Assembly: GCA_903875045.1 (NCBI GenBank)
Contig: CAIQUS010000069.1
Coordinates: 14,083 to 78,082, forward strand
DNA: 64,000 nucleotides
Source of the DNA: an uncultured Bacteroidales bacterium
GTDB lineage: Bacteria > Bacteroidota > Bacteroidia > Bacteroidales > FEN-979
Reading direction: 5' to 3'
The number at the start of each line of letters is the position of its first letter. Positions within the stretch are counted from its first letter, which is position 1. Positions 1-64,000 of the stretch are shown here, one piece after another. Below the pieces are notes generated by a model, which saw only the letters and a list, made by a program, of their open reading frames with translations, had not been told where the DNA came from and searched no databases. A program made the position numbers and the translations under genes.

Positions 1-479
1 TGATTGAGGATGGAAAATTTTTGAAAATAACCGACAGGAAAAAAGAAATTTTCAAAACCTCAGGAGGGAAATTTATCGCCCCGCAGCCCATTGAACAGCG
101 GATGAAGGAATCACCCTTTATAGAACAAATCATGGTGGTTGGCGAAAATCGCAATTATGCTGCTGCATTGATTATCCCGAATTTTGAACATTTAAAAAAC
201 TGGTGCGAGGTCAAAAATATAGAATTCGGGTCGAAAGAAAAAGCGGTGACCAACCCAACCATTAATCGCAGGATCCGTAAAGATGTTGAACGGTTCAATC
301 AGGATCTTGATCAAACGGAAAAAATAAAGAAAATCAGGCTGCTGAACGCCGAATGGTCCATTGACACAGGTGAAATATCACCAACCCTGAAGCTACGTCG
401 TAAGTTTATTGTTGAAAAATACAGTAAGATTATTGACGAAACCTATCGGTCGTCGGAATACAACTACCGGGTTGAATAA
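1..479 (+). CDS. Long-chain fatty acid-CoA ligase, C-terminal part (truncated by window start)
   Basis: KITDRKKEIFKTSGGKFIAPQPIE and GEISPTLKLRR motifs of AMP-dependent acyl-CoA synthetases. Confidence 0.9.
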   Translation, partial: IEDGKFLKITDRKKEIFKTSGGKFIAPQPIEQRMKESPFIEQIMVVGENRNYAAALIIPNFEHLKNWCEVKNIEFGSKEKAVTNPTINRRIRKDVERFNQDLDQTEKIKKIRLLNAEWSIDTGEISPTLKLRRKFIVEKYSKIIDETYRSSEYNYRVE

Positions 480-481
480 TT

Positions 482-1498
482 TTAGTGCAGGATTTTAAAA
501 ATCAACTCTTTCATTAACTCCCCATCACTGGCTGAGGCGTTTTCAACCCCCTTTGCCTTAAGGTCATATTCATGAAGCAATGAGATGATCGAAATTGTTT
601 TCCCAACCGGGAAACTTCTGGCAGCCTGCTGGTAGTCTGCCACAAAGAAAGGGTTAACAGAGAGTGCGATGGCAACTGCGTTTTTTGATTTATCGGGCAG
701 AAAATGGTAAGTAAGTACTTTTGAAAAATAGGCATACAGGATTGGAATAATTTTTACCAGCGGATTTTCGCGCGGATTGGCAGCAAAATAAAAAATGATC
801 TGATTGGATTTGAGCATATCTTTCCTGGCAAGTGCTTTTTGCAGTTCAAATACATTGAAATCCTTGCTGATGCCGATGTTTTTCTCCACATAATCTTCAT
901 CGATCGCAGCACCTGCAGGGATATTGATCAACAGTTTCTGTATCTCATTGACGATCTTTCCCAGGTCGGCGCCAAGAAATTCAGTCAGAAGTGCTGCGGC
1001 TTTCGGGGTGATGGAATATTTTCGCTGGCGCAGGTAATCATTGATCCAGTCTGGAACTTTATTGTCGTAAAGCTTAGCCGATTCAAAGGGCACACCACGC
1101 TTTTCAATGGCCTTATAAAGTGCTTTACGCTTGTCAAACTTGGAATATTTGTAGCACAGGACCAGAATGGTTGAGGGCAATGGGTTCTCAACATAGGCAT
1201 GAAATTCTTCAATTTTATCCAGATCCTGCGCCTCCTTGACAATGAGCACCTGGTAATTGGCCATCATTGGAAACCGCTTGGCATAACTCATCAGGGTGAA
1301 AACATTGGAATCCTTCCCGTATGCAATGGTTTGGTTGAACTCCTTTTCCAGGTCACTAAGCACATGATGTTCAATAAAATCGGAAACGGCGTCAATAAAA
1401 TAGGATTCCTCCCCATGCAGCAGATATACAGGGTGATAGATCTGATTTTTCAGGTCGCTCATTAGATTTTCAAAACTGATGCTGTTTTTCTCAGCCAT
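482..1498 (-). CDS. holA: DNA polymerase III subunit delta
   Basis: PVYLLHGEESYFID N-terminus, AKRFPMMANYQVLIVKEAQ, ISKDFNVFELQKAL. Confidence 0.93.
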   Translation of the reverse strand: MAEKNSISFENLMSDLKNQIYHPVYLLHGEESYFIDAVSDFIEHHVLSDLEKEFNQTIAYGKDSNVFTLMSYAKRFPMMANYQVLIVKEAQDLDKIEEFHAYVENPLPSTILVLCYKYSKFDKRKALYKAIEKRGVPFESAKLYDNKVPDWINDYLRQRKYSITPKAAALLTEFLGADLGKIVNEIQKLLINIPAGAAIDEDYVEKNIGISKDFNVFELQKALARKDMLKSNQIIFYFAANPRENPLVKIIPILYAYFSKVLTYHFLPDKSKNAVAIALSVNPFFVADYQQAARSFPVGKTISIISLLHEYDLKAKGVENASASDGELMKELIFKILH

Positions 1499-1552
1499 AA
1501 GATTCAGGATCTTTTTCCATCCCCGAAAGTGAGCCCGGGGATGCCTTGGTGA

Positions 1553-2326
1553 TTAATCGAACCGGAGATGCTTTACGATAAGCTTTTTTTCGATGAGGTC
1601 TTTCATGGTCTCAACACCGATGCGCAGGTGCTCCTCAGCGAATCTGGAGGTTACCCTTTTGTCGCTGATCTGGGTTTTGATGCCCCGGCCAACCATGGGC
1701 TGATCTGAAACAAGGAGAAGCGCGCCGGTAGGGATTTCGTTTGCAAATCCAACAATAAACAGGGTAGCCGATTCCATATCAATGGCAATGGCGCGGGTTT
1801 CGCGCAATTGTTCCTTGAATTGCTCATCGTATTCCCAAACCCGTCGGTTGGTGGTATATATCGTGCCTGTCCAATAGTCTTTCCTGTGATTGTGCACCAC
1901 AGTCGACATGATTTTCTGAAGGTTAAACGCAGGTAGTGCCGGTACGCGCTCATGGAAATAATCATCAGATGTTCCATCACCACGGATGGCCGCAATCGGA
2001 ACGATCATATCGCCCACTTTGCATTTTTTCTTGAGGCCACCGCATTTTCCGAGGAATAGTGCTGCTTTCGGTCCGATGGCACTCAAAAGGTCCATAATGG
2101 TGGCGGCATTCGGGCTGCCCATACCAAAATTGATCAGGGTAATCCGTTCGTGTGTCACGCTCGGCATCGCTTTATCTTTTCCTTTGATGGGAACATTGAA
2201 CCATTCGGAAAATATTTCAAGGTAGGCGTTGAAATTTGTCAGAAGAATAAAGTCACCGAATTCTTCAAGTGCTGTTCCGGTATAGCGCGGTAACCAGTCA
2301 TCAACGATCTCTTTTTTAGTTTTCAT
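1553..2326 (-). CDS. amn: AMP nucleosidase (Bacteroidota type, PNP/UDP family)
   Basis: MKTKKEIVDDWLPRYTG start, NFGMGSPNAAT, IDMESATLF, KHLRF end. Confidence 0.9.
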   Translation of the reverse strand: MKTKKEIVDDWLPRYTGTALEEFGDFILLTNFNAYLEIFSEWFNVPIKGKDKAMPSVTHERITLINFGMGSPNAATIMDLLSAIGPKAALFLGKCGGLKKKCKVGDMIVPIAAIRGDGTSDDYFHERVPALPAFNLQKIMSTVVHNHRKDYWTGTIYTTNRRVWEYDEQFKEQLRETRAIAIDMESATLFIVGFANEIPTGALLLVSDQPMVGRGIKTQISDKRVTSRFAEEHLRIGVETMKDLIEKKLIVKHLRFD

Positions 2327-2405
2327 TAATTAAAAATTATGTTTATTTTAAATCAATTGAGTATGATGCCATGTTCGGAGATATCATCGGAAACTAATAA
2401 CATAA

Positions 2406-2987
2406 CTATCTGTATTTCATTTTAATCTTGAGCTCTTCAAATACATTAAACACGATGGGACAGATAGAAGCATTTTCGATAATACCCATCAGTCTGGTTG
2501 TGAATTCTTGTTTATGAATATGAGGATAATCTTTACAATCGGTTGGTCTGCAATCATAAACCTCACATTCATTTCCCTGTAGAAACACACAAGGTAATCC
2601 TTTTAACCTTAGATCGTTAAATTCATCTGGTTCAACATATTTTTCATGAATTTCAGAGATGGTTACATCCAACTTCAAAGCTAATTCCCTGATATCGGAA
2701 TCAGTGAGTTGAGGTTGTGCTTTTCTGCAACAATTGCCGCATTCTCGGCAGCTAATATTTGCAACAACGAATTCATAAATCGGTTTAACAATTTCATCTG
2801 TCCGATCCCCGTCCTGCATTTTAAGAAACGATCTGAAATCCCAGTTCCGGGATTCATTTCGCGCGGAAATTCGTTTAATATCATTAATATCTTTGATGAG
2901 CAGATGCTTTTTCACCAGTCTTTTGTTTAAGGTCTTATTTTTTACGATAGGCAAAGCAGTTGAAGTTTTCATCATCCTTCTGGTCAT
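2406..2987 (-). CDS. YkgJ-family CxxCxxCC cysteine-cluster protein (true start probably further downstream)
   Basis: CRECGNCC and PCVFLQGNECEVYDCRPTDCKDYP motifs. Confidence 0.8.
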   Translation of the reverse strand: MTRRMMKTSTALPIVKNKTLNKRLVKKHLLIKDINDIKRISARNESRNWDFRSFLKMQDGDRTDEIVKPIYEFVVANISCRECGNCCRKAQPQLTDSDIRELALKLDVTISEIHEKYVEPDEFNDLRLKGLPCVFLQGNECEVYDCRPTDCKDYPHIHKQEFTTRLMGIIENASICPIVFNVFEELKIKMKYR

Positions 2988-3417
2988 GACGTGTTAATGT
3001 ACATAATATTTCCTCTTCGGGATTATCAACATTCTGACAAGTTATGCAAAGAGCAGGTTTCGGGATCAAATCAACATTTATTTCATAACCGTCATCAGTA
3101 AAGAATCCGGAAATTTTGGTTTTATCCATGTCATCGATATGCCTTTTGCCTTTATTGCTCTCTTTTTTCTTTATTGCGGAGTCAATCTCATAATCATCGG
3201 TTGGGTAACTTTCTCCTGTGATGCAGGTAAAGCAACCGTTTCCGGCAATAGCTGATCCAATTACCCAAATTGCAGCTCCACAAGAGCAAGTTATTCCATT
3301 GTTATAATTAGTTAATGCACTCTGTAAGCCTTTTCGTAATTCATTTTCATTAAAAGTCGGATTACTTTTCAAATAAACTTTCACATATTGATCGATTGAA
3401 ATCGGTATAAATCCCAT
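2935..3417 (-). CDS. Hypothetical Cys-rich (putative metal-binding) protein
   Basis: 160 aa ORF with CSCG..CFTC and CITC..C..C clusters; AT-rich. Confidence 0.7.
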   Translation of the reverse strand: MGFIPISIDQYVKVYLKSNPTFNENELRKGLQSALTNYNNGITCSCGAAIWVIGSAIAGNGCFTCITGESYPTDDYEIDSAIKKKESNKGKRHIDDMDKTKISGFFTDDGYEINVDLIPKPALCITCQNVDNPEEEILCTLTRHDQKDDENFNCFAYRKK

Positions 3418-3560
3418 GTCAATTGTTTTAGGTTAGCAATCAGTTTAGTTCTCATTTACTTGTCGGAGGAATTGTTTTCTATACTGTCATAATATTGCTT
3501 GACTAATGAGTCCCCTCCGAAAAGTCGTTTATTCATCAAATCACCATTTAAAAAATTGTT

Positions 3561-3601
3561 AAACCGCAAAGAACACAAAGAAAACGCAAAGAGCCGCAGA
3601 G
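3561..3601 (+). repeat. CGCAAAG/CGCAGAG spaced repeat cluster (4 units)
   Basis: aaaccgcaaag aa cacaaag aaaa cgcaaag agc cgcagag. Confidence 0.7.
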
Positions 3602-3695
3602 ATAACACCTTGCAGCTAAGGCCTGTGCGTTTATTTTGGGATCGTGCCACGATCCCGGTGTTGCTGAGTAAAGGCTTTAGCTGCATATTGGCACC
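3601..3695 (-). other. attC-like imperfect hairpin downstream of lipoprotein gene
   Basis: Minus strand: TGCCAAT..TGCAGCTAAAGCCT..GGGATCGTGGCACGATCCC..AGGCCTTAGCTGCA..GTTATC; arms match 13/14 with an inner palindrome. Confidence 0.45.
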
Positions 3696-3708
3696 AGTTT
3701 GATTTCAA

Positions 3709-4218
3709 TTAACAAGTGTTTACAATGTAAAATGTCAGAAACCATTTTTCATTAATCTTTTCAAAACCAATTTGAAACAGAAGCCCTACTTCTTTCCTTG
3801 TATTCTCGAAATAAAACCTATCCTTATCTAAATAAATTAAATTACTGTCATTGGGATTGTTGAAATCCTTCCTGAAATCCCAGGTATAATTATTCCAATT
3901 TTTCTTTGTCAAGACTATTGTCGAATCACATTCAGCAATAACAGCTATGATCGGAAAATTTATATGCTCTTTTTGAAAGTTTGAATCTGATATAAATTTC
4001 TCATAGAATTCAATAAATTCTTTCGGCAAGGAATCAATTGAACGATATAACTTTGAATCCACTTTAAACCAAATTTCCTTGTTCTCAATTTTCTCCCAAA
4101 TTTTTGTTGATTGAGAATCATGTTTTAAAGTGTCCATCCCTTTTTTATCATTTTCTTTACTCCTACCCCCGCATGAATAAAGAAGGAAAATTATCAGGAT
4201 GAACTTTAGCTTACTCAT
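3709..4218 (-). CDS. Putative lipoprotein, DUF4348-like
   Basis: Lipobox LLYSC; EFIEFYEKFISDSNFQKEHINFPI resembles the DUF4348 core; very AT-rich. Confidence 0.7.
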   Translation of the reverse strand: MSKLKFILIIFLLYSCGGRSKENDKKGMDTLKHDSQSTKIWEKIENKEIWFKVDSKLYRSIDSLPKEFIEFYEKFISDSNFQKEHINFPIIAVIAECDSTIVLTKKNWNNYTWDFRKDFNNPNDSNLIYLDKDRFYFENTRKEVGLLFQIGFEKINEKWFLTFYIVNTC

Positions 4219-4256
4219 GTTTCTTCAAATTGCTGCCAACTCGCAGATAACTATAA

Positions 4257-4298
4257 CTTTGCGGAACTCTGCGAAAAAGCACTGCAGAACTCTGCGGT
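4257..4298 (-). repeat. CGCAAAG/CGCAGAG repeat cluster, inverted relative to 3561-3601
   Basis: ctttgcg gaa ctctgcg aaaaag cactgca gaa ctctgcg on + strand. Confidence 0.7.
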
Positions 4299-4402
4299 AA
4301 AAATATTTGTTATCAGACTTATCGGAGTGTCCTCACTATTTATGTTTTCGAAAGTCGTACATCAACCTACAGCAAAGATAAATGATTTGTCAGATTTTTA
4401 TG

Positions 4403-4410
4403 TAAGTTTG
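4403..4410 (+). promoter_or_regulatory. Bacteroidota sigma70 -7 element
   Basis: TAAGTTTG matches TAnnTTTG just upstream of ATG 4424. Confidence 0.55.
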
Positions 4411-4423
4411 TATATTCTTCATC

Positions 4424-4888
4424 ATGGAAAAATTGAACCTGCCAGACATTGATGCCCGAACCCGTTTTGGGAAGAACGGGAAACAAGAGATTTTCGATGA
4501 AATCCGGAAGAAGTTTGTCAGGCTTACCCCGGAGGAATGGGTAAGGCAGCATTTCCTTCATTTTATGATCACTGAGCTTGGTTTCCCGGCCTCCCTGATC
4601 GTGGTGGAAGCGGCGCTGAAATACAACAATATGATGAAGCGGTTCGACATTCTAGCCTACCGCGCCGATGGGAAACCTTGTTTTGTCGTTGAGTGTAAGA
4701 GCCCGGATGTGGAAATCACTCAGGCTGTTTTTGACCAGGTGGCAATGTACAACATGACTTTAACAGTTGATTATATCGCGGTTACCAATGGAATATCACA
4801 TTATGCCTGTAAAATAGATCATGAAAAAAGAACATATTTATTTTTAAAAGATATTCCTGCTTACCATAGCCTGAATCGTAAATCGTAA
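4424..4888 (+). CDS. HsdR N-terminal domain protein (stand-alone, conserved in Bacteroidota)
   Basis: IFDEIRKKFVRLTPEEWVRQ, VECKSP, TNG motifs. Confidence 0.88.
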   Translation: MEKLNLPDIDARTRFGKNGKQEIFDEIRKKFVRLTPEEWVRQHFLHFMITELGFPASLIVVEAALKYNNMMKRFDILAYRADGKPCFVVECKSPDVEITQAVFDQVAMYNMTLTVDYIAVTNGISHYACKIDHEKRTYLFLKDIPAYHSLNRKS

Positions 4889-4906
4889 ATCAAAAATCGT
4901 AAATCG
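4874..4906 (+). repeat. Heptamer array (AATCGTA)x~5, C-form; contains the stop codon of the upstream gene
   Basis: aatcgta aatcgta aatcaaa aatcgta aatcg. Confidence 0.9.
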
Positions 4907-4915
4907 CAACCACTC

Positions 4916-6187
4916 GTGGAACTCATCGGCACCATTCCTGAAAACCTCATCAATTTTACATTGGTCGCGGTATTTTCCCTTCTGATCGGGCTATCGCAAC
5001 GCCGTATCCATAGTTTGAGCAATGAAGTTGCCCATACATTCGGGACTGACCGCACTTTTACTTTTATCGGTATCCTTGGCTTTATCCTTTATCTGCTGGG
5101 CGGGCCATCTGCCTACCTCTTCATGGGCGGGGGCCTGGTGCTTGCCATGGTAATGGGAATCTCCTATTATTATCATATCCGTGATTTAAAGGACTTCGGC
5201 GCCACCACTATTTTTGTAGCATTGATAACCTATTGTCTGGGTCCGCTGATTCTCACCCAACCACAATGGTTGGTGCTGCTCATTGTGGTCACCGTGTTGA
5301 TTTTAACGGAAATGAAAGATACTTTTGTCAACATCTCTCAAAAATTCGACCGTTATGAATTCATTACCCTGGCGAAATTTCTCATCATCGCGGGTGTTAT
5401 CCTGCCAATTCTTCCTGATGGGCCGATCCTGAAAGGATTGAGCCTCACGCCATATAAAATCTGGCTGGCGATCGTTGTGATCTCATCCATTTCCTACTGC
5501 AGTTATCTGCTGAAGAAATTCATCTTTCCCAATGCGAGCATCATACTCGCAGGAATACTTGGCGGACTCTATTCAAGTACGGCAACAACCATCATCCTGG
5601 CAAAGAAAAGCAGAAAAGAACCGCAGCATATACAACAATACATGGCCGGCATCATCTTTGCCACTGCCGTGATGTACCTCCGGATCCTTATATTGATCCT
5701 GATATTCAGCCAGCCGTTATTCGGAGCAGTATGGTTGTATTTTATTGGACTTTTTCTCTTCACAGTGATCATAGGCCTGGTCATCCTGTATTATAAGAAC
5801 AAGTCCGTGGCAAGTTTTGATCAGGAACTCCAAACCGATAAAAACCCACTTGAATTCAAAGTTGCGCTCATTTTTACAGCCATGTACATCGCCTTCACTT
5901 TCGTTACCTTCGAAGTGTTGAACCGCTATGGTACGCCAGGGTTGAATGTTCTCTCTTTTGTCGTGGGATTAACTGATATAGATCCTTTTCTGATCAACCT
6001 TTTCCAGGGCAAGTTTGGAACACCCGTGAATGCGGTAATGGTCGCGACATTTCAGGCCATCATCAGCAACAATGCGCTGAAGATGGTTTATGGGACCTTT
6101 TTTGCAGGTAAACAGGCCAGAATATACCTGATTCCGGGTTTTCTCCTTATCATTGCACTTACGATTGTGGTTATCTTTCTTGTGTAA
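4916..6187 (+). CDS. MgtC/SapB-DUF4010 family membrane protein
   Basis: FGTDRTFTFIGILG, GGLYSSTATT, GLTDIDPF; many TM segments. Confidence 0.85.
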   Translation: MELIGTIPENLINFTLVAVFSLLIGLSQRRIHSLSNEVAHTFGTDRTFTFIGILGFILYLLGGPSAYLFMGGGLVLAMVMGISYYYHIRDLKDFGATTIFVALITYCLGPLILTQPQWLVLLIVVTVLILTEMKDTFVNISQKFDRYEFITLAKFLIIAGVILPILPDGPILKGLSLTPYKIWLAIVVISSISYCSYLLKKFIFPNASIILAGILGGLYSSTATTIILAKKSRKEPQHIQQYMAGIIFATAVMYLRILILILIFSQPLFGAVWLYFIGLFLFTVIIGLVILYYKNKSVASFDQELQTDKNPLEFKVALIFTAMYIAFTFVTFEVLNRYGTPGLNVLSFVVGLTDIDPFLINLFQGKFGTPVNAVMVATFQAIISNNALKMVYGTFFAGKQARIYLIPGFLLIIALTIVVIFLV

Positions 6188-6195
6188 TAATTCCT

Positions 6196-7089
6196 ATGAC
6201 CGACAAGTATACCTTTGCAATAAACCTGATGGATGAGTCTTTCAATCCGTATGATACAAGGAATTATGGCCTTGCCATCATAATGAGTGAAACCAGTATC
6301 GGATTTTGTACCCTCGACTTCAAGCGGAATAAGTTTCTGGGATTGCATCGTTGTGTCAGGAATGAGGTGCCGCCACAGGAAGGCCGGGAAAGCCAGATAC
6401 CCTCCTTCAGGGAATTTCTGGATGGTGTGTGTACAACCATTCCATGGTTGAAGAATTCTTTTAAGCAGGTGAAAATTGCATATCATGGCAAAAATTCTAC
6501 ACTCGTCCCGGCATTGCTGTTTGATCCGGAGGCCCGTGAGCAGTACCTGAAATTCAATTTCACACCGAACCAGGATGATTTAATTTTGAGTGACCATTTG
6601 ATGCCTCTCGATGCATACCAGGTATTTACCGTGCCTGAACGAATGATGGAAGCGGCAAAACATATCTTTCCAAAGAGCAAAATTGTTCATTTTTCAAGTC
6701 TCCTGATCGAAAGTGTGTGGATTAGCTATAAAAACCGGATCAATTCGCCCCATGTGTTTTTGCATCTCCGTGAACAACTTGTTGATATCATGATCTTTGA
6801 CGGGCGTCAAATGAACTATTTCAATACATTCACGTTTCAAAGTCCGGAAGATGTGGTTTACTACCTGATTTTTGTCATGGAGCAGCTGAATTTCAATCCT
6901 GAAATGATCCCACTTGTCCTGTTGGGAGATGTTGCAACAGGAGAGGGCCTGAGTGAACTGTTACTCAGGTACGTAAGGCACATCGAAACAGGCAGAAGGA
7001 ATGAATCTTACCGGTATAGTTATATTCTGAACCAGGTGCCTTCCCATACTTTATTTCCACTGCTAAATTTTTTCTCATGCGGATTGTAA
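6196..7089 (+). CDS. DUF3822 family protein
   Basis: STLVPALLFD, FNTFTFQSPEDVVYYLIFVMEQL; directly upstream of rsmD as usual in the phylum. Confidence 0.8.
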   Translation: MTDKYTFAINLMDESFNPYDTRNYGLAIIMSETSIGFCTLDFKRNKFLGLHRCVRNEVPPQEGRESQIPSFREFLDGVCTTIPWLKNSFKQVKIAYHGKNSTLVPALLFDPEAREQYLKFNFTPNQDDLILSDHLMPLDAYQVFTVPERMMEAAKHIFPKSKIVHFSSLLIESVWISYKNRINSPHVFLHLREQLVDIMIFDGRQMNYFNTFTFQSPEDVVYYLIFVMEQLNFNPEMIPLVLLGDVATGEGLSELLLRYVRHIETGRRNESYRYSYILNQVPSHTLFPLLNFFSCGL

Positions 7090-7622
7090 GCGGCAAATAC
7101 AGGGGACGCCGGCTAACCCCACCTGTAAATCTCCCGGTCAGGCCAACGACTGATTTTGCAAAGGAGGGGTTGTTCAATGTGCTCAATAACCTAATTGATT
7201 TTGAATCGATCAAAGTTCTTGACCTGTTTGCAGGTACGGGAAGTATCGCATTTGAGTTTTTGTCAAGGGGCGCCATCGAAGTTACTGCAATCGATTCAAA
7301 TCACAGGTGTGTCGACTTTATAAAAAAGACTGCGGAAACTTTTGGTGCAGAGAATTTAAAAGTGGTAAAATCAAATGGTTTTGTGTTCATAAAGAGGATG
7401 GTAGCCACGTATGACCTGGTATTCGCAGATCCTCCTTATGACCTTGATGGCATTGAATCGCTTCCCGATCTGATCTTTTTATCAAGCCTGCTTGCAGATG
7501 ATGGAATGTTTATTCTTGAACATTCCACAAGCTATAAATTCGAGAAGCATCCCCAATTTGATTCACACAGGAATTACGGAAGCGTTAATTTCAGCTTTTT
7601 TAAGCGAAGGAATAATGAATAA
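7077..7622 (+). CDS. rsmD: 16S rRNA (guanine-966-N2) methyltransferase
   Basis: MRIVSGKYRGR, RPTTDFAKEGLFN, LDLFAGTG, DPPY. Confidence 0.93.
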   Translation: MRIVSGKYRGRRLTPPVNLPVRPTTDFAKEGLFNVLNNLIDFESIKVLDLFAGTGSIAFEFLSRGAIEVTAIDSNHRCVDFIKKTAETFGAENLKVVKSNGFVFIKRMVATYDLVFADPPYDLDGIESLPDLIFLSSLLADDGMFILEHSTSYKFEKHPQFDSHRNYGSVNFSFFKRRNNE

Positions 7623-7641
7623 ACCAGCCGGTTTCAATTGA

Positions 7642-7863
7642 TCAATATTCATCTTCGTGAAAGAAGAAATCTTCCTTGGTTGGATAGTCAGGCCAGATAT
7701 CTTCGATTCGATCGTACGATTCACCTTCGTCTTCGATCTCCCTTAAATTTTCAATTACCTCCTGTGGCGCGCCTGATCGGATCGCCCAATCGACCAGTTC
7801 CTCCCTGGTGGCAGGCCAGGGAGCGTCTTCCAATTTTGAGGCCAATTCGAGTGTCCAGTACAT
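7642..7863 (-). CDS. DUF2795 domain protein
   Basis: MYWTLELASKLEDAPWPAT..DIWPDYPT..FFF..DEY, highly conserved in Bacteroidota. Confidence 0.92.
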   Translation of the reverse strand: MYWTLELASKLEDAPWPATREELVDWAIRSGAPQEVIENLREIEDEGESYDRIEDIWPDYPTKEDFFFHEDEY

Positions 7864-7921
7864 TTGTTGTGTTTTTGAATTTCGTGCAAAAGTATAAAAA
7901 AATAAATCAGAAAGTCAAGTG

Positions 7922-8482
7922 TTATTTTTTAGAAATCCAGGGGGTTTCAATTGCTCCTGAATCCTGACCTGTTTTTCGTGCAAGAACAAACAGATAGTCC
8001 GATAAACGGTTAAGCAACCGAATTATTATATCCTCTATCGGGGTAACCATATTTAACCTGATCAGTGACCGTTCAGCACGACGGCAAACAGTACGTGCAA
8101 TGTGGCAATAAGAGACGATTGGATGTCCGCCTGGCAGGATAAAATTTGAAAGTGCCGGCAGATGTTCGTTCATCGCGTCAATCTCTGTTTCCAGGATAAG
8201 GATGTCACTTTCATGAAGGGAAGGTAAAACACGTGTCTGCTTTTCCGGGTCCCTCGCAATCAGGGCTTCAGCAACAAACAAATTTTCCTGGATGCGGATC
8301 AGCACATTCTTGTAATGGATATCAATATCCTGATCGCGGATTAATCCGATAAATGAGTTCAGCTCATCGATATTACCATAAGCTTCAACTCGTTCATGGC
8401 TCTTTGAAACGCGGGTACCACCCAAAAGGGAGGTTTCCCCTTTGTCGCCCCCTTTGGTATATATTTTAAACTCATCGGCCAT
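7922..8482 (-). CDS. Cob(I)alamin adenosyltransferase, PduO type
   Basis: KIYTKGGDKGETSL, YGNIDELNS, ARTVCRRAER, LNRLSDYLF. Confidence 0.93.
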   Translation of the reverse strand: MADEFKIYTKGGDKGETSLLGGTRVSKSHERVEAYGNIDELNSFIGLIRDQDIDIHYKNVLIRIQENLFVAEALIARDPEKQTRVLPSLHESDILILETEIDAMNEHLPALSNFILPGGHPIVSYCHIARTVCRRAERSLIRLNMVTPIEDIIIRLLNRLSDYLFVLARKTGQDSGAIETPWISKK

Positions 8483-8516
8483 AAGATAGTGAAAATGAAG
8501 TTTTTGAAAAAAAGAA

Positions 8517-8657
8517 CAAATGTAGAAAAAAAATAGTGAACAGGATGGGAAATTGTGAAAAAAGTGGACGGGTGGACAAGTGGGCGAGTGGACGAGTAGA
8601 CGTGTAACTCATCAGCAGTAGCAAATTTTGGAGTGGACGTCAATTTTACTATCTTTG
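8517..8657. promoter_or_regulatory. Divergent -7 promoter elements
   Basis: TACATTTG on minus strand (8517-8524) and TATCTTTG on plus strand (8650-8657). Confidence 0.55.
8563..8602 (+). repeat. Octamer array (AGTGGACG)x5, G-form
   Basis: agtggacg ggtggaca agtgggcg agtggacg agtagacg. Confidence 0.9.
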
Positions 8658-8673
8658 TACAAAACACGGTATA

Positions 8674-9212
8674 TGCATGGTAATTTTGATCATCCGGTTC
8701 TTTTTCATCTTGTGGGCGGTTTTTTTCGGTTTCTCTTTGTCTTCGGAGGCGCTTTTTTCCTGTTGTGGTACTATCTTAAGCAGACAAAAAAAACTGATCC
8801 GGTAGTTGTGAACAACCACGACCATGAAACGATATTGCCATTGCGGCTGCAGGCTTATGAACGATTTGTTCTTTTCCTTGAGCGTATTCACCCATCGAAC
8901 CTGATGCTCCGGCTTAACAACAGTGATCTGTCGGCCAAACAACTTCAATCCTTGCTTGTACGCACTATCCGCGAGGAGTTTGAATATAACCTTTCCCAGC
9001 AGTTGTATGTCTCAGGTAATTCATGGGAACTGATTAAAAATGCCAAAGAAGAGACCATTGCCATGATAAACCATGCCTCATCAGGGTTGCCGGATGAGGC
9101 ACCATCAGCTGATTTGGTCAAGATGGTGTTTGAAGTGGCGATCTCCAAAGGGAAGTTGCCGGTTGAAACAGCTCTAGAGGAGATAAAAAATGAATTGCAA
9201 CGGTTATTCTGA
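8674..9212 (+). CDS. Conserved Bacteroidota membrane-anchored hypothetical protein
   Basis: N-terminal TM, LPLRLQAYER..LFLERI..IREEFEYNLSQQLYVS; ATG 8674 lies after the promoter. Confidence 0.8.
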
Positions 9213-9219
9213 TCGCCGG

Positions 9220-9837
9220 TTACTTTCCAAACCGGTAAGCTAGGGATAATGCGGCCGAATTGTTGCTGAAACCAAAGCCAAACGAAGAAGTTGTATTTTC
9301 ATAGGTTTGAATGTCTGTGACATTTTTCAGCTTCCCGTATGAATACTGGATTCCAGGTGTGATTTCCGCTCCAATAACCAGATGATCGGCTATGGTATAA
9401 GTTACTCCGATTACCAAATTGATCAATGGTGTGAGATACCATTCAGTTTTTTCAAAATCATTGTACTTTGATTTGGCCTTCTGCTTATTGTAATTAAAGT
9501 TGCAGCCTGCCTCCAGTCCCCAGATAAAATCCAACCTTTCAACAACCGGCACCTGTTTTTCAAACCCCAGCCTGAAGCCGGCTCCAAAGTTTTGAGTTTT
9601 ATAATCCAGTGAATCCTCAGGTCTGCCCCATTCAGCATTTTTCCCAATGTTCAGGGAGAGGAGACTCAGTCTCAACAGTGTTTTTTCACTGCCGGTTTTG
9701 TAATCCAGTCCAAAGGAGTTGAGACTACTGAAATTGATGCCAACCTGGTGGACGGCAGGAGTTGTTTTTTCCTGTGCTGAAACCCCGGAGGCAATAAAAC
9801 TGAATGCCATGCAAAGGTAAAGAAGTTGCTTTTTCAT
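9220..9837 (-). CDS. Outer-membrane beta-barrel protein
   Basis: Signal peptide, amphipathic strands, C-terminal LAYRF. Confidence 0.7.
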   Translation of the reverse strand: MKKQLLYLCMAFSFIASGVSAQEKTTPAVHQVGINFSSLNSFGLDYKTGSEKTLLRLSLLSLNIGKNAEWGRPEDSLDYKTQNFGAGFRLGFEKQVPVVERLDFIWGLEAGCNFNYNKQKAKSKYNDFEKTEWYLTPLINLVIGVTYTIADHLVIGAEITPGIQYSYGKLKNVTDIQTYENTTSSFGFGFSNNSAALSLAYRFGK

Positions 9838-9898
9838 GTTTTTTGGGTTAGGTTTAATTAAGAACGGGATCAGATTGGACTAAATTGTGTTTGCGGGA

Positions 9899-10627
9899 TT
9901 ATTCCCCTTTTATATGCTTACTCCTTTTAAACCTGTCTTTCTCAGCTGAACTCATTTTTTCCGTGGCATACTGAAAAATCAACCGTGGCGAGGTTTCCTT
10001 GTATTTCAATAAAAATGTTTCGGCAGGGGCCGGTTGCTTTTTCCACATTTCGCGCAGGAACCAGCCCAACCCCTGGTGTACTTCACGTGCAGGATCATGC
10101 ATCATGGGCTCAATGAAATGATACCAGGGACTGAAATCAGCGGAAAGTTTCATAGGCTTGATCAGGCTGACCACTGCGGCCCTCCGTTGAAATTTATTCT
10201 CAGCTGTTCGCCAGGGTTCGATTGACTTAGTGTTGATCAGTCCCTGTTTAAAGAACAGGTTCATCAGTTCCCCGCAAATATAATCGGTTTGAGCCCAGTT
10301 CGTTATACCGACGGAGAACCACTGTTCTACGGTATCAAATGTTCCGGCTGTCCAGGATTTGTTAAAACCAAGCACCAACTGAATTGCGATGGCTGTTGAC
10401 TCATACTTTGGTGAGGTTACAAGAAGGAGGGAAGTTTCCAGTATAAGCTCCTGTGTCATTCCCGGAATGGAAAGAATCTCTGATACCTTGCCTTTAACCT
10501 GTTCATGGGTTAATCCATAAGCATCATAGCCTTCCTTGAAATACCTGGCGTACTTTTCAACGATTGCAGGGTTTTCGTTTTGCGTACCAAATGTTTGAAT
10601 GCTGGCAAAAAGATCGTTGGGGTTCAT
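9899..10627 (-). CDS. DNA alkylation repair protein (AlkD-like)
   Basis: NWAQTD, FQRRAAVV, VHQGLGWFLRE. Confidence 0.85.
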   Translation of the reverse strand: MNPNDLFASIQTFGTQNENPAIVEKYARYFKEGYDAYGLTHEQVKGKVSEILSIPGMTQELILETSLLLVTSPKYESTAIAIQLVLGFNKSWTAGTFDTVEQWFSVGITNWAQTDYICGELMNLFFKQGLINTKSIEPWRTAENKFQRRAAVVSLIKPMKLSADFSPWYHFIEPMMHDPAREVHQGLGWFLREMWKKQPAPAETFLLKYKETSPRLIFQYATEKMSSAEKDRFKRSKHIKGE

Positions 10628-10678
10628 GGATTAAGCCTCCGGGCAGAAATCATTGAAAATGGTGAAATTGTAATTGTT

Positions 10679-11698
10679 CTATTTTTCAGGTTTATAATGT
10701 GACAAATTCAGAATTTTTTGGGAGTTCTTTTCGTTCATGACCTCTTGCAAGGTCACTTCGGGATTGTTTTCCAAATATTTTCTGACGATCTGCCATCCAA
10801 GCCATTCGCCAAGCCGTGCAGGAGACTCTTTCGAAAACTCAGCAGCAAATGGGCCATCGGCTAAAAAAGACCGGATCAGTTTCCCGTCTGTGGTATAGAG
10901 CATCCTGTTGTCGATGATGGCTGCCCACACATGTGCTTCATTCTTCACAATCCAGTCATATTGTTCTTTGGAATAACCGATCTTTAACCGGTCTTCTGTT
11001 TGTGGGATCATGGCATCAACGAACAGTAGTCGCTTTCCGGCATCGATCATCTGTTCCAGCAGGGTATTTCCGGGAAATTGCTCAGGGTAGGTAATTTTTC
11101 CGAGAACTTTCATACAGTCGGGAATAATATCGGAAGAAGTCATGCGGGAGATCCGGTATAGAGGCAGTCCGTCGGCAATATAGGGTTTAAATCCCGCACC
11201 AAGATAGTTATCCAGTCCGATGAGTAATACGCTGTCGGCGAACTGAACCGGAAAATCGTAATCGCCTCCTGAAATGTATGCATAAATTCTTGGGATTTTG
11301 GACCCGGGATAATAATAGAGATAATGCTTCATGGCAAGGGTGAGATCTTTTTCAAGACCAGGGATTTGGCTGTAAGCACTATCAACAGCCTTGTGAAATC
11401 CAAGGTTACGCGGACTTTCCAGATAGGCCTTCATGTCATTTAATTTTGCAGGATCACTCAGATCGGTATCAAGAAAGAAACGGTATGCCGGCTTAATTGA
11501 TTCAAGTCCCAGTTGCAGCTGAGAAAGGTTGATATTGAATAAATCCACATCATAACGATGAATTTTCAATTCAGGAAGGTTGATTCTGGAAACATCCACA
11601 TCGAGCCGGTGACTGCTGTTGCTACAACCCGACAGAATGGCCAGACATAAGGTAAAACTAAATAAAAACAATCGCATTTTCAAAATTTTAAATGTCAT
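10679..11698 (-). CDS. gldB: GldB-like lipoprotein
   Basis: Lipobox LSGC, IGLDNYLG, ESPARLGEWLGWQIVRKY, YKP end; near nadE. Confidence 0.8.
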   Translation of the reverse strand: MTFKILKMRLFLFSFTLCLAILSGCSNSSHRLDVDVSRINLPELKIHRYDVDLFNINLSQLQLGLESIKPAYRFFLDTDLSDPAKLNDMKAYLESPRNLGFHKAVDSAYSQIPGLEKDLTLAMKHYLYYYPGSKIPRIYAYISGGDYDFPVQFADSVLLIGLDNYLGAGFKPYIADGLPLYRISRMTSSDIIPDCMKVLGKITYPEQFPGNTLLEQMIDAGKRLLFVDAMIPQTEDRLKIGYSKEQYDWIVKNEAHVWAAIIDNRMLYTTDGKLIRSFLADGPFAAEFSKESPARLGEWLGWQIVRKYLENNPEVTLQEVMNEKNSQKILNLSHYKPEK

Positions 11699-11845
11699 TT
11701 AAACCAATAAACCAGTTAATTCCATTAAACGTTTTTCCCTGTTGATTATTTTTGGATAAAAAAATAAAGAATCGTAGAATCGCTGGATGATTAATAGTTA
11801 CTTTTGTTCCGGACTACCTCATTTTACAAACATTAAATCAGTGAC

Positions 11846-12550
11846 ATGAAAAAAACATCTGCCATTTTATTCTTTATATTGCTCTATCTGATAAATATAA
11901 CAACTTTCGGTCAGGCTAAGTTCCCGATGAAACTCGGGTTGAAGGTGGCACCGAACATCGGGTGGATGGTTCCCGGAACAAAGGGTTATTCAAGCGATGG
12001 TGCAAGAATGGGGGTGACGATCGGATTTGTCAGCGATTTCTATTTTGCCGAGAATTACGCTTTTTCCACCGGGTTTAATTTCCAATTTATCAACGGTGCA
12101 TTAAACTATACCGACTCCCTGTTGCTGGAAGGCAACAATAAATTGGTCAATGGGGATGTTTTCAGAAAATACAACTTGTTGTACCTTGAGATCCCGATGA
12201 TGATTAAAATGAAAACCAAATCATTTGGCAAGATATCTTTTTTCGGTCAGATCGGAGTTGGAACCGGATTCCGTATAAAGGCCACTGTAAAGGAGCATTT
12301 TGAACCCACTTCGGGTGGGGTTCCGGTTGATCAGCAGTACGATTTCAATAATGGGACTACACTCATCCGTGAATCAATCCTTGTCGGTATTGGTTGTGAG
12401 TATCATATTGATGAGTCTTCACGGATACTCCTTGGTATTTCATATTCCAATTCACTCAACAACGTGTTGACCGGGGTTAATTATAAATCGAACCTCATCG
12501 AAAAAAGTCAGTTGAATTTTGCTGAGCTGAATATAGGTTTTCTTTTTTAA
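11846..12550 (+). CDS. Outer-membrane beta-barrel (porin/PorT-like family)
   Basis: Signal peptide, YLEIPMMIKMKT, terminal F; TACTTTTG at 11799-11806. Confidence 0.8.
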   Translation: MKKTSAILFFILLYLINITTFGQAKFPMKLGLKVAPNIGWMVPGTKGYSSDGARMGVTIGFVSDFYFAENYAFSTGFNFQFINGALNYTDSLLLEGNNKLVNGDVFRKYNLLYLEIPMMIKMKTKSFGKISFFGQIGVGTGFRIKATVKEHFEPTSGGVPVDQQYDFNNGTTLIRESILVGIGCEYHIDESSRILLGISYSNSLNNVLTGVNYKSNLIEKSQLNFAELNIGFLF

Positions 12551-12559
12551 TCATGCAAG

Positions 12560-14266
12560 ATGAAGATCGCCCTTGCTCAGTTGAACTATCGCGTTGGTGA
12601 TTTCGAAAAAAACATTTCACGAATTACGGATTCCATAGCGCAGGCAAAATTACAACAGGCTGATTTGATTGTTTTTGCCGAACTGTCTATTTGTGGTTAT
12701 CCGCCGCGCGATTTTCTCGAATTCAACGATTTTATTTACAGATGCAATGAGGCTGTTGAAATAATTGCCGCCAGATGCCAGGGGATCGCTGCCATCGTTG
12801 GGGCTCCCTCAGCCAATCCGGCCCCAAAGGGGAAACCACTCTATAATACAGCCTGGTTTCTGGCCGATGGGAAAATTCTTGCCAAATCTCATAAAACACT
12901 TCTCCCGAATTATGATGTTTTTGATGAATACCGGTATTTTGAACCAAACAGGCTCCCTTATTCTGTAGTGGAATACAATGGATTTCGATTTGCGGTGACG
13001 ATCTGTGAAGATTTGTGGAATATCACCAACGACCCGCTCTATATTCGTAATCCTATGGATGAACTGGTTAAGCTGAACCCCGATGTCATCATCAACATTG
13101 CCGCTTCACCGTTTCACTACAATCAACCAGAAATGAGACGCGACATCCTGGTTCGGAATGCCCGTAAATACAACCTGCCCGTCTTTTATGTCAATCAGGT
13201 GGGCGGACAAACCGAACTGATATTCGATGGCGGATCAATGGTTGTTGATTCGCAAGGGGAGGTAGTCGCTCAATTGAAGGCGTTTGAGGAAGATCTGGGG
13301 ATTTTTGAAATTGGAAATTGGAAATTGGAAACTGGAAACCCGAAACAGCCCCCCCCTCCATTATCACATCATCAAATTACCACATTATCACATCATCATA
13401 TCATCACATCATCAAATTCCTTTCATCCCATCAACTTAATCCACTCCGCCTTGATTTTAGGAATCCGGGATTATTTCGGGAAGCTAGGATTTTCCAAAGC
13501 GATTCTGGGTTTGTCGGGCGGTATTGATTCCGCAGTTACCCTGGTACTGGCTGCACAGGCACTTGGAAATGAAAATGTCAGGGCGATCCTGCTGCCATCA
13601 CAGTTTTCGTCGGATCACAGCATTTCAGATGCGGTTGCTTTGGCTGAAAATCTCCATGTTCCCTTTGATATCATTCCGATTGCCGAAGGGTTTCAATCAT
13701 TTGAAAAAATGCTTCAGCCACAATTCGCCGGATTGCCATTTAACCTCGCTGAGGAGAATATCCAGGCAAGGATCCGGGCAGTAATACTCATGGCCTTATC
13801 CAATAAATTTGGTTACATTCTTCTGAACACTTCCAATAAAAGTGAAGCAGCAGTGGGTTACGGAACACTATATGGAGATATGTGCGGTGGGCTGTCGGTG
13901 TTAGGAGATGTATACAAGACACAGGTTTACGAACTGGCACGGTACATCAACAAAGATGAGGAGATAATTCCGCAGAACTCAATCCTGAAACCACCTTCAG
14001 CCGAATTGCGGCCCGATCAGAAAGATTCCGATTCATTGCCTGAGTATGAGATCCTCGATCAGGTGCTTTACCGGTACATCGAACAACGCAACGGACCAGA
14101 CGAACTGATTGCTGCCGGATTCGATGAAACCATGGTAAAAAAGGTGTTGAAGCTGGTCAACACCAATGAATACAAGCGCTATCAGACACCACCCATTCTC
14201 AGGGTGTCGCCGAAAGCGTTCGGAATGGGACGCCGCATGCCCATCGTTGCAAAATACCTGGCCTGA
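12560..14266 (+). CDS. nadE: Glutamine-dependent NAD+ synthetase with repeat-derived linker
   Basis: CN-hydrolase domain (ICEDLW) plus synthetase domain (GLSGGIDS, NIQARIR, PPSAELRPDQKD). Confidence 0.95.
   Translation: MKIALAQLNYRVGDFEKNISRITDSIAQAKLQQADLIVFAELSICGYPPRDFLEFNDFIYRCNEAVEIIAARCQGIAAIVGAPSANPAPKGKPLYNTAWFLADGKILAKSHKTLLPNYDVFDEYRYFEPNRLPYSVVEYNGFRFAVTICEDLWNITNDPLYIRNPMDELVKLNPDVIINIAASPFHYNQPEMRRDILVRNARKYNLPVFYVNQVGGQTELIFDGGSMVVDSQGEVVAQLKAFEEDLGIFEIGNWKLETGNPKQPPPPLSHHQITTLSHHHIITSSNSFHPINLIHSALILGIRDYFGKLGFSKAILGLSGGIDSAVTLVLAAQALGNENVRAILLPSQFSSDHSISDAVALAENLHVPFDIIPIAEGFQSFEKMLQPQFAGLPFNLAEENIQARIRAVILMALSNKFGYILLNTSNKSEAAVGYGTLYGDMCGGLSVLGDVYKTQVYELARYINKDEEIIPQNSILKPPSAELRPDQKDSDSLPEYEILDQVLYRYIEQRNGPDELIAAGFDETMVKKVLKLVNTNEYKRYQTPPILRVSPKAFGMGRRMPIVAKYLA
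13307..13348 (+). repeat. Heptamer array (GAAATTG)x~6, G-form, inside nadE
   Basis: gaaattg x3, gaaactg, gaaaccc, gaaacag. Confidence 0.85.
13359..13414 (+). repeat. Octamer array (CATCATCA)x7, C-form, inside nadE
   Basis: cattatca catcatca aattacca cattatca catcatca tatcatca catcatca. Confidence 0.9.
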
Positions 14267-14293
14267 AGCGCGACTTAATGCCTGGTTATTATA

Positions 14294-14542
14294 TTACTCC
14301 GCAGTGACCGATTCAACAGCTTTTATTTCCGGAAGTGCTCTGATCACTGCTGCTTCAATGCCGTTTTTAAGTGTCATTTGGCTGTGTGGGCAATTTCCGC
14401 ACATACCCAGCAACCGGATGTTCACGGTATTGTCTTCGGTGAGATTTACATATTCAATATCACCGCCATCGGCCTGAAGATATGGACGTATCTGCTCCAG
14501 CACATTTTTTACTTTCGATTCGAGTTCTTGGTTGGCTATCAT
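14294..14542 (-). CDS. NifU/NfuA family Fe-S carrier
   Basis: IRPYLQADGGDIE, GMCGNCP. Confidence 0.93.
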   Translation of the reverse strand: MIANQELESKVKNVLEQIRPYLQADGGDIEYVNLTEDNTVNIRLLGMCGNCPHSQMTLKNGIEAAVIRALPEIKAVESVTAE

Positions 14543-14550
14543 TGGAAAAG

Positions 14551-14588
14551 GATTTGAAAATTTGAAGATTTGAAGATTTGAAAATTTG
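14551..14588 (+). repeat. Octamer array (GATTTGAA)x~5, G-form
   Basis: gatttgaa aatttgaa gatttgaa gatttgaa aatttg. Confidence 0.9.
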
Positions 14589-14629
14589 TTAAGATCAATG
14601 AATTTAAATTCAATTTTTTACTCTAATGA

Positions 14630-14695
14630 CCCGTCACCTGTCACCTGTCACGTGTTACCCGTCACCTGTCACCTGTCACGTGTTACCCGTCACCT
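14630..14695 (+). repeat. Heptamer array (CCTGTCA)x9, C-form, with 28-bp higher-order period
   Basis: [cccgtca cctgtca cctgtca cgtgtta]x2 + cccgtca. Confidence 0.95.
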
Positions 14696-15785
14696 ATTCT
14701 CCGCCCCCAAAAATCTCCCTGATCGAATTGCTGATGGCTATCTGTTGCGCCACGGTCTCAGCTAAATTCAGGAAGGCAGGTGAAACAGGCGATTGATCGT
14801 CAAGGGCAATAGGAACCCCGGAATCACCTGAATCGGCAATGGCAGGGACGATTGGGATCTGGCCCAGCAGCGGGATATTGAGTTCCGCAGCGAATTTTTT
14901 ACAACCGCCTTCACCAAAAATAAAATATTTTTTTTCCGGTGATTCAGGGGGTGAAAAATAGGCCATGTTTTCAACCAAACCAAGTATTGGGATGTTGATT
15001 TTGTCATTGCGGAACATATCGGCGGCTTTGCGCACATCAGCAATGGCAACCTGTTGAGGGGTACTCACAATAATGGCTCCCGTGAGAGGGAAGTCCTGGA
15101 TCAATGTGAGGGGTATGTCGCCGGTACCTGGCGGAAGGTCGATCACCATGTAGTCGAGTGCACCCCATTCGGCATCGGTGAAGAGCTGGCGAAGGGCCAT
15201 TGAAGCCATTGGTCCGCGCCAGATGAGCGCTTTCGACTGGTCAACGAAAAAACCGATCGACAAAACCTTGATCCCGAATTTCTCAAACGGATAAACGAAG
15301 GTCCTGCCGTCTTTGTCATACCCTGTCGGGCGTTCGTTGAGCATGCCAAACATCATGGGAATAGAGGGTCCGTAAATGTCAGCATCAATCAGCCCGACCT
15401 TTGCTCCGGTTTTTGACAGCGCAATGGCGAGGTTCACAGCAACAGTTGATTTTCCAACACCACCTTTCCCGGATCCAACCGCAATGATGTTTTTTACGTT
15501 TTTAAGCATGGCATCTGTCTCCTTGCGCCGGGAAGTAACCCGGGAGGTCATATTTACTGTGACTTCGGCAGCAGGATCAACATATTGATGGATTGCATCG
15601 ACACACGACTGCCTGATCTGGTTTTTCAGCGGACAAGCAGGGGTGGTCAAAACAACATCAAACGATACTTTGTTGCCGTCAATCGCAATGTTTTCAATCA
15701 TATTAAGGGAGACCAGGTCTTTTTTCAGATCCGGGTCATCCACGTGCCTGAGGGCATCAACTATTTGGGTGTTATTCAGGGTCAT
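14694..15785 (-). CDS. mrp: Mrp/NBP35 Fe-S cluster carrier ATPase
   Basis: DUF59 N-domain (LTTPACP), GSGKGGVGKS, DLPPGTGD. Confidence 0.93.
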   Translation of the reverse strand: MTLNNTQIVDALRHVDDPDLKKDLVSLNMIENIAIDGNKVSFDVVLTTPACPLKNQIRQSCVDAIHQYVDPAAEVTVNMTSRVTSRRKETDAMLKNVKNIIAVGSGKGGVGKSTVAVNLAIALSKTGAKVGLIDADIYGPSIPMMFGMLNERPTGYDKDGRTFVYPFEKFGIKVLSIGFFVDQSKALIWRGPMASMALRQLFTDAEWGALDYMVIDLPPGTGDIPLTLIQDFPLTGAIIVSTPQQVAIADVRKAADMFRNDKINIPILGLVENMAYFSPPESPEKKYFIFGEGGCKKFAAELNIPLLGQIPIVPAIADSGDSGVPIALDDQSPVSPAFLNLAETVAQQIAISNSIREIFGGGE

Positions 15786-15804
15786 TTTTTGGGGTTATTG
15801 GTTT

Positions 15805-15844
15805 GGTGAATGGGTAAATGAGTGGGCGAGTGGGCGAGTGGGCG
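15805..15844 (+). repeat. Octamer array (AGTGGGCG/GGTGAATG)x5, G-form
   Basis: ggtgaatg ggtaaatg agtgggcg x3. Confidence 0.9.
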
Positions 15845-15853
15845 GGAATAGCA

Positions 15854-16225
15854 TCATAGTTCCTGGTAATTTTCAATTTTCAATTCTTTGTTTGGATCCC
15901 AGAAAACTTCCGCAAATCTGGTAATCTGGTCATTTTTAATTTCGATTCCTTCATTTTCAAGTAACTGTTGCATGATAGCCGGGTTTCCGAAATGATGTTT
16001 GCCGGTTAACAGTCCGTTACGGTTGACCACCCGGTGTGCGGGAATATCCGTAACCTGCATGTGTGCGGCATTCATTGCCCAGCCAACCATCCTGGCTGAA
16101 CCGCGTGTGGCAATGTACCCGGCGATGGCCCCGTATGATGTTACACGGCCATAAGGAATAAGCCTTACCACGGCAAACACATTTTCGAAAAAAGATCCGG
16201 AATTTTGTTTGGTACCTGTGGTCAT
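15854..16225 (-). CDS. MGMT-family alkyltransferase-like protein
   Basis: IPYGRVTSYG, ARMVGWAM, PAHRVV (no catalytic Cys). Confidence 0.9.
   Translation of the reverse strand: MTTGTKQNSGSFFENVFAVVRLIPYGRVTSYGAIAGYIATRGSARMVGWAMNAAHMQVTDIPAHRVVNRNGLLTGKHHFGNPAIMQQLLENEGIEIKNDQITRFAEVFWDPNKELKIENYQEL
15868..15888 (+). repeat. Short heptamer array (AATTTTC)x~3, C-form, in the MGMT 3' end
   Basis: aattttc aattttc aattctt; encodes ELKIEN. Confidence 0.6.
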
Positions 16226-16566
16226 TAAAGCTGCTCCTTTATATCCAGCAGAAACGCTTTAATCCGGTTGAGCGAATCAATGGCCTCCACTTTGTTCACT
16301 ACATCTTCCTTGTTTTCCTTCAGCTTGTCTTTGGCACCTTGTAAAGTAAACCCACGCTCTTTTACCAGATGGTAGATAATCCGAAGATTATCCAGGTCTT
16401 TTTGGGTGAATAATCGGTTTCCTTTCTTGTTTTTCATGGGTTTGAGAACATCAAATTCCTTTTCCCAAAACCGAATCAGCGAAGCATTCACATCAAACAA
16501 TTCAGCTACCTCGCCGATTGAATAATAGATCTTTTCAATTTTTGCATTTTTCCTTAACATCGTCAA
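16225..16566 (-). CDS. MerR-family transcriptional regulator
   Basis: KIYYSIGEVA..SLIRFWEKEF..KNKKGNRLF. Confidence 0.92.
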   Translation of the reverse strand: MTMLRKNAKIEKIYYSIGEVAELFDVNASLIRFWEKEFDVLKPMKNKKGNRLFTQKDLDNLRIIYHLVKERGFTLQGAKDKLKENKEDVVNKVEAIDSLNRIKAFLLDIKEQL

Positions 16567-16571
16567 ATTGG

Positions 16572-17549
16572 CTAATCCATGGTTTGTGACGGTTGGGCCG
16601 ACAATTCAAGCATCATCTGGAACTGTTGTGGCGTAATGTCATTGAAAAAGAAAAAAATCGGGTTTACCGGTACACCGTTTTTCCTTACCTCATAATGCAA
16701 ATGGGGTGAAGTTGATTTACCGGTATTCCCAACATAACCAATGATTTGCCCGCGCAGAATTTTCTGACCGGGTTTGACAAATATTCTCGAAAGGTGGGCA
16801 TAAACAGTTTGATAACTGTATCCGTGATTGATGCGGATTTCATTGCCGTATCCACCCTGCACATCGCGGCCGGCATCGGTAACTGTACCATTGCCTGTGG
16901 CATATATTTCGGTTCCGACGGTTGCCGAAAAATCCATCCCTTCATGAAACTTCCTGACCTTGTAAAAGGGATCCATCCGTGCACCAAAATATGAACCAAT
17001 CCGCTTGAGATCTTTATTGTTGACCGGCTGAATGGCAGGGATAGAAACCAACATCCTCTCTTTGTTCTTTGCGAGGTCAAAAACCTCATCAAAGGATTTT
17101 GACTGAACATAAAGTTTTCCTAAAATCCGGTCCATCGTTTTTTCTGTCTCAATGATGAGATCAGAGTTGGTGTAACCTTTCAGCGCTTCATAACGGTCGA
17201 TTCCTCCAATTCCGGCTGAACGAATCGAGTTGGGAATGGGTTCTGCCTCAAAAATCACCCGGTAAATATTGTCGTCGCGGTCCTGAAGGTCGGCTATGAT
17301 TTTTGTCACTTTATCAAGCTGATCATTCAAAATCTGGTACTGTAGCTTCATCTGGTCAATCTCCCGCTTCTGGGCTTTTTCCTTTGGGGAATCCAGGAAA
17401 TTGTAAGCAATCACCAGCACCACAGCCGCAAATACAACACCTGTCGACAGGTGTGAGAAAAAATACAACAAACGCTTCCGCATCGTTGTATGCACCCGGT
17501 CGAAGGTTAATGACTTTTTATTGAATTTGTACTTTACCTTACTCATCAA
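16572..17549 (-). CDS. M23 family metallopeptidase
   Basis: HEGMDF, YAHL, STSPHLHYEV. Confidence 0.93.
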   Translation of the reverse strand: MMSKVKYKFNKKSLTFDRVHTTMRKRLLYFFSHLSTGVVFAAVVLVIAYNFLDSPKEKAQKREIDQMKLQYQILNDQLDKVTKIIADLQDRDDNIYRVIFEAEPIPNSIRSAGIGGIDRYEALKGYTNSDLIIETEKTMDRILGKLYVQSKSFDEVFDLAKNKERMLVSIPAIQPVNNKDLKRIGSYFGARMDPFYKVRKFHEGMDFSATVGTEIYATGNGTVTDAGRDVQGGYGNEIRINHGYSYQTVYAHLSRIFVKPGQKILRGQIIGYVGNTGKSTSPHLHYEVRKNGVPVNPIFFFFNDITPQQFQMMLELSAQPSQTMD

Positions 17550-17591
17550 CAGGTAATAAAGAATTGTTCAAAACAGGCAGGCTAACAGCTA

Positions 17592-17617
17592 CAAAATTAA
17601 GTAAATAATTAACTTTG
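17592..17617. promoter_or_regulatory. Back-to-back -7 promoter elements for the M23 operon and alaS
   Basis: TAATTTTG on minus (17592-17599); TAACTTTG on plus (17610-17617). Confidence 0.6.
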
Positions 17618-17680
17618 CAGCCGTTTTCGGCTTTTAAAAAATGTTAAAGATTGTTAATGATTTGTTAATCTTATAATTAG

Positions 17681-20398
17681 ATGAATAATACAGATATCCG
17701 CCAGGCTTTCCTTGATTTCTTTCAGTCAAAACAACATACCATCGTTCCATCCGCACCCATGGTGGTAAAGAACGACCCGACACTGATGTTTACCAACGCC
17801 GGCATGAACCAGTTTAAAGATATTTTTCTGGGTAACCAGGAAGGTAAACACAAACGGGTGGCCGACACCCAAAAATGTTTGCGTGTTTCCGGTAAACACA
17901 ATGATCTCGAGGAAGTTGGTCATGATACCTATCATCACACCATGTTCGAAATGCTGGGCAACTGGTCGTTCGGTGATTATTTTAAACAAGAGGCCATTGC
18001 ATGGGGATGGGAATTACTCACTGAAGTATTGAAAATTGACAAGGAATGTCTTTATGTGACTGTTTTTGAAGGCGATGACAAGGAGGGTCTGGCCCGTGAC
18101 CATGAAGCATTTGAATTCTGGAAACAGCATATCCCTGAAGAACGGATTCTTCTGGGCTCGAAAAAAGATAACTTCTGGGAGATGGGTGATACCGGCCCGT
18201 GTGGCCCATGTTCTGAAATTCATGCCGATATCCGCGACGAAGCTGAAAAACTCAGGATTCCGGGGAAAGACCTTGTGAACAAAGGTGATCCGCATGTGAT
18301 CGAAATCTGGAACCTGGTATTTATTCAGTTCAACAGAATGGCCAGCGGCCAGCTTGTTGAACTTCCGGCTAAACATGTTGATACAGGGATGGGTTTTGAA
18401 AGGCTTTGCATGGTGATGCAGGGAACAAAATCAAATTACGATACCGATGTATTCCAGCCAATCATCCAGGTAATTGCCCGGAAGGCCGGTGTGAGATATG
18501 GGGATAATAAAAAGTCAGACATTGCCATGCGGGTGATCGCAGACCATCTGCGAGCCATTTCCTTTGCCATTGCCGACGGGCAACTCCCTTCGAATGTCAA
18601 AGCAGGATATGTGATCCGCCGGATTTTACGGAGGGCTGTGCGATATGGTTATGCTTTCCTTGGTTTCAAAGAGCCGTTTATCAATGAATTAATCCCTGTG
18701 CTGATTTCCCAGATGGGACAAGTTTTTCCAGAATTGGTTTCACAAAAAGAATTGATTACCAATGTGATCCGGGAAGAAGAATCGGCATTTCTCAGGACCT
18801 TGGCAACAGGAATTCAGCGATTTAACAGTTATATAGCTACACCCCAACCCCTCCCCAAACAGGGAGAGTCCCTTCCAGGAAACCCTGGCGGAAATACGAC
18901 AGCTCTAGATGCCGCCGAAAATCGTCAATCGTCAATCGTCAATCGTCCATCAGTCATCGATGGCCCCTTCGCCTTCGAACTCTACGACACCTTTGGCTTC
19001 CCCATCGACCTCACAGAACTCATGGCAAGGGAAATTGGCTGGACGGTCGACATGGAAGGTTTTTCAAAAGGCCTTGCTGCTCAGAAGGCCAGATCCCGGC
19101 AGGATGCAGTTGTTGACACCTCCGACTGGGTTACACTGGTTGAGGATGCCGGGATGCCCGAATTTATCGGGTACGATCTTCTCCGGACTGAGACTGTAAT
19201 TACCCGATACCGGAAAGTGGTGAGCAAAGGGGAAGAACTTTTTCACATCGTACTTGCACAGACACCTTTTTATGCCGAGTCGGGCGGACAGGTCGGCGAC
19301 AGAGGATGGTTGGTATCAGGGGATGAAAAAATTGAGATCATTGATACGGTAAAAGAGAACGAACTCATCATTCTGATTGCCAAATCCATGCCTTCAAATC
19401 CTTCTCATCCGGTTGTAGTCATTGTGGACGATGTCAAACGGCGGAACACCGAGAATAATCATTCCGCCACACACCTCATGCATGCAGCCCTGAGGAGCGT
19501 GCTTGGCAACCATGTAGAGCAAAAAGGTTCCCTGGTCGATGAAAACAGGCTTCGTTTCGATTTTACTCACTTTGCCAAGGTGAGCAAGGAGGAAATTGCC
19601 CGTGTTGAGGCAATCGTAAATGAAAAAATCAGGGAGAATATCGTGTTGCAAGAGGAACGTTCCCTCCCGATCGCCGAAGCCAAAGCCCGTGGCGCCATGG
19701 CACTTTTCGGGGAAAAATACGGTAACCATGTTCGTGTAATCACATTTGATCCGGGCTATTCAGTGGAATTGTGCGGAGGAACACACGTTCCGGCGACCGG
19801 ACAGATTGGTCTCTTTAAAATTATTTCAGAAGGAGCCATCGCAGCAGGGATAAGACGCATTGAAGGCATCACCGCAGGGAAAGCTGAAGAATACTGGAAT
19901 TCCCGCGATCTTCTGCTGGGAGAAATCAGTGATTTGTTAAAAAATCCGAAAGAGTTGTTGAAAGGAGTAAATAATTTACTCGAAGAAAACCAGGAGCTCA
20001 AAAAGCAGGTAGCCGAGCTTGGCAAGCTTAAAATACAGCAACTTAAAGCGGAATATGCCGCAAAGGTGCAACACTACAATGGCATCAACTTTTTAACCAT
20101 GAAAGTTGACCTGGATGCAGAAACTGTGAAAAGCCTTGCCTATGAACTGAATGCCTCCATTCCCGATCTTTTTCTCGTTCTGGCTACCGAAGCCGACGGA
20201 AAGGCAACACTTACAGTGATGCTATCTGAAAATCTGGTAAAAGAGCGGAAATTACATGCCGGCAACATCATACGTGAACTGGCGAAGGAGATCCAGGGCG
20301 GTGGTGGCGGACAACCCCACATTGCCACGGCCGGCGGGAAAAACCCGGCCGGGATTCCGGCGGCGCTGGAGAAGGCGAGGGGATTTGTGGCGGGGTAG
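17681..20398 (+). CDS. alaS: Alanine--tRNA ligase with repeat-derived insertion
   Basis: [37 protein letters not shown]1 end. Confidence 0.97.
18920..18947 (+). repeat. Heptamer array (AATCGTC)x4, C-form, inside alaS
   Basis: Four perfect aatcgtc units encoding NRQSSIVNR. Confidence 0.92.
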
Positions 20399-20755
20399 GG
20401 TGGTTTACTCACCAGGATGTCAATCGCGCAGGCCTCTCACCGCAAAAGTATTCCACCTGGTCCCCTCATAGGTTCTTTCCTGAAATGCAATTGCATTTTC
20501 ATTTCAAATCATTGCCAGAATATTTCCGGGATGGTACCATAACTTTGCCGGGTTGCCGGTATTTTGGGGACTGGAATGAGGGCTAATGAACGAACCGGAT
20601 ATTTCAGTTTTTTCTTTGTTTTTCCGGTGAAACTGATATTTGAATCAATTTCGACCAATTTGAATCGGATTAGCGGAGCCATAAAGTTTTTATAGCTTAA
20701 TCCGGAAAAATCGAAAAGGTAATACGTTAAAAAGAAAAAGTTATTAACAAAATGA

Positions 20756-21496
20756 TCAAATAACCTTCGCACACATGAACTCCCGGTTCATCCGGGCAAT
20801 GTTTGAGCGGGAAATCAGCTTCGGACATTCAGCTTCGCAGGCATAGGTATTGGTGCAATTACCGAAACCCAGTTCGTCCATCTTTTTCACCATCCTCATC
20901 ACCCGTTGTTTAGCTTCAATCTGTCCCTGGGGTAAAAGGGCAAACTGAGAAACCTTTGCTGAAACAAAAAGCATGGCGGAGGCATTCTTGCAGGCGGCGA
21001 CACAGGCACCACAGCCAATGCAGGAGGCTGCGTCCATGGCCAGTTCCGAATTTTCTTTGCCCACCAGGATGTTGTTGGCTTCGGCAGCGCCACCGGTATT
21101 CACTGAAATATATCCGCCTTCCTGGATGATTTTGTCAAATGCAGAACGATCTACCATCAGATCCTTGATAACCGGGAATGGTTTCGCACGCCAGGGCTCA
21201 ATGACGATGGTATCGCCATCCTTGAATTTCCGCATGTGCAACTGACAGGCTGTTACTGCATCATCAGGGCCATGAGGACGGCCATTGATATATAAACTGC
21301 ACATTCCGCAGATACCTTCCCGGCAATCGTGGTCAAATACCACAGGCTCTTCATTCTTCGCAATCAGTTGTTCATTGAGAATATCCAGCATCTCCAGGAA
21401 AGAACAATTCGGTGAAATGTTGTCAATGGAGTAAGTGACAAATTTTCCGGTGGATTTCGCATCCTTCTGCCTCCAGATTTTCAGCGTCAGTTTCAT
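20756..21496 (-). CDS. sdhB: Succinate dehydrogenase/fumarate reductase Fe-S subunit
   Basis: [31 protein letters not shown]. Confidence 0.95.
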
Positions 21497-21513
21497 ATCT
21501 CTAATCTATTTAA

Positions 21514-21563
21514 AATCGTAAATCATCAATCATCAATCGGTAAATCGTAAATCGTAAATCGTA
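21514..21563 (+). repeat. Heptamer array (AATCGTA/AATCATC)x7, C-form
   Basis: aatcgta aatcatc aatcatc aatcggta aatcgta x3; abuts the sdhA stop. Confidence 0.92.
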
Positions 21564-21565
21564 AT

Positions 21566-23503
21566 TTATTTATAAACCCTCTGCTTCACCTCAATCTCCT
21601 CATAAACCAGATCTTCCTTGTGCAACTTGAATTGTCCGTCAGAAATGTATTCCCAGGCAGCCACGTATTTGTAATCATCATCATTGCGTTTGCATTCGCC
21701 TTCTTCCGTTTGGTACTCTTCGCGGAAATGGCCGCCGCAACTTTCATTACGGTTAAGGGCATCGTGCGCCATCAATTCACCCAATTCCATGAAGTCGGCC
21801 ACACGGTTGGCTTTTTCAAGTTCAGGGTTCAACTCGTTCAGTGCTCCGGGGATTTTAACATCTTTCCAGAATTCAACCCTTAATTTGCGAATAAGTTCAA
21901 TGGCTTTTTTCAGGCCGGCTTCGTTGCGTGCCATACCAACATATTCCCACATGATCTTCCCGAGTTCCTTGTGGAACTGGTCAACCGATCTGGTACCTTT
22001 TATCGCCATGAGTTTCTCGAGGCGGGTCTGGACAGCTTTTTCTGCTTCAGCGAATTCAGCTTTATCGGTCGACATCCTGGCCACACGGATTTCTCCGGCA
22101 AGGTAGTTTTGAACAGTGTAGGGCAATACAAAATATCCGTCGGCCAGTCCCTGCATCAAAGCGGAGGCACCCAGCCGATTGGCGCCATGGTCGGAGAAGT
22201 TCGCCTCACCGGCAGCAAACAAACCGGTTACGGTGGTTTGCAGTTCATAATCAACCCAGGTGCCACCCATGGTGTAATGGGCTGCCGGGTAGATCATCAT
22301 CGGGTTTATATAGGGATTTTCATCAACGATCTTTTCATACATCTGGAAAAGGTTGCCATACCGGTCTTCGATCACCTGTTTTCCCAGGCGCCCTATCGAC
22401 TCTTTGAAATCGAGGAATACGGCCAGTCCGGTTTCGCCAACGCCAAAACCGGCATCGCACCGCTCCTTGGCGGCACGGGATGCCACATCGCGGGGTACCA
22501 GGTTTCCAAAAGCAGGATAGCGGCGCTCCAGAAAATAGTCGCGGTTTTCTTCCGCAATATCATTGGCTTTCAGCTTACCGTGGCGGTGGGCTTCAGCGTC
22601 CTCTTTCCTTTTCGGGACCCAGATACGGCCATCGTTCCGCAAACTTTCACTCATCAGGGTAAGTTTCGATTGAAAATCACCATGAACGGGGATGCAGGTT
22701 GGATGAATCTGCGTAAAGCAAGGGTTCCCAAACCAGGCACCTTTCTTGAACATCTGCCAGATGGCGCTGGTATTTGAGCCCATGGCATTGGTTGACAGAT
22801 AAAAAACATTCCCGTAACCACCAGTGGCTACTACCACTGCATGTCCAAAATGACGTTCCAGTTTTCCGGTAATCAGGTCGCGGGCAATGATGCCGCGTGC
22901 TTTCCCGTCAACGAGAACAACATCCATCATTTCGTGGCGATCGTATAGCTTCACCGTTCCCAGTTTGATCTGACGGCTGAGTGCACTATAGGAGCCAAGC
23001 AGCAGTTGCTGTCCGGTTTGTCCGCGGGCATAAAAGGTGCGTGAAACCTGGGCACCGCCAAATGAACGGTTTTCAAGTGATCCGCCGTATTCACGGGCAA
23101 AGGGAACACCCTGTGCAACGCACTGGTCGATGATGGTGTTGCTCACCTCAGCCAGCCGGTATACGTTTGCTTCACGGGCACGGTAATCTCCACCTTTGAT
23201 GGTGTCGTAGAAGAGCCGGTAAATGCTGTCGCCGTCGTTCGGATAGTTCTTGGCAGCGTTGATCCCGCCTTGTGCCGCGATGCTGTGTGCACGGCGTGGT
23301 GAATCCTGGTAACAGAAAATCTTCACATTAAAGCCCATTTCCCCAAGGGAGGCTGCGGCCGCAGATCCTGCCAGGCCGGTTCCAACGATGATAATGTCGA
23401 GTTTGCGCTTATTGCTTGGGTTTACGAGGTTCTGATGGTCTTTGTAATGGGTCCATTTTGAGGTAAGTGAACCTTTGGGAATCTTTGAATTTAATTCAGC
23501 CAT
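21566..23503 (-). CDS. sdhA: Succinate dehydrogenase/fumarate reductase flavoprotein
   Basis: [27 protein letters not shown]; start reassigned to MAELNSKIP. Confidence 0.95.
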
Positions 23504-23508
23504 GATGA

Positions 23509-24177
23509 CTAACGGATAAGTAAAAAGTAAATGGGAATGATAATAAAGCCTAATGGAACCACAATGGCATAAACGGTTCCGAACCACTGGATACACGAAT
23601 TATACTGAGGATGGTTAATTCCAAGTGTTTGCCATGCTGCCTGGAAAGCCTGGTTGAGGTGAAAACCAAGCACGATGAACAATATCACGTAGAGCATGGA
23701 ATATACCGGCTGCGCAAACAACTCCTGTGCAATAATATAGAAATTGGGCTCGCCTTCTATAAAATTCGGATTCGACACCCATCCGAGCTTGATGAAATAG
23801 AAATTCATGAAGTGGATGATCAGGAAGATCAGTACGATGCCTCCAGTGTAAATCATGTATTTTGACAGGAACGGAGTGTCGGTTTTATTCGAGACCAGAT
23901 ACCGGACCGGCCGGGCCATCCAGTTTTGTACCTGTAAAATAATCCCAAGGAGGATATGAATAATAAAGCCCCCGAAAAGAACGATTTCAAATACCTTTAC
24001 AATATAGTTCGTTCCCATGAAATGGGCTGCAGCATTGAACCAGACGCCTCCGTCGTCGCGTAACAAACATAAGTTAATTCCGAGGTGGACCACCAGAAAA
24101 ATCATCAGAAACAGACCCAGAAATGCCATCCAGATCTTTTTTGTGATTGAAGAAAATTGTAAAAAAGAGGAATTCAT
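23509..24177 (-). CDS. sdhC: Succinate dehydrogenase/fumarate reductase cytochrome b subunit
   Basis: [17 protein letters not shown], five TM helices; first gene of the sdh operon. Confidence 0.92.
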
Positions 24178-24283
24178 AACAAGCTTTTAATATATTTGTT
24201 CTTTATTTCACAAAATTAAAACGAAATTATTATCTATAAAGAAATATATCAGTTATTCCCACAATTCTAATCCAGTCTAAATT

Positions 24284-25669
24284 ATGTTCCCAGCAACCGT
24301 TTACAGCGACCGTCGCAAAAAACTCCGCGCTGAACTCTCAGGCGGACTTGTTCTGTTTATTGGCAACCAGGAAGTTCCTTTTAACTATCCTGCAAACACC
24401 TATTCCTTCCGCCAGGATAGTAATTTCTCCTATTTTTTCGGATTGGATCATCCCGATCTGGCAGGTATCATTGATCTTGACGAAGAGATGGATTTTATTT
24501 TCGGAAACGATGTTGACATTGAAGACATCATCTGGATGGGAGTACAGCCGACTATGAAGGATCAGGCTGCCAAAGTTGGAGTGGAGAACACTGCGCCGTT
24601 GACGGGGCTGAATGAAATGATAAAAATTGCACTGGAGAGCGGGCGTATGATTCATTTTGTGCCGCCATACCGCGGAGAAACCATTATATGGCTAAGCGAT
24701 TTATTGCATATTCCCCATCTGGAACTAAAAGAAAAAGCCTCAGAACCACTGATCAGGGCGATTATTAAACTGAGAATGAAGAAAGACCCGATGGAAGTGG
24801 CAGAAATCGAAAAAATGGTCGATGTTGCATATAAGATGCATACAACCGGAATGAAAATGGCAAAACCCGGAGTGGTCGAACGCGAAATTGCCGGAACCAT
24901 TGAAGGGATTGCCCTTTCGCTGGCAGGTCCTGTCTCTTTCCCAGTCATCCTCTCCATCAACGGGCAAACCCTTCACAACCATTATCACGGAAATACTCTT
25001 GTTGAGGGCAGGATGCTGGTCATTGATGCCGGTTGTGAAAATGACCTCCACTATTCAAGCGACATTACCCGAACGGTTCCGGTAGGAGGGAAGTTCAACG
25101 ATCGTCAGAGGGGGATTTACGAAGTGGTGCTGAACGCCAACCTGACGGCTGCAAAAGCCGTGAAACCGGGAGTGCCCTTCAAAGAAATCCACATGCTGGC
25201 CGCTACTGAAATTGCGAAAGGTCTTATCAACCTGGGTATCATGAAGGGTGATCCGACAGAAGCTGCTTTGAAAGGTGCGCATACGCTGTTTTTCCCCCAC
25301 GGATTGGGACATCCGCTCGGGCTTGATGTCCATGACCTCGAAGGACTCGGCGAAAATTTCATCGGATACGATGACGAAGTTCAGCGTAGCCAGGAGTTCG
25401 GACTGGCTTTCCTGCGTTTTGGACGTAAACTCCAGGAAGGATTCGTGATGACCATCGAACCGGGTATCTATTTTATTCCCGAATTGATCGATATATGGAA
25501 AGCCGAGAATAAACTCGCAGAGTTCATCAACTACGATGTGGTAGAGACATATAAAGATTTTGGCGGTATCCGCATCGAAGACGATGTACTTGTTACTGCC
25601 GATGGATACAGGGTGCTGGGTAAACCCATTCCTAAAACAGTGGATGAGATTGAAAAATTAATGCAGTAA
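24284..25669 (+). CDS. Xaa-Pro aminopeptidase (M24B)
   Basis: FRQDSNFSY, SDITRT, HGLGHPLGLDVHD, EPGIY, GGIRIEDD. Confidence 0.93.
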   Translation: MFPATVYSDRRKKLRAELSGGLVLFIGNQEVPFNYPANTYSFRQDSNFSYFFGLDHPDLAGIIDLDEEMDFIFGNDVDIEDIIWMGVQPTMKDQAAKVGVENTAPLTGLNEMIKIALESGRMIHFVPPYRGETIIWLSDLLHIPHLELKEKASEPLIRAIIKLRMKKDPMEVAEIEKMVDVAYKMHTTGMKMAKPGVVEREIAGTIEGIALSLAGPVSFPVILSINGQTLHNHYHGNTLVEGRMLVIDAGCENDLHYSSDITRTVPVGGKFNDRQRGIYEVVLNANLTAAKAVKPGVPFKEIHMLAATEIAKGLINLGIMKGDPTEAALKGAHTLFFPHGLGHPLGLDVHDLEGLGENFIGYDDEVQRSQEFGLAFLRFGRKLQEGFVMTIEPGIYFIPELIDIWKAENKLAEFINYDVVETYKDFGGIRIEDDVLVTADGYRVLGKPIPKTVDEIEKLMQ

Positions 25670-25694
25670 TGCAGGCAATGAAAGCAATGCAGGG
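25660..25694 (+). repeat. Nonamer array (AATGCAGGC)x~4, purine-rich form
   Basis: aatgcagt aatgcaggc aatgaaagc aatgcaggg. Confidence 0.75.
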
Positions 25695-25727
25695 AATCGT
25701 CAATCCGAAATCGTAAATCATCAATCC
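25695..25727 (+). repeat. Heptamer array (AATCGTN)x~5, C-form
   Basis: aatcgtc aatccga aatcgta aatcatc aatcc. Confidence 0.8.
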
Positions 25728-25730
25728 AAT

Positions 25731-26522
25731 ATGTCCGCCATAAAAATCAATAAGAAAAACATCAATTATACCGATGAAGGTATCGGCAAGGTGATCGTCC
25801 TGCTTCACGGGTTTACAGAATCTTTGAAAATATGGGCCGGTTTTTCAACGCAACTTTCAAAAAAGTACCGGGTGATCACAATTGATCTGCCGGGTCATGG
25901 CAAGAGCGACTGCATCGACAAGGTGCATAGCATGGAACTCATGGCCGATGTGGTTTTTACTGTTCTGAAAAGGTTGAAAGTCGGGAAATGCATGATGGTG
26001 GGCCATTCCATGGGAGGATATGTGACCCTGGCCTTTGCCGGAAAATATCCAAAGCTGCTTCGGGGGTTCACTCTTTTTCACTCACATTGTTTCGCTGATA
26101 CCTCAGCTGAGCAGGGAAACCGCGACCGGACCATCGCCATCGTAAACCAGGACAAATTCAGTTATGTGGCACAGTTTATTCCAAGCCTTTTTCCTGCCGA
26201 GGTGCATAAGAAATTTGCAAAGGTGATTGAACGGTTGATTCAACGGGCTTCAAAAATGGAAAAAGAGGGGGTTGTTGCAGCACTTGAAGGGATGAAAATT
26301 CGCAAAGACCAATCGAAACTGCTTAAAAGCACGGAATTGCCAGTTTTGTTTATTCTGGGGTTAAAAGATTCGAGAGTGCCGCCAACCCGCATCTGGGACA
26401 TGATAACCTTGCCAAAAGTGAGCGAAACACTGCTTCTGCGTGATTGCGGGCACATGGGATACATTGAAGCACCGGAAACAACTCTTGAATCCATTCTGGC
26501 ATTTGCAAAAAAAACACTGTAA
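25731..26522 (+). CDS. Alpha/beta hydrolase
   Basis: LLHGF, DLPGHG, GHSMGG, GHMG. Confidence 0.92.
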   Translation: MSAIKINKKNINYTDEGIGKVIVLLHGFTESLKIWAGFSTQLSKKYRVITIDLPGHGKSDCIDKVHSMELMADVVFTVLKRLKVGKCMMVGHSMGGYVTLAFAGKYPKLLRGFTLFHSHCFADTSAEQGNRDRTIAIVNQDKFSYVAQFIPSLFPAEVHKKFAKVIERLIQRASKMEKEGVVAALEGMKIRKDQSKLLKSTELPVLFILGLKDSRVPPTRIWDMITLPKVSETLLLRDCGHMGYIEAPETTLESILAFAKKTL

Positions 26523-26543
26523 ACCAATACTTTGCATGTGGCA

Positions 26544-26564
26544 ACTGTCACGTGTCACCTGTCA
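26544..26564 (+). repeat. Heptamer array (CCTGTCA)x3, C-form; contains the nadD stop
   Basis: actgtca cgtgtca cctgtca; same family as 14630. Confidence 0.75.
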
Positions 26565-27152
26565 CATTCTGTAAAAATGCATCTCCTCCGCATACTTCCA
26601 CACCTTTTCCGGCAGGAAATAACGCATGTTTTTGCCATCACGGATGCCCTTACGGATAAACGAAGATGAAAGGGTGATCAACGGGGCATCAACCTTTGTG
26701 ATGGATGGATGCTGATCGAATGGACTTGCCTTTGTGCCGGGACGGGGATACAGATATATATGGTATTGTCTCAGCAACTCCTCATGGTTTTTCCATTTAT
26801 GAAAAGTTGGCAGGTTATCGCTCCCGGCAATCAGGACAAACTCTTTTCCGGGGAACTTTTCTGAAATATAGGTCAGTGTATCAATTGTATAAGAAGGCTG
26901 AGGAAGTTTGAACTCGATATTAGATGACCGGAACCTGCTATCATCTTCAATGGCCAGGTTAACCATGGTAAGGCGATGGTAATCTGCCAGCAACGATGAT
27001 TTTTCTTTGAGCGGGTTGTGAGGGGATACTACAAACCAAACCTGATCCAGGTCAGTGTACTCTGCCATAAAGGATGCAATCATCAGATGACCTGAGTGAA
27101 TCGGGTTGAAGGAACCGAAGAGGAGTCCGGTTTTGGAAGGGGAGGAGGACAA
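26562..27152 (-). CDS. nadD: Nicotinate-nucleotide adenylyltransferase
   Basis: FGSFNPIHSGH, PSYTIDTL, SSSFIR. Confidence 0.94.
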   Translation of the reverse strand: MSSSPSKTGLLFGSFNPIHSGHLMIASFMAEYTDLDQVWFVVSPHNPLKEKSSLLADYHRLTMVNLAIEDDSRFRSSNIEFKLPQPSYTIDTLTYISEKFPGKEFVLIAGSDNLPTFHKWKNHEELLRQYHIYLYPRPGTKASPFDQHPSITKVDAPLITLSSSFIRKGIRDGKNMRYFLPEKVWKYAEEMHFYRM

Positions 27153-27161
27153 GGGAATCAG

Positions 27162-27200
27162 GATTTACGATTTACGAATTGGGATTTACGATTTACGATT
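27162..27200 (+). repeat. Heptamer array (GATTTAC)x~5, G-form
   Basis: gatttac gatttac gaattgg gatttac gatttac gatt. Confidence 0.88.
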
Positions 27201-27209
27201 GAAATGCAT

Positions 27210-27776
27210 TTAAACCTGTAAAAAGTTGTTGACAAGGATAATGATCTCCCGGCATTTCAGTTCCAGGTTGTCATTGACAATGATGTGATCGAAACGCGTG
27301 GCAAATGTAATTTCGTACGAGGCTTTGTCAATTCTTTTACGTAAGGTTTCTTCCGATTCGCTGCCACGGTTTTTTAACCTTGATTCGAGCTCTTCAATTG
27401 ATGGTGGCTGGATAAAGATTCCGAGCCCTTTTTCACCGAAGTATCTCTTCAAATTGATCGCCCCTAATACATCGACGTCAAAAATAGGTGTTTTACCAAG
27501 TGACCAGATGCGGTTCATTTCCGATTTAAGCGTGCCATAATAACTACCGGGATAAACTTCCTGCCATTCCACAAATTCATCCCGGGCAATTTTTTCTCTG
27601 AAATCATCCCCGGAGATAAAATAGTAATCTTTGGCATGGGTTTCTTCATTGCGTTTAGCTCTGCTACAGGCTGAAATTGAAAATTCCAGATATGGAATTG
27701 CTTTCAGCAGATGCTTTACAATGGTTGTCTTCCCTGCCCCTGAAGGAGCTGAAACAATAATCGCTTTCCCCTGCAT
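27210..27776 (-). CDS. gmk: Guanylate kinase
   Basis: SAPSGAGKTT, EWQEVY..YYGT. Confidence 0.95.
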   Translation of the reverse strand: MQGKAIIVSAPSGAGKTTIVKHLLKAIPYLEFSISACSRAKRNEETHAKDYYFISGDDFREKIARDEFVEWQEVYPGSYYGTLKSEMNRIWSLGKTPIFDVDVLGAINLKRYFGEKGLGIFIQPPSIEELESRLKNRGSESEETLRKRIDKASYEITFATRFDHIIVNDNLELKCREIIILVNNFLQV

Positions 27777-27784
27777 TCCCTTAC

Positions 27785-27811
27785 ATTTTCAAATTTTCAA
27801 ATTTTCAAATT
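27785..27811 (+). repeat. Octamer array (ATTTTCAA)x3, C-form
   Basis: attttcaa x3 + att; abuts the yicC stop. Confidence 0.85.
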
Positions 27812-27813
27812 CC

Positions 27814-28698
27814 TTAAAGAATATTCCCCAACTGCTCTTTAATCTTCTCCAGTTCGTCCTTCATCTGCACAACAATCATCTGAATTTCCGCATCACTGGC
27901 TTTTGATCCGATGGTGTTGATTTCACGGCCCATTTCCTGGGTGACAAATCCAAGCTTCTTTCCTTGTGAAACCGCCTCTTGCAAGGTATCCAGAAAATAC
28001 AGGCAGTGCTTTCTCAATCGTACTTTCTCTTCAGTGATGTCAAGTTTTTCAAGGTAGTAAATAAGTTCCTGTTCGAAACGGTTCTGGTCAGGTAGCGAAC
28101 CGGTAAAGTCGCTGGTGTGTTTTGAGAAATCACGGAGCAAACGTTCCCGCAGGTCGATAATACGTCTCTTCTCAAATGGGTCAATGGAATCAAGCAGTTG
28201 CAGGATGCTGTTTACACGGTTAATCATGTCCTGCTCAAGTACTTTTCCTTCATTTATCCTGAAAGCATCTGTTTGCGCAGTTGCATCATCAATGGCACAG
28301 GAAATGGAATCCCAGTCGTGTTCACTCAATTCGTCCCGGCTTGTTTGCATCACATCAGGCATTTTGAGTACCATCGAAAGCATTTCTGCGGGACATTCCT
28401 CATGAAGTTCAATTGCAAGTTTTTTTAACTCCTCATGGTACTTTTTGGCAAGTGGACGGTTGATAGAATAACTCAGCATTTCACCTGTTACCTCCGTGCC
28501 AATGTAAAAATCAATTTTACCGCGCTCAAAACGCTGTGTAAGCTTTCCCCTGACTTCCCATTCCTTCTCGCGGAAATACCCTGGTATTTTCAGGTTCAGG
28601 TCGAGCTGTTTGCTGTTAAGCGTTTTGATTTCAATGGTGAGTTTTCGTCCGGTAATATCAAGAACCGACTTCCCGTAACCTGTCATGGATTTGATCAT
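27814..28698 (-). CDS. yicC: YicC/YloC family endoribonuclease
   Basis: MIKSMTGYG, KLDITEEKVRL, QEMGREINTIGSK; upstream of gmk. Confidence 0.93.
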   Translation of the reverse strand: MIKSMTGYGKSVLDITGRKLTIEIKTLNSKQLDLNLKIPGYFREKEWEVRGKLTQRFERGKIDFYIGTEVTGEMLSYSINRPLAKKYHEELKKLAIELHEECPAEMLSMVLKMPDVMQTSRDELSEHDWDSISCAIDDATAQTDAFRINEGKVLEQDMINRVNSILQLLDSIDPFEKRRIIDLRERLLRDFSKHTSDFTGSLPDQNRFEQELIYYLEKLDITEEKVRLRKHCLYFLDTLQEAVSQGKKLGFVTQEMGREINTIGSKASDAEIQMIVVQMKDELEKIKEQLGNIL

Positions 28699-28791
28699 GA
28701 GGCTCTTTTTTCAGCAAACTTACGCAAAATTTATCCAATCCGGCTGATGGATGCCACCGGTATTGATTCCTTTTCGTAAATTTGAACTGGA

Positions 28792-29898
28792 ATGTGGAAA
28801 TTGACCCTTCCTGAACCGGAGAAAATCATTGGCATGGAGTACAGGATCATTGACGACACAATACAATTTTACAACCTGATGCTTATCGACATAGCTCAGG
28901 CAAAAGAGTATATTTACCTGGAAACATACAAATTTGCCAATGACCACATGGGGGTACGATTTCGGGATGCACTTACGAAAAAGGTGCGGGACGGGGTAAA
29001 AATAAAAATCCTGATCGATTCATGGGGAAAGGGGCCGGTTTCGGAGACCTTTTTTACAGACCTGATACGATTGGGAGGCGAAGTTAAATTTTTCGAAAAA
29101 ATCAAAATCAACAGCGATATTTTTACCCGGGGCCACCGCCGCGACCACCGGAAGATTTTAGTCATCGACGATATAATCAGCTACATCGGCTCGGCCAACA
29201 TTACCGGTTATAACCTGAATTGGCGTGAACTCTGCCTGCGCATGGAAGGCGAACTGGCACTTTCTTTTAAAAAAGTCTTCCTTGAAAATTTCAATGCTTT
29301 CAACCCGTTTATCATTACCAACAAAGTCACCTTCACCCGAAAAATCAAATCGGGAAATTTTGAAATAATCCGCGATGTGCCATCCCTTCAATTTCAACGG
29401 CTCAGGAAGCGATATACCCAACTGATCAAACAGGCGGAAAAATCGGTTCTTATCGAAACTCCCTATTTCCTCCCGGGGTTCCTGCTTCGAAAAGCCATGA
29501 TGGATGCGAGCAAACGTGGGGTTGATGTGCAGGTGATCATGCCAAAGCATTCTGATATGCGGATGGTTGATATCCTGAGGAATAAATACCTCGGATTGCT
29601 TCACAATGCAGGTATCAAACTGCTGTTCTATCTGCCGCATAACCTGCATGCCAAACTGCTTGTGATCGATGATGAAATATTCTCTATTTCAAGTGCCAAC
29701 TTTGATTTTCGCAGTTTTCGGTATCAATATGAAATTGCCCTGATTGGCTCAGAACCTGAAATTTTACGCCAGTTGCTGGAGCACGTTGCTGAAACTGTCA
29801 GAAACTCCCAGGGATTGGATTACCCGGAATGGAAAAGGCGTCCGCTTATCGAAAAGATCTTTGAATATATTTTATTGCCTTTCAGGCACTTTTTCTGA
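28792..29898 (+). CDS. Cardiolipin synthase-like phospholipase D
   Basis: Two HKD motifs (HRKILVIDD, HAKLLVIDD), ETPYF; no N-terminal TM. Confidence 0.88.
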   Translation: MWKLTLPEPEKIIGMEYRIIDDTIQFYNLMLIDIAQAKEYIYLETYKFANDHMGVRFRDALTKKVRDGVKIKILIDSWGKGPVSETFFTDLIRLGGEVKFFEKIKINSDIFTRGHRRDHRKILVIDDIISYIGSANITGYNLNWRELCLRMEGELALSFKKVFLENFNAFNPFIITNKVTFTRKIKSGNFEIIRDVPSLQFQRLRKRYTQLIKQAEKSVLIETPYFLPGFLLRKAMMDASKRGVDVQVIMPKHSDMRMVDILRNKYLGLLHNAGIKLLFYLPHNLHAKLLVIDDEIFSISSANFDFRSFRYQYEIALIGSEPEILRQLLEHVAETVRNSQGLDYPEWKRRPLIEKIFEYILLPFRHFF

Positions 29899-29901
29899 TA
29901 G

Positions 29902-29985
29902 ATCAGATACCTCACCCCCCGGCCCCCTCTCCTAAAACATCAGACACCTCACCCCCCGGCCCCCTCTCCTAAAAGAGAGGGGGAG
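29902..29985 (+). repeat. GC-rich REP-like palindromic element, tandemly duplicated
   Basis: 36-bp direct repeat atcagayacctcaccccccggccccctctcctaaaa (29902-29937, 29939-29974); second copy forms CCCCCTCTC-ctaaaa-GAGAGGGGG hairpin. Confidence 0.85.
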
Positions 29986-29996
29986 GACTGGGTAGG

Positions 29997-30875
29997 TCAT
30001 TTGGACTTGTTTACCACATAGACTCCGGAAAAGATAAGCAGTGCAGCAAAAATTTTTGGCCCGGTAATGCCACCCTGTCCGATGGTTACCGACATGATCG
30101 CGGCAATAACAGGCTGGAGATAGCTGTAGTAGCTTACTACTGTTGCACTCACACTTTTAAGGGCGAAATTGATCAGCAGGTAGGCCACAAATGTATTAAG
30201 CACAATGATATAGGCTATTCCAAGCCAGGCGGTGAAGGTGATGGCGGCAAAATTAATCTCCATGGCTGGTTTTACAGAAAACGGAAAAACAAAAATAAAA
30301 CCGAAGAAAGAGACCCATTTTAAAATGGTCGTGGTATGGTATTTTCCAACAAGAGGCTTGATCAGGACCAGGTAAAGGGCATAGCATACCATGTTCAGGA
30401 AAATCAGCATGTTTCCTAATGCATGGCTTCCGTTAAAGCTCACAACACGACCATAAAGTATTAAAATGAATACCCCTGATGCACCAAGGGCAATGCCCCC
30501 CGCTTTTGTCCAGGTAACCTTTTCTCCCATTATCAGGCTGGCAAACACCATTACCACGATTGGGTTAAGCACATGGATGAGCGAAGCATCAACAGGGGTG
30601 CTGAGGTTCAGGCCGGCATAAAAAAGGGCCTGGTTCATGGCAAACCCGAATACGCCGCAAATTGCAAGCATCATAAGGTCTTTTCGTTCAACTTTCTCCG
30701 GAACAAAAAGTCGCTGAAATAACCAGAAAATAAGCATACCACCCAGCATCCGGATAAAAATCAGTTGCATTGGTGATAGCATGACAGGCATCAGGCTTTT
30801 GACGATGTTATAGGCAACGCCAAAAATTAGGGTGGTACTTAGTAAAGCAAGATGAGCCTTTTGCGTATTCTTCAT
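29997..30875 (-). CDS. DMT/EamA family transporter
   Basis: Ten TM helices in two EamA repeats, YSYLQPVIA. Confidence 0.9.
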   Translation of the reverse strand: MKNTQKAHLALLSTTLIFGVAYNIVKSLMPVMLSPMQLIFIRMLGGMLIFWLFQRLFVPEKVERKDLMMLAICGVFGFAMNQALFYAGLNLSTPVDASLIHVLNPIVVMVFASLIMGEKVTWTKAGGIALGASGVFILILYGRVVSFNGSHALGNMLIFLNMVCYALYLVLIKPLVGKYHTTTILKWVSFFGFIFVFPFSVKPAMEINFAAITFTAWLGIAYIIVLNTFVAYLLINFALKSVSATVVSYYSYLQPVIAAIMSVTIGQGGITGPKIFAALLIFSGVYVVNKSK

Positions 30876-30890
30876 CCGGCAAAGGTATAA

Positions 30891-30930
30891 AATAAAAAAC
30901 CCTGCCGGCGTTGTAACTGCCGACAGGGTT
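30891..30930 (-). terminator. Rho-independent terminator after hsp20
   Basis: AACCCTGTCGGC-loop-GCCGGCAGGGTT followed by TTTTATTTT. Confidence 0.8.
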
Positions 30931-30949
30931 CATCGATCCGGATTTGAGA

Positions 30950-31375
30950 TCAGGAAATCTTGATTTCCTTTTTAATATCAACCTTTGCTTCATCTTTCTT
31001 TGGCAGGGCTATCTTTAAAATACCGCTCTCATAGTCGGCCTTGATGTTGTCAAGATCGATGGTTTTTGGTAAGGTAAACGACCTGCTGAATGAGCCGTAA
31101 TAAAACTCTTTTCTTGAGTAATTCCGGCCTTCTTCCCGTTTCTGATCTTCCACTTCCACGGAAATGGTGAGAATGTTGTTCTCAAGGTTGATTTTGAAAT
31201 CATCCTTGACCATTCCGGGAGCTGCGATTTCAAGATGAAATGAATCACTGCTTTCGATGATGTTTGCGGCCGGGTCACTGAAACGTTTTCCGAAAAAATC
31301 ACCCAGGTCGTTGTCAAAGATGTTGCTGACCATATCCGATAACGGATTCCTGTGTTGCCATTTAATGAGTGTCAT
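30950..31375 (-). CDS. Hsp20 small heat-shock protein
   Basis: PAANIIE, AAPG, EFYYGSFSRSFTLP, GILKIALPK. Confidence 0.95.
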   Translation of the reverse strand: MTLIKWQHRNPLSDMVSNIFDNDLGDFFGKRFSDPAANIIESSDSFHLEIAAPGMVKDDFKINLENNILTISVEVEDQKREEGRNYSRKEFYYGSFSRSFTLPKTIDLDNIKADYESGILKIALPKKDEAKVDIKKEIKIS

Positions 31376-31556
31376 AATGTAATCTCCTATATTTAAGGGT
31401 TAAACTTGGGTTTGTTTCCCCAAAAAAGTCAAAGGTTGTACCATGGGAAAAAGAAAAAGAAAATACGACAAAATGACGTATTTGTATATTTCATCTATGA
31501 CAAAATGGCAAAAAATGAATAATTGTGCCCATGATCATCGGTGTGTACAGGTGGAT

Positions 31557-32318
31557 TCAGTCTGGTGATTGTAGCTCCAGGTTGGTCTTTTCCTGTATCA
31601 TTTGCGCCAATTCTTTTGAATCCAGATGGCTGAAAGATTCGTACGGAATAGGGTCAAGCACAACGACTTTGACATGATCGTTTTTATGGATCAGCAACCC
31701 TCCCTTCTTTATGGCAAGATGAGTTCCCTTGATCACCACTGGCAGGATCGGTGAGTGGGTTTCCAGAGCGAGCCTGAATGCACCGGTTTTATAATTCTGA
31801 AGATTACCGTCGGGTGAGCGTGTTCCCTCCGGAAAGAGAATGACCGAATTTCCGGCCCGAATGGAGGCCGCTGCCTTGTCCATCATTTGCAGCTTACTTC
31901 TTCCCCGGGCTCGTTCAATTGATATATAACCATTGAGTGCCATGTTCCAACCAATGAAAGGAATAATAAACAACCCTTTTTTCGCAACCCATTTAAAATG
32001 ACGGTGAAGTTTAAAAAGAACCAGAATATCCAGTCCCGACTGATGATTTGAAACCATCACATAAACTTTTTTCGGATCAATCTTTTTTCGCCCTTCCACC
32101 CGAACTTTCCAGTAGGGATTGATCCCCAATATTATATCTGACCATCTGCAGGTGAACTGATGCAGTAAATACCTTCTGCGGTCAAATAAAACGGTTGTAA
32201 TCCATAAGAATATCGGAATCGGGAACAGAATTGCAGAGACTACAAACAAGGACACCCAGAAATAGCATGATGCCACAACCTGAAAAAAGCCTCCGTCTTC
32301 CCTCTTGTCATTTTTCAT
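31557..32318 (-). CDS. 1-acyl-sn-glycerol-3-phosphate acyltransferase (PlsC family)
   Basis: NHQSGLD, FPEGTRS; start uncertain. Confidence 0.9.
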   Translation of the reverse strand: MKNDKREDGGFFQVVASCYFWVSLFVVSAILFPIPIFLWITTVLFDRRRYLLHQFTCRWSDIILGINPYWKVRVEGRKKIDPKKVYVMVSNHQSGLDILVLFKLHRHFKWVAKKGLFIIPFIGWNMALNGYISIERARGRSKLQMMDKAAASIRAGNSVILFPEGTRSPDGNLQNYKTGAFRLALETHSPILPVVIKGTHLAIKKGGLLIHKNDHVKVVVLDPIPYESFSHLDSKELAQMIQEKTNLELQSPD

Positions 32319-32346
32319 AAAGTCCCTGTTTAAACTTTTCACCCAT

Positions 32347-32402
32347 CCCGTTTACCCGTTTACCCGTTTACCTGTTTACCCGTTTACCCGTTTACCTGTT
32401 CA
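32347..32402 (+). repeat. Octamer array (CCCGTTTA)x7, C-form; contains the rluD stop
   Basis: cccgttta x3 cctgttta cccgttta x2 cctgttca. Confidence 0.95.
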
Positions 32403-33430
32403 CCCTTGATCAAATTCCCGTACTGTCTCCATTTATCAATAACTGCAGCCAGATCTGCCGGATATTCCGAGTCGAAATGGACGAATTGTTTCGTAGTAGG
32501 ATGAATGAATCCCAACGATTTGGCATGCAATGCCTGCCTCGGCAATAAATTAAAACAGTTATTCACAAACTGCTTATACTTGGTAAAGGTAGTCCCTTTC
32601 AGAATTTCGGAACCACCGTAGCTTTCATCGTTGAACAACGGATGTCCGATATGTTTGAAGTGGATCCTGATCTGATGGGTGCGTCCGGTTTCCAGACGGC
32701 ATTCAACCAGGGTGACATACCCAAACCGTCCCAAAACGTGGTAATGGGTAACTGCATGACGGCCTTTCTCAGGATCCTCATACACTGCCTGAACAAGACG
32801 ATTCCTCATATCACGCCCGATATTTGCATCAATAGTCCCTTCATCGTGATCGATATTCCCCCAAACGAGTGCAATGTAGGTGCGGTCAATGGTATGGTCA
32901 AAAAACTGTTTTGCGATTTTAGACTGGGCAAGTTCATTTTTGGCAATCAGGATGATTCCGCTGGTATCTTTATCAATCCGGTGGACAAGATAGGGTTTTG
33001 CGTCCGGATCACCGGGGTTATTTTGCTGCAAATGATACAAAAGTCCGTTCTGCAAGGTTCCGGTGAAGTTCCCGTGACCTGGATGCACCACCATTCCCGG
33101 GGCTTTGTTCACCACCAGGATATCGTGGTCCTCATATACAATATCAATGGGGATGTTTTCAGGATAAACTTCTGTATCCCGGGGCGGATAAGCAAGCACA
33201 ATGGTGATCACATCCAGTGGCCTTACTTTATAATTGGGTTTGACCACCACCTCATTCACAAAGATATTACCGGCGTGTGCAGAGTTTTGTATCCGGTTTC
33301 TGGAGGCATTTTCGATTTTAGCCATCAGATATTTATCGATCCGCAAAGGGTTTTGTCCCCGGTCGACCACAAATCGGAAGTGTTCAAATAATTCTCCGGA
33401 TTCTTCTGGAATTTCGGGTTTATCCTCCAT
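32384..33430 (-). CDS. rluD: 23S rRNA pseudouridine synthase (RluD type)
   Basis: S4 domain, VHRIDKDTSG, GRTHQIR, RQALHA; start reassigned to MEDKPE. Confidence 0.9.
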   Translation of the reverse strand: MEDKPEIPEESGELFEHFRFVVDRGQNPLRIDKYLMAKIENASRNRIQNSAHAGNIFVNEVVVKPNYKVRPLDVITIVLAYPPRDTEVYPENIPIDIVYEDHDILVVNKAPGMVVHPGHGNFTGTLQNGLLYHLQQNNPGDPDAKPYLVHRIDKDTSGIILIAKNELAQSKIAKQFFDHTIDRTYIALVWGNIDHDEGTIDANIGRDMRNRLVQAVYEDPEKGRHAVTHYHVLGRFGYVTLVECRLETGRTHQIRIHFKHIGHPLFNDESYGGSEILKGTTFTKYKQFVNNCFNLLPRQALHAKSLGFIHPTTKQFVHFDSEYPADLAAVIDKWRQYGNLIKGEQVNG

Positions 33431-33491
33431 GGTAAATATTTCTAACCCGAAAAATGAATTTTCAACCACCGCAGTTGCGATGCCTCGGTCA

Positions 33492-35468
33492 TTAGCGGGA
33501 TATGATGAATTTTGTAATACCGGCACGGATGCCGGAACGATTTCTGATTTCAAGAAAATAGATTCCGTTGGCAAGCGAACTTACATCGATTTCCTTTTGA
33601 TACCCTGTTCTCAACTGGATTTGGCCCATAAGGTTATAAATAACAGCCACGCCTTCTTCGAAAATTTTGGGTTTTTCAGGTGTTTCCGGAATCCGGAGGT
33701 GTAAAAATCTGGTACTACACGGATTAGGATAGGCAACAATCGTTGATTTCTCAGAGGAAATTTCACCAATACCCAATGGAATAGGTTTTCCTATCACCGG
33801 ACGGATCATCAGGGAACCAGACATGGAGGAGTTATTCCAGGTGCCTGTACAATTCCAGAAAATCTCATTCTGGCTGTTGGTGTACCTGTCGAATCCAATC
33901 GAAAGAAAGTCGTCGGTTGTTTGTTCCCAACCCACGTAAAAAGTCCCGGTAATCCCAAGTGGCCGTTTGATGTGGTAGGTTACGAATTTATTGATGCTAT
34001 CAGCATATCTGGGCATCACAAGTTCGGTATAAATGGTATCCCCGGGTTTTCCGGCATTATCATTCCAGACGGTAAGGTAGAAAAACTGCTGGCTGGTATT
34101 CCCCAATGTTCTGTTGAAATACATTCTGATCGCACGCAGGGTGTCTGGTGATTTATTCAGCCGGAAGCGATAGGCCAGTTGTGAACCGGCAGGGGTAAGC
34201 CCGAAACTTGCCTCGGGGGTGCCATCATCATAGGCGTAATAATTGTAGAATTTCTGGTAGGCCTGCATGGTATCTCCCATCACAGATCCTGGCGTTACCT
34301 CCTTTACCACATGTTTCATCAGGAAAACTGCACTATCGGCCCCGCCGATCGGAATCAGGAATGGAACCTCGGGATGAGCAAACTTCTGATATGTTACGTA
34401 AGGGGTTGAGGAATATGGTTTGATATCGTAAGTCCCGCCGCTGTAAGATTTTGAAAAGCTGGGTGCGGAACTGGTTACATAATAGTTATAAGATGATGTA
34501 TGTGTCAGGGTATCCCGGTTGGTCATCAGGATGTCGATGGTATCACGGAGTTCATTGGTCGGATCATCGCAATATTGGATGTAGGGCATCGATTCATATC
34601 GCCGGAGCAGGGAAGGAGGACGATAAACAAACCGGAGCTGGGGGTAAACAGTATCGTATCTGTTACGGCCAGCATTGAGGTAAACGTTGTCGAGGTTCCA
34701 TTGGGCGGTATTGCTTTGCCAACTTGGTAAAGAGGAACTCGCCAGGCTGACATAATTAAAAAATCTGAACCTGAATTTATTTTTGAAAAAAATGGTATCT
34801 GTGAGTGGAATCATCACCTGTGCAAACCATTTGTTGTTTTTCAGATAAAAAGTGTCCAGGGGCATTCCATTGGCAAACCACATTTGCCGCCACATATCAG
34901 GAATATGGATCGTTCCGCCCATGATCAGGCTGTCATGTGCCGGAACAGCCAGAAATTCAAGTACCAGTGAGTCGCTTTTTTGCGGTGCTTTTCCCCTTCC
35001 CTGCGGTTGGTAAAAAAAACTAAGATAAACTGAATCGGCGGGTGTCAGTGCACGTGGCACAGGCGTAAATACCGAATCGAGCCTGATGTATCTGGAGGTC
35101 AGGTGGTCTGCAATGAAATTATTCGGACCAGGAATGGCTGTGGGATACATGTTACCGGAATCATTGATGGCATCTAAGGTCATAGCCCCGAGGTTAATGG
35201 GGAACACAGGGAGATCCTCGTTTTCAAAAGCATAATGGTCTATCCACCGGTCAGACGACGGAAAGACATTGTTTGCCGAGAAATCATCAAAAAATGGAAT
35301 GGCTACCGGTATTGTGTCGGTTCCGGAATTCAGGTAGTTCATCCGGGATAGTTCCATCGCCCTGGCTTTGACCATCGGGTTGAATTGCAAACCAGTAACG
35401 ATCTCCTGCGTAAACCCTGCAACCCACGTTATCAGGGTAAAAAATATAATTAAGAAAAAACGCCTCAT
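33492..35468 (-). CDS. T9SS type A sorting domain protein (conserved rluD/PASTA neighbour)
   Basis: Signal peptide, IPFFDDFS, NYYAYDDGTPE, C-terminal YPNP..GIYF..KFII. Confidence 0.85.
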   Translation of the reverse strand: MRRFFLIIFFTLITWVAGFTQEIVTGLQFNPMVKARAMELSRMNYLNSGTDTIPVAIPFFDDFSANNVFPSSDRWIDHYAFENEDLPVFPINLGAMTLDAINDSGNMYPTAIPGPNNFIADHLTSRYIRLDSVFTPVPRALTPADSVYLSFFYQPQGRGKAPQKSDSLVLEFLAVPAHDSLIMGGTIHIPDMWRQMWFANGMPLDTFYLKNNKWFAQVMIPLTDTIFFKNKFRFRFFNYVSLASSSLPSWQSNTAQWNLDNVYLNAGRNRYDTVYPQLRFVYRPPSLLRRYESMPYIQYCDDPTNELRDTIDILMTNRDTLTHTSSYNYYVTSSAPSFSKSYSGGTYDIKPYSSTPYVTYQKFAHPEVPFLIPIGGADSAVFLMKHVVKEVTPGSVMGDTMQAYQKFYNYYAYDDGTPEASFGLTPAGSQLAYRFRLNKSPDTLRAIRMYFNRTLGNTSQQFFYLTVWNDNAGKPGDTIYTELVMPRYADSINKFVTYHIKRPLGITGTFYVGWEQTTDDFLSIGFDRYTNSQNEIFWNCTGTWNNSSMSGSLMIRPVIGKPIPLGIGEISSEKSTIVAYPNPCSTRFLHLRIPETPEKPKIFEEGVAVIYNLMGQIQLRTGYQKEIDVSSLANGIYFLEIRNRSGIRAGITKFIISR

Positions 35469-35497
35469 AAATCACCTATAAAAATAACTAAAAACTA

Positions 35498-35556
35498 CCC
35501 ATTCACCCGTTAATCCGCCCACCTGCCCACTCGCCCACTTGTCCACTCGTCCACCC
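35498..35556 (+). repeat. Octamer array (CTCGYCCA family)x7, C-form
   Basis: cccattca cccgttaa tccgccca cctgccca ctcgccca cttgtcca ctcgtcca. Confidence 0.88.
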
Positions 35557-35558
35557 TT

Positions 35559-36146
35559 TCACTCCCCCAAACTATCCACCCTCAACGAATCAATCATAGC
35601 CTTTGCACCCATTCCAACCGTGAGGTTTATCACCGAACCTTTATCAAGCTCGGTACCGGCTTTGATCATCCTTCCTTTGTAAAATTGGTTTTGTACGGCA
35701 TCTTCATCAAAAGATTTAATATATGACAGTCTGCCTATCTTCAAACCCGCAGATTCAAGCATGGATTGAGCCTGGCGCAACGTAAGGTCGCGAAGTTCGG
35801 GCATGGCTGTTTTTTCAGGAACCATTGATGTTACCGTCAAATAAACCATCCGGTTTTTTTTGACTTTTGCTCCCGGAAATGGATCTTGCGACAAGATGGA
35901 CCCTCTGGGTTTGTCGGGATCAAATATGGAATCAATCACATTGAACTGGTAATTGATGTTGTCGGACGCTGAACGGACATCGGTAAAATACAATCCCCTG
36001 AAGTCGGGAACAATGATGTAATCATTGTGTTTGGTATACCATGCAAGCGATTGCAAAGTAATCCAGATCAAAACGAATGTTATCCCGATCGCGATCAGAA
36101 AATGTGTCAGAAATTTTTTTGAAAAAAGAAATCGTAAAAAATCCAT
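35559..36146 (-). CDS. PASTA domain protein
   Basis: TM, YTKH..VPDF, QDP..G.KVKKNR, MPELRDLTLRQA; start reassigned to MDFLRF. Confidence 0.88.
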   Translation of the reverse strand: MDFLRFLFSKKFLTHFLIAIGITFVLIWITLQSLAWYTKHNDYIIVPDFRGLYFTDVRSASDNINYQFNVIDSIFDPDKPRGSILSQDPFPGAKVKKNRMVYLTVTSMVPEKTAMPELRDLTLRQAQSMLESAGLKIGRLSYIKSFDEDAVQNQFYKGRMIKAGTELDKGSVINLTVGMGAKAMIDSLRVDSLGE

Positions 36147-36282
36147 CCGTTGATTTATCAGATAACCCGAAAAGGTCAATTTTATTGTGTTTCCTAAATA
36201 ATCTACAAACTTACACAAAAAATGAATTTTGCACAAGGAGCAACTTTTTTGTACTAATTTTGTGATTTGAAAATCGTGAATT

Positions 36283-37263
36283 ATGTTGAATGTTGCTATC
36301 GTTGCCGGAGGGGATTCCGGGGAATACGGGATTTCCATCAAAAGTGGAAAGCAGGTTGAACTGCATATTGACAAAACGCTGTTTTGCCCTTTTCTCATCG
36401 AAATTAAAGGAAAGAACTGGAATTACCGGGTTGGGCTCAAGAAATTCCCGATTGATAAAAATGATTTCAGCCTGACCATCGGCAGGAGGAGGGTCAGGTT
36501 CGACGTGGTGTTTATTGCCATCCATGGTACACCCGGGGAAAATGGCCGGCTCCAGGGGTATTTCGATATCCTGGGTATTCCATACACGTCATGCGATGTA
36601 ACTACTTCTGCCATTACGTTCAACAAAAGTTTCTGCAAGGATGTGGTGCGGTCTTATGGAATCAATACGGCAAAATCATTGCATTTGTTTAAAGGCGGGG
36701 TAAACGCAGAAGCAAGGATACTGGCAGATCTTGCACTTCCGGTGTTCGTAAAGCCTAACAATGGGGGGTCAAGTGTCGGGATGTCGAAGGTTAATGAGAA
36801 AAGGGAGTTAAAACCTGCGCTGGAAAAAGCATTTCATGAAGATTCTGAGATTCTCGTTGAAGAATTTATCAAAGGGCGCGAACTGACTTGCGGGGTACTC
36901 AGGCTTGAAGGTAAAATAATCACTTTTCCTGTAACTGAGATCATTCCTAAAAAGGAATATTTTGATTATGAAGCTAAATATATGAAGGGTATGGCCGAAG
37001 AGGTGGTGCCTGCAGACATTTCCAACCAACAATCCGATCTATGCCAGAATATTTCGAGGTTGTTGTATGAGAAATTAAATTGTAAAGGGGTAGTGCGTTT
37101 TGACTATATTTTTACCGGGGAAGAATTTTATTTCCTCGAGGTCAATACCGTGCCAGGTTTGACAGCAGCCAGCATTGTTCCGAAAATGGCCCTTGCCCAC
37201 GGTTGGAGTTTCACAGAATTAATTACTTTTTTGATCAAGGAAGTATTGGAAATTAGAAATTAG
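36283..37263 (+). CDS. ddl: D-alanine--D-alanine ligase
   Basis: GGDSGE, IHGTPGENG, KPNNGGSSVG, EVNTVPG. Confidence 0.95.
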   Translation: MLNVAIVAGGDSGEYGISIKSGKQVELHIDKTLFCPFLIEIKGKNWNYRVGLKKFPIDKNDFSLTIGRRRVRFDVVFIAIHGTPGENGRLQGYFDILGIPYTSCDVTTSAITFNKSFCKDVVRSYGINTAKSLHLFKGGVNAEARILADLALPVFVKPNNGGSSVGMSKVNEKRELKPALEKAFHEDSEILVEEFIKGRELTCGVLRLEGKIITFPVTEIIPKKEYFDYEAKYMKGMAEEVVPADISNQQSDLCQNISRLLYEKLNCKGVVRFDYIFTGEEFYFLEVNTVPGLTAASIVPKMALAHGWSFTELITFLIKEVLEIRN

Positions 37264-37311
37264 AAATTAGAAATTAGAAATTAGAAATTAGAAATTAGAA
37301 ATTGGAAATTA
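37249..37311 (+). repeat. Heptamer array (GAAATTA)x9, G-form; contains the ddl stop
   Basis: gaaatta x7 gaaattg gaaatta. Confidence 0.97.
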
Positions 37312-37329
37312 GTATTTTAGCTTTTGATA

Positions 37330-37920
37330 ATGACCAACTTGCTTTTTGCCACCAACAACAAACATAAACTTCATGAAGTCCGTGCGATCATGGGGCATGA
37401 GTTTAATATACTCAGTCTGAAAGATGTTAATCTGGATATCGATATCCCTGAAACCCGGGAAACGATTGAAGGAAATGCAGTTCAGAAAGCCCGGTTTATT
37501 TACGAGATGACCGGGAAAAACTGTTTTGCCGATGATACCGGACTGGAGATTGATGCCCTTGAGGGCCGCCCGGGTGTTTATTCTGCACGTTATGCCGGTG
37601 AAAATTGCAGTTTTGACGACAATATTGATAAAATTTTATTGGAATTGTCCGGAAAGGAAAATCGTAAAGCCTGTTTTCGGTGTGTGATCTGTTTGATCCT
37701 GGATGGAAACGAATACTTGTTCGAAGGCCGGATTGATGGTGTGATTACCCTGGAAAGAAGAGGTAAAGATGGTTTTGGATATGATCCTGTTTTCCTCCCC
37801 GATGGATACAGGCAAACCTTTGCTGAAATGCCCACATACCTTAAAAACGGAATCAGCCATCGGGGACGAGCCGTTGATCAAATGGCGAAAGAGTTAAAGG
37901 GTAAACAGGTAAACCGGTAA
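37330..37920 (+). CDS. rdgB: Non-canonical purine NTP pyrophosphatase
   Basis: FATNNKHK, ADDTGL, GFGYDPVF, KNGISHRG. Confidence 0.95.
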   Translation: MTNLLFATNNKHKLHEVRAIMGHEFNILSLKDVNLDIDIPETRETIEGNAVQKARFIYEMTGKNCFADDTGLEIDALEGRPGVYSARYAGENCSFDDNIDKILLELSGKENRKACFRCVICLILDGNEYLFEGRIDGVITLERRGKDGFGYDPVFLPDGYRQTFAEMPTYLKNGISHRGRAVDQMAKELKGKQVNR

Positions 37921-37939
37921 ACAAGTAAACGGGCAAACA
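37900..37939 (+). repeat. Octamer array (GGTAAACA)x5, G-form; contains the rdgB stop
   Basis: ggtaaaca ggtaaacc ggtaaaca agtaaacg ggcaaaca. Confidence 0.92.
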
Positions 37940-37976
37940 GTAGAGCTAATTTTCAGAACAACTGATTGAGCTCTTT

Positions 37977-38009
37977 CCTGTTTACCCGTTTACCGGTTTA
38001 CTCGTTTAC
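37977..38009 (+). repeat. Octamer array (CCCGTTTA)x4, C-form, inverted to 37900
   Basis: cctgttta cccgttta ccggttta ctcgttta. Confidence 0.92.
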
Positions 38010-38027
38010 AAAGTTTCCGCGGTTAGT

Positions 38028-39446
38028 TTACGGGAAAATCAAACCAGAGTAATTTGTCACATTTGCCTGAGGAATATTGCTTCCGTATTTGGCATTGATT
38101 GCCTGGAGGAAATAGTTTGCAGTGATAGCGCATCCTCTGGGGTTGAGGTGAACGCCATCAGTTGAAAACAAACCACCGGTCACAAAGGTCGTGCTTACCT
38201 TGATCCCATCGAAAACCATACCGCTGGCAAATGTTTTCAAATGAGCATTCATGTCGGCGCAAGCCAGATTCTGGGCTGCAGCGGTTCCCTTGATAATCAC
38301 GTTGTATTGATCAACGCGGGCTTTGATATTTGCCTGTTCGGCACCATCAAGAACAAATTTTCCCGGGATAGGATACGGACGTGGTATCGGCAGTATCGTA
38401 GGATCAGCGATGCCCATGCCTTTGCATTTGACAGAGTCGGTGGGCAAGGTTAATAAGAATAAATCCCCTGCCTTCATCTGTGCCCAGGTTCCATCATTCT
38501 TTATATATACAAATGGATTCTGCCCTTTCTGCCATTTAATATCTCCATGACCGTACAAGGTGTAAAGCTGGTTTAAGCCTGAAGCCTGTGCTGAGTCCAA
38601 AGTAACTCCGTTATACGGAAGTTGTTTCGAAATGGTCGTAAAGAAGGGAATGGAAGTAACATCGGGGATGGTACCAACAACTCCTTTTGGTTTTTTTGTT
38701 GAAGCAAGCAATGCCCCTGTTGCCATAGGATAGTATTTGGCAAAAGTATCAGCAGGGGTTAGCAACTGGTCGGTACCAGCCAGTGCGGAAGTAAGTGCAT
38801 CGTTGTTTCCGATCCACAGATAAAAGAAGGTAGGTTGCTGTACAATAGCATCTTGTAACATGCTTGAATTTGGTGATGATGCAAACCTGACGAAAAATGG
38901 ATTAAACGGGTGACCATCGGGAGTCGGATCGCCTAACCTGTTGTAGAAAATGCTCATGAGATTGGCACCCGGAACGCCCATATTGTTGTAAGGGCCTGTC
39001 ACAGTAGGAGGAGCGAACAATTGGGCTTGCAAGGTGGCCTGATCAGGAGTGGAAATAAAACCTGGCTTTAGAGAACCAGTTCCTGTTGGATTTCCTGCGC
39101 AGTCTTTATCAGGAACAATTTTCAGGATCATTTTGGTATAGCAATAAATTCCACCGGGAATTTGCTGGAAACCAACACCATCATTGGTGCCGATCAAAGG
39201 TTGTTTAAAATCACCCCCGCCAACAGTTTTAAATTGGGTGGCCATGATGTTTGGAATAGAATTCTCCTGACCCGACAAGTACAGTGCACCATCGGCATAG
39301 CCGGAAGTCAGTGAATTTCCGACAGAAACAAATTTTGAGAAGTCCAGGCCGTTTGCTGAAGCCTTGAATTCATCGATTTTTGGCTCACAGGCAGTAAACA
39401 GCGCCAATGATAATATAATGACTAGTAATTTCTTCATAATGTTCAT
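38028..39446 (-). CDS. SGNH/GDSL lipolytic lipoprotein
   Basis: Lipobox FTAC, GNSLTSG, WIGNND, DGVH. Confidence 0.9.
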   Translation of the reverse strand: MNIMKKLLVIILSLALFTACEPKIDEFKASANGLDFSKFVSVGNSLTSGYADGALYLSGQENSIPNIMATQFKTVGGGDFKQPLIGTNDGVGFQQIPGGIYCYTKMILKIVPDKDCAGNPTGTGSLKPGFISTPDQATLQAQLFAPPTVTGPYNNMGVPGANLMSIFYNRLGDPTPDGHPFNPFFVRFASSPNSSMLQDAIVQQPTFFYLWIGNNDALTSALAGTDQLLTPADTFAKYYPMATGALLASTKKPKGVVGTIPDVTSIPFFTTISKQLPYNGVTLDSAQASGLNQLYTLYGHGDIKWQKGQNPFVYIKNDGTWAQMKAGDLFLLTLPTDSVKCKGMGIADPTILPIPRPYPIPGKFVLDGAEQANIKARVDQYNVIIKGTAAAQNLACADMNAHLKTFASGMVFDGIKVSTTFVTGGLFSTDGVHLNPRGCAITANYFLQAINAKYGSNIPQANVTNYSGLIFP

Positions 39447-39458
39447 ATTATTATAAGG

Positions 39459-40688
39459 TTAAAAACAATAGGTCAATCCAATACCGGGGATGAACACCTG
39501 GTTCTTGTAGGTACCCGCAAAATTTTCGGGGCTGTAAGTGCCAGTTCTCTCTTTGCCTGTGATATACAGGAAAGAAAGATCAATGCTGAACCCTTTGAGG
39601 GGATATATGGAAGCGCCACAGGTAAGTCCGATTTGGTCGAGGCTCGGGGTTTGGGGATTCAGATAATCGTCTTTCACAGGTGACTGATCGAAATACCCAC
39701 CGATGCGGAATGTAAACGTTTCATTCATGCGATATTGGGCGCCAATGCGCGGAACAAGCTTATTGGAATACAAGGTTGGTTGTGCAGTGCGGCCAACGGC
39801 AGCGGTTGTTTTCTCAAAAGTGAAAACGAGTGAATCATAAGTACCCCAGAATACATAGCAGAGGTTCAAACCGACCATCCATTGTTTGTTTTTTCCAAAT
39901 TCATACGAAGCGCCAAAGTCGAGGTTGGCAGGCAAAGGCAACATTACGTCTACCTTGTTGTTCGGAAAGTTGGTACTCAACGACTGAGGAACAGTAAATG
40001 TGGCATCGCCACCTTTTACCTTCATTTCAATTTTTGAACGGTAGTCGAGCCCAAGGCTTAATCCTTTGACCGGATGAACCATGACACCGGCATTGAACCC
40101 AAAATTACTGGTATTTCCGGTGATGTTCATTTTGCCATCTCCGGTCGATCCCTGTAGCGGGATTGCCTTATTCATGTTGACACTGCCGGTGGCATAAACC
40201 AATCCGACGCCAATGCCGATGAAATCCCCGAATTTATAGGAAACGGTCGGCTGGAAAGTAAAAGCTTTGAACGAAATATCCTGGATCAGATAACGACCCT
40301 GCCATTTTTCGCCCCATGATAAACCGTTTCCGTAAGGGGTGTTAACTGCCAAACCAACACTCAGGTTTTTTGTTGGTTTAAAAGCTGCATAAAAATAAAG
40401 AGGTGTGTTCAGCTCATGGTCAAGATGAGCAATCTCAGTGCTATTCTCGTGCTGAAAGGTTACCCTCGACATTAGCAGGTTGACACCTCCCGAAAAAGAC
40501 CATTTCTTTTCCAGAAAAGGAGTTCCCCCCGGGTTATAAAATAAAGAACTGGCATCGTAACTGAGTGAAGTTCCGATAAGCCCCATACCAATGTTGCGCA
40601 TGCTGTGCAGGTGTACCTGGTAACCACCGCCAAATAAGGTAGGCGCTGCCAGGCATAGACTAAGCAGCAGGACAGTAATTTTCCTCAT
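39459..40688 (-). CDS. FadL/OmpP1 long-chain fatty acid outer-membrane transporter
   Basis: Signal peptide MRKITVLL, GGYQV, DASSLFYNPG, TPYG; the longer ORF start runs through a repeat and is rejected. Confidence 0.9.
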   Translation of the reverse strand: MRKITVLLLSLCLAAPTLFGGGYQVHLHSMRNIGMGLIGTSLSYDASSLFYNPGGTPFLEKKWSFSGGVNLLMSRVTFQHENSTEIAHLDHELNTPLYFYAAFKPTKNLSVGLAVNTPYGNGLSWGEKWQGRYLIQDISFKAFTFQPTVSYKFGDFIGIGVGLVYATGSVNMNKAIPLQGSTGDGKMNITGNTSNFGFNAGVMVHPVKGLSLGLDYRSKIEMKVKGGDATFTVPQSLSTNFPNNKVDVMLPLPANLDFGASYEFGKNKQWMVGLNLCYVFWGTYDSLVFTFEKTTAAVGRTAQPTLYSNKLVPRIGAQYRMNETFTFRIGGYFDQSPVKDDYLNPQTPSLDQIGLTCGASIYPLKGFSIDLSFLYITGKERTGTYSPENFAGTYKNQVFIPGIGLTYCF

Positions 40689-40798
40689 AATGATTGTTTT
40701 TTGGTTAATACTGGGCGCAAGGTACAACTTTTTTTTATATTCAAAATTCATCATATCTATCTTGGTGAAATATTGCCTGGAATCGTGGAGGATAAAAG

Positions 40799-40950
40799 GG
40801 TGAACAGGTGAACGGGTGAACAGGTGAACGGGTGAGCGGGTGAACGGGTAAACGGGTGAACGGGTAAACGGGTAAACGGGTAAACGGGTGAACGGGTGAA
40901 TGGGTGAACGGGTGAACGGGTGAATGGGTGAACGGGTATACGGGTGAAGC
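40799..40950 (+). repeat. Octamer array (GGTGAACG)x19, G-form
   Basis: 19 contiguous units ggtgaacg/ggtaaacg/ggtgaatg/ggtgaaca. Confidence 0.98.
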
Positions 40951-41126
40951 TGAAAACCTCTGGGAATGTGGATCAGTATCCTTGGGATTGGCGGGATACG
41001 GCACTTGTGTAGTTTAAGCATGAACCCCAATAAAAATTCCACTACCTTTGTCCCTTATATGACATTTATTCATATTAACGAATCATCCTGTAAACCGAAT
41101 CAAATGACCTTATTCTCATCTTGTTA

Positions 41127-41190
41127 CTTGTTTGCCCGTTTACCCGCTCACCCGTTCACCTGTTCACCCGTTCACCATTTCACTATTTTC
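41127..41190 (+). repeat. Octamer array (CCCGTTCA)x~8, C-form, inverted to 40799
   Basis: cttgtttg cccgttta cccgctca cccgttca cctgttca cccgttca ccatttca ctattttc. Confidence 0.92.
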
Positions 41191-41213
41191 CCGTTCTCCC
41201 TAACCCCGAAACA

Positions 41214-42278
41214 ATGAGTACCCTCAAAGTTGGTGATAAAGTAAAATTCCTGAACACATCCGGTGGTGGAATAGTATCGAAAATAATTGATACCCGTATG
41301 GTGAGTATCCTTATTGAGGATGGTTTTGAAATTCCGACCATGATCAGTGAGTTGATCAAAATCGATCCCCAGGAGCCTGCCGCTCGTTTTTTTGAAGCGC
41401 ATTACGATATCGAACTGCCTCAACAGCCTGATGAAGAGATAGTCGCCGATGATGAAAGGTTAATTCATCTTCCCGCCCATATTACCATGGACCGGAAATC
41501 GGAAGATCTGTACCTCGCTTTTGTCCCCCATGATCAAAAGTGGCTAATCACGGGACAAATAGATGTTTTCCTTATCAATAACAGCTCGTACGACATATTA
41601 TATAATATTTTCAGTAAAACTCCGCTTGGCCATTACAGTGGTATTGATTACGGCAGTATTTTCCCTGATTCAAAGTTACTCATTGCTACGATTAACCGCG
41701 AACAGCTTACACATTGGACCGAAGGATGCATGCAATTTCTTTTCCATAAAGAAATGTGCCAGTCCTTGCTTCCACCATTTAATTCTGAATTTAAAGTGGA
41801 GGGGAAGAAGTTTTATAAGGAGGGGAATTATCGCGAACATTCCGTGATTCAAGCCAGGGGTATTGTCGTCAAGGTGCTTTCATTAACTGATTATTTTATC
41901 TCGGAAGTTCAGGAAGCAACCGCACCCGAATCCAATTCCAAACCATCTTCAGATGGCCCACCCCTGATTTCCCGGTATCAGGTCGCCCCCCGTGAAGCAA
42001 TTGTTGACCTGCACATTCATGAGTTGGTTGATGATCCGACAAACCTCGAAAAATCAGAGATTCTTGAGTTTCAGAAAAATTATTTTCTTAAATGTCTTGA
42101 TAGCGCTCTTGCAGGTCATTTCCTGAAGGTGGTGTTTATTCATGGTGTTGGGAATGGTGTTCTACGGTCAACCTTGATAGATTTGCTTAAAAAACAAGGA
42201 GGCATCGAGTTCTTCGATGCCCCCATGGCAAAATATGGTGTTGGGGCCCTGGAGATCAGGATACCACATAATGAATAA
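41214..42278 (+). CDS. DUF2027 + Smr domain protein
   Basis: LKVGDKVKFLN..GGG, VDLHIHEL, VFIHGVGNGVL; start reassigned to MSTLKVG. Confidence 0.88.
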   Translation: MSTLKVGDKVKFLNTSGGGIVSKIIDTRMVSILIEDGFEIPTMISELIKIDPQEPAARFFEAHYDIELPQQPDEEIVADDERLIHLPAHITMDRKSEDLYLAFVPHDQKWLITGQIDVFLINNSSYDILYNIFSKTPLGHYSGIDYGSIFPDSKLLIATINREQLTHWTEGCMQFLFHKEMCQSLLPPFNSEFKVEGKKFYKEGNYREHSVIQARGIVVKVLSLTDYFISEVQEATAPESNSKPSSDGPPLISRYQVAPREAIVDLHIHELVDDPTNLEKSEILEFQKNYFLKCLDSALAGHFLKVVFIHGVGNGVLRSTLIDLLKKQGGIEFFDAPMAKYGVGALEIRIPHNE

Positions 42279-42279
42279 T

Positions 42280-43974
42280 TTATCTGACCACCGAAACTTT
42301 TCGTGAGTAAACCTCTGAACCTGTATTAAGCTGTAATATATACACCCCTGGTTTCAAATTCTGTCCATCAAGCACGGTTTCATGCTGGCCTGCATTCATG
42401 GTTCCCAGCGAAGTTGTATTGACCAATTCGCCGAAAGCACTGTACAGATTCAAATGGACATTGCCGGAGTTCCTGAGGTAGAATGAAACCTTCGCAGAGC
42501 CATCGAATGGGTTAGGGTAGGTAATAAGCGGATTGATGTTGCCAATTTCAGCCACAGTCACAGGCGACTCCAACCAAAATTCACAGGCTTCGTTATACGC
42601 GAAGGAACCACCTTGTTTGAGTGTCGTCCCGTTTGAAGATACCTCATAGCCACCATTGCCACTGCTGCAGCAAATGCCATTTCCACCTGTGTCAGTAATG
42701 ATAAAAGAATAGCAATCGGCCTGTGGAAGGGTGATGGTTTGCTGATATAGCTTGTTTGCTTCAGGATAGGGTCCGCCACTGGCTATAACCACATTCAGTG
42801 AGTTTTTTATTTCCCAGGTTGTTTCCGAAGGAGCATTGTCTGTTCTTAAAGCCACTTTTATCTGATTTGTTGAAACCGGTGCGGCGGTGAAATTAAAAAG
42901 CAGGGTGTCATTTTTAGGATATTGGTCAACCGCACTGTTTGGATTGGTAGTATAGATGGTTAGCTTATTCTGAGCCAGAATGTCATAAACATATTCAGGA
43001 AGAGCCACGACTGTTTTTTGCATACTTGCCAAGGAACCATTCCAGGTAAAGGTGCTAAAAGTCCCGTCATTTATCTTATATTTAATGGTCATGCTGGTAA
43101 TGGGATTATTGCCATTGTTCCTGATTTTGACCCAGGGGGAGAGCTTGTTTTTGCAGGTTTTAGGAAGTACATTAAGGACATCAACAACCTGAAGGTCTGT
43201 GTTATATGGGAGTACCAGCGGTCCTGCCGAACTGTTGGCAGTTTGATAAATCTCTTTGGTGCTTTTATCCTGAACAAATCCTACAGAAGCAATCTGGGTA
43301 AAATCATAAACGATACCGGCTTTCCAAACTCCTTCAAGCAACACGTAATCACCTGCAACCATCGAGGGGGGGAGGGTTGTGCCTGAAGAACCCGGAATCA
43401 TTTTTTTCATGACATTGTAGAAATCCCTTTCACCGTTTGAACTGGCGCATGGAGCGGAGTTAAAGTGAATCCATTTTTCGATGATGACATTGTGTGCAGT
43501 CATACTTGCTGTAACATCCTGTGTGCATTTTACTAACATGGTTGAGAATACTGTATCCTGACCAGCCGAGACGGAATGCTGAAGCTGGATCTCAAATGGT
43601 GAGGGAACTGCGTACCTTGCGTTGATATTGGTCATGGACCATCCGCCGGCACTACCATTGTAATAATTGCCATCAAGAACCGAATAAGGTACATACATGT
43701 TGGAGGGGGGCATGTAATAACTTACCCTTGTTGCCACCTCACCAGGATTGGCCAGATTCATGGGATCACCGGCTGCAGGCCAGTTCACGTGATAATAGAT
43801 GGAAGTAAATTTGTCGGGATTCTGTGTTTGCCATGTATGGAACTGAGTATTCTTACTCACACAGGGGCCACAGGTTGCGGAAGTGAACTCCTCCAACATA
43901 ACCAATCGCTGCGATTGACTGTAAACCGTGAGGAGGATTAAAGATGACGCGATAACAAGTAACAGTTTTTTCAT
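42280..43974 (-). CDS. T9SS-secreted Omp28-like (CxxC) protein
   Basis: LEEFTSATCGPC, YHVNWP..DPM, C-terminal YPNPF..GVYIL. Confidence 0.82.
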   Translation of the reverse strand: MKKLLLVIASSLILLTVYSQSQRLVMLEEFTSATCGPCVSKNTQFHTWQTQNPDKFTSIYYHVNWPAAGDPMNLANPGEVATRVSYYMPPSNMYVPYSVLDGNYYNGSAGGWSMTNINARYAVPSPFEIQLQHSVSAGQDTVFSTMLVKCTQDVTASMTAHNVIIEKWIHFNSAPCASSNGERDFYNVMKKMIPGSSGTTLPPSMVAGDYVLLEGVWKAGIVYDFTQIASVGFVQDKSTKEIYQTANSSAGPLVLPYNTDLQVVDVLNVLPKTCKNKLSPWVKIRNNGNNPITSMTIKYKINDGTFSTFTWNGSLASMQKTVVALPEYVYDILAQNKLTIYTTNPNSAVDQYPKNDTLLFNFTAAPVSTNQIKVALRTDNAPSETTWEIKNSLNVVIASGGPYPEANKLYQQTITLPQADCYSFIITDTGGNGICCSSGNGGYEVSSNGTTLKQGGSFAYNEACEFWLESPVTVAEIGNINPLITYPNPFDGSAKVSFYLRNSGNVHLNLYSAFGELVNTTSLGTMNAGQHETVLDGQNLKPGVYILQLNTGSEVYSRKVSVVR

Positions 43975-44092
43975 TTTTTCAGAATTAATTTAAACCATTA
44001 CAAAATTAATAAATATTATGGTCAGAGTCGGTCAATAAATGAAAATTGTTGTAATTTTGCAATATAACTACCGATATCCAAATGAATTGTAT

Positions 44093-44836
44093 ATGAAAAA
44101 AGTCCTTCTTTCTGTTTACCTGTTTTCAGTTGTAGCCTTTTATGGCTATTCACAAAGCCTGACACTCTCGAATCAGCATGGGGCTATTCAGCCAAATGCA
44201 ATCATTGTACAGGCAGGTACCCCCGATAGTGTTGAACTCATCACGTATCTCAATGTTAAAAATATCAGTAACGCAACAATCAAGGTATTCTGTAAGAAAG
44301 TTCAGCTCACAATGCTGGATTCAACTGAAATGACCATGTGCTGGGCAGGCAACTGCTACCCTGCACCGGTGAATGTTTCGCCATTTTCCCAATCTATCAA
44401 TGCCGGACAAACCAATACCGAATTTATTGGTCATTACACGCAAACAGCATTCAGCCATTTTAAATCTGGCGAAAGCGTGATCCGTTGGGTTTTCTATAAC
44501 CAGGCAAATGTGAACGATTCTGCTAGTGTGACGGTTAAATATACCACTTATCCTTTGGGCATTGACGAATCGAATGGCCGTCAGGCAGTACTATCAAATG
44601 CGTATCCGAACCCTGCCAATGCAGTGGCCGGGTTCAATTATGCGGTACCTTCCGGTTCTCAGGCAAGGATCGTCATCCGGAATATTCTTGGATCAATCGT
44701 GCATTCTGAGCAAGTTTCAACCGGCTCCGGCAAAATATCGGTCAATACGGCCAATCTCACCGATGGCATCTATTTCTATTCACTGATGCTGGATGGGAAA
44801 AACAGTCAAACCAAAAAACTGGTTGTAAAACACTGA
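44093..44836 (+). CDS. T9SS type A sorting domain protein
   Basis: Signal peptide, CWAGNCY, AYPNPA..GIYFYSL..TKKLVVKH. Confidence 0.85.
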   Translation: MKKVLLSVYLFSVVAFYGYSQSLTLSNQHGAIQPNAIIVQAGTPDSVELITYLNVKNISNATIKVFCKKVQLTMLDSTEMTMCWAGNCYPAPVNVSPFSQSINAGQTNTEFIGHYTQTAFSHFKSGESVIRWVFYNQANVNDSASVTVKYTTYPLGIDESNGRQAVLSNAYPNPANAVAGFNYAVPSGSQARIVIRNILGSIVHSEQVSTGSGKISVNTANLTDGIYFYSLMLDGKNSQTKKLVVKH

Positions 44837-44839
44837 GAA

Positions 44840-45781
44840 CTATTTTTGCTGTAATTGGATTGACTGACTGAACACCCATCCCCGTATAAAAGTGGGAATC
44901 TTGTCGATGTCATAAAGGATAGATGCTGATGGGGATACATCAGGAGAAATCTCTACAAAAAACCAATCACTTCCTTTCCCGTTAGTCTTATATGCAAGTG
45001 CATACCCACGGGCTTTGGTCCGGTATTTTGCAATGATGTTCCCAAAAGTATCAAGAACCGGGTTAAATGGTTCATTCTGCAGGGCTGATGAGGCTCTGAG
45101 CATCATTGTATCGGCTTTGGCAATGAAAGGAACCGGCACCGGATAGTACTCCGATGGCTCCTCTGTATACTGGTATGAAACGGTCTGTTTGCCTTTGACA
45201 AAAACAGGTTCACCCTTCTCCTGTTCAACCCTGTAATCGCGGGTGAAATAAAGATAATTGGCGCAACAACCCGGATCCCCTGTTTGCATCTCTACCAATT
45301 TATTCCCGGCTTTTACGAATTTACTGATATACTGATAATCTTCAAAAATGAGTTCAAAGCTATCTGTGCGGTTTAGCCATATCCTCATTATGTCGGATTC
45401 ACCGCCACTGAAACCGCTGAAGATCATGTCAGTCAAATTGTCGCCGTTGATATCGATGGGGAAGAGGCATTTTTTTAAATCCTTTACGGAAAATTGCGGA
45501 ATTGAATCGTTGGAAAATTGAGGAAACTGGCTGATATTTCGGGCAAGGAAAGATTCGATCTTTTTGGCAGCCTGTGAAACCGAAAACCGCTTAAGGTTGA
45601 CCTTAGGCGGTTTCGGTATATGGATATAACGTTTCCAGTAAAATGTATCGGTGGCAGTGGTATAGTGCTTAATATCAATCTGCGCACTGCCGGTGGCGGA
45701 AAGCAAAAAGAATAAAGACAGAAAAATGAAATGGATTATTTTCGGATTAAAGCCCAAATTCTTTCCTGAGTTTATCAACAT
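44840..45781 (-). CDS. Hypothetical secreted protein (start uncertain, overlaps metK end)
   Basis: Long ORF with signal-like [20 protein letters not shown] and a DINGD motif. Confidence 0.65.
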
Positions 45782-47090
45782 AATCAAGTTTTTCCCAGGC
45801 AAAGAAATCTACCGTTTTTGCGAAAACATCTTTGCCATTTACGTTGACCCCAATGGGTTTTGACCCCTTAACGGGATAAAAAACCTCTACTTCTTTGCTG
45901 TGAAAATCACGGCCGAAATGACCATAAGATGCGGTTGGCTGATAAATCGGGTTTTTGAGTCCGAACCTTTCAACGATGGCATAAGGGCGCATATCGAAAA
46001 CTTTGTTGATTTTTTCGGCAATTGCCCCATCCTGTAATGTGTTCCCTTTTTTATCTTTCACTTTTGCAGTACCAGAAGTGTTGACATACAGGCCAACAGG
46101 TTTCGCAACGCCAATCGCATAAGCAACCTGGATCAGCACCTGGTCGGCAACCCCTGCTGCAACCATGTTTTTTGCAATGTGCCGTGCGGCATAGGCGGCA
46201 GAACGGTCAACTTTTGAAGGGTCCTTGCCGGAAAATGCTCCTCCGCCGTGAGCTCCGTGTCCGCCATAAGTGTCAACAATGATCTTGCGCCCGGTAAGTC
46301 CGGTATCACCATGGGGGCCTCCGATAACGAATTTTCCCGTAGGGTTCACATGAAGTTTGTAGTCACTCTGGAAAAGTTTCTGGATCTTTGCAGGCAAGGT
46401 TTTTTTCACCCGGGGGATCAGAATCTTTTGAACATCATCACTGATTTTGGCTTGCATCGCCTTCTCTGCATCCTTTTCTGCTGTAGCTGTTTTATCAGTG
46501 GCCTGGATAAATTCGTCATGCTGAGTGCTAATCACAATGGTATCGATGCGCAATGGCTTGCCATGGTCATCATATTCAATGGTAACCTGTGATTTGCTGT
46601 CGGGGCGAAGATATTTCATCTGCTTGCCTTCCTTGCGGATAGCGGCAAGTTCCTGGAGGAAAATATGCGCCAGCTCTATGGACATAGGCATAAGGTTTTC
46701 CATTTCGCTGCTGGCATAGCCGAACATCATCCCCTGGTCACCTGCACCCTGGTCTTCTTTCTTTTCGCGGACCACGCCCTGATTGATATCGGCCGATTGC
46801 TCATGAATGGTTGAAATTACACCACATGAATCACAATCGAACCGGTATTCGGCTTTGGTATAGCCAATCTGACGGATGACGCGTCGTGCAGTTTCCTGAA
46901 CATCGACCCATCCCTGCGTTCTTACTTCGCCACCACATACAACAAGTCCGGTGGTAACAAAAGTTTCACATGCTACTTTGGATTCCGGGTCCCATTTCAT
47001 GAACTCATCAAGCAGGGCGTCTGAAATCTGATCGGCAACTTTATCCGGATGCCCCTCTGATACGGACTCCGATGTAAATAAATATCCCAT
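45747..47090 (-). CDS. metK: S-adenosylmethionine synthetase
   Basis: [28 protein letters not shown]. Confidence 0.97.
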
Positions 47091-47100
47091 AGAAAAAGAA

Positions 47101-47129
47101 TTACGATTTATGATTTACGATTTACGAAT
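47101..47129 (+). repeat. Heptamer array (TTACGAT)x4, G-form, in the metK leader
   Basis: ttacgat tttatgat ttacgat ttacgaa. Confidence 0.85.
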
Positions 47130-47168
47130 AAAAAATATCAGGTTGATTTGCGATTGAAGGGAGGAAAA

Positions 47169-47217
47169 CTTTTTAGCATTTTTTTCCAGTGGTTGCAATC
47201 AATCAAATCTGTCCACT
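47169..47217 (-). ncRNA. SAM-II (long-loop, Bacteroidota type) riboswitch
   Basis: Minus strand AGTGG-ACAGATTTGATTGATTGCAA-CCACT-GGAAAAAAAT-GCTAAAAAG: P1 stem, GATTT/TTGCAA and GCTAAA signature, upstream of metK. Confidence 0.85.
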
Positions 47218-47227
47218 AATCAAGGCG

Positions 47228-47235
47228 CAAAATTA
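47228..47235 (-). promoter_or_regulatory. -7 promoter element for the metK leader
   Basis: TAATTTTG ~10 nt upstream of the riboswitch. Confidence 0.7.
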
Positions 47236-47315
47236 GTAAAAATTTTAATTTGTAAAAATGGCTGTGAATTTAAAATTGATGATTTGTCATCAGGGATATG
47301 GAAATTGTAAATTGT

Positions 47316-48290
47316 CTAATTCCTGGTCAACTCCTGGAATACCCCTTCGAGTTTTTGTTCTTCAAGTTGCAAAGAAAGAACGGTCAGTTTATGGTCAACG
47401 GCAAATTGGAAAACTGCTGCCCTGATGTCGTTGCCCGGAGCGGAAATAATATGCCAGTTAACGGACACGGGATTACCACCTTTCGAAATTCGAAATTCGA
47501 AATTCGAAATTCGATGTCCATCTTCATTTTCAGGAATGGCAACATCCAATACTCCTGGTATGTTTTTCAACAAAGCTCCCTGTACCGGCGTACTGAATTC
47601 AACCCTGATAACTGTCCCCGAGGTAATGAGATGTTGCAGGTTTTTCGTGGAATCATCAGCAACTATCCGGCCTTTGTGAATAATAACCACCCGGTTGCAG
47701 ATTGCCTCGACCTCCTGCATGATATGGGTTGAAATCATCACTGTTTTGGTTTTGCCAACCTCAGTAATCAGGTTACGGATTTCAATCAATTGATTGGGAT
47801 CGAGGCCTGAGGTTGGTTCATCGAGGATAAGCACTTCAGGGTTGTGGATCATTGCCTGGGCCAGGCCGACACGCTGGCGGTAGCCTTTTGAAAGTGCCCC
47901 GATCTTCTTGTGTTGTTCCGACTGAAGCCCTGTGAGTTCAATCATTTCTGCCACACGGCTGGTAATATTTCCTTTCAGTTTGTGTGTTCCGGCAATAAAC
48001 ACAAGGAACTCCCTGACGTACAAATCAAGGTAAAGCGGATTGTTTTCAGGGAGGTATCCAACCTTCTTTCTCACTTCAATGGACTGTTCCAGCACATCGA
48101 AGCCGCAAACTGATGCGTCACCCGAAGTGGGGGGGATAAAGCAGGTGAGTATCTTCATGAGGGTACTTTTGCCAGCGCCATTGGGCCCGAGTAGCCCGGT
48201 AATTCCACCGGGTTTTATTTCGAGCGATACCGAATCCAGGGCTTTCTGGGTGCCATATATTTTGGTGATGTTGGAAACAAGGATAGACAT
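47316..48290 (-). CDS. gldA: GldA-like ABC transporter ATP-binding protein
   Basis: GPNGAGKST, VGYLPENNPLY, LSKGYRQRVG, GLDPNQL; TACCTTTG promoter at 48316-48323. Confidence 0.85.
   Translation of the reverse strand: MSILVSNITKIYGTQKALDSVSLEIKPGGITGLLGPNGAGKSTLMKILTCFIPPTSGDASVCGFDVLEQSIEVRKKVGYLPENNPLYLDLYVREFLVFIAGTHKLKGNITSRVAEMIELTGLQSEQHKKIGALSKGYRQRVGLAQAMIHNPEVLILDEPTSGLDPNQLIEIRNLITEVGKTKTVMISTHIMQEVEAICNRVVIIHKGRIVADDSTKNLQHLITSGTVIRVEFSTPVQGALLKNIPGVLDVAIPENEDGHRISNFEFRISKGGNPVSVNWHIISAPGNDIRAAVFQFAVDHKLTVLSLQLEEQKLEGVFQELTRN
47484..47514 (+). repeat. Heptamer array (CGAAATT)x4 inside gldA
   Basis: cgaaatt x4 + cga; encodes RISNFEFRIS. Confidence 0.92.
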
Positions 48291-48330
48291 GAGGATACAT
48301 TATTGGAAATGGCTGCAAAGGTACAAAATT

Positions 48331-48351
48331 GAAATTCGAAATTCGAAATTC
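48331..48351 (+). repeat. Heptamer array (GAAATTC)x3
   Basis: gaaattc x3 between the ATPase stop and the gldA promoter. Confidence 0.8.
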
Positions 48352-48366
48352 ACAGCACATGCTTAA

Positions 48367-49755
48367 TCAATCATTGGCAAGCCGGATAAATCCTCTTAAA
48401 TGATCCTTGATTTTTCCGGCAAGGAAATAGGGGAGATTAAGCAGATAAAACTTCTTTCCCCGGATGGTCTGGGTTTGCTGAACAGCCAGTTTCCCGGCAA
48501 AAAGCCTCACGGCATACGGGTGTGGTGCCATATCAATAAATTGGTGCAATGACCGGAGGCGGCCTGGTTCTCCCGATTTCACAACCACCGGAATGAGCAG
48601 ATCGTTGTATTGAATAACGAAATCAACTTCCGCCGTAGATTGCGCCTTAGGCCTGATCCAGAAATTCAAAGGAATATTATCGCCGGTAACCTGACTTTCC
48701 GTTGCCAAAATTTCCTGTCCCACAACCTGCCGTGCAATCTGCCCTTCAAAAACTGCATTCATGTCATGCGATTGAAAAAGCGGTTTTTGAATACCTGAAA
48801 AATAGTTGACAAGGCCTGTGTCAAGTAGTTGTAATCTTGGGAATTTCGATGTGTCTGGAAACAGGGGCAAGCTGGCAGAAGTGACTGGAAAAACCATCCG
48901 GAGGAAGTATGCGCGAGAAAGCGAATTAAAAGCCTGACCGATTTCCCTGCTCCCTTTTTCCAGATTTCCAAAACGGTTGAAACTGATCCGGGTGGCTGCA
49001 TACGGATAAGTGTTTTGAAGGACTTCCGTGGCAAGGTCACCACTTTTTGTACCCGCCGTAACATCCGGTATCATTTGAATGAATCTGCTTTCAATCTTCT
49101 CATAAATGTATTTAAGTGAGGTCAGATGGCGTTTAGCCACATATTCACTTGTGATTTCCGGCATTCCGCCTATGAGTGCATATAAATGAAAATGGTTCAG
49201 CAACCTTTCGTATGCATAATATGGCACCGGCACTTCGAGGAGGGCCTCCAGTGCTGCGCGATCATCCATCACCGTGAGAAATTCTTCAAATGATAACGGA
49301 AACAGGTAAAATGGCTGCATTACCCCGGTTTCGGGGTTTGTAAGCATTTCCAACTCTTGTGTCAGTATCGATGAAGTCGCTGCCACCATTGGGCCTCTTG
49401 ATTCCATTGCTCCGTCTTGTCGTTCGTCCACCTGTCCACCCGACCACCTGCCCACTTGTCCACTTGCCCACTTAATGGCCCCCGGGCACTTGCAAATTTC
49501 ATCGAGAACAATCAATGTTCCGCTTCCCCTGAGTTCTTTTCCTTTTAAAAAACTGATGGCTTTCAGGGTCTCTTCTGCTGAAACGTCAAAATTAAAAATC
49601 GCCCTGTCAACTGCTGTTTCCAGGTCGAGGTGGATACAATTGCTGAAATTTGAGGCAAAATCCTTCATCAGGGTCGTTTTGCCAACCCCCCTGGCTCCCA
49701 GTATGCAGAGGGGCTTTTGACGCGACAGACTTTTTGTTAGCAGGCGTTGAAACAT
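48367..49755 (-). CDS. AAA+ ATPase with DUF4143 C-terminal domain
   Basis: GARGVGKTT, LDEI, PLSFEEFL, GGMPE, AEVDFVI. Confidence 0.88.
   Translation of the reverse strand: MFQRLLTKSLSRQKPLCILGARGVGKTTLMKDFASNFSNCIHLDLETAVDRAIFNFDVSAEETLKAISFLKGKELRGSGTLIVLDEICKCPGAIKWASGQVGRWSGGQVDERQDGAMESRGPMVAATSSILTQELEMLTNPETGVMQPFYLFPLSFEEFLTVMDDRAALEALLEVPVPYYAYERLLNHFHLYALIGGMPEITSEYVAKRHLTSLKYIYEKIESRFIQMIPDVTAGTKSGDLATEVLQNTYPYAATRISFNRFGNLEKGSREIGQAFNSLSRAYFLRMVFPVTSASLPLFPDTSKFPRLQLLDTGLVNYFSGIQKPLFQSHDMNAVFEGQIARQVVGQEILATESQVTGDNIPLNFWIRPKAQSTAEVDFVIQYNDLLIPVVVKSGEPGRLRSLHQFIDMAPHPYAVRLFAGKLAVQQTQTIRGKKFYLLNLPYFLAGKIKDHLRGFIRLAND
49423..49470 (+). repeat. Octamer array (CYTGYCCA)x6, C-form on +, in frame inside the AAA ATPase
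   Basis: ttcgtcca cctgtcca cccgacca cctgccca cttgtcca cttgccca = 48 bp. Confidence 0.9.
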
Positions 49756-49758
49756 TTT

Positions 49759-52227
49759 TTACCTTTCAAGTGATATGAGATGCTGCAATACAAATTTCAA
49801 ATCAGTGTAAGTTACTTCCTCGCCCATGCCCTGCTTTATTTCGCCCAAGGTTTGTTTTGGGCTTTTATTGATATAATGCATGATTTTCTTAATTTTTTCA
49901 GCCGAAACAAACTGTTCAACGTTCAGGTCGCCACTTCCGACATAAATGGCAAGATGTCCTTCAATAGTTGAATTTGAAAAGTTTCGTTCAGCAGCAATTT
50001 CTTCAATGGTTTTACCTTCATTGAACATCGTATAGCTCAATTGAGCGGTGTTTATTCTTACCTTTTTTTCAACGACAGGAATCTCGGTTTGCTCAGGAAT
50101 TATTTTATGGTCGCGGCAATACGACTTGATGATGGCGATGATGTCCTCTCCAAACTGATTGATCTTAACCTGTCCTATCCCCTTGACGGTTTTTAACGCG
50201 GTAAGCGTTACAGGCAGTTTCTTCATCAATTCCATGATTGACTTTTGAGGTAAAACCATATAGGTGGGTATGCTGCTTTCATCAGCAAGGTTGTCACGCC
50301 ATTGTTTGAGTGCCGAATAAAGTTCAGGATGGGTGATGCTTTTGGAATATGGTATGGGTGTAGTGGTTTTTTGTTTTGTTACCGGACGGAAATCAACTTC
50401 TGCATTCGAGCGCATTTTGATGTATGAAATCGTGTCAAAGCCTTTCTGACAAATTTTCATGCATGACAACTTGATGAAAACCTCTTTCTGTAATTTTTCC
50501 ATTGATTCGGTTAAAAGTTTTTTAACCGTCTTGTTGTCGTTTTCAAAATGGATCTTCTCCAGAAACCCTGATAGCAGGTTATTAAGATGTGTCGAAAAAT
50601 AGACCGTTCCTTTCCCTGCTCTTTCCTGTAACCCGGGGGTCTCTTCGGGAAGCATATCCGGCTGCATCAAAGCTGCCAGTTGTGGTTTGAATTTTTCGGC
50701 AATCTGAAACATTTCCGCATCACAAAGCGTTCTTTTTTCCTGCAGGTCTGTTAAAAGGGCAGGGTCTAATATTTTCGAGTGTTCCAGGATCAGTTTTAGT
50801 AAACTATCAAATCGGTATCTGGTTAATTTCAAATCAAACAATTCGAAGAACAGATCTTTCTGGAATATGTATTTTGACTCAAAAAGTTTATCAGGACCAG
50901 GTTCATTTCGCTGGGCTTCAAGCGAATAATTCATCACCATCGAATCAGTTTTAATGCCTGACATGGAGATGGGGGTACTTAAAACGATGCCGTTAAATGT
51001 TTTGCACCTGCTCAGCGCAACATATACCTGTCCGAAGGCAAAAGCGGCATTGGCATCAATAATTACTTTTTCAAAAGTAAGTCCCTGGCTTTTGTGGATG
51101 GTGATGGCCCAGGCCAGTTTGAGCGGAAGTTGGGTGAAACTGCCCGCTACCTCCTCTTTGATTTCCTTGGTTTCGTCATTCAGTGAATATTTTACGTTTT
51201 CCCACACGACACGCCCCACGGCTATTTCGTCTTTGTCTGACGGACATTTCACATAGACATTGTCATCTGTCAGGCGGGTGATTTTCCCGATTTTTCCATT
51301 GTAATATAGTTTGTCGGGCGACAAATCATTTTTAATGAACATAACCTGTGCATGCAGTTTCAACTCAAGTTTTTCTTCCGTAGGGAAATCGTGGGGAGGG
51401 AATTCACCATCTATTTCTGCGGTAAAAAAACGGGATGCCCCTGAAAGTTCTTTTAATTTAGCCTGATTCATTTCAAACGCATTCGCATTGTGGGTGGTAA
51501 GGGTGATGTAACCTTCTTCAGTGCCGGGTTTAAACCCGGCGTTGAAACGGGAGTTCAGCGCAGTAATGGTTTCATGATCGATGTTATTGTCCCTGACTTT
51601 ATTCAGCAGCGAAATAAAATAGGCATCGGACTGACGGAAGATTTCTTTTAATTCGATGGTAACAGGGTTTGTTTTTTTTAATGCCAGGCTGTCAAAAAAA
51701 TATACGCTTTCGTAATAGTGTCTTAAAATATTCCATTCCGCATCTTTAATAACCGGTGAGAGCTGATGCAAATCACCAATCATGAGAAGCTGGACACCTC
51801 CGAAAGGCTTGGAATGATTGCGGTATTTGCGCAAAACCTCATCGACAGCATCAAGAATGTCGGCCCTGACCATACTGATTTCATCAATCACCAGCAAATC
51901 AATGCACTTGATGAGTTTAATTTTATCACGGTTGAATTTTCGCTGGAATCCTTCCGTTGGTGACCCCGGGCTTCCGGGGAATACCGATCCCGGAATGGCA
52001 GGTGCAAAACTCAATTGAAAAAAAGAATGTATGGTTACACCTCCTGCATTGATAGCTGCCACACCGGTCGGGGCGACCACCACCAATCGTTTGGGTGTTA
52101 TTTTTTTCAGGTTGTGCAGGAAAGTGGTTTTACCGGTGCCGGCTTTACCTGTCAGAAAAATATTGCGGTTCGTGCATTGAACAAATTCTGTTGCCAGGTT
52201 CAATTGGTCATTTTGACGATATTCCAT
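49759..52227 (-). CDS. PIF1-like SF1B helicase with HRDC and C-terminal HTH domains
   Basis: TGKAGTGKTT, IDEISMV, WAITIHKSQG, YVALSRC, HRDC LKQWR..PTYMV. Confidence 0.9.
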   Translation of the reverse strand: MEYRQNDQLNLATEFVQCTNRNIFLTGKAGTGKTTFLHNLKKITPKRLVVVAPTGVAAINAGGVTIHSFFQLSFAPAIPGSVFPGSPGSPTEGFQRKFNRDKIKLIKCIDLLVIDEISMVRADILDAVDEVLRKYRNHSKPFGGVQLLMIGDLHQLSPVIKDAEWNILRHYYESVYFFDSLALKKTNPVTIELKEIFRQSDAYFISLLNKVRDNNIDHETITALNSRFNAGFKPGTEEGYITLTTHNANAFEMNQAKLKELSGASRFFTAEIDGEFPPHDFPTEEKLELKLHAQVMFIKNDLSPDKLYYNGKIGKITRLTDDNVYVKCPSDKDEIAVGRVVWENVKYSLNDETKEIKEEVAGSFTQLPLKLAWAITIHKSQGLTFEKVIIDANAAFAFGQVYVALSRCKTFNGIVLSTPISMSGIKTDSMVMNYSLEAQRNEPGPDKLFESKYIFQKDLFFELFDLKLTRYRFDSLLKLILEHSKILDPALLTDLQEKRTLCDAEMFQIAEKFKPQLAALMQPDMLPEETPGLQERAGKGTVYFSTHLNNLLSGFLEKIHFENDNKTVKKLLTESMEKLQKEVFIKLSCMKICQKGFDTISYIKMRSNAEVDFRPVTKQKTTTPIPYSKSITHPELYSALKQWRDNLADESSIPTYMVLPQKSIMELMKKLPVTLTALKTVKGIGQVKINQFGEDIIAIIKSYCRDHKIIPEQTEIPVVEKKVRINTAQLSYTMFNEGKTIEEIAAERNFSNSTIEGHLAIYVGSGDLNVEQFVSAEKIKKIMHYINKSPKQTLGEIKQGMGEEVTYTDLKFVLQHLISLER

Positions 52228-52266
52228 GGTGTTGATATTAATTTACTTCATCCCCTGTATTAATTT

Positions 52267-52422
52267 ACCTCATCCCCCAACCCCTTCTCCTGAAGGAGAA
52301 GGGGAGAGCCCTCTCCTTGAGGAGAGGGTTGGGTGAGGTGACTTGAAAGCACCTCATCCCCCAACCCCTTCTCCTGAAGGAGAAGGGGAGAGCCACCTCC
52401 TGTCAAAGGAGGTCAGGGTGAG
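52267..52422 (+). repeat. Two tandem GC-rich REP-like branched palindromes
   Basis: Copies 52267-52339 and 52351-52422 share acctcatcccccaaccccttctcctgaaggagaaggggagagcc; each has an outer stem and two inner hairpins. Confidence 0.9.
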
Positions 52423-52538
52423 TAAAAAATGTTTTAAAATAAGCCATAAAATTACAAAATATTGTCACATAATAAGCAATAATGAAAAAAAATGCTATTT
52501 TCAACATCAAATGCTATTGCAGGAAAGAAATTTGTGAA

Positions 52539-52546
52539 TATCTTTG
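52539..52546 (+). promoter_or_regulatory. -7 promoter element of the rplM operon
   Basis: TATCTTTG followed by CA, upstream of rplM. Confidence 0.7.
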
Positions 52547-52599
52547 CACCCCTTTTTGGAAGAAAAAGGTTCATTTATTAAAAATAATCAGGAAGAAGC

Positions 52600-53055
52600 A
52601 TGAACACGTTAAGTTACAAGACCATAAGCGCCAACGCGGCCACCGTGACCAAAGATTGGGTGCTTATCGATGCCGAAGGTCAGGTTCTTGGCCGTTTGGC
52701 AGCCAAAGTGGCTATGTTGCTGAAAGGCAAGACCAAGACAAACTACACACCGCATGTTGATTGTGGCGACAATGTTGTCATCATCAATGCTGAAAAAATT
52801 CAGTTGACGGGCAAAAAAATGGAGGATAAAATTTACCTCAGCCATTCAGGATTTCCTGGTGGCCAGAAGGAGGTGACCCCCAGTAAATTGCTGGCCAAGA
52901 AGCCTACTGCCGTCGTTGAAAAAGCGATCAAGGGAATGCTCCCGAAGAACAGGCTGGGTCGCGATTTATTCCGCAATCTGTATGTATATGCAGGCCCGGA
53001 ACATCTTCACAATGCACAGCAACCGAAACCAATGAAATTAACCTCAATCAAGTAA
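52600..53055 (+). CDS. rplM: 50S ribosomal protein L13
   Basis: [32 protein letters not shown]. Confidence 0.98.
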
Positions 53056-53056
53056 T

Positions 53057-53443
53057 ATGGAAGTTATCAACACGCTCGGCAGAAGGAAAACTGCCGTTGC
53101 CCGAATCTATCTGAAGGAAGGCCAGGGCATCATTACCGTCAATGGCCGTGAATTCAAGAACTATTTTCCAACACCAATTCTTCAATTCAAGGTAACCGAA
53201 CCATTTGAGGTGACCAACAACCAGGGAAAATACGATGTCAAGGTAAATCTTGACGGAGGTGGTATTCGCGGACAGGCTGAAGCGCTTGCGCTTGCCATCG
53301 CACGTGCCCTTTGTGAAATCAATGAGGAACATCGTCCGCCTTTAAAAGCAAAAGGTCTTTTGATGCGCGACCCACGTATGGTTGAACGCAAAAAATTCGG
53401 ACAGAAAAAAGCCCGTAAAAGATTCCAGTTTAGTAAACGTTAG
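53057..53443 (+). CDS. rpsI: 30S ribosomal protein S9
   Basis: GRRKTAVAR, RDPRMVERKK, QFSKR. Confidence 0.98.
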   Translation: MEVINTLGRRKTAVARIYLKEGQGIITVNGREFKNYFPTPILQFKVTEPFEVTNNQGKYDVKVNLDGGGIRGQAEALALAIARALCEINEEHRPPLKAKGLLMRDPRMVERKKFGQKKARKRFQFSKR

Positions 53444-53469
53444 TATTTTAGAATTCATAGAATTATTAT

Positions 53470-54399
53470 ATGTCAAGAACGAATTTTGATGCATTACTGG
53501 ATGCCGGTGTCCATTTTGGTCACTTGCGCCGCAAATGGAACCCTGCAATGGCTCCCTATATTTTCATGGAACGTAATGGGATCCACATCATTGACCTGTA
53601 TAAAACCATGGCCAAGGTTGATGAAGCCGCTGCTGCTTTGAAACAGATTGCCAAGGCAGGGAAAAAGGTGCTTTTCGTAGCAACCAAAAAACAAGCCAAG
53701 GAAATCGTGGCAGAGCATGTGAAAAGGATCAATATGCCTTATGTAACAGAGCGCTGGCCGGGTGGTATGCTTACCAATTTTGCCACAATCCGCAAGGCCG
53801 TTCGTAAAATGATCTCCATCGACAAACTGATGAGTTCACCTTCGTATACCAATCTTTCGAAAAAAGAGCGGCTCACAATCACCCGCGAACGTGCCAAACT
53901 GGAAAAGAACTTAGGTTCTATTGCCGATCTGAATCGTCTTCCATCTGCTATTTTCATCGTTGATATCCTGAAAGAACACATCGCACTTGCTGAGGCCAAG
54001 AAACTTAATATTCCTACTTTCGCAATCGTTGATACCAATTCAGATCCAAGAACGGTCGATTTTCCAATCCCCGCCAATGATGACGCATCAAAATCGATTT
54101 CTCTTATCGTTGACACGGTCGTCAGGGCAATGGAGGAAGGATTAATGGAGCGCAAACTTGATCGCGATAAAAAAGAGGCCAGTGATGAACGCGGTGAAGG
54201 TGATGAACTCGAAAGCAGAACCGGATTCAATTTAACCGACGATGACGAAGTGGACGAAGATGGCATCAAAATCGTGAAAAAGGATTTTGTTGACACGAAA
54301 GTTGCCAAAATGAAGGCGATGGAACCCGCCCCCGAGGACAAAAACAAACCTGCACGTAAACGTATCAGCAAACCAGCCGGGAGAAGCAATAAGAAGTAA
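53470..54399 (+). CDS. rpsB: 30S ribosomal protein S2
   Basis: LLDAGVHFGH, RWPGGMLTN, PIPANDDA. Confidence 0.98.
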   Translation: MSRTNFDALLDAGVHFGHLRRKWNPAMAPYIFMERNGIHIIDLYKTMAKVDEAAAALKQIAKAGKKVLFVATKKQAKEIVAEHVKRINMPYVTERWPGGMLTNFATIRKAVRKMISIDKLMSSPSYTNLSKKERLTITRERAKLEKNLGSIADLNRLPSAIFIVDILKEHIALAEAKKLNIPTFAIVDTNSDPRTVDFPIPANDDASKSISLIVDTVVRAMEEGLMERKLDRDKKEASDERGEGDELESRTGFNLTDDDEVDEDGIKIVKKDFVDTKVAKMKAMEPAPEDKNKPARKRISKPAGRSNKK

Positions 54400-54434
54400 T
54401 TACGATTTACGATTTACGATTTACGATTTACGAA
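54400..54434 (+). repeat. Heptamer array (TTACGAT)x5, G-form
   Basis: Begins immediately after the rpsB TAA. Confidence 0.95.
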
Positions 54435-54439
54435 TTGTT

Positions 54440-54474
54440 TTTCGCCATTTCACCATTTCGCTATTTCACTATTT
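54440..54474 (+). repeat. Octamer array (TTTCRCYA)x4, C-form
   Basis: tttcgcca tttcacca tttcgcta tttcacta. Confidence 0.88.
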
Positions 54475-54509
54475 AAAATTTAAAACAATAACTTTTAATA
54501 CAGGTTACT

Positions 54510-55343
54510 ATGAATATTACTGCTGCTGATGTAAATAAATTGCGCCAGATGTCGGGTGCGGGGATGATGGATTGTAAAAAGGCCCTGCAGGAAACAGAAG
54601 GTGATTTTGATAAAGCCATTGATTATCTGCGTAAAAAAGGCCAGAAAGTGGCTGGCAAACGAGCCGATCGTGATGCAAACCAGGGTTTCGTTATTGCAAA
54701 AACTACTGACGATCAAACTTATGCCGCCGTCGTGATGGTTAACTGTGAAACTGATTTTGTCGGGAAAACGGAAGAGTTCATCAAATTTGCCAAAGATTTA
54801 CTTGATCTGGGAATTGCAAATCGCCTGAAAAATGTAGCCGATTTGATGCCCCTGTCTCTTGGAACAACAACTGTTGAAGAAAAACTGAATGAGCTTCTGG
54901 GGAAGACTGGTGAGAAAATTCAGATAGCCCACTATGAAGTGATCGAAGCACCTGTTGTTTTTGCTTACAACCATTTTGGTAACCGCTTGGCAACCATCAT
55001 CGGGATGAGTAAAAATGATTCAAAAAATGTAATGGAAATCGGCCATGAACTTGCCATGCAGGTTGCTGCCATGAGCCCTGTTGCCGTTGATAAGGAAAAT
55101 GTGACCCAGGAGGTCATTGATCGCGAGATTGAGATCGGCAAAGATATGGCACGTCAGGAGGGTAAACCTGAGGAAATGGTCGACAAGATTGCACAAGGTA
55201 AGCTTCAAAAGTTCTTCAAGGAAATGACCCTTTTGAATCAGGATTTCATCAAGGATGGTAAAAAAACAGTACGCCAGTACATTGCAGAAAATGACAAGGA
55301 CCTGGCAGTAGTAGGTTTCAAACGCCTTCAATTGGGGGCATAA
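54510..55343 (+). CDS. tsf: Elongation factor Ts
   Basis: LRQMSGAGMMDCKKAL, NCETDFV. Confidence 0.97.
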   Translation: MNITAADVNKLRQMSGAGMMDCKKALQETEGDFDKAIDYLRKKGQKVAGKRADRDANQGFVIAKTTDDQTYAAVVMVNCETDFVGKTEEFIKFAKDLLDLGIANRLKNVADLMPLSLGTTTVEEKLNELLGKTGEKIQIAHYEVIEAPVVFAYNHFGNRLATIIGMSKNDSKNVMEIGHELAMQVAAMSPVAVDKENVTQEVIDREIEIGKDMARQEGKPEEMVDKIAQGKLQKFFKEMTLLNQDFIKDGKKTVRQYIAENDKDLAVVGFKRLQLGA

Positions 55344-55361
55344 ATTATTTTATTGAATAAC

Positions 55362-55399
55362 GGGGATTATCTGATAACTTGGGTAATCCCTTTTTTTTT
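55362..55399 (+). terminator. Rho-independent terminator after tsf
   Basis: GGGATTATCT-loop-GGGTAATCCC followed by T9. Confidence 0.85.
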
Positions 55400-55415
55400 A
55401 TTCTGAGTTTTGATC

Positions 55416-56117
55416 ATGGCTGATTCCTCTAAAAAACAAGTGGTGCAGGAGATGTTCGATGACATCTCCCCAAAGTATGATTTTCTGAACCACCTCCTGT
55501 CTTTTGGAATTGACAGGGCCTGGCGGAAAAAACTTGTTCGCATGCTGGGTGTGTGGAAACCATTAACGGTTCTTGATGTCGCCACAGGAACTGGGGATCT
55601 TGCCATTGCGATATCGGCCTTGAACCCACAAAAAATTACCGGCATTGACATATCTGAAAAAATGCTGGAAATCGGCAGGCAAAAACTGCAGGTAAGTGGA
55701 TTAGACCGATTGATTGCACTGCATGTTGCTGATGCAGAAAAAATACCCTTCCCCGACAATTCCTTTGATGCTATAACAGTTGCATTTGGCGTCAGGAACT
55801 ATGAAAATCTGGAATTGGGACTGACAGAAATGCGTCGGGTTCTCAAACCTGGTGGTGTCATGCTGATCCTTGAATTCTCACACCCCGAATCATTTCCGAT
55901 GAAACAACTCTACTCGTTTTACTCCCGGTTCATTATTCCGATGATGGGGAGGGCGATTTCCGGGAATGCCAAAGCCTACAGCTATTTACCAGACTCCGTT
56001 GCTGCATTTCCTTCAGGTAAGCCTTTTCTTGAGATTCTTGAAAAAGTCGGAGGGAAGAACACTAGTCAGGTTAGTTTGAGTGGAGGAATAGCTTCCATCT
56101 ACCAGGCTGAAAAATAA
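55416..56117 (+). CDS. ubiE: Demethylmenaquinone methyltransferase (MenG/UbiE)
   Basis: MFDDISPKYDFLNHLLSFGID, LDVATGTGD, FGVRN, AYSYLPDSV. Confidence 0.93.
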   Translation: MADSSKKQVVQEMFDDISPKYDFLNHLLSFGIDRAWRKKLVRMLGVWKPLTVLDVATGTGDLAIAISALNPQKITGIDISEKMLEIGRQKLQVSGLDRLIALHVADAEKIPFPDNSFDAITVAFGVRNYENLELGLTEMRRVLKPGGVMLILEFSHPESFPMKQLYSFYSRFIIPMMGRAISGNAKAYSYLPDSVAAFPSGKPFLEILEKVGGKNTSQVSLSGGIASIYQAEK

Positions 56118-56165
56118 AATGTGTAAACCTGCGTTTACTTCTTTCATTAACATCACTGTACTTCA

Positions 56166-56963
56166 TTGAAGATCGAACGTTTCATTACCGTTTCCCTGCT
56201 TTTCGCTATGCTATGTCTTCCCTTCACCGGGAAAAGTCAGCGAATGGTTGTTCTGAATCAGCCAAACTATGACCAGGAGAGTTTGTTTCATTTCGGTTTT
56301 ATTCTCGGTGTCAATCAGAGTTTGGTAAGCATCAGGCCAATTTCCGACCTGCGTTCGCATATATTTGACTCTACTTTTCTGCCTGATATACTACCGTTGC
56401 CTGATTCCGCAAAGGTTCTTGGCATCAATTCCACGCCCATTCCGGGGTTTGTAATAAGTATCGTCGCCAATATGCAAATGGGCAATCATTTTGAATTGCA
56501 ATTTGTGCCTTCATTGTCGTTTGGTGACAGAACGATCAATTATGATCTTGAAACCTACACTACTTTTGCAGGTGGTGATACCACCCAACGGTTTACCATT
56601 GCCAAGAAAATTCCATCCACCTACATCAATTTTCCCATTGAAATCAAATACAAATCAGTCAGGTACAATAATTTTCGACCATACCTGCTTGCAGGGGCGC
56701 AGTATTCCCTCGACCTGGCCTCACAGGCCAAGAAACGGGAGCAAAAAAACAAAAATGAAAAGGTCGTAAAATTCAATCAGAACGATATTTATATTGAAGC
56801 AGGCGTCGGGTTCGATTTTTACAACGAATGGTTTAAATTTGGCCTGGAGATTAAAATGATGTATGGACTAATGGATGTGCTTAAACGCGAAAACAATATC
56901 TATACAGAATCAATAGATAAGGTTAGTTCAAAAATATTCCAGATTTCATTCACTTTCGAATAG
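56166..56963 (+). CDS. porT: T9SS outer-membrane protein PorT/SprT
   Basis: NYD..HFGFILGVN, PSLSFGDR, terminal FTFE; follows ubiE as usual in the phylum. Confidence 0.8.
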   Translation: MKIERFITVSLLFAMLCLPFTGKSQRMVVLNQPNYDQESLFHFGFILGVNQSLVSIRPISDLRSHIFDSTFLPDILPLPDSAKVLGINSTPIPGFVISIVANMQMGNHFELQFVPSLSFGDRTINYDLETYTTFAGGDTTQRFTIAKKIPSTYINFPIEIKYKSVRYNNFRPYLLAGAQYSLDLASQAKKREQKNKNEKVVKFNQNDIYIEAGVGFDFYNEWFKFGLEIKMMYGLMDVLKRENNIYTESIDKVSSKIFQISFTFE

Positions 56964-57014
56964 CCGTGTATTCCCTCTGTTTTTCGTATATTTGCGGGTT
57001 CAAACAAAAGCTTA

Positions 57015-57473
57015 ATGCAACGAATTGCAGTCTTCCCCGGCTCTTTTGATCCTATTACCCGCGGGCATGAATCCATTATCAGACGGGCCCTTTCACTTTT
57101 TGATCAGGTGATTGTAGCCATCGGTGAGAATTCAGAGAAAAAATCATTTTTTCAGTTAGACCAAAGATTGAAATGGCTGGAACAGATTTTTGGCGGTGAA
57201 CCTGGAATCAGAATTACAACTTATTCGGGGTTGACCATTGATTTTTGCCGCAGGGAGCAGATATCCTTTATTTTACGCGGATTAAGGACATCAGCTGATT
57301 TTGAATTTGAACGTGGCATCGGTCAGATGAATAAACTGATGCTCCCGGAAGTGGAAACGGTTTTTTTGCTATGTGAGCCTGAATATGCTTCTTTGAGCTC
57401 TTCCATCGTCAGGGACATTATCCGTAACGGGGGGGATGTTAAAAGGTTTGTTCCGGAAGGCATTTTGTTATAA
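57015..57473 (+). CDS. coaD: Phosphopantetheine adenylyltransferase
   Basis: FPGSFDPITRGH, RGLR..DFEFE, SSSIVR; TATATTTG at 56987-56994. Confidence 0.96.
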   Translation: MQRIAVFPGSFDPITRGHESIIRRALSLFDQVIVAIGENSEKKSFFQLDQRLKWLEQIFGGEPGIRITTYSGLTIDFCRREQISFILRGLRTSADFEFERGIGQMNKLMLPEVETVFLLCEPEYASLSSSIVRDIIRNGGDVKRFVPEGILL

Positions 57474-57508
57474 TTACGATTTACGATTTACGATTTACGA
57501 ATTACGAG
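57474..57508 (+). repeat. Heptamer array (TTACGAT)x5, G-form
   Basis: ttacgat x3 ttacgaa ttacgag immediately after the coaD TAA. Confidence 0.93.
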
Positions 57509-57516
57509 TAAAAAAA

Positions 57517-58917
57517 ATGTTTATGAGGATTGCTGGTGTAATATTGCTCATTTTTATTTTTCCATTGATTTCGGGTGCGCAAAAGACTGTCATTACCGGG
57601 ATTGCCCCGGGCGCTGAACGGAAAATGATCCGGATAAGTGCACCGGGAGACCTGATTACCTTCTGGGAAAAAAACCTTGCTTCTGCAAAAGTTGATTCGA
57701 CAGGGCATTTTTCCATATCTGTCAACCTTGAAAATACTACAAATACAACGATTTCCATCGATTTTCATAAGGCAGAAATGTTTCTGGAGCCTTCCAAAAC
57801 TTACAACATCAGGATTGCCCCGATGAAGTATGATGAATACACAGAGATAAATCCTTTTATTCAATCACAAAATTTAATGGTCGAAATCGTTGAAAATGAT
57901 CCCGATGAGTTGAATGCGCTGATTGGAACTTTCAATTCAATTTATTCCGGGTTCCTGGTGGAAAATTTCAATGCACTATACAAGGAACGTAAAAAGATTT
58001 TGCTCGACACTTTCCGGGTTCAGCTCAACCGGCACTTCGGTGCAGTAAAAAACACCTATTTTCTTGATTACGCATCCTATAAGATGGCCTCGCTGGAGCA
58101 ACTTACGCAATATTACAACCAGGCGCAACTTGCCAGGAAATATTTTACAGATAAGCCAGTACTTTACAACAACGTTGAGTACATGGATTTTTTCAATAGT
58201 TTTTTCTCAAAATTCATCACGGCAACGTCAAATACTATCAGGAAGACGGATTTTTCCTCCCTCCTCAGCGGGGCTGATCCCTATAAAACCATGATGAAAG
58301 CCATGACTGCCGATACCATTTTAAAAAATGAGCAATTGCGGGAACTTGTGTTGCTCAAAGGGCTCATGGAGTTGTACAATACAACCTCTTTCAATCAGGA
58401 TGAAGTGCTTGCCGTGATTAATACAGCCAGGGAGAGAACAAAATTTGCTGAGAATCGCATAGTGGCTGAAGATATGGTTCATTTCCTGACCAAACTCAAA
58501 CCAGGGACCATGGCCCCTGAATTCACGCTTCTGAACCGTGAACAAAAGCAACTTTCGCTGAAAAGTCTTCGGGGAAAGCCGGTGGTACTGTGTTTCTGGA
58601 CGACCTATTGCGAAGGGTGTCTTTCGGAGATGGACCTGATCAAGCCATTGTTTGACAAGTATCGCGAAAATATCCATTTCGTCAGTGTATCTGCGGATAA
58701 ATATTTTAGTAAAATGCTGTTTTTTATCAACCTGAAGAAAGATTATGTGTGGACCTTTGTCAACATCGGGGATCAATCGGATGTGTTAAAAGACTATGAT
58801 GTACGTACCTATCCTTTGTTCGTTTTAATTGATAAGGACGGGAAAATTTATAAATATCCATCCCGGCAACCGAGTGATGGATTGGAAGCCGATTTGCAAA
58901 AAATATTAGAACAATAA
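57517..58917 (+). CDS. TlpA/redoxin-domain protein
   Basis: Signal peptide, C-terminal APEFTL..FWTTYCEGC..YPLFVLID. Confidence 0.85.
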   Translation: MFMRIAGVILLIFIFPLISGAQKTVITGIAPGAERKMIRISAPGDLITFWEKNLASAKVDSTGHFSISVNLENTTNTTISIDFHKAEMFLEPSKTYNIRIAPMKYDEYTEINPFIQSQNLMVEIVENDPDELNALIGTFNSIYSGFLVENFNALYKERKKILLDTFRVQLNRHFGAVKNTYFLDYASYKMASLEQLTQYYNQAQLARKYFTDKPVLYNNVEYMDFFNSFFSKFITATSNTIRKTDFSSLLSGADPYKTMMKAMTADTILKNEQLRELVLLKGLMELYNTTSFNQDEVLAVINTARERTKFAENRIVAEDMVHFLTKLKPGTMAPEFTLLNREQKQLSLKSLRGKPVVLCFWTTYCEGCLSEMDLIKPLFDKYRENIHFVSVSADKYFSKMLFFINLKKDYVWTFVNIGDQSDVLKDYDVRTYPLFVLIDKDGKIYKYPSRQPSDGLEADLQKILEQ

Positions 58918-58926
58918 TACTGTCTC

Positions 58927-61900
58927 ATGTTAAGTTTTTTCAAGAAAATGCTGGGAAACAAGTCCCAGCGGGATATCAAGACCATCAATCCGATGGTCGA
59001 CAAAGCGATAGAAGCCTGGGAGGGAATAAAAAACGTATCGAACGACGAACTTCGTGCTTATACACTAGCGTTTAAACACAGGATCAGGGAACACCTTTCC
59101 GGCAAACAAAAGGAGATTGAAGATCTCAAGGAGCAACTCAATTCTGACGAAATAGAAATTGACGAAAAAGAGAAGCTTTACGGTGTTCTTGACCGCCTGG
59201 AAAAGGAATCTTATGAACTAACCCAGGAGATTTTGCTTGAAATCCTTCCGGAGGCATTTGCAGTGATGAAAGATACCGCACGACGATTCTTTGAAAATGA
59301 AATCGTTGAAGTGACAGCTACCCAATTTGATCGTGACCTTGCTGCAAAGAAAAACAATGTGGAGATTGACGGGGAGACTGCCAGGTTTCGCAATAGCTGG
59401 ATGGCCGGGGGGAACATGATTACCTGGGATATGGTTCATTATGATTGCCAGTTGATTGGAGGGGTAGTGCTCCATGAAGGTAAAATTGCCGAAATGGCTA
59501 CCGGTGAAGGGAAAACGCTGGTTGCCACTCTTCCGATGTACCTGAATGCATTGCCAGGGAAAGGCGTACATATTGTAACCGTTAACGATTATCTCGCCAA
59601 ACGTGACTCTGAATGGATGGGCCCGTTATTTGAATTTCACGGTTTGAAGGTGGAATGCATCGACCGGCATGAACCAAATTCACAGGCAAGACGCGATGCT
59701 TACCTGGCTGATATTACATACGGGACCAACAATGAATTTGGTTTTGATTACCTGCGCGACAACATGACCAGCAATCCGGAGGAACTTGTACAGCGCCCGC
59801 ATAATTATGCCATTGTTGATGAAGTTGACTCTGTGTTGATTGATGATGCGCGGACCCCTCTGATCATCTCCGGACCCACACCCAAGGGAGAAAACCAATT
59901 GTTCGATGACCTCAAGCCAAATGTCACCAAACTATACAACGCCCAACGAAATCTTGTGACCAAACTGCTATCTGAAGCAAAATCGCTTTCAGAGGATCCC
60001 AAGAATGAAGAGAATATGAAGAAGGCGGGTGAGCAATTGCTGCGCGCTCATCACGGGTTACCAAAAAACAAGGCGCTCATAAAATTTCTCAGTGAACCGG
60101 GGATGAAGGCTCTGCTGCTTAAAACAGAGAATTTTTATATGGCAGAGCAGATGAAAAACATGCATATCATCGATGATCAGCTCTATTTCGTGATCGATGA
60201 GAAAAACAATACTGTTGAATTACGTGATATGGGCATCGATTTGCTGACCCAGTCGTATGACGACCCTTCCTTTTATATCCTGCCGGATATCGGTTCGGTG
60301 ATTGCCGAAATGGAGAGGCAGAATATTTCTGATGAGATGAAACTCGAGAAGAAGGATGCAATGATGCTTGATTATTCCATTAAAACCGAACGTGTTCACA
60401 CAGTAAACCAGCTCATTAAGGCTTATGCTTTGTTTGAGAAAGACGTTGAATATGTGGTGATGGAAAACAAAGTGAAGATCGTAGATGAGCAAACCGGACG
60501 TATTCTTGAAGGCCGCCGCTATTCCGACGGGCTGCACCAGGCCATCGAAGCCAAAGAAAATGTGAAGATTGAGGCAGCCACGCAGACCTACGCAACGGTA
60601 ACTTTGCAAAACTACTTCCGTATGTATAAAAAACTCGCCGGGATGACAGGTACGGCGGAAACGGAAGCCGGAGAATTGTGGGATATTTACAAACTTGATG
60701 TGGTAGTAATCCCTACCAATAAAAAGATCGTTCGCGATGACCGTGAAGACCTCGTTTACAAGACCAAGCGTGAAAAATTCAATGCAGTTATCGACGAAAT
60801 TGAGAAGCTTGTCAAGGAAGGGCGCCCGAGTTTAGTCGGGACTACCTCCGTTGAAACTTCCGAATTATTGAGCAGGATGCTCAAGAGGAAGAATATTCCG
60901 CATAATGTGTTGAATGCCAAACTGCATGCCCGGGAAGCTGACATTGTTGCCGAGGCCGGCCGGGCCGGTACGGTTACCATTGCGACCAACATGGCCGGCC
61001 GTGGTACCGACATCAAACTTGGCCCGGGAGTGAAACAGGCAGGAGGTTTGGCCATTATTGGTACGGAGCGGCATGAATCTCGGCGGGTAGACCGTCAGTT
61101 GCGCGGACGTGCCGGGCGACAGGGAGATCCCGGCAGCTCACAATTCTTTGTTTCCCTTGATGATGACCTCATGCGCATGTTCGGTTCCGACCGGATTGCG
61201 AAAATAATGGACCGGATGGGAATCAAGGAAGGGGAGGTGATCCAGCATTCCATGATCACCAAATCCATCGAACGCGCACAGAAAAAAGTGGAAGAAAATA
61301 ACTTTGGCGTTCGTAAGCGATTACTGGAATACGATGACGTGATGAATATCCAGCGTGAAGCTATTTATAAAAAGCGTCACCATGCCCTTTTCGGAGACCG
61401 TCTGGCTGTGGATATTTCAAACATGATTTATGATGTTTGTGAAACCATTGTGCTGGATGCCCAGGAGAAACGTGACTTTCATAGCTTCAATCTCGATCTG
61501 CTTAAAGAATTTGCGGCGGACTCCCCAATTTCAGAATCGGATTTTGGATCCCTGAATGCAGATAATCTTGGTGATAAGCTCTACGAGTACATTTATAAGC
61601 GTTATAAATCCAAGTGTGACCATATTGCAAAAAAAACATATCCTGTTATCAAAGATGTTTTTGAAAATGATACCCGATATGAAAATATTGCGATTCCGGT
61701 TACCGATGGGTTAAAAACCATGCAGGCCGTTGCCAACCTGAAAAAAGCTTATGACGACAAAGGGAAAGAGGTTGTGCTCAGCATTGAGAAAGGGATTGTG
61801 CTTGGCATGATCGACAACGCATGGAAAGAGCATCTTCGCGAAATGGACGACCTGAAACAGTCTGTACAGAATGCCGCCTACGAACAAAAGGATCCGTTGC

Positions 61901-62214
61901 TTATTTATAAGTTTGAATCATTTGAACTTTTTAAGAGCATGGTTCAGCGCACAAACAAGGAGATTACCTCCTTCCTGATCAAGGCGGATGTTCCGATTCA
62001 GGTCGACAATGTGAAGGAAGCCCAGGCACCACGCAAACTCGATCGTGCGAGAATGAAAGAAGAGCGTTCTGACCTGCTGTCGCAATCAAATTCCAACACC
62101 CAGGAAAAACCTGTTCCACAGCCTGTTAAAGTGGAAAAAAAGGTGGGGCGGAATGATCCTTGTCCTTGCGGCTCGGGGAAAAAGTTTAAAAATTGTCATG
62201 GAACTGCTGAATAA
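58927..62214 (+). CDS. secA: Preprotein translocase subunit SecA
   Basis: [46 protein letters not shown]. Confidence 0.98.
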
Positions 62215-62240
62215 CATTGCTTACATTTAATAAATAAAGT

Positions 62241-62948
62241 ATGCTAAAATTCAATCGGATTCTATTGAAGCTTTCCGGCGAAGCGCTTGAAGGCAATCAG
62301 GGTTATGGCATTGACCCTCACAGGCTGGCTGTATATGCAGCCGAAATTAAATCGGTGGCAGATGCCGGTGTTCAGGTTGCGGTGGTTATCGGAGGGGGAA
62401 ATATTTTCAGGGGATTGCAGGGCACCAGTGGCGGGATGGACCGGGTGCAGGGCGATTACATGGGAATGCTTGCCACGGTTATCAACAGCATGGCCATTCA
62501 GGCGGCACTGGAAAAAATCGGGGTACAGGTGAAACTTTTATCCGGGTTAACAATTGATCCGATCTGTGAGGCTATGAGCCGGAGGAAAGCCGTCAGCCAT
62601 TTGGAAAAAGGGGAGGTTGTTGTGATTGCTGCGGGTACAGGTAACCCTTACTTCACCACCGACAGCGCATCAGCTTTGCGTGCCATTGAAATTCAGGCAG
62701 ATGCCATACTCAAAGGGACAAGGGTTGACGGAGTTTATACTGCCGACCCTGAAAAGGATCCTTCTGCGGTTAAATATGATAAACTCAGTTTTGATGAAGC
62801 GTACCGGCAAGGGCTGAAAATCATGGATTTGACGGCTTTTACGCTATGTCGCGAGAATAACATGCCGATTGTGGTTTTCAATATGAACCAGGAAGGAAAT
62901 CTGCTCCGGCTGATCAGTGGGGAAGCTGTAGGTACGGTGGTCAGCTAA
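62241..62948 (+). CDS. pyrH: UMP kinase
   Basis: RILLKLSGEAL, GGGNIFRG, GNPYFTTD. Confidence 0.97.
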   Translation: MLKFNRILLKLSGEALEGNQGYGIDPHRLAVYAAEIKSVADAGVQVAVVIGGGNIFRGLQGTSGGMDRVQGDYMGMLATVINSMAIQAALEKIGVQVKLLSGLTIDPICEAMSRRKAVSHLEKGEVVVIAAGTGNPYFTTDSASALRAIEIQADAILKGTRVDGVYTADPEKDPSAVKYDKLSFDEAYRQGLKIMDLTAFTLCRENNMPIVVFNMNQEGNLLRLISGEAVGTVVS

Positions 62949-62951
62949 TGT

Positions 62952-63039
62952 CAATGGAGGCAATGTAAGCAATGCTAACAATGCAAGCAATGCAGACAAT
63001 GTAAACAATGTAAACAATGCAAACGATGCAGACAATGCT
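62952..63039 (+). repeat. Nonamer array (CAATGYARR)x10, purine-rich form
   Basis: caatggagg caatgtaag caatgctaa caatgcaag caatgcaga caatgtaaa x2 caatgcaaa cgatgcaga caatgct. Confidence 0.93.
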
Positions 63040-63068
63040 TGGATATTCAGTCAATCATTGATTCAGTA

Positions 63069-63112
63069 CATTTTCAAATCATCAAATCATCAAATCATCA
63101 AATTTTCAAATC
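63069..63112 (+). repeat. Octamer array (AATCATCA/AATTTTCA)x5, C-form
   Basis: cattttca aatcatca x3 aattttca aatc. Confidence 0.9.
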
Positions 63113-63119
63113 TATCCTC

Positions 63120-63683
63120 ATGAACGATGACATAGAATTTACCCTCGATGAAGCCAACGAGGGGATGCACCTGGCGGTAATTCACCTTGAGAAGGAATTA
63201 CAGAAATTACGGGCCGGGAAAGCCAGTGCCCAGATGCTTGACGGAGTAAGAATCGATTATTACGGGGTAATGACACCCATTGATCAAACAGCCAATATCA
63301 GCACCCCTGACGGCAGGCAAATCATTGTACAGCCATGGGATAAAGGTGTGCTGGGTCTGATCGACAAAGCAATCCAGGCTGCCAACCTGGGGTTTAACCC
63401 AAAAAACGAAGGAGAGATTCTCAGAATTACGGTTCCTCCCTTAACGGAAGAAAGGCGTCGGGACCTTGTTAAAAAAGCAAAGGCGGAGGCTGAAAATGCC
63501 AAAATCAGTATTCGGAACATCCGTCGTTTGGCCAATGAAACAGCCAAAAAACTGAAAAAGGATGGCGTTCCTGAAGATGAGGTTGATAAACTTGAAGTAG
63601 ATATTCAGAAAGTTACCGACGAATATATCGCAAGAGTCGATAAAATCTTCGAAATAAAAGAGAAGGACATCATGACGGTGTAA
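63120..63683 (+). CDS. frr: Ribosome recycling factor
   Basis: LRAGKAS, VQPWDK, PPLTEERR, KEKDIMTV; start reassigned to MNDDIEF. Confidence 0.96.
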   Translation: MNDDIEFTLDEANEGMHLAVIHLEKELQKLRAGKASAQMLDGVRIDYYGVMTPIDQTANISTPDGRQIIVQPWDKGVLGLIDKAIQAANLGFNPKNEGEILRITVPPLTEERRRDLVKKAKAEAENAKISIRNIRRLANETAKKLKKDGVPEDEVDKLEVDIQKVTDEYIARVDKIFEIKEKDIMTV

Positions 63684-64000
63684 TCAGAAAACCACGATTT
63701 CATCTGCAAACATCCAGCACGGTTCGCCTGCCCCTTCATGCCATGAGGGGCATTTCCCCAGGTTTTTGGCCTTTACCCTGATATATCTTGCTTTGGAGTC
63801 AGCCATAAACTGGAAATTGAATGGCTGGATAAACGACTGTTCCTCCTTTGGGGAAATGCTGTTTAATACCTCATTGAACGAATGATATTTTTTTCCATCC
63901 GATGACAAAGAGTACTCGACCATTACCGGCAGGAATATCCAGCTGCGCTGATTCTGAAGAAAATTAGCCTGGACAGAATTGATGGGCATTTCACGGCCAA
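63684..64000 (-). CDS. C-terminal discoidin-like domain of a probable glycoside hydrolase (truncated by window end)
   Basis: FLQNQRSWIFLP, ARYIRVKAKN..CPSWH.GAG..WMFADEIVV. Confidence 0.7.
   Translation of the reverse strand, partial: GREMPINSVQANFLQNQRSWIFLPVMVEYSLSSDGKKYHSFNEVLNSISPKEEQSFIQPFNFQFMADSKARYIRVKAKNLGKCPSWHEGAGEPCWMFADEIVVF

What the first reader, a model, noticed from the sequence alone, without database searches (positions are those of the whole stretch)
4874..63112. Window-wide system of polarised short tandem arrays arranged like fused telomere ends
Seen: about 30 degenerate arrays of 7-, 8- or 9-bp units lie at gene boundaries. In all 8 places where two arrays share a spacer, the purine/G-rich form is on the left and the pyrimidine/C-rich form on the right of the + strand: 13307/13359, 14551/14630, 15805/15868, 25660/25695, 37900/37977, 40799/41127, 54400/54440, 62952/63069. 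This holds for +/+, -/-, convergent and divergent gene pairs. Most single arrays agree: G-form hugs the left gene (37249, 47101, 57474) and C-form hugs the right gene (21514, 26544, 27785, 32347, 35498). 4874 is an exception; 8563, 27162 and 48331 are ambiguous. The G-form strand thus runs 5'->3' away from the adjacent gene. Established: slippage microsatellites need not show such polarity, replichore motifs (Chi, KOPS) are biased to one strand, and cyanobacterial STRR heptamers are the nearest described analogue. Inference: repeats may be added to free 3' DNA ends by a templated or reiterative polymerase and the ends rejoined, or an orientation-sensitive protein may mark gene borders. Caveat: I assigned the G/C forms after seeing the data.
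Basis: partly seen in the sequence, partly recalled or inferred. Interest (0 to 1): 0.88.

Follow-up and report, generated by a model that had tools for sequence, protein, structure and literature searches.

The report
Polarised tandem repeats at gene borders
Hundreds of 7- and 8-base tandem repeats in this Bacteroidota genome lie against gene starts and stops with their G-rich strand pointing away from the gene; this polarity is real and of a kind already described, and it looks like repeats growing in place, not telomere-like end addition.

Summary
In the rest of the genome, 70 of 86 untied adjacent pairs are G/C, 5 C/G, 5 G/G and 6 C/C. The pattern recurs in two other genomes of the family. 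It follows neither gene orientation nor GC skew.

It can be restated per gene. Arrays close upstream of a gene are G-poor on the sense strand. Arrays touching the stop codon are G-rich on the sense strand.

The same polarity was published for G-rich heptamers in Xanthomonas and Nostoc (PMC4692102).

Telomere-like end addition is not supported:
- There are 173 unit types.
- There is no proximal-to-distal age gradient.
- Arrays sit in the same syntenic spacers in a related species.
- A series across the genus shows growth from 1.5 to 8 units.
- Reverse transcriptase shows no link with array load, and Ku is absent.

Best reading: slippage arrays of the cyanobacterial STRR type, with orientation filtered by strand-specific demands on leaders and trailers. 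The reason for the 3' rule remains unknown.

The parts
4874..4906 (-). AATCGTA x4.7. Fills the spacer between two + genes. Reads AAATCGT-type (leader form) towards the gene starting at 4916.
   Evidence: G-C -1
8563..8602 (+). AGTGGACG x5, in a divergent spacer, 70-80 nt from both genes (outside the polar zone).
   Evidence: G-C +15
13307..13338 (+). GAAATTG x4.6, G-form. Left member of a pair that lies in frame in the inter-domain linker of NAD synthetase.
   Evidence: G-C +8
13359..13418 (-). CATTATCA x7.5, C-form. Right member of the in-frame pair.
   Evidence: G-C -17
14552..14588 (+). ATTTGAAA x4.6, G-form, 9 nt from the start of the - gene on its left.
   Evidence: G-C +7
14629..14695 (-). 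ACCTGTC x9.6, C-form, overlapping the stop of the - gene on its right (ParA/NUBPL-type ATPase).
   Evidence: G-C -17
15805..15844 (+). GAGTGGGC-type, G-form, upstream of the start of the - gene 14694..15785.
   Evidence: G-C +19
15868..15885 (-). AATTTTC x2.6, weak C-form, inside the last codons of the - gene 15854..16225.
   Evidence: G-C -2
18920..18956 (-). AATCGTC x5.1, inside the 905-aa ORF 17681..20398.
   Evidence: G-C -6
21513..21564 (-). AAATCGT x7.3, 1 nt from the stop of the - gene on its right.
   Evidence: G-C -3
25659..25694 (+). TAATGCAG-type 9/8-mers, G-form, overlapping the stop of the + gene 24284..25669.
   Evidence: G-C +6
25695..25730 (-). AATCGTC/AAATCGT-type, C-form, running up to the start of the + gene at 25731.
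   Evidence: G-C -6
26545..26565 (-). CTGTCAC x3, C-form by unit composition, at the stop of the - gene 26562..27083.
   Evidence: TRF score 35; sign read from the unit
27162..27200 (+). GATTTAC x5.6, 9 nt from the stop of the - gene on its right.
   Evidence: G-C +4
27766..27811 (-). ATTTTCAA x3.4, C-form, fills a -/- spacer.
   Evidence: G-C -11
32347..32405 (-). CCCGTTTA x7.4, C-form, at the stop of the - ORF 32384..33574. My gene caller dropped that ORF.
   Evidence: G-C -16
35516..35555 (-). CCACTCGT/GCCCACTT, C-form, 3 nt from the stop of the - gene 35559..36218.
   Evidence: G-C -18
37245..37312 (+). ATTAGAA x9.7, G-form, overlapping the stop of the + gene 36283..37263.
   Evidence: G-C +12
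37900..37940 (+). GGTAAACA x5.1, G-form. Supplies the last codons and the stop of the Ham1/RdgB-like gene.
   Evidence: G-C +4
37977..38009 (-). GTTTACCC x3.8, C-form, reverse complement of the 37900 array (inverted pair between convergent genes).
   Evidence: G-C -5
40798..40948 (+). GGGTGAAC x18.9, G-form, upstream of the - FadL-like gene.
   Evidence: G-C +54
41127..41188 (-). CCCGTTCA-type, C-form, reverse complement of the 40798 unit, 25 nt upstream of the + gene at 41214.
   Evidence: G-C -17
47101..47127 (+). TTACGAT x3.9 (outward form of the AAATCGT family), 10 nt from the start of the - gene on its left.
   Evidence: G-C +1
47482..47514 (.). TTCGAAA x4.7, tie, inside the called gene 47316..48290.
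48326..48351 (.). AAATTCG x3.9, tie, in a -/- spacer.
49426..49473 (-). GTCCACCT x5.8, inside or just upstream of the - gene 48367..49668. Public contigs carry a variant with one extra 8-nt unit.
   Evidence: G-C -18
54400..54433 (.). TTACGAT x4.9, starting at the base after the rpsB stop (tie in G-C; outward form of the AAATCGT family).
54440..54485 (-). TTTCGCCA/TTTCACCA, C-form, upstream of tsf. The same unit family is seen upstream of tsf in at least 6 of 10 related genomes where this spacer was visible. Public contigs carry a variant with 16 extra nt.
   Evidence: G-C -8
57474..57507 (.). TTACGAT x4.9, starting at the base after the stop of the cytidylyltransferase-like gene. The same array is at the orthologous site in G033 and G019.
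62952..63038 (+). CAATGCAAA x8.7 (9-mer), purine-rich, 3 nt after the stop of the amino-acid-kinase (pyrH-like) gene.
   Evidence: G-C +2, R-Y +27
63074..63112 (-). TCAAATCA x4.9, C-form, just upstream of the probable true start of frr (about 63120). G019 has the same two unit families in this spacer.
   Evidence: G-C -9

Best explanation
These are short tandem arrays of the STRR / heptamer-SSR kind.

Origin and persistence. They arise and change length in place by slipped-strand duplication of the few bases that lie between, or overlap, stop and start codons. They persist for a long time in the same spacers.

Transcription (inferred). Because they sit 0-30 nt from starts and on top of stops, they are probably transcribed as leaders, trailers and intercistronic RNA.

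Polarity. It is a property of the transcription unit, not of DNA ends. One rule states it: the strand that reads INTO a gene is G-poor and C-richer, so its G-rich complement faces outward. Because this rule is symmetric under reverse complement, it looks the same for +/+, -/-, convergent and divergent neighbours and imitates 'fused telomeres'.

Cause of the polarity (inferred). Orientation is filtered by selection.
- A leader, including a tRNA leader, must look like a native Bacteroidota leader: A/C-rich, G-poor and unstructured.
- A trailer touching the stop codon is kept G-rich and C-poor for a reason not yet identified. Candidates are a barrier to exonucleases, a pairing partner for the next leader array, or keeping Rho off the outgoing RNA while the C-rich complement loads Rho on incoming antisense RNA.

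Shown here: the polarity, its limits, in-place growth, and conservation.
Inferred: transcription of the arrays, and selection as the cause.
For: Polarity:
- G000 outside the window: pairs G/C 70, C/G 5, G/G 5, C/C 6.
- Sense strand of 5' arrays: C>G 84, G>C 16, tie 11 of 111. Sense strand of 3' arrays: G>C 189, C>G 50, tie 27 of 266.
- The polarity is limited to arrays that nearly touch the coding region.
- Replicated in another genus (G004, 400 kb): pairs G/C 11, G/G 1, one tie, C/G 0; 3' arrays outward-G 27 v 4.
- Replicated in a congener (G019, 758 kb): G/C 8, C/G 1, G/G 1; 5' arrays 19 v 2.

It is not a by-product of start or stop triplets:
- Where neither strand of the unit has a stop triplet, 3' arrays are still G 45 v C 6.
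- Where neither strand has a start triplet, 5' arrays are still C 40 v G 2.

It is not specific to translation: 9 arrays lie within 80 nt of the 39 tRNA/tmRNA genes, all 9 upstream, and 8 of 9 are in leader orientation.

5' arrays resemble native leaders:
- 5' arrays: A .358, C .215, G .114, T .313.
- Array-free leaders: A .34-.37, C .19-.21, G .13-.15.
- Array-free short operon spacers: GC skew -0.28.
- The sense strand of 5' arrays is predicted unstructured in 74% of cases, against 36% for its complement.
- This fits the A-rich, unstructured, AUG-poor initiation regions reported for Bacteroidetes (PMC6847099, passages).

Geometry: in 111 genes with a 5' array, the TAnnTTTG -7 box lies between array and start in only 2. 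Arrays near starts must therefore be in the RNA.

In-place growth:
- Junction series across the genus.
- Decayed copies at 'empty' sites.
- Variants of +8 and +16 nt in public contigs.
- Higher-order periods of 16, 24 and 28.
- Array edges are more degenerate than the middle on both sides.

Persistence:
- Presence in orthologous spacers, odds ratio 34, p = 4e-21.
- Unit shared on the same strand 14, on both strands 3, on the opposite strand 2, no unit match 15, of 34.
- Three copies of AAATCGT (at most 1 mismatch) occur in 76 of 90 genomes of the family; the reversed control gives 0.
Against: - 3' arrays (A .32, C .14, G .29, T .25) do not resemble native trailers, which are slightly C>G. The 3' half of the rule therefore has no demonstrated cause.
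- The commonest unit has G = C and both of its strands are predicted unstructured. Structure and G/C content do not explain its 95:34 polarity.
- In the G033 sample (298 kb, 56 arrays, mostly AAATCGT) no clear polarity was seen: pairs G/G 2, G/C 2, C/C 1; 5' arrays outward-C 5 v outward-G 3; AAATCGT orientation mixed in 17 arrays.
- In G019 the 3' rule is weak: 21 v 15.
- No strand-specific RNA data could be obtained. The RNA run held only short contigs, mostly from relatives.
- Selection is inferred from pattern and conservation, not measured.
- Array load differs from 0 to 444 AAATCGT windows among congeners. That is more easily explained by a lineage-specific generator or repair defect than by selection alone.
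Confidence: 0.5

Rival explanations
1. Functional punctuation read by a strand-sensing machine. The C-rich, G-poor tandem tracts on every RNA that enters a gene would be loading or binding sites for an oligomeric single-strand RNA binder. Rho is one candidate, because its rut sites are C-rich and G-poor (recalled knowledge). S1 or cold-shock-type proteins are others, as MacGregor proposed. Sense entry would be gated on translation or processing, and antisense entry would be terminated. The G-rich outward strand would keep the factor off outgoing RNA.
For: - One rule (inward strand C>G) covers 5' ends, 3' ends and tRNA leaders.
- It persists without start or stop triplets.
- It is as strong or stronger at convergent ends: G 41 v C 9 and C 32 v G 7. 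Co-directional ends give 76 v 34 and 73 v 30.
- For the tie unit, the inward strand AAATCGT carries a YC dinucleotide and the outward ACGATTT carries none (read from the unit; polarity).
- Unit families and orientation are conserved between species.
- Rho is encoded in the genome.
- Both published studies suggest regulatory or binding roles (PMC4679880 abstract; PMC4692102 discussion).
Against: - No binding or termination data exist.
- With 173 unit types, a sequence-specific reader is unlikely, so only a composition-level reader fits.
- A rut-like leader directly upstream of tRNA genes and of ribosomal-protein operon genes would be risky.
- The TAACTGA unit of Beggiatoaceae has no YC in its forward orientation (read from the unit named).
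- Congeners with almost no arrays manage without them.
Confidence: 0.2
2. Mutational polarity. Arrays would expand preferentially when the G-rich strand is the non-template or displaced strand of RNA leaving a gene (R-loop, G-quadruplex or hairpin-prone strand). Orientation would then reflect where expansion is fast, not what is useful.
For: - There are large lineage differences in array load among congeners, from 0 to 444 windows.
- 3' arrays are G-rich on the non-template strand and their sense RNA folds more stably than the complement: -0.092 v -0.047 kcal/mol per nt, 130 v 52 arrays.
- Unit-copy polymorphism is seen in public contigs.
- Rehm et al. show G4 formation in vitro for their units (PMC4692102).
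Against: - At 5' ends the G-rich strand is the template strand, so one transcription-linked asymmetry cannot give both halves of the rule.
- Only 19 of 210 3' arrays have a canonical G3 quadruplex motif.
- The polarity also holds for the G = C unit.
- Arrays and their orientation persist between species with 81% median protein identity.
Confidence: 0.12
3. Mobile or insertional palindromic modules. A unit consisting of G-array, linker and complementary C-array would be inserted between genes, in the manner of MITEs or REPINs and perhaps by a Y1/HUH transposase. Its intrinsic 5'-G...C-3' form looks the same in either insertion orientation, which would explain the independence from gene orientation.
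For: - Complementary pairs are enriched: 35 of 107 pairs score 14 or more, against 72 of 531 shuffled-partner controls.
- Whole modules of array, linker and array are present in one species where the other has a 3-nt spacer.
- Three Y1_Tnp genes lie in the genome.
Against: - 72 of 107 pairs are not complementary.
- Linkers of pairs with the same units share no sequence (read).
- Arrays grow from local junction sequence.
- Y1_Tnp shows no link with array load: present in 7 of the 10 richest genomes and in 10 of 14 genomes with no AAATCGT array.
- Single arrays show the same polarity.
Confidence: 0.05
4. Repeats would be added to free 3' DNA ends by a templated or reiterative polymerase and the ends rejoined, giving fused telomere-like ends.
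For: - The geometry is exactly that of two G-strand 3' ends facing each other.
- Unit lengths of 7-8 nt resemble telomeric units (recalled).
- Some spacers of 3 nt in one species hold 130-150 nt of arrays in another.
Against: - 173 unit types.
- No older-proximal, younger-distal gradient.
- Stepwise local growth from junction sequence.
- Conserved synteny and array position.
- An array pair lies in frame inside a gene.
- Ku absent.
- RVT_1 is absent from G033 (444 windows, completeness 100) and from G034, and present in 8 of 14 array-free genomes.
Confidence: 0.02
5. Chance, or an artefact of ORF calling, repeat calling or metagenome assembly.
For: - Gene borders come from a home-made caller that misplaces some starts.
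- C-rich arrays lack stop codons and can be swallowed by ORFs: 115 of 710 arrays are 'inside' called genes.
Against: - The pair test needs no gene orientation or exact border and gives 70 v 5.
- The same result comes from two further assemblies.
- Public contigs from several runs carry the arrays.
- Published genomes of other phyla show the same rule (PMC4692102).
Confidence: 0.02

Closest known systems
G-rich heptamer repeats GGGAATC (Xanthomonas) and GGGGA(T/C)T (Nostoc PCC 7120), Rehm et al. 2015, PLoS One (PMC4692102; passages and sections 15 and 16 read)
   Same: - Tandem heptamers, mostly intergenic.
- Close to the ORF 'irrespective of the ORF's orientation'.
[quoted passage not shown]
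- Inverted tandem pairs occur.
[quoted passage not shown]
- Function unknown.
This is the same polarity as here.
   Different: - There, one G4-forming unit per lineage with a preference for four copies. Here, 173 unit types of 7 and 8 nt, only 19 of 210 3' arrays with a G3 quadruplex motif, and polarity also for a G = C unit.
- There, repeats are under-represented between divergent genes. Here they are not: 59 of 517 divergent spacers against 160 of 1468 and 154 of 1497 co-directional ones.
- Different phylum.
TAACTGA direct repeats of marine Beggiatoaceae, some cyanobacteria and five Bacteroidetes, MacGregor 2015, Front Microbiol (PMC4679880; abstract and section 10 read)
   Same: - Heptamer arrays within a few nt upstream of start codons in 'forward' orientation, also before essential genes such as ribosomal protein genes.
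[quoted passage not shown]
- Indels occur in 7-nt steps between strains.
- Arrays are mixed with other heptamers in Bacteroidetes.
   Different: - A single unit was studied, and no general G/C rule or paired arrangement was stated.
- TAACTGA is not among the 40 commonest units here.
- The XisH/XisI co-distribution noted there does not apply: neither is found in this genome, although the control genomes did not ring either.
STRR (short tandemly repeated repetitive) heptamers of heterocystous cyanobacteria (recalled; only search listings mentioning STRR were seen)
   Same: Dispersed tandem heptamers in non-coding DNA, many copies per genome, function unknown.
   Different: Cyanobacterial and with few unit types. 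As far as I recall, no polarity rule was attached to the original description. I did not read it.
Telomeric repeats made by telomerase
   Same: Unit length of 6-8 nt; G-rich strand running 5'->3' towards the 'end' (here the middle of the spacer).
   Different: No DNA ends, no single template-defined unit, no distal-young gradient, no enzyme link.
REP/BIME/REPIN elements with RAYT transposases (recalled)
   Same: Extragenic; often inverted pairs that could form hairpins in RNA between genes.
   Different: REPs are palindromic units of about 20-40 nt spread by a Y1 transposase. Here there are direct tandem 7-8-mers, most pairs are not complementary, and there is no Y1_Tnp link.

Membership tests
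ORF-flanking polar heptamer SSRs (as in Rehm et al. 2015) | Over-represented tandem units of about 7 nt | tested here: met
   345 arrays of period 7 and 226 of period 8, against 4-42 for periods 5, 6, 9, 10 and 11, at TRF score 45 or more.
ORF-flanking polar heptamer SSRs (as in Rehm et al. 2015) | Mostly intergenic and within about 50 bp of an ORF | tested here: met
   554 of 710 arrays lie at or between called genes and 115 inside. Distance histograms peak at 0-15 nt from starts and -20 to +6 nt from stops.
ORF-flanking polar heptamer SSRs (as in Rehm et al. 2015) | G-rich strand on the non-coding strand upstream and on the coding strand downstream, whatever the gene orientation | tested here: met
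   5' arrays: sense C>G 84 v 16. 3' arrays: sense G>C 189 v 50. Holds in all four orientation classes.
ORF-flanking polar heptamer SSRs (as in Rehm et al. 2015) | Downstream repeats often overlap the stop codon | tested here: met
   130 of 332 3' arrays begin before the end of the stop codon (distance below 0).
ORF-flanking polar heptamer SSRs (as in Rehm et al. 2015) | Units able to form G-quadruplexes (four or more G3 tracts) | tested here: not met
   Sense-strand G3 motif in 19 of 210 3' arrays; G2-type motif in 54 of 210.
ORF-flanking polar heptamer SSRs (as in Rehm et al. 2015) | Same intergenic sites in related species, with length and sequence variation | tested here: met
   291 syntenic spacers, G000 v G019: both 34, one only 30, neither 227. 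Unit match on the same strand 14, both strands 3, opposite 2, none 15.
TAACTGA-type start-proximal heptamer repeats (MacGregor 2015) | Forward orientation within a few nt upstream of start codons | tested here: met
   The analogous behaviour is seen for AAATCGT: at 5' ends the sense strand is AAATCGT 50 v 9. 5' arrays peak 3-15 nt from the start.
TAACTGA-type start-proximal heptamer repeats (MacGregor 2015) | The unit TAACTGA itself | tested here: inconclusive
   Not among the 40 commonest canonical units. Rarer units were not listed.
Cyanobacterial STRR | Dispersed tandem heptamers in non-coding DNA | tested here: met
Cyanobacterial STRR | Cyanobacterial host and the named STRR units | tested here: not met
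   The nearest named relative by EF-Ts (83% identity) is an uncultured Prolixibacteraceae MAG, and all 80 best loci but two carry Bacteroidota-type names. The STRR units themselves were not searched, because I know them only from memory.
Telomere-like templated end addition | One or few template-defined units | tested here: not met
   173 canonical units among 710 arrays.
Telomere-like templated end addition | Distal units youngest (most uniform), proximal units most decayed | tested here: not met
   Mismatches per unit: proximal 0.98, middle 0.86, distal 1.15. Proximal>distal in 61, distal>proximal in 83, equal in 40, of 184 arrays.
Telomere-like templated end addition | Co-occurring polymerase or end-joining enzymes | tested here: not met
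   Ku absent. RTs are retron-like or group-II-like. RVT_1 is present in 8 of the 10 most array-rich genomes and in 8 of 14 array-free ones, and absent from the richest. Primase-polymerase and PolX were not searched.
Telomere-like templated end addition | Arrays mark breaks or rejoined ends | tested here: not met
   Gene order across array-bearing spacers is conserved. An array pair lies in frame inside NAD synthetase.
REP/BIME/REPIN with RAYT | Palindromic units or inverted doublets as the replicating unit | tested here: not met
   Units are direct repeats. 35 of 107 adjacent pairs are complementary at score 14 or more; 72 are not.
REP/BIME/REPIN with RAYT | Co-occurrence with a Y1 (RAYT-type) transposase | tested here: not met
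   Y1_Tnp is in 68 of 90 genomes. It is absent from the array-rich G034 and G024 and present in 10 of 14 array-free genomes. Whether any copy is a true RAYT was not tested.

The most novel reading that the evidence does not exclude
The arrays would be a conserved, strand-read punctuation code for transcription units. Any RNA that enters a gene from a spacer, sense or antisense, mRNA or pre-tRNA, first carries a C-rich, G-poor tandem tract. Any RNA that leaves a gene carries the G-rich complement. A composition-sensing oligomeric machine with a 7-8-nt step (Rho or another single-strand binder) would read these tracts. It would gate sense entry on translation or processing and abort antisense entry. 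The same code would operate in Bacteroidota, Xanthomonas, cyanobacteria and Beggiatoaceae, and would finally give STRR-type repeats a function.
Probability: 0.15. Interest if true: 0.8.

Novelty: new variant of a known kind. Interest (0 to 1): 0.55.

Why it matters
Heptamer and octamer arrays at gene borders have been known since the STRR elements of cyanobacteria. They were mapped in detail in Xanthomonas, Nostoc and Beggiatoaceae in 2015. Their function, and the reason for their orientation, remain unexplained (PMC4692102 discussion; PMC4679880 abstract).

This genome and its family add several things:
- The polarity is a rule of G/C skew, not of one motif. It holds for more than 170 unit types, for 7- and 8-mers, and even for a unit with G = C.
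- It survives removal of the obvious explanations: start codons, stop codons, G-quadruplexes and replichore.
- It extends to tRNA leaders.
- It gives paired arrays that fill whole operon spacers.
- The arrays stay in the same spacers across species.

The family holds congeners with array loads from none to hundreds. That makes it a natural comparison set, and some members may be culturable, so array inversions could be tested.

If the orientation proves functional, it would be a general and overlooked layer of gene punctuation. If it is mutational, it would report a strand-asymmetric repeat-expansion process tied to gene ends.

My searches found no paper describing this in Prolixibacteraceae, or stating the general rule. 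Subscription journals and supplements were not searched.

Tried and rejected
1. Stop codons as the cause of the 3' rule: rejected. With no stop triplet on either strand of the consensus unit the bias is still G 45 v C 6. With stops only on the antisense strand it is G 27 v C 6.

2. Start-codon avoidance as the cause of the 5' rule: rejected as the sole cause. With no start triplet on either strand the bias is C 40 v G 2, and tRNA leaders follow the rule.

3. G-quadruplexes: only 19 of 210 3' arrays qualify.

4. Background composition. Native 5' flanks are C>G, as the arrays are. Native 3' flanks are also C>G, unlike the 3' arrays. The coding strand has almost no G/C skew (G .228, C .222); the last 30 nt have G .219, C .181. 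Short operon spacers have skew -0.28. The 3' rule is therefore not inherited from local composition.

5. RNA structure. It explains the direction for skewed units but not for the AAATCGT unit. It is also not independent of G content.

6. Replichore and local gene strand: no link.

7. XisH/XisI (suggested by MacGregor): no match in this genome. The 14 control genomes did not ring either, so absence is not proven.

8. Ku: no match. RVT_1 and Y1_Tnp: no association with array load across 90 genomes (against 23). These are presence counts among related genomes, not a phylogenetically corrected test.

9. The G033 sample (298 kb, chosen from contigs known to hold AAATCGT arrays) gave too few informative arrays and no clear polarity.

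10. Sequencing runs. Four DNA runs and one RNA run were laid as contigs.
   - The contigs break at the arrays.
   - The RNA contigs were short and mostly from relatives: 5 of 57 laid pieces were 99% alike or better.
   - Nothing can be said about transcription, transcript ends or strand.
   - Only two unit-copy variants were taken from this.

11. Promoter boxes. TAnnTTTG peaks 20-29 nt upstream of starts genome-wide. Among the 111 genes with a 5' array it was found inside none of the arrays, between array and start in 2, and within 80 nt upstream of the array in 18. This gives no evidence that arrays are promoters.

12. Linkers between paired arrays: no shared sequence was seen by eye. No motif search was run.

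14. Supplementary tables of PMC4692102 and PMC4679880, which list individual repeats and orientations, could not be seen. They may already contain evidence on paired arrays or other units.

Full report
WHAT IS THERE.

The window is G000:C69:14083-78082 of a 5.96-Mb draft genome with 253 contigs and 44% G+C. By EF-Ts, the nearest named relative is an uncultured Prolixibacteraceae MAG at 83% identity, and the next hits are Bacteroidales and Bacteroidia.

Genome-wide, at score 45 or more, there are 345 arrays of period 7 and 226 of period 8. Periods 5, 6, 9, 10 and 11 give 4, 7, 42, 20 and 19.

I called genes with a hexamer model trained on the genome's long ORFs (4272 genes, 90% coding). This is crude: it dropped one ORF in the window and misplaced some starts.

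Of the 710 arrays of period 7-9 with score 40 or more, 554 lie at or between genes and 115 lie inside called genes. Where arrays occur they fill about half of the spacer (median 0.48).

THE POLARITY IS REAL.

The rule was fixed beforehand as the sign of G minus C.
- Outside the window there are 103 adjacent pairs in one spacer: G/C 70, C/G 5, G/G 5, C/C 6, and 17 with a tie. Binomial for 70 v 5 is 1e-15.
- All four gene-pair orientations show it.
- There is no link with local GC skew or local gene strand.
- In a different genus of the family (G004, 400 kb), pairs are G/C 11, G/G 1, one tie and no C/G. Its 3' arrays are outward-G 27 v 4 and its 5' arrays 5 v 1, and the units are largely different.
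- In a congener (G019, 758 kb), pairs are G/C 8, C/G 1, G/G 1 and C/C 8. All eight C/C pairs come from one contig with a repeated cassette-like spacer. Its 5' arrays are 19 v 2, but its 3' arrays only 21 v 15.
- A third sample (G033, 298 kb) is dominated by the G = C unit and showed no clear polarity.

A SIMPLER STATEMENT OF THE SAME FACT.

The pattern is symmetric under reverse complement. 'G-rich strand runs away from the gene on both sides' is therefore identical to two sense-strand rules.
- Arrays upstream of a gene are G-poor in the sense strand: C>G 84, G>C 16, tie 11 of 111.
- Arrays at the stop are G-rich in the sense strand: 189, 50, 27 of 266.

The rules apply only to arrays that almost touch the coding region, and they fade beyond about 50 nt. 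130 of 332 3' arrays overlap the stop codon.

The commonest unit, AAATCGT (136 arrays), has G = C and is still polar. Its outward strand is ACGATTT in 95 of 129. At 5' ends the sense strand is AAATCGT 50 v 9.

THIS KIND OF POLARITY IS IN PRINT.

Rehm et al. 2015 (PMC4692102; passages and sections 15 and 16 read) report the following for GGGAATC in Xanthomonas and GGGGA(T/C)T in Nostoc.
- Intergenic repeats lie close to an ORF 'irrespective of the ORF's orientation'.
- They sit between the same genes in related species with length variation.
- Their function is unknown.

MacGregor 2015 (PMC4679880; abstract and section 10 read) reports TAACTGA arrays in forward orientation a few nt upstream of starts. 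These occur in Beggiatoaceae, some cyanobacteria and five Bacteroidetes.

My searches found nothing on Prolixibacteraceae, and no statement of a general G/C rule or of paired arrays.

WHAT THE POLARITY IS NOT.

- Not stop codons. With no stop triplet on either strand of the unit, 3' arrays are G 45 v C 6.
- Not start-codon avoidance alone. With no start triplet on either strand, 5' arrays are C 40 v G 2.
- Not specific to translation. Nine arrays lie within 80 nt of the 39 tRNA/tmRNA genes. All nine are upstream, 2-42 nt from the mature 5' end, and eight are in leader orientation. The enrichment over protein genes has odds ratio 6.3, p = 6e-5.
- Not G-quadruplexes: 19 of 210.
- Not background composition on the 3' side.

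HOW THE ARRAYS ARISE AND PERSIST.

Syntenic loci from 11 congeners at about 78% DNA identity show that spacers fail to align while the genes do. The same spacers nevertheless carry arrays of related units in the same order.
- TTACGAT-type followed by ATTTCRCY-type between rpsB and tsf.
- CAATGCARR-type, alone or with its complement, between the pyrH-like gene and frr.

Across 291 syntenic adjacent gene pairs of G000 and G019 (median protein identity 81%), arrays are in both genomes 34 times, in one only 15+15 times, and in neither 227 times. The odds ratio is 34, p = 4e-21. Units match on the same strand in 14, on both strands in 3, only on the opposite strand in 2, and not at all in 15.

'Empty' sites often hold decayed or sub-threshold copies.

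At the junction G000:C60:15560, 25 congeners give a graded series.
- One and a half copies of an ATRGYGAA octamer spanning the stop/start junction.
- Two copies.
- Eight copies.
- In other species, GGTAAACG arrays, C-rich TGTCCGCY arrays, or an inverted pair.

At G000:C177:26274, spacers range from 3 nt to 134 nt. All the long ones consist of C-rich arrays of related units, with C-rich unique sequence, upstream of the start.

Further signs of in-place change:
- Public contigs of the source habitat carry variants with one extra octamer at 49426-49473 and 16 extra bases at 54445-54476.
- Array edges are more degenerate than the middle on both sides, and distal units are not younger than proximal ones.
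- Three copies of AAATCGT occur in 76 of 90 genomes of the family, with 0 for the reversed control. Loads range from 0 to 444 windows among congeners.

THE END-ADDITION IDEA.

All of the above fits growth in place by slippage or unequal exchange. It argues against addition to free DNA ends. In particular there are many units, no telomere-type gradient, conserved synteny, and a G/C pair lying in frame in the linker between the two domains of NAD synthetase.

On the enzyme side:
- Ku is not found.
- The three reverse transcriptases are retron-like (one beside a DnaB-like helicase, one beside cas1) or group-II-like.
- RVT_1 is missing from the richest genome (G033; completeness 100) and from G034. 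It is present in 8 of 14 genomes without AAATCGT arrays.
- Y1 transposases are no better linked.
- XisH/XisI are not found.

MOST LIKELY MECHANISM.

Shown: arrays are born from local junction sequence, change by whole units, last for a long time, and are oriented by a G/C rule tied to the nearest gene end.

Inferred: they are transcribed. A -7 box lies between array and start in only 2 of 111 cases, and many paired arrays are separated by 2-20 nt inside co-directional spacers.

Inferred: the 5' half of the rule is selection for a normal leader.
- 5' arrays have the composition of native leaders.
- They are predicted unstructured.
- Bacteroidetes initiation regions are A-rich, unstructured and AUG-poor (PMC6847099, passages).

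The 3' half has no demonstrated cause. Candidates are:
- a more structured, exonuclease-resistant trailer (one search shows only a weak effect);
- pairing with the next leader array (complementary pairs 35 of 107 against 72 of 531 controls);
- a single 'inward strand is C-rich, G-poor' rule read by Rho, which is encoded.

I put about 0.5 on slippage arrays filtered by transcript-level selection. I put 0.2 on a specific strand-reading factor, 0.12 on a mutational asymmetry, 0.05 on mobile palindromic modules, and 0.02 on end addition.

VERDICT.

The telomere-like mechanism is not supported. The phenomenon belongs to a known but unexplained class. Here it appears in a new lineage and in a more general form: any unit, both 7- and 8-mers, pairs, tRNA leaders, and conservation across a family.

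Noticed in passing
window 12560-14266 (arrays at 13307-13418): The ORF is a two-domain glutamine-dependent NAD synthetase (CN_hydrolase at residues 2-251, NAD_synthase at 297-542). A G-form/C-form array pair lies in frame in the inter-domain linker and would be translated as about 40 residues of repetitive peptide.
   Followed up: partly
window 52228-52600 and 29902-29974: A different repeat family: GC-rich, partly palindromic elements of the type CACCTCATCCCC...CCTTCTCC..GGAGAAGG. They lie in tandem in the spacer upstream of 52600 and as a 37-bp x2 repeat at 29902. Similar elements are seen in spacers of relatives (L110; G019 L135).
   Followed up: no
L116 (G019:C1:1-20000): Six successive co-directional spacers each carry a CTTAACA array, a conserved core of about 130 nt, and a TGTCCGCC array, which looks cassette-like. 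An RVT_1 hit (open frame of 500 aa) lies at G019:C1:2250-2873, next to them. This locus gave all eight C/C pairs of G019.
   Followed up: no
G000:C244:352-3966 (L114) and G000:C93:16255-19866 (L113): A retron-like reverse transcriptase lies directly beside a cas1 gene. A second retron-like RT lies directly beside a DnaB-like helicase fragment.
   Followed up: partly
whole genome G000, tRNA genes (e.g. C66:84383-84441, C194:17854-17883): 9 of 39 tRNA/tmRNA genes have a tandem array within 80 nt upstream (five of them within 7 nt of the mature 5' end). None has one downstream.
   Followed up: partly
window 63039-63683: The long ORF for ribosome recycling factor starts at a TTG at 63039, but the RRF domain begins at residue 50. 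The real start is probably the ATG near 63120, just after the TCAAATCA array. C-rich arrays lack stop codons and so lengthen ORFs artificially.
   Followed up: partly
window 55344-55415 and orthologous spacers in L102-L111: The spacer after tsf holds a conserved hairpin plus T-run (GGGATTATC...GATAATCCC TTTTTTT), a classical intrinsic terminator. In several relatives, tandem arrays lie between this terminator and the next start codon.
   Followed up: no
family-wide: Loads of AAATCGT arrays differ from 0 to 444 matching windows among species of one genus with similar genome sizes and completeness. This suggests a lineage-specific difference in generating or removing repeats.
   Followed up: partly
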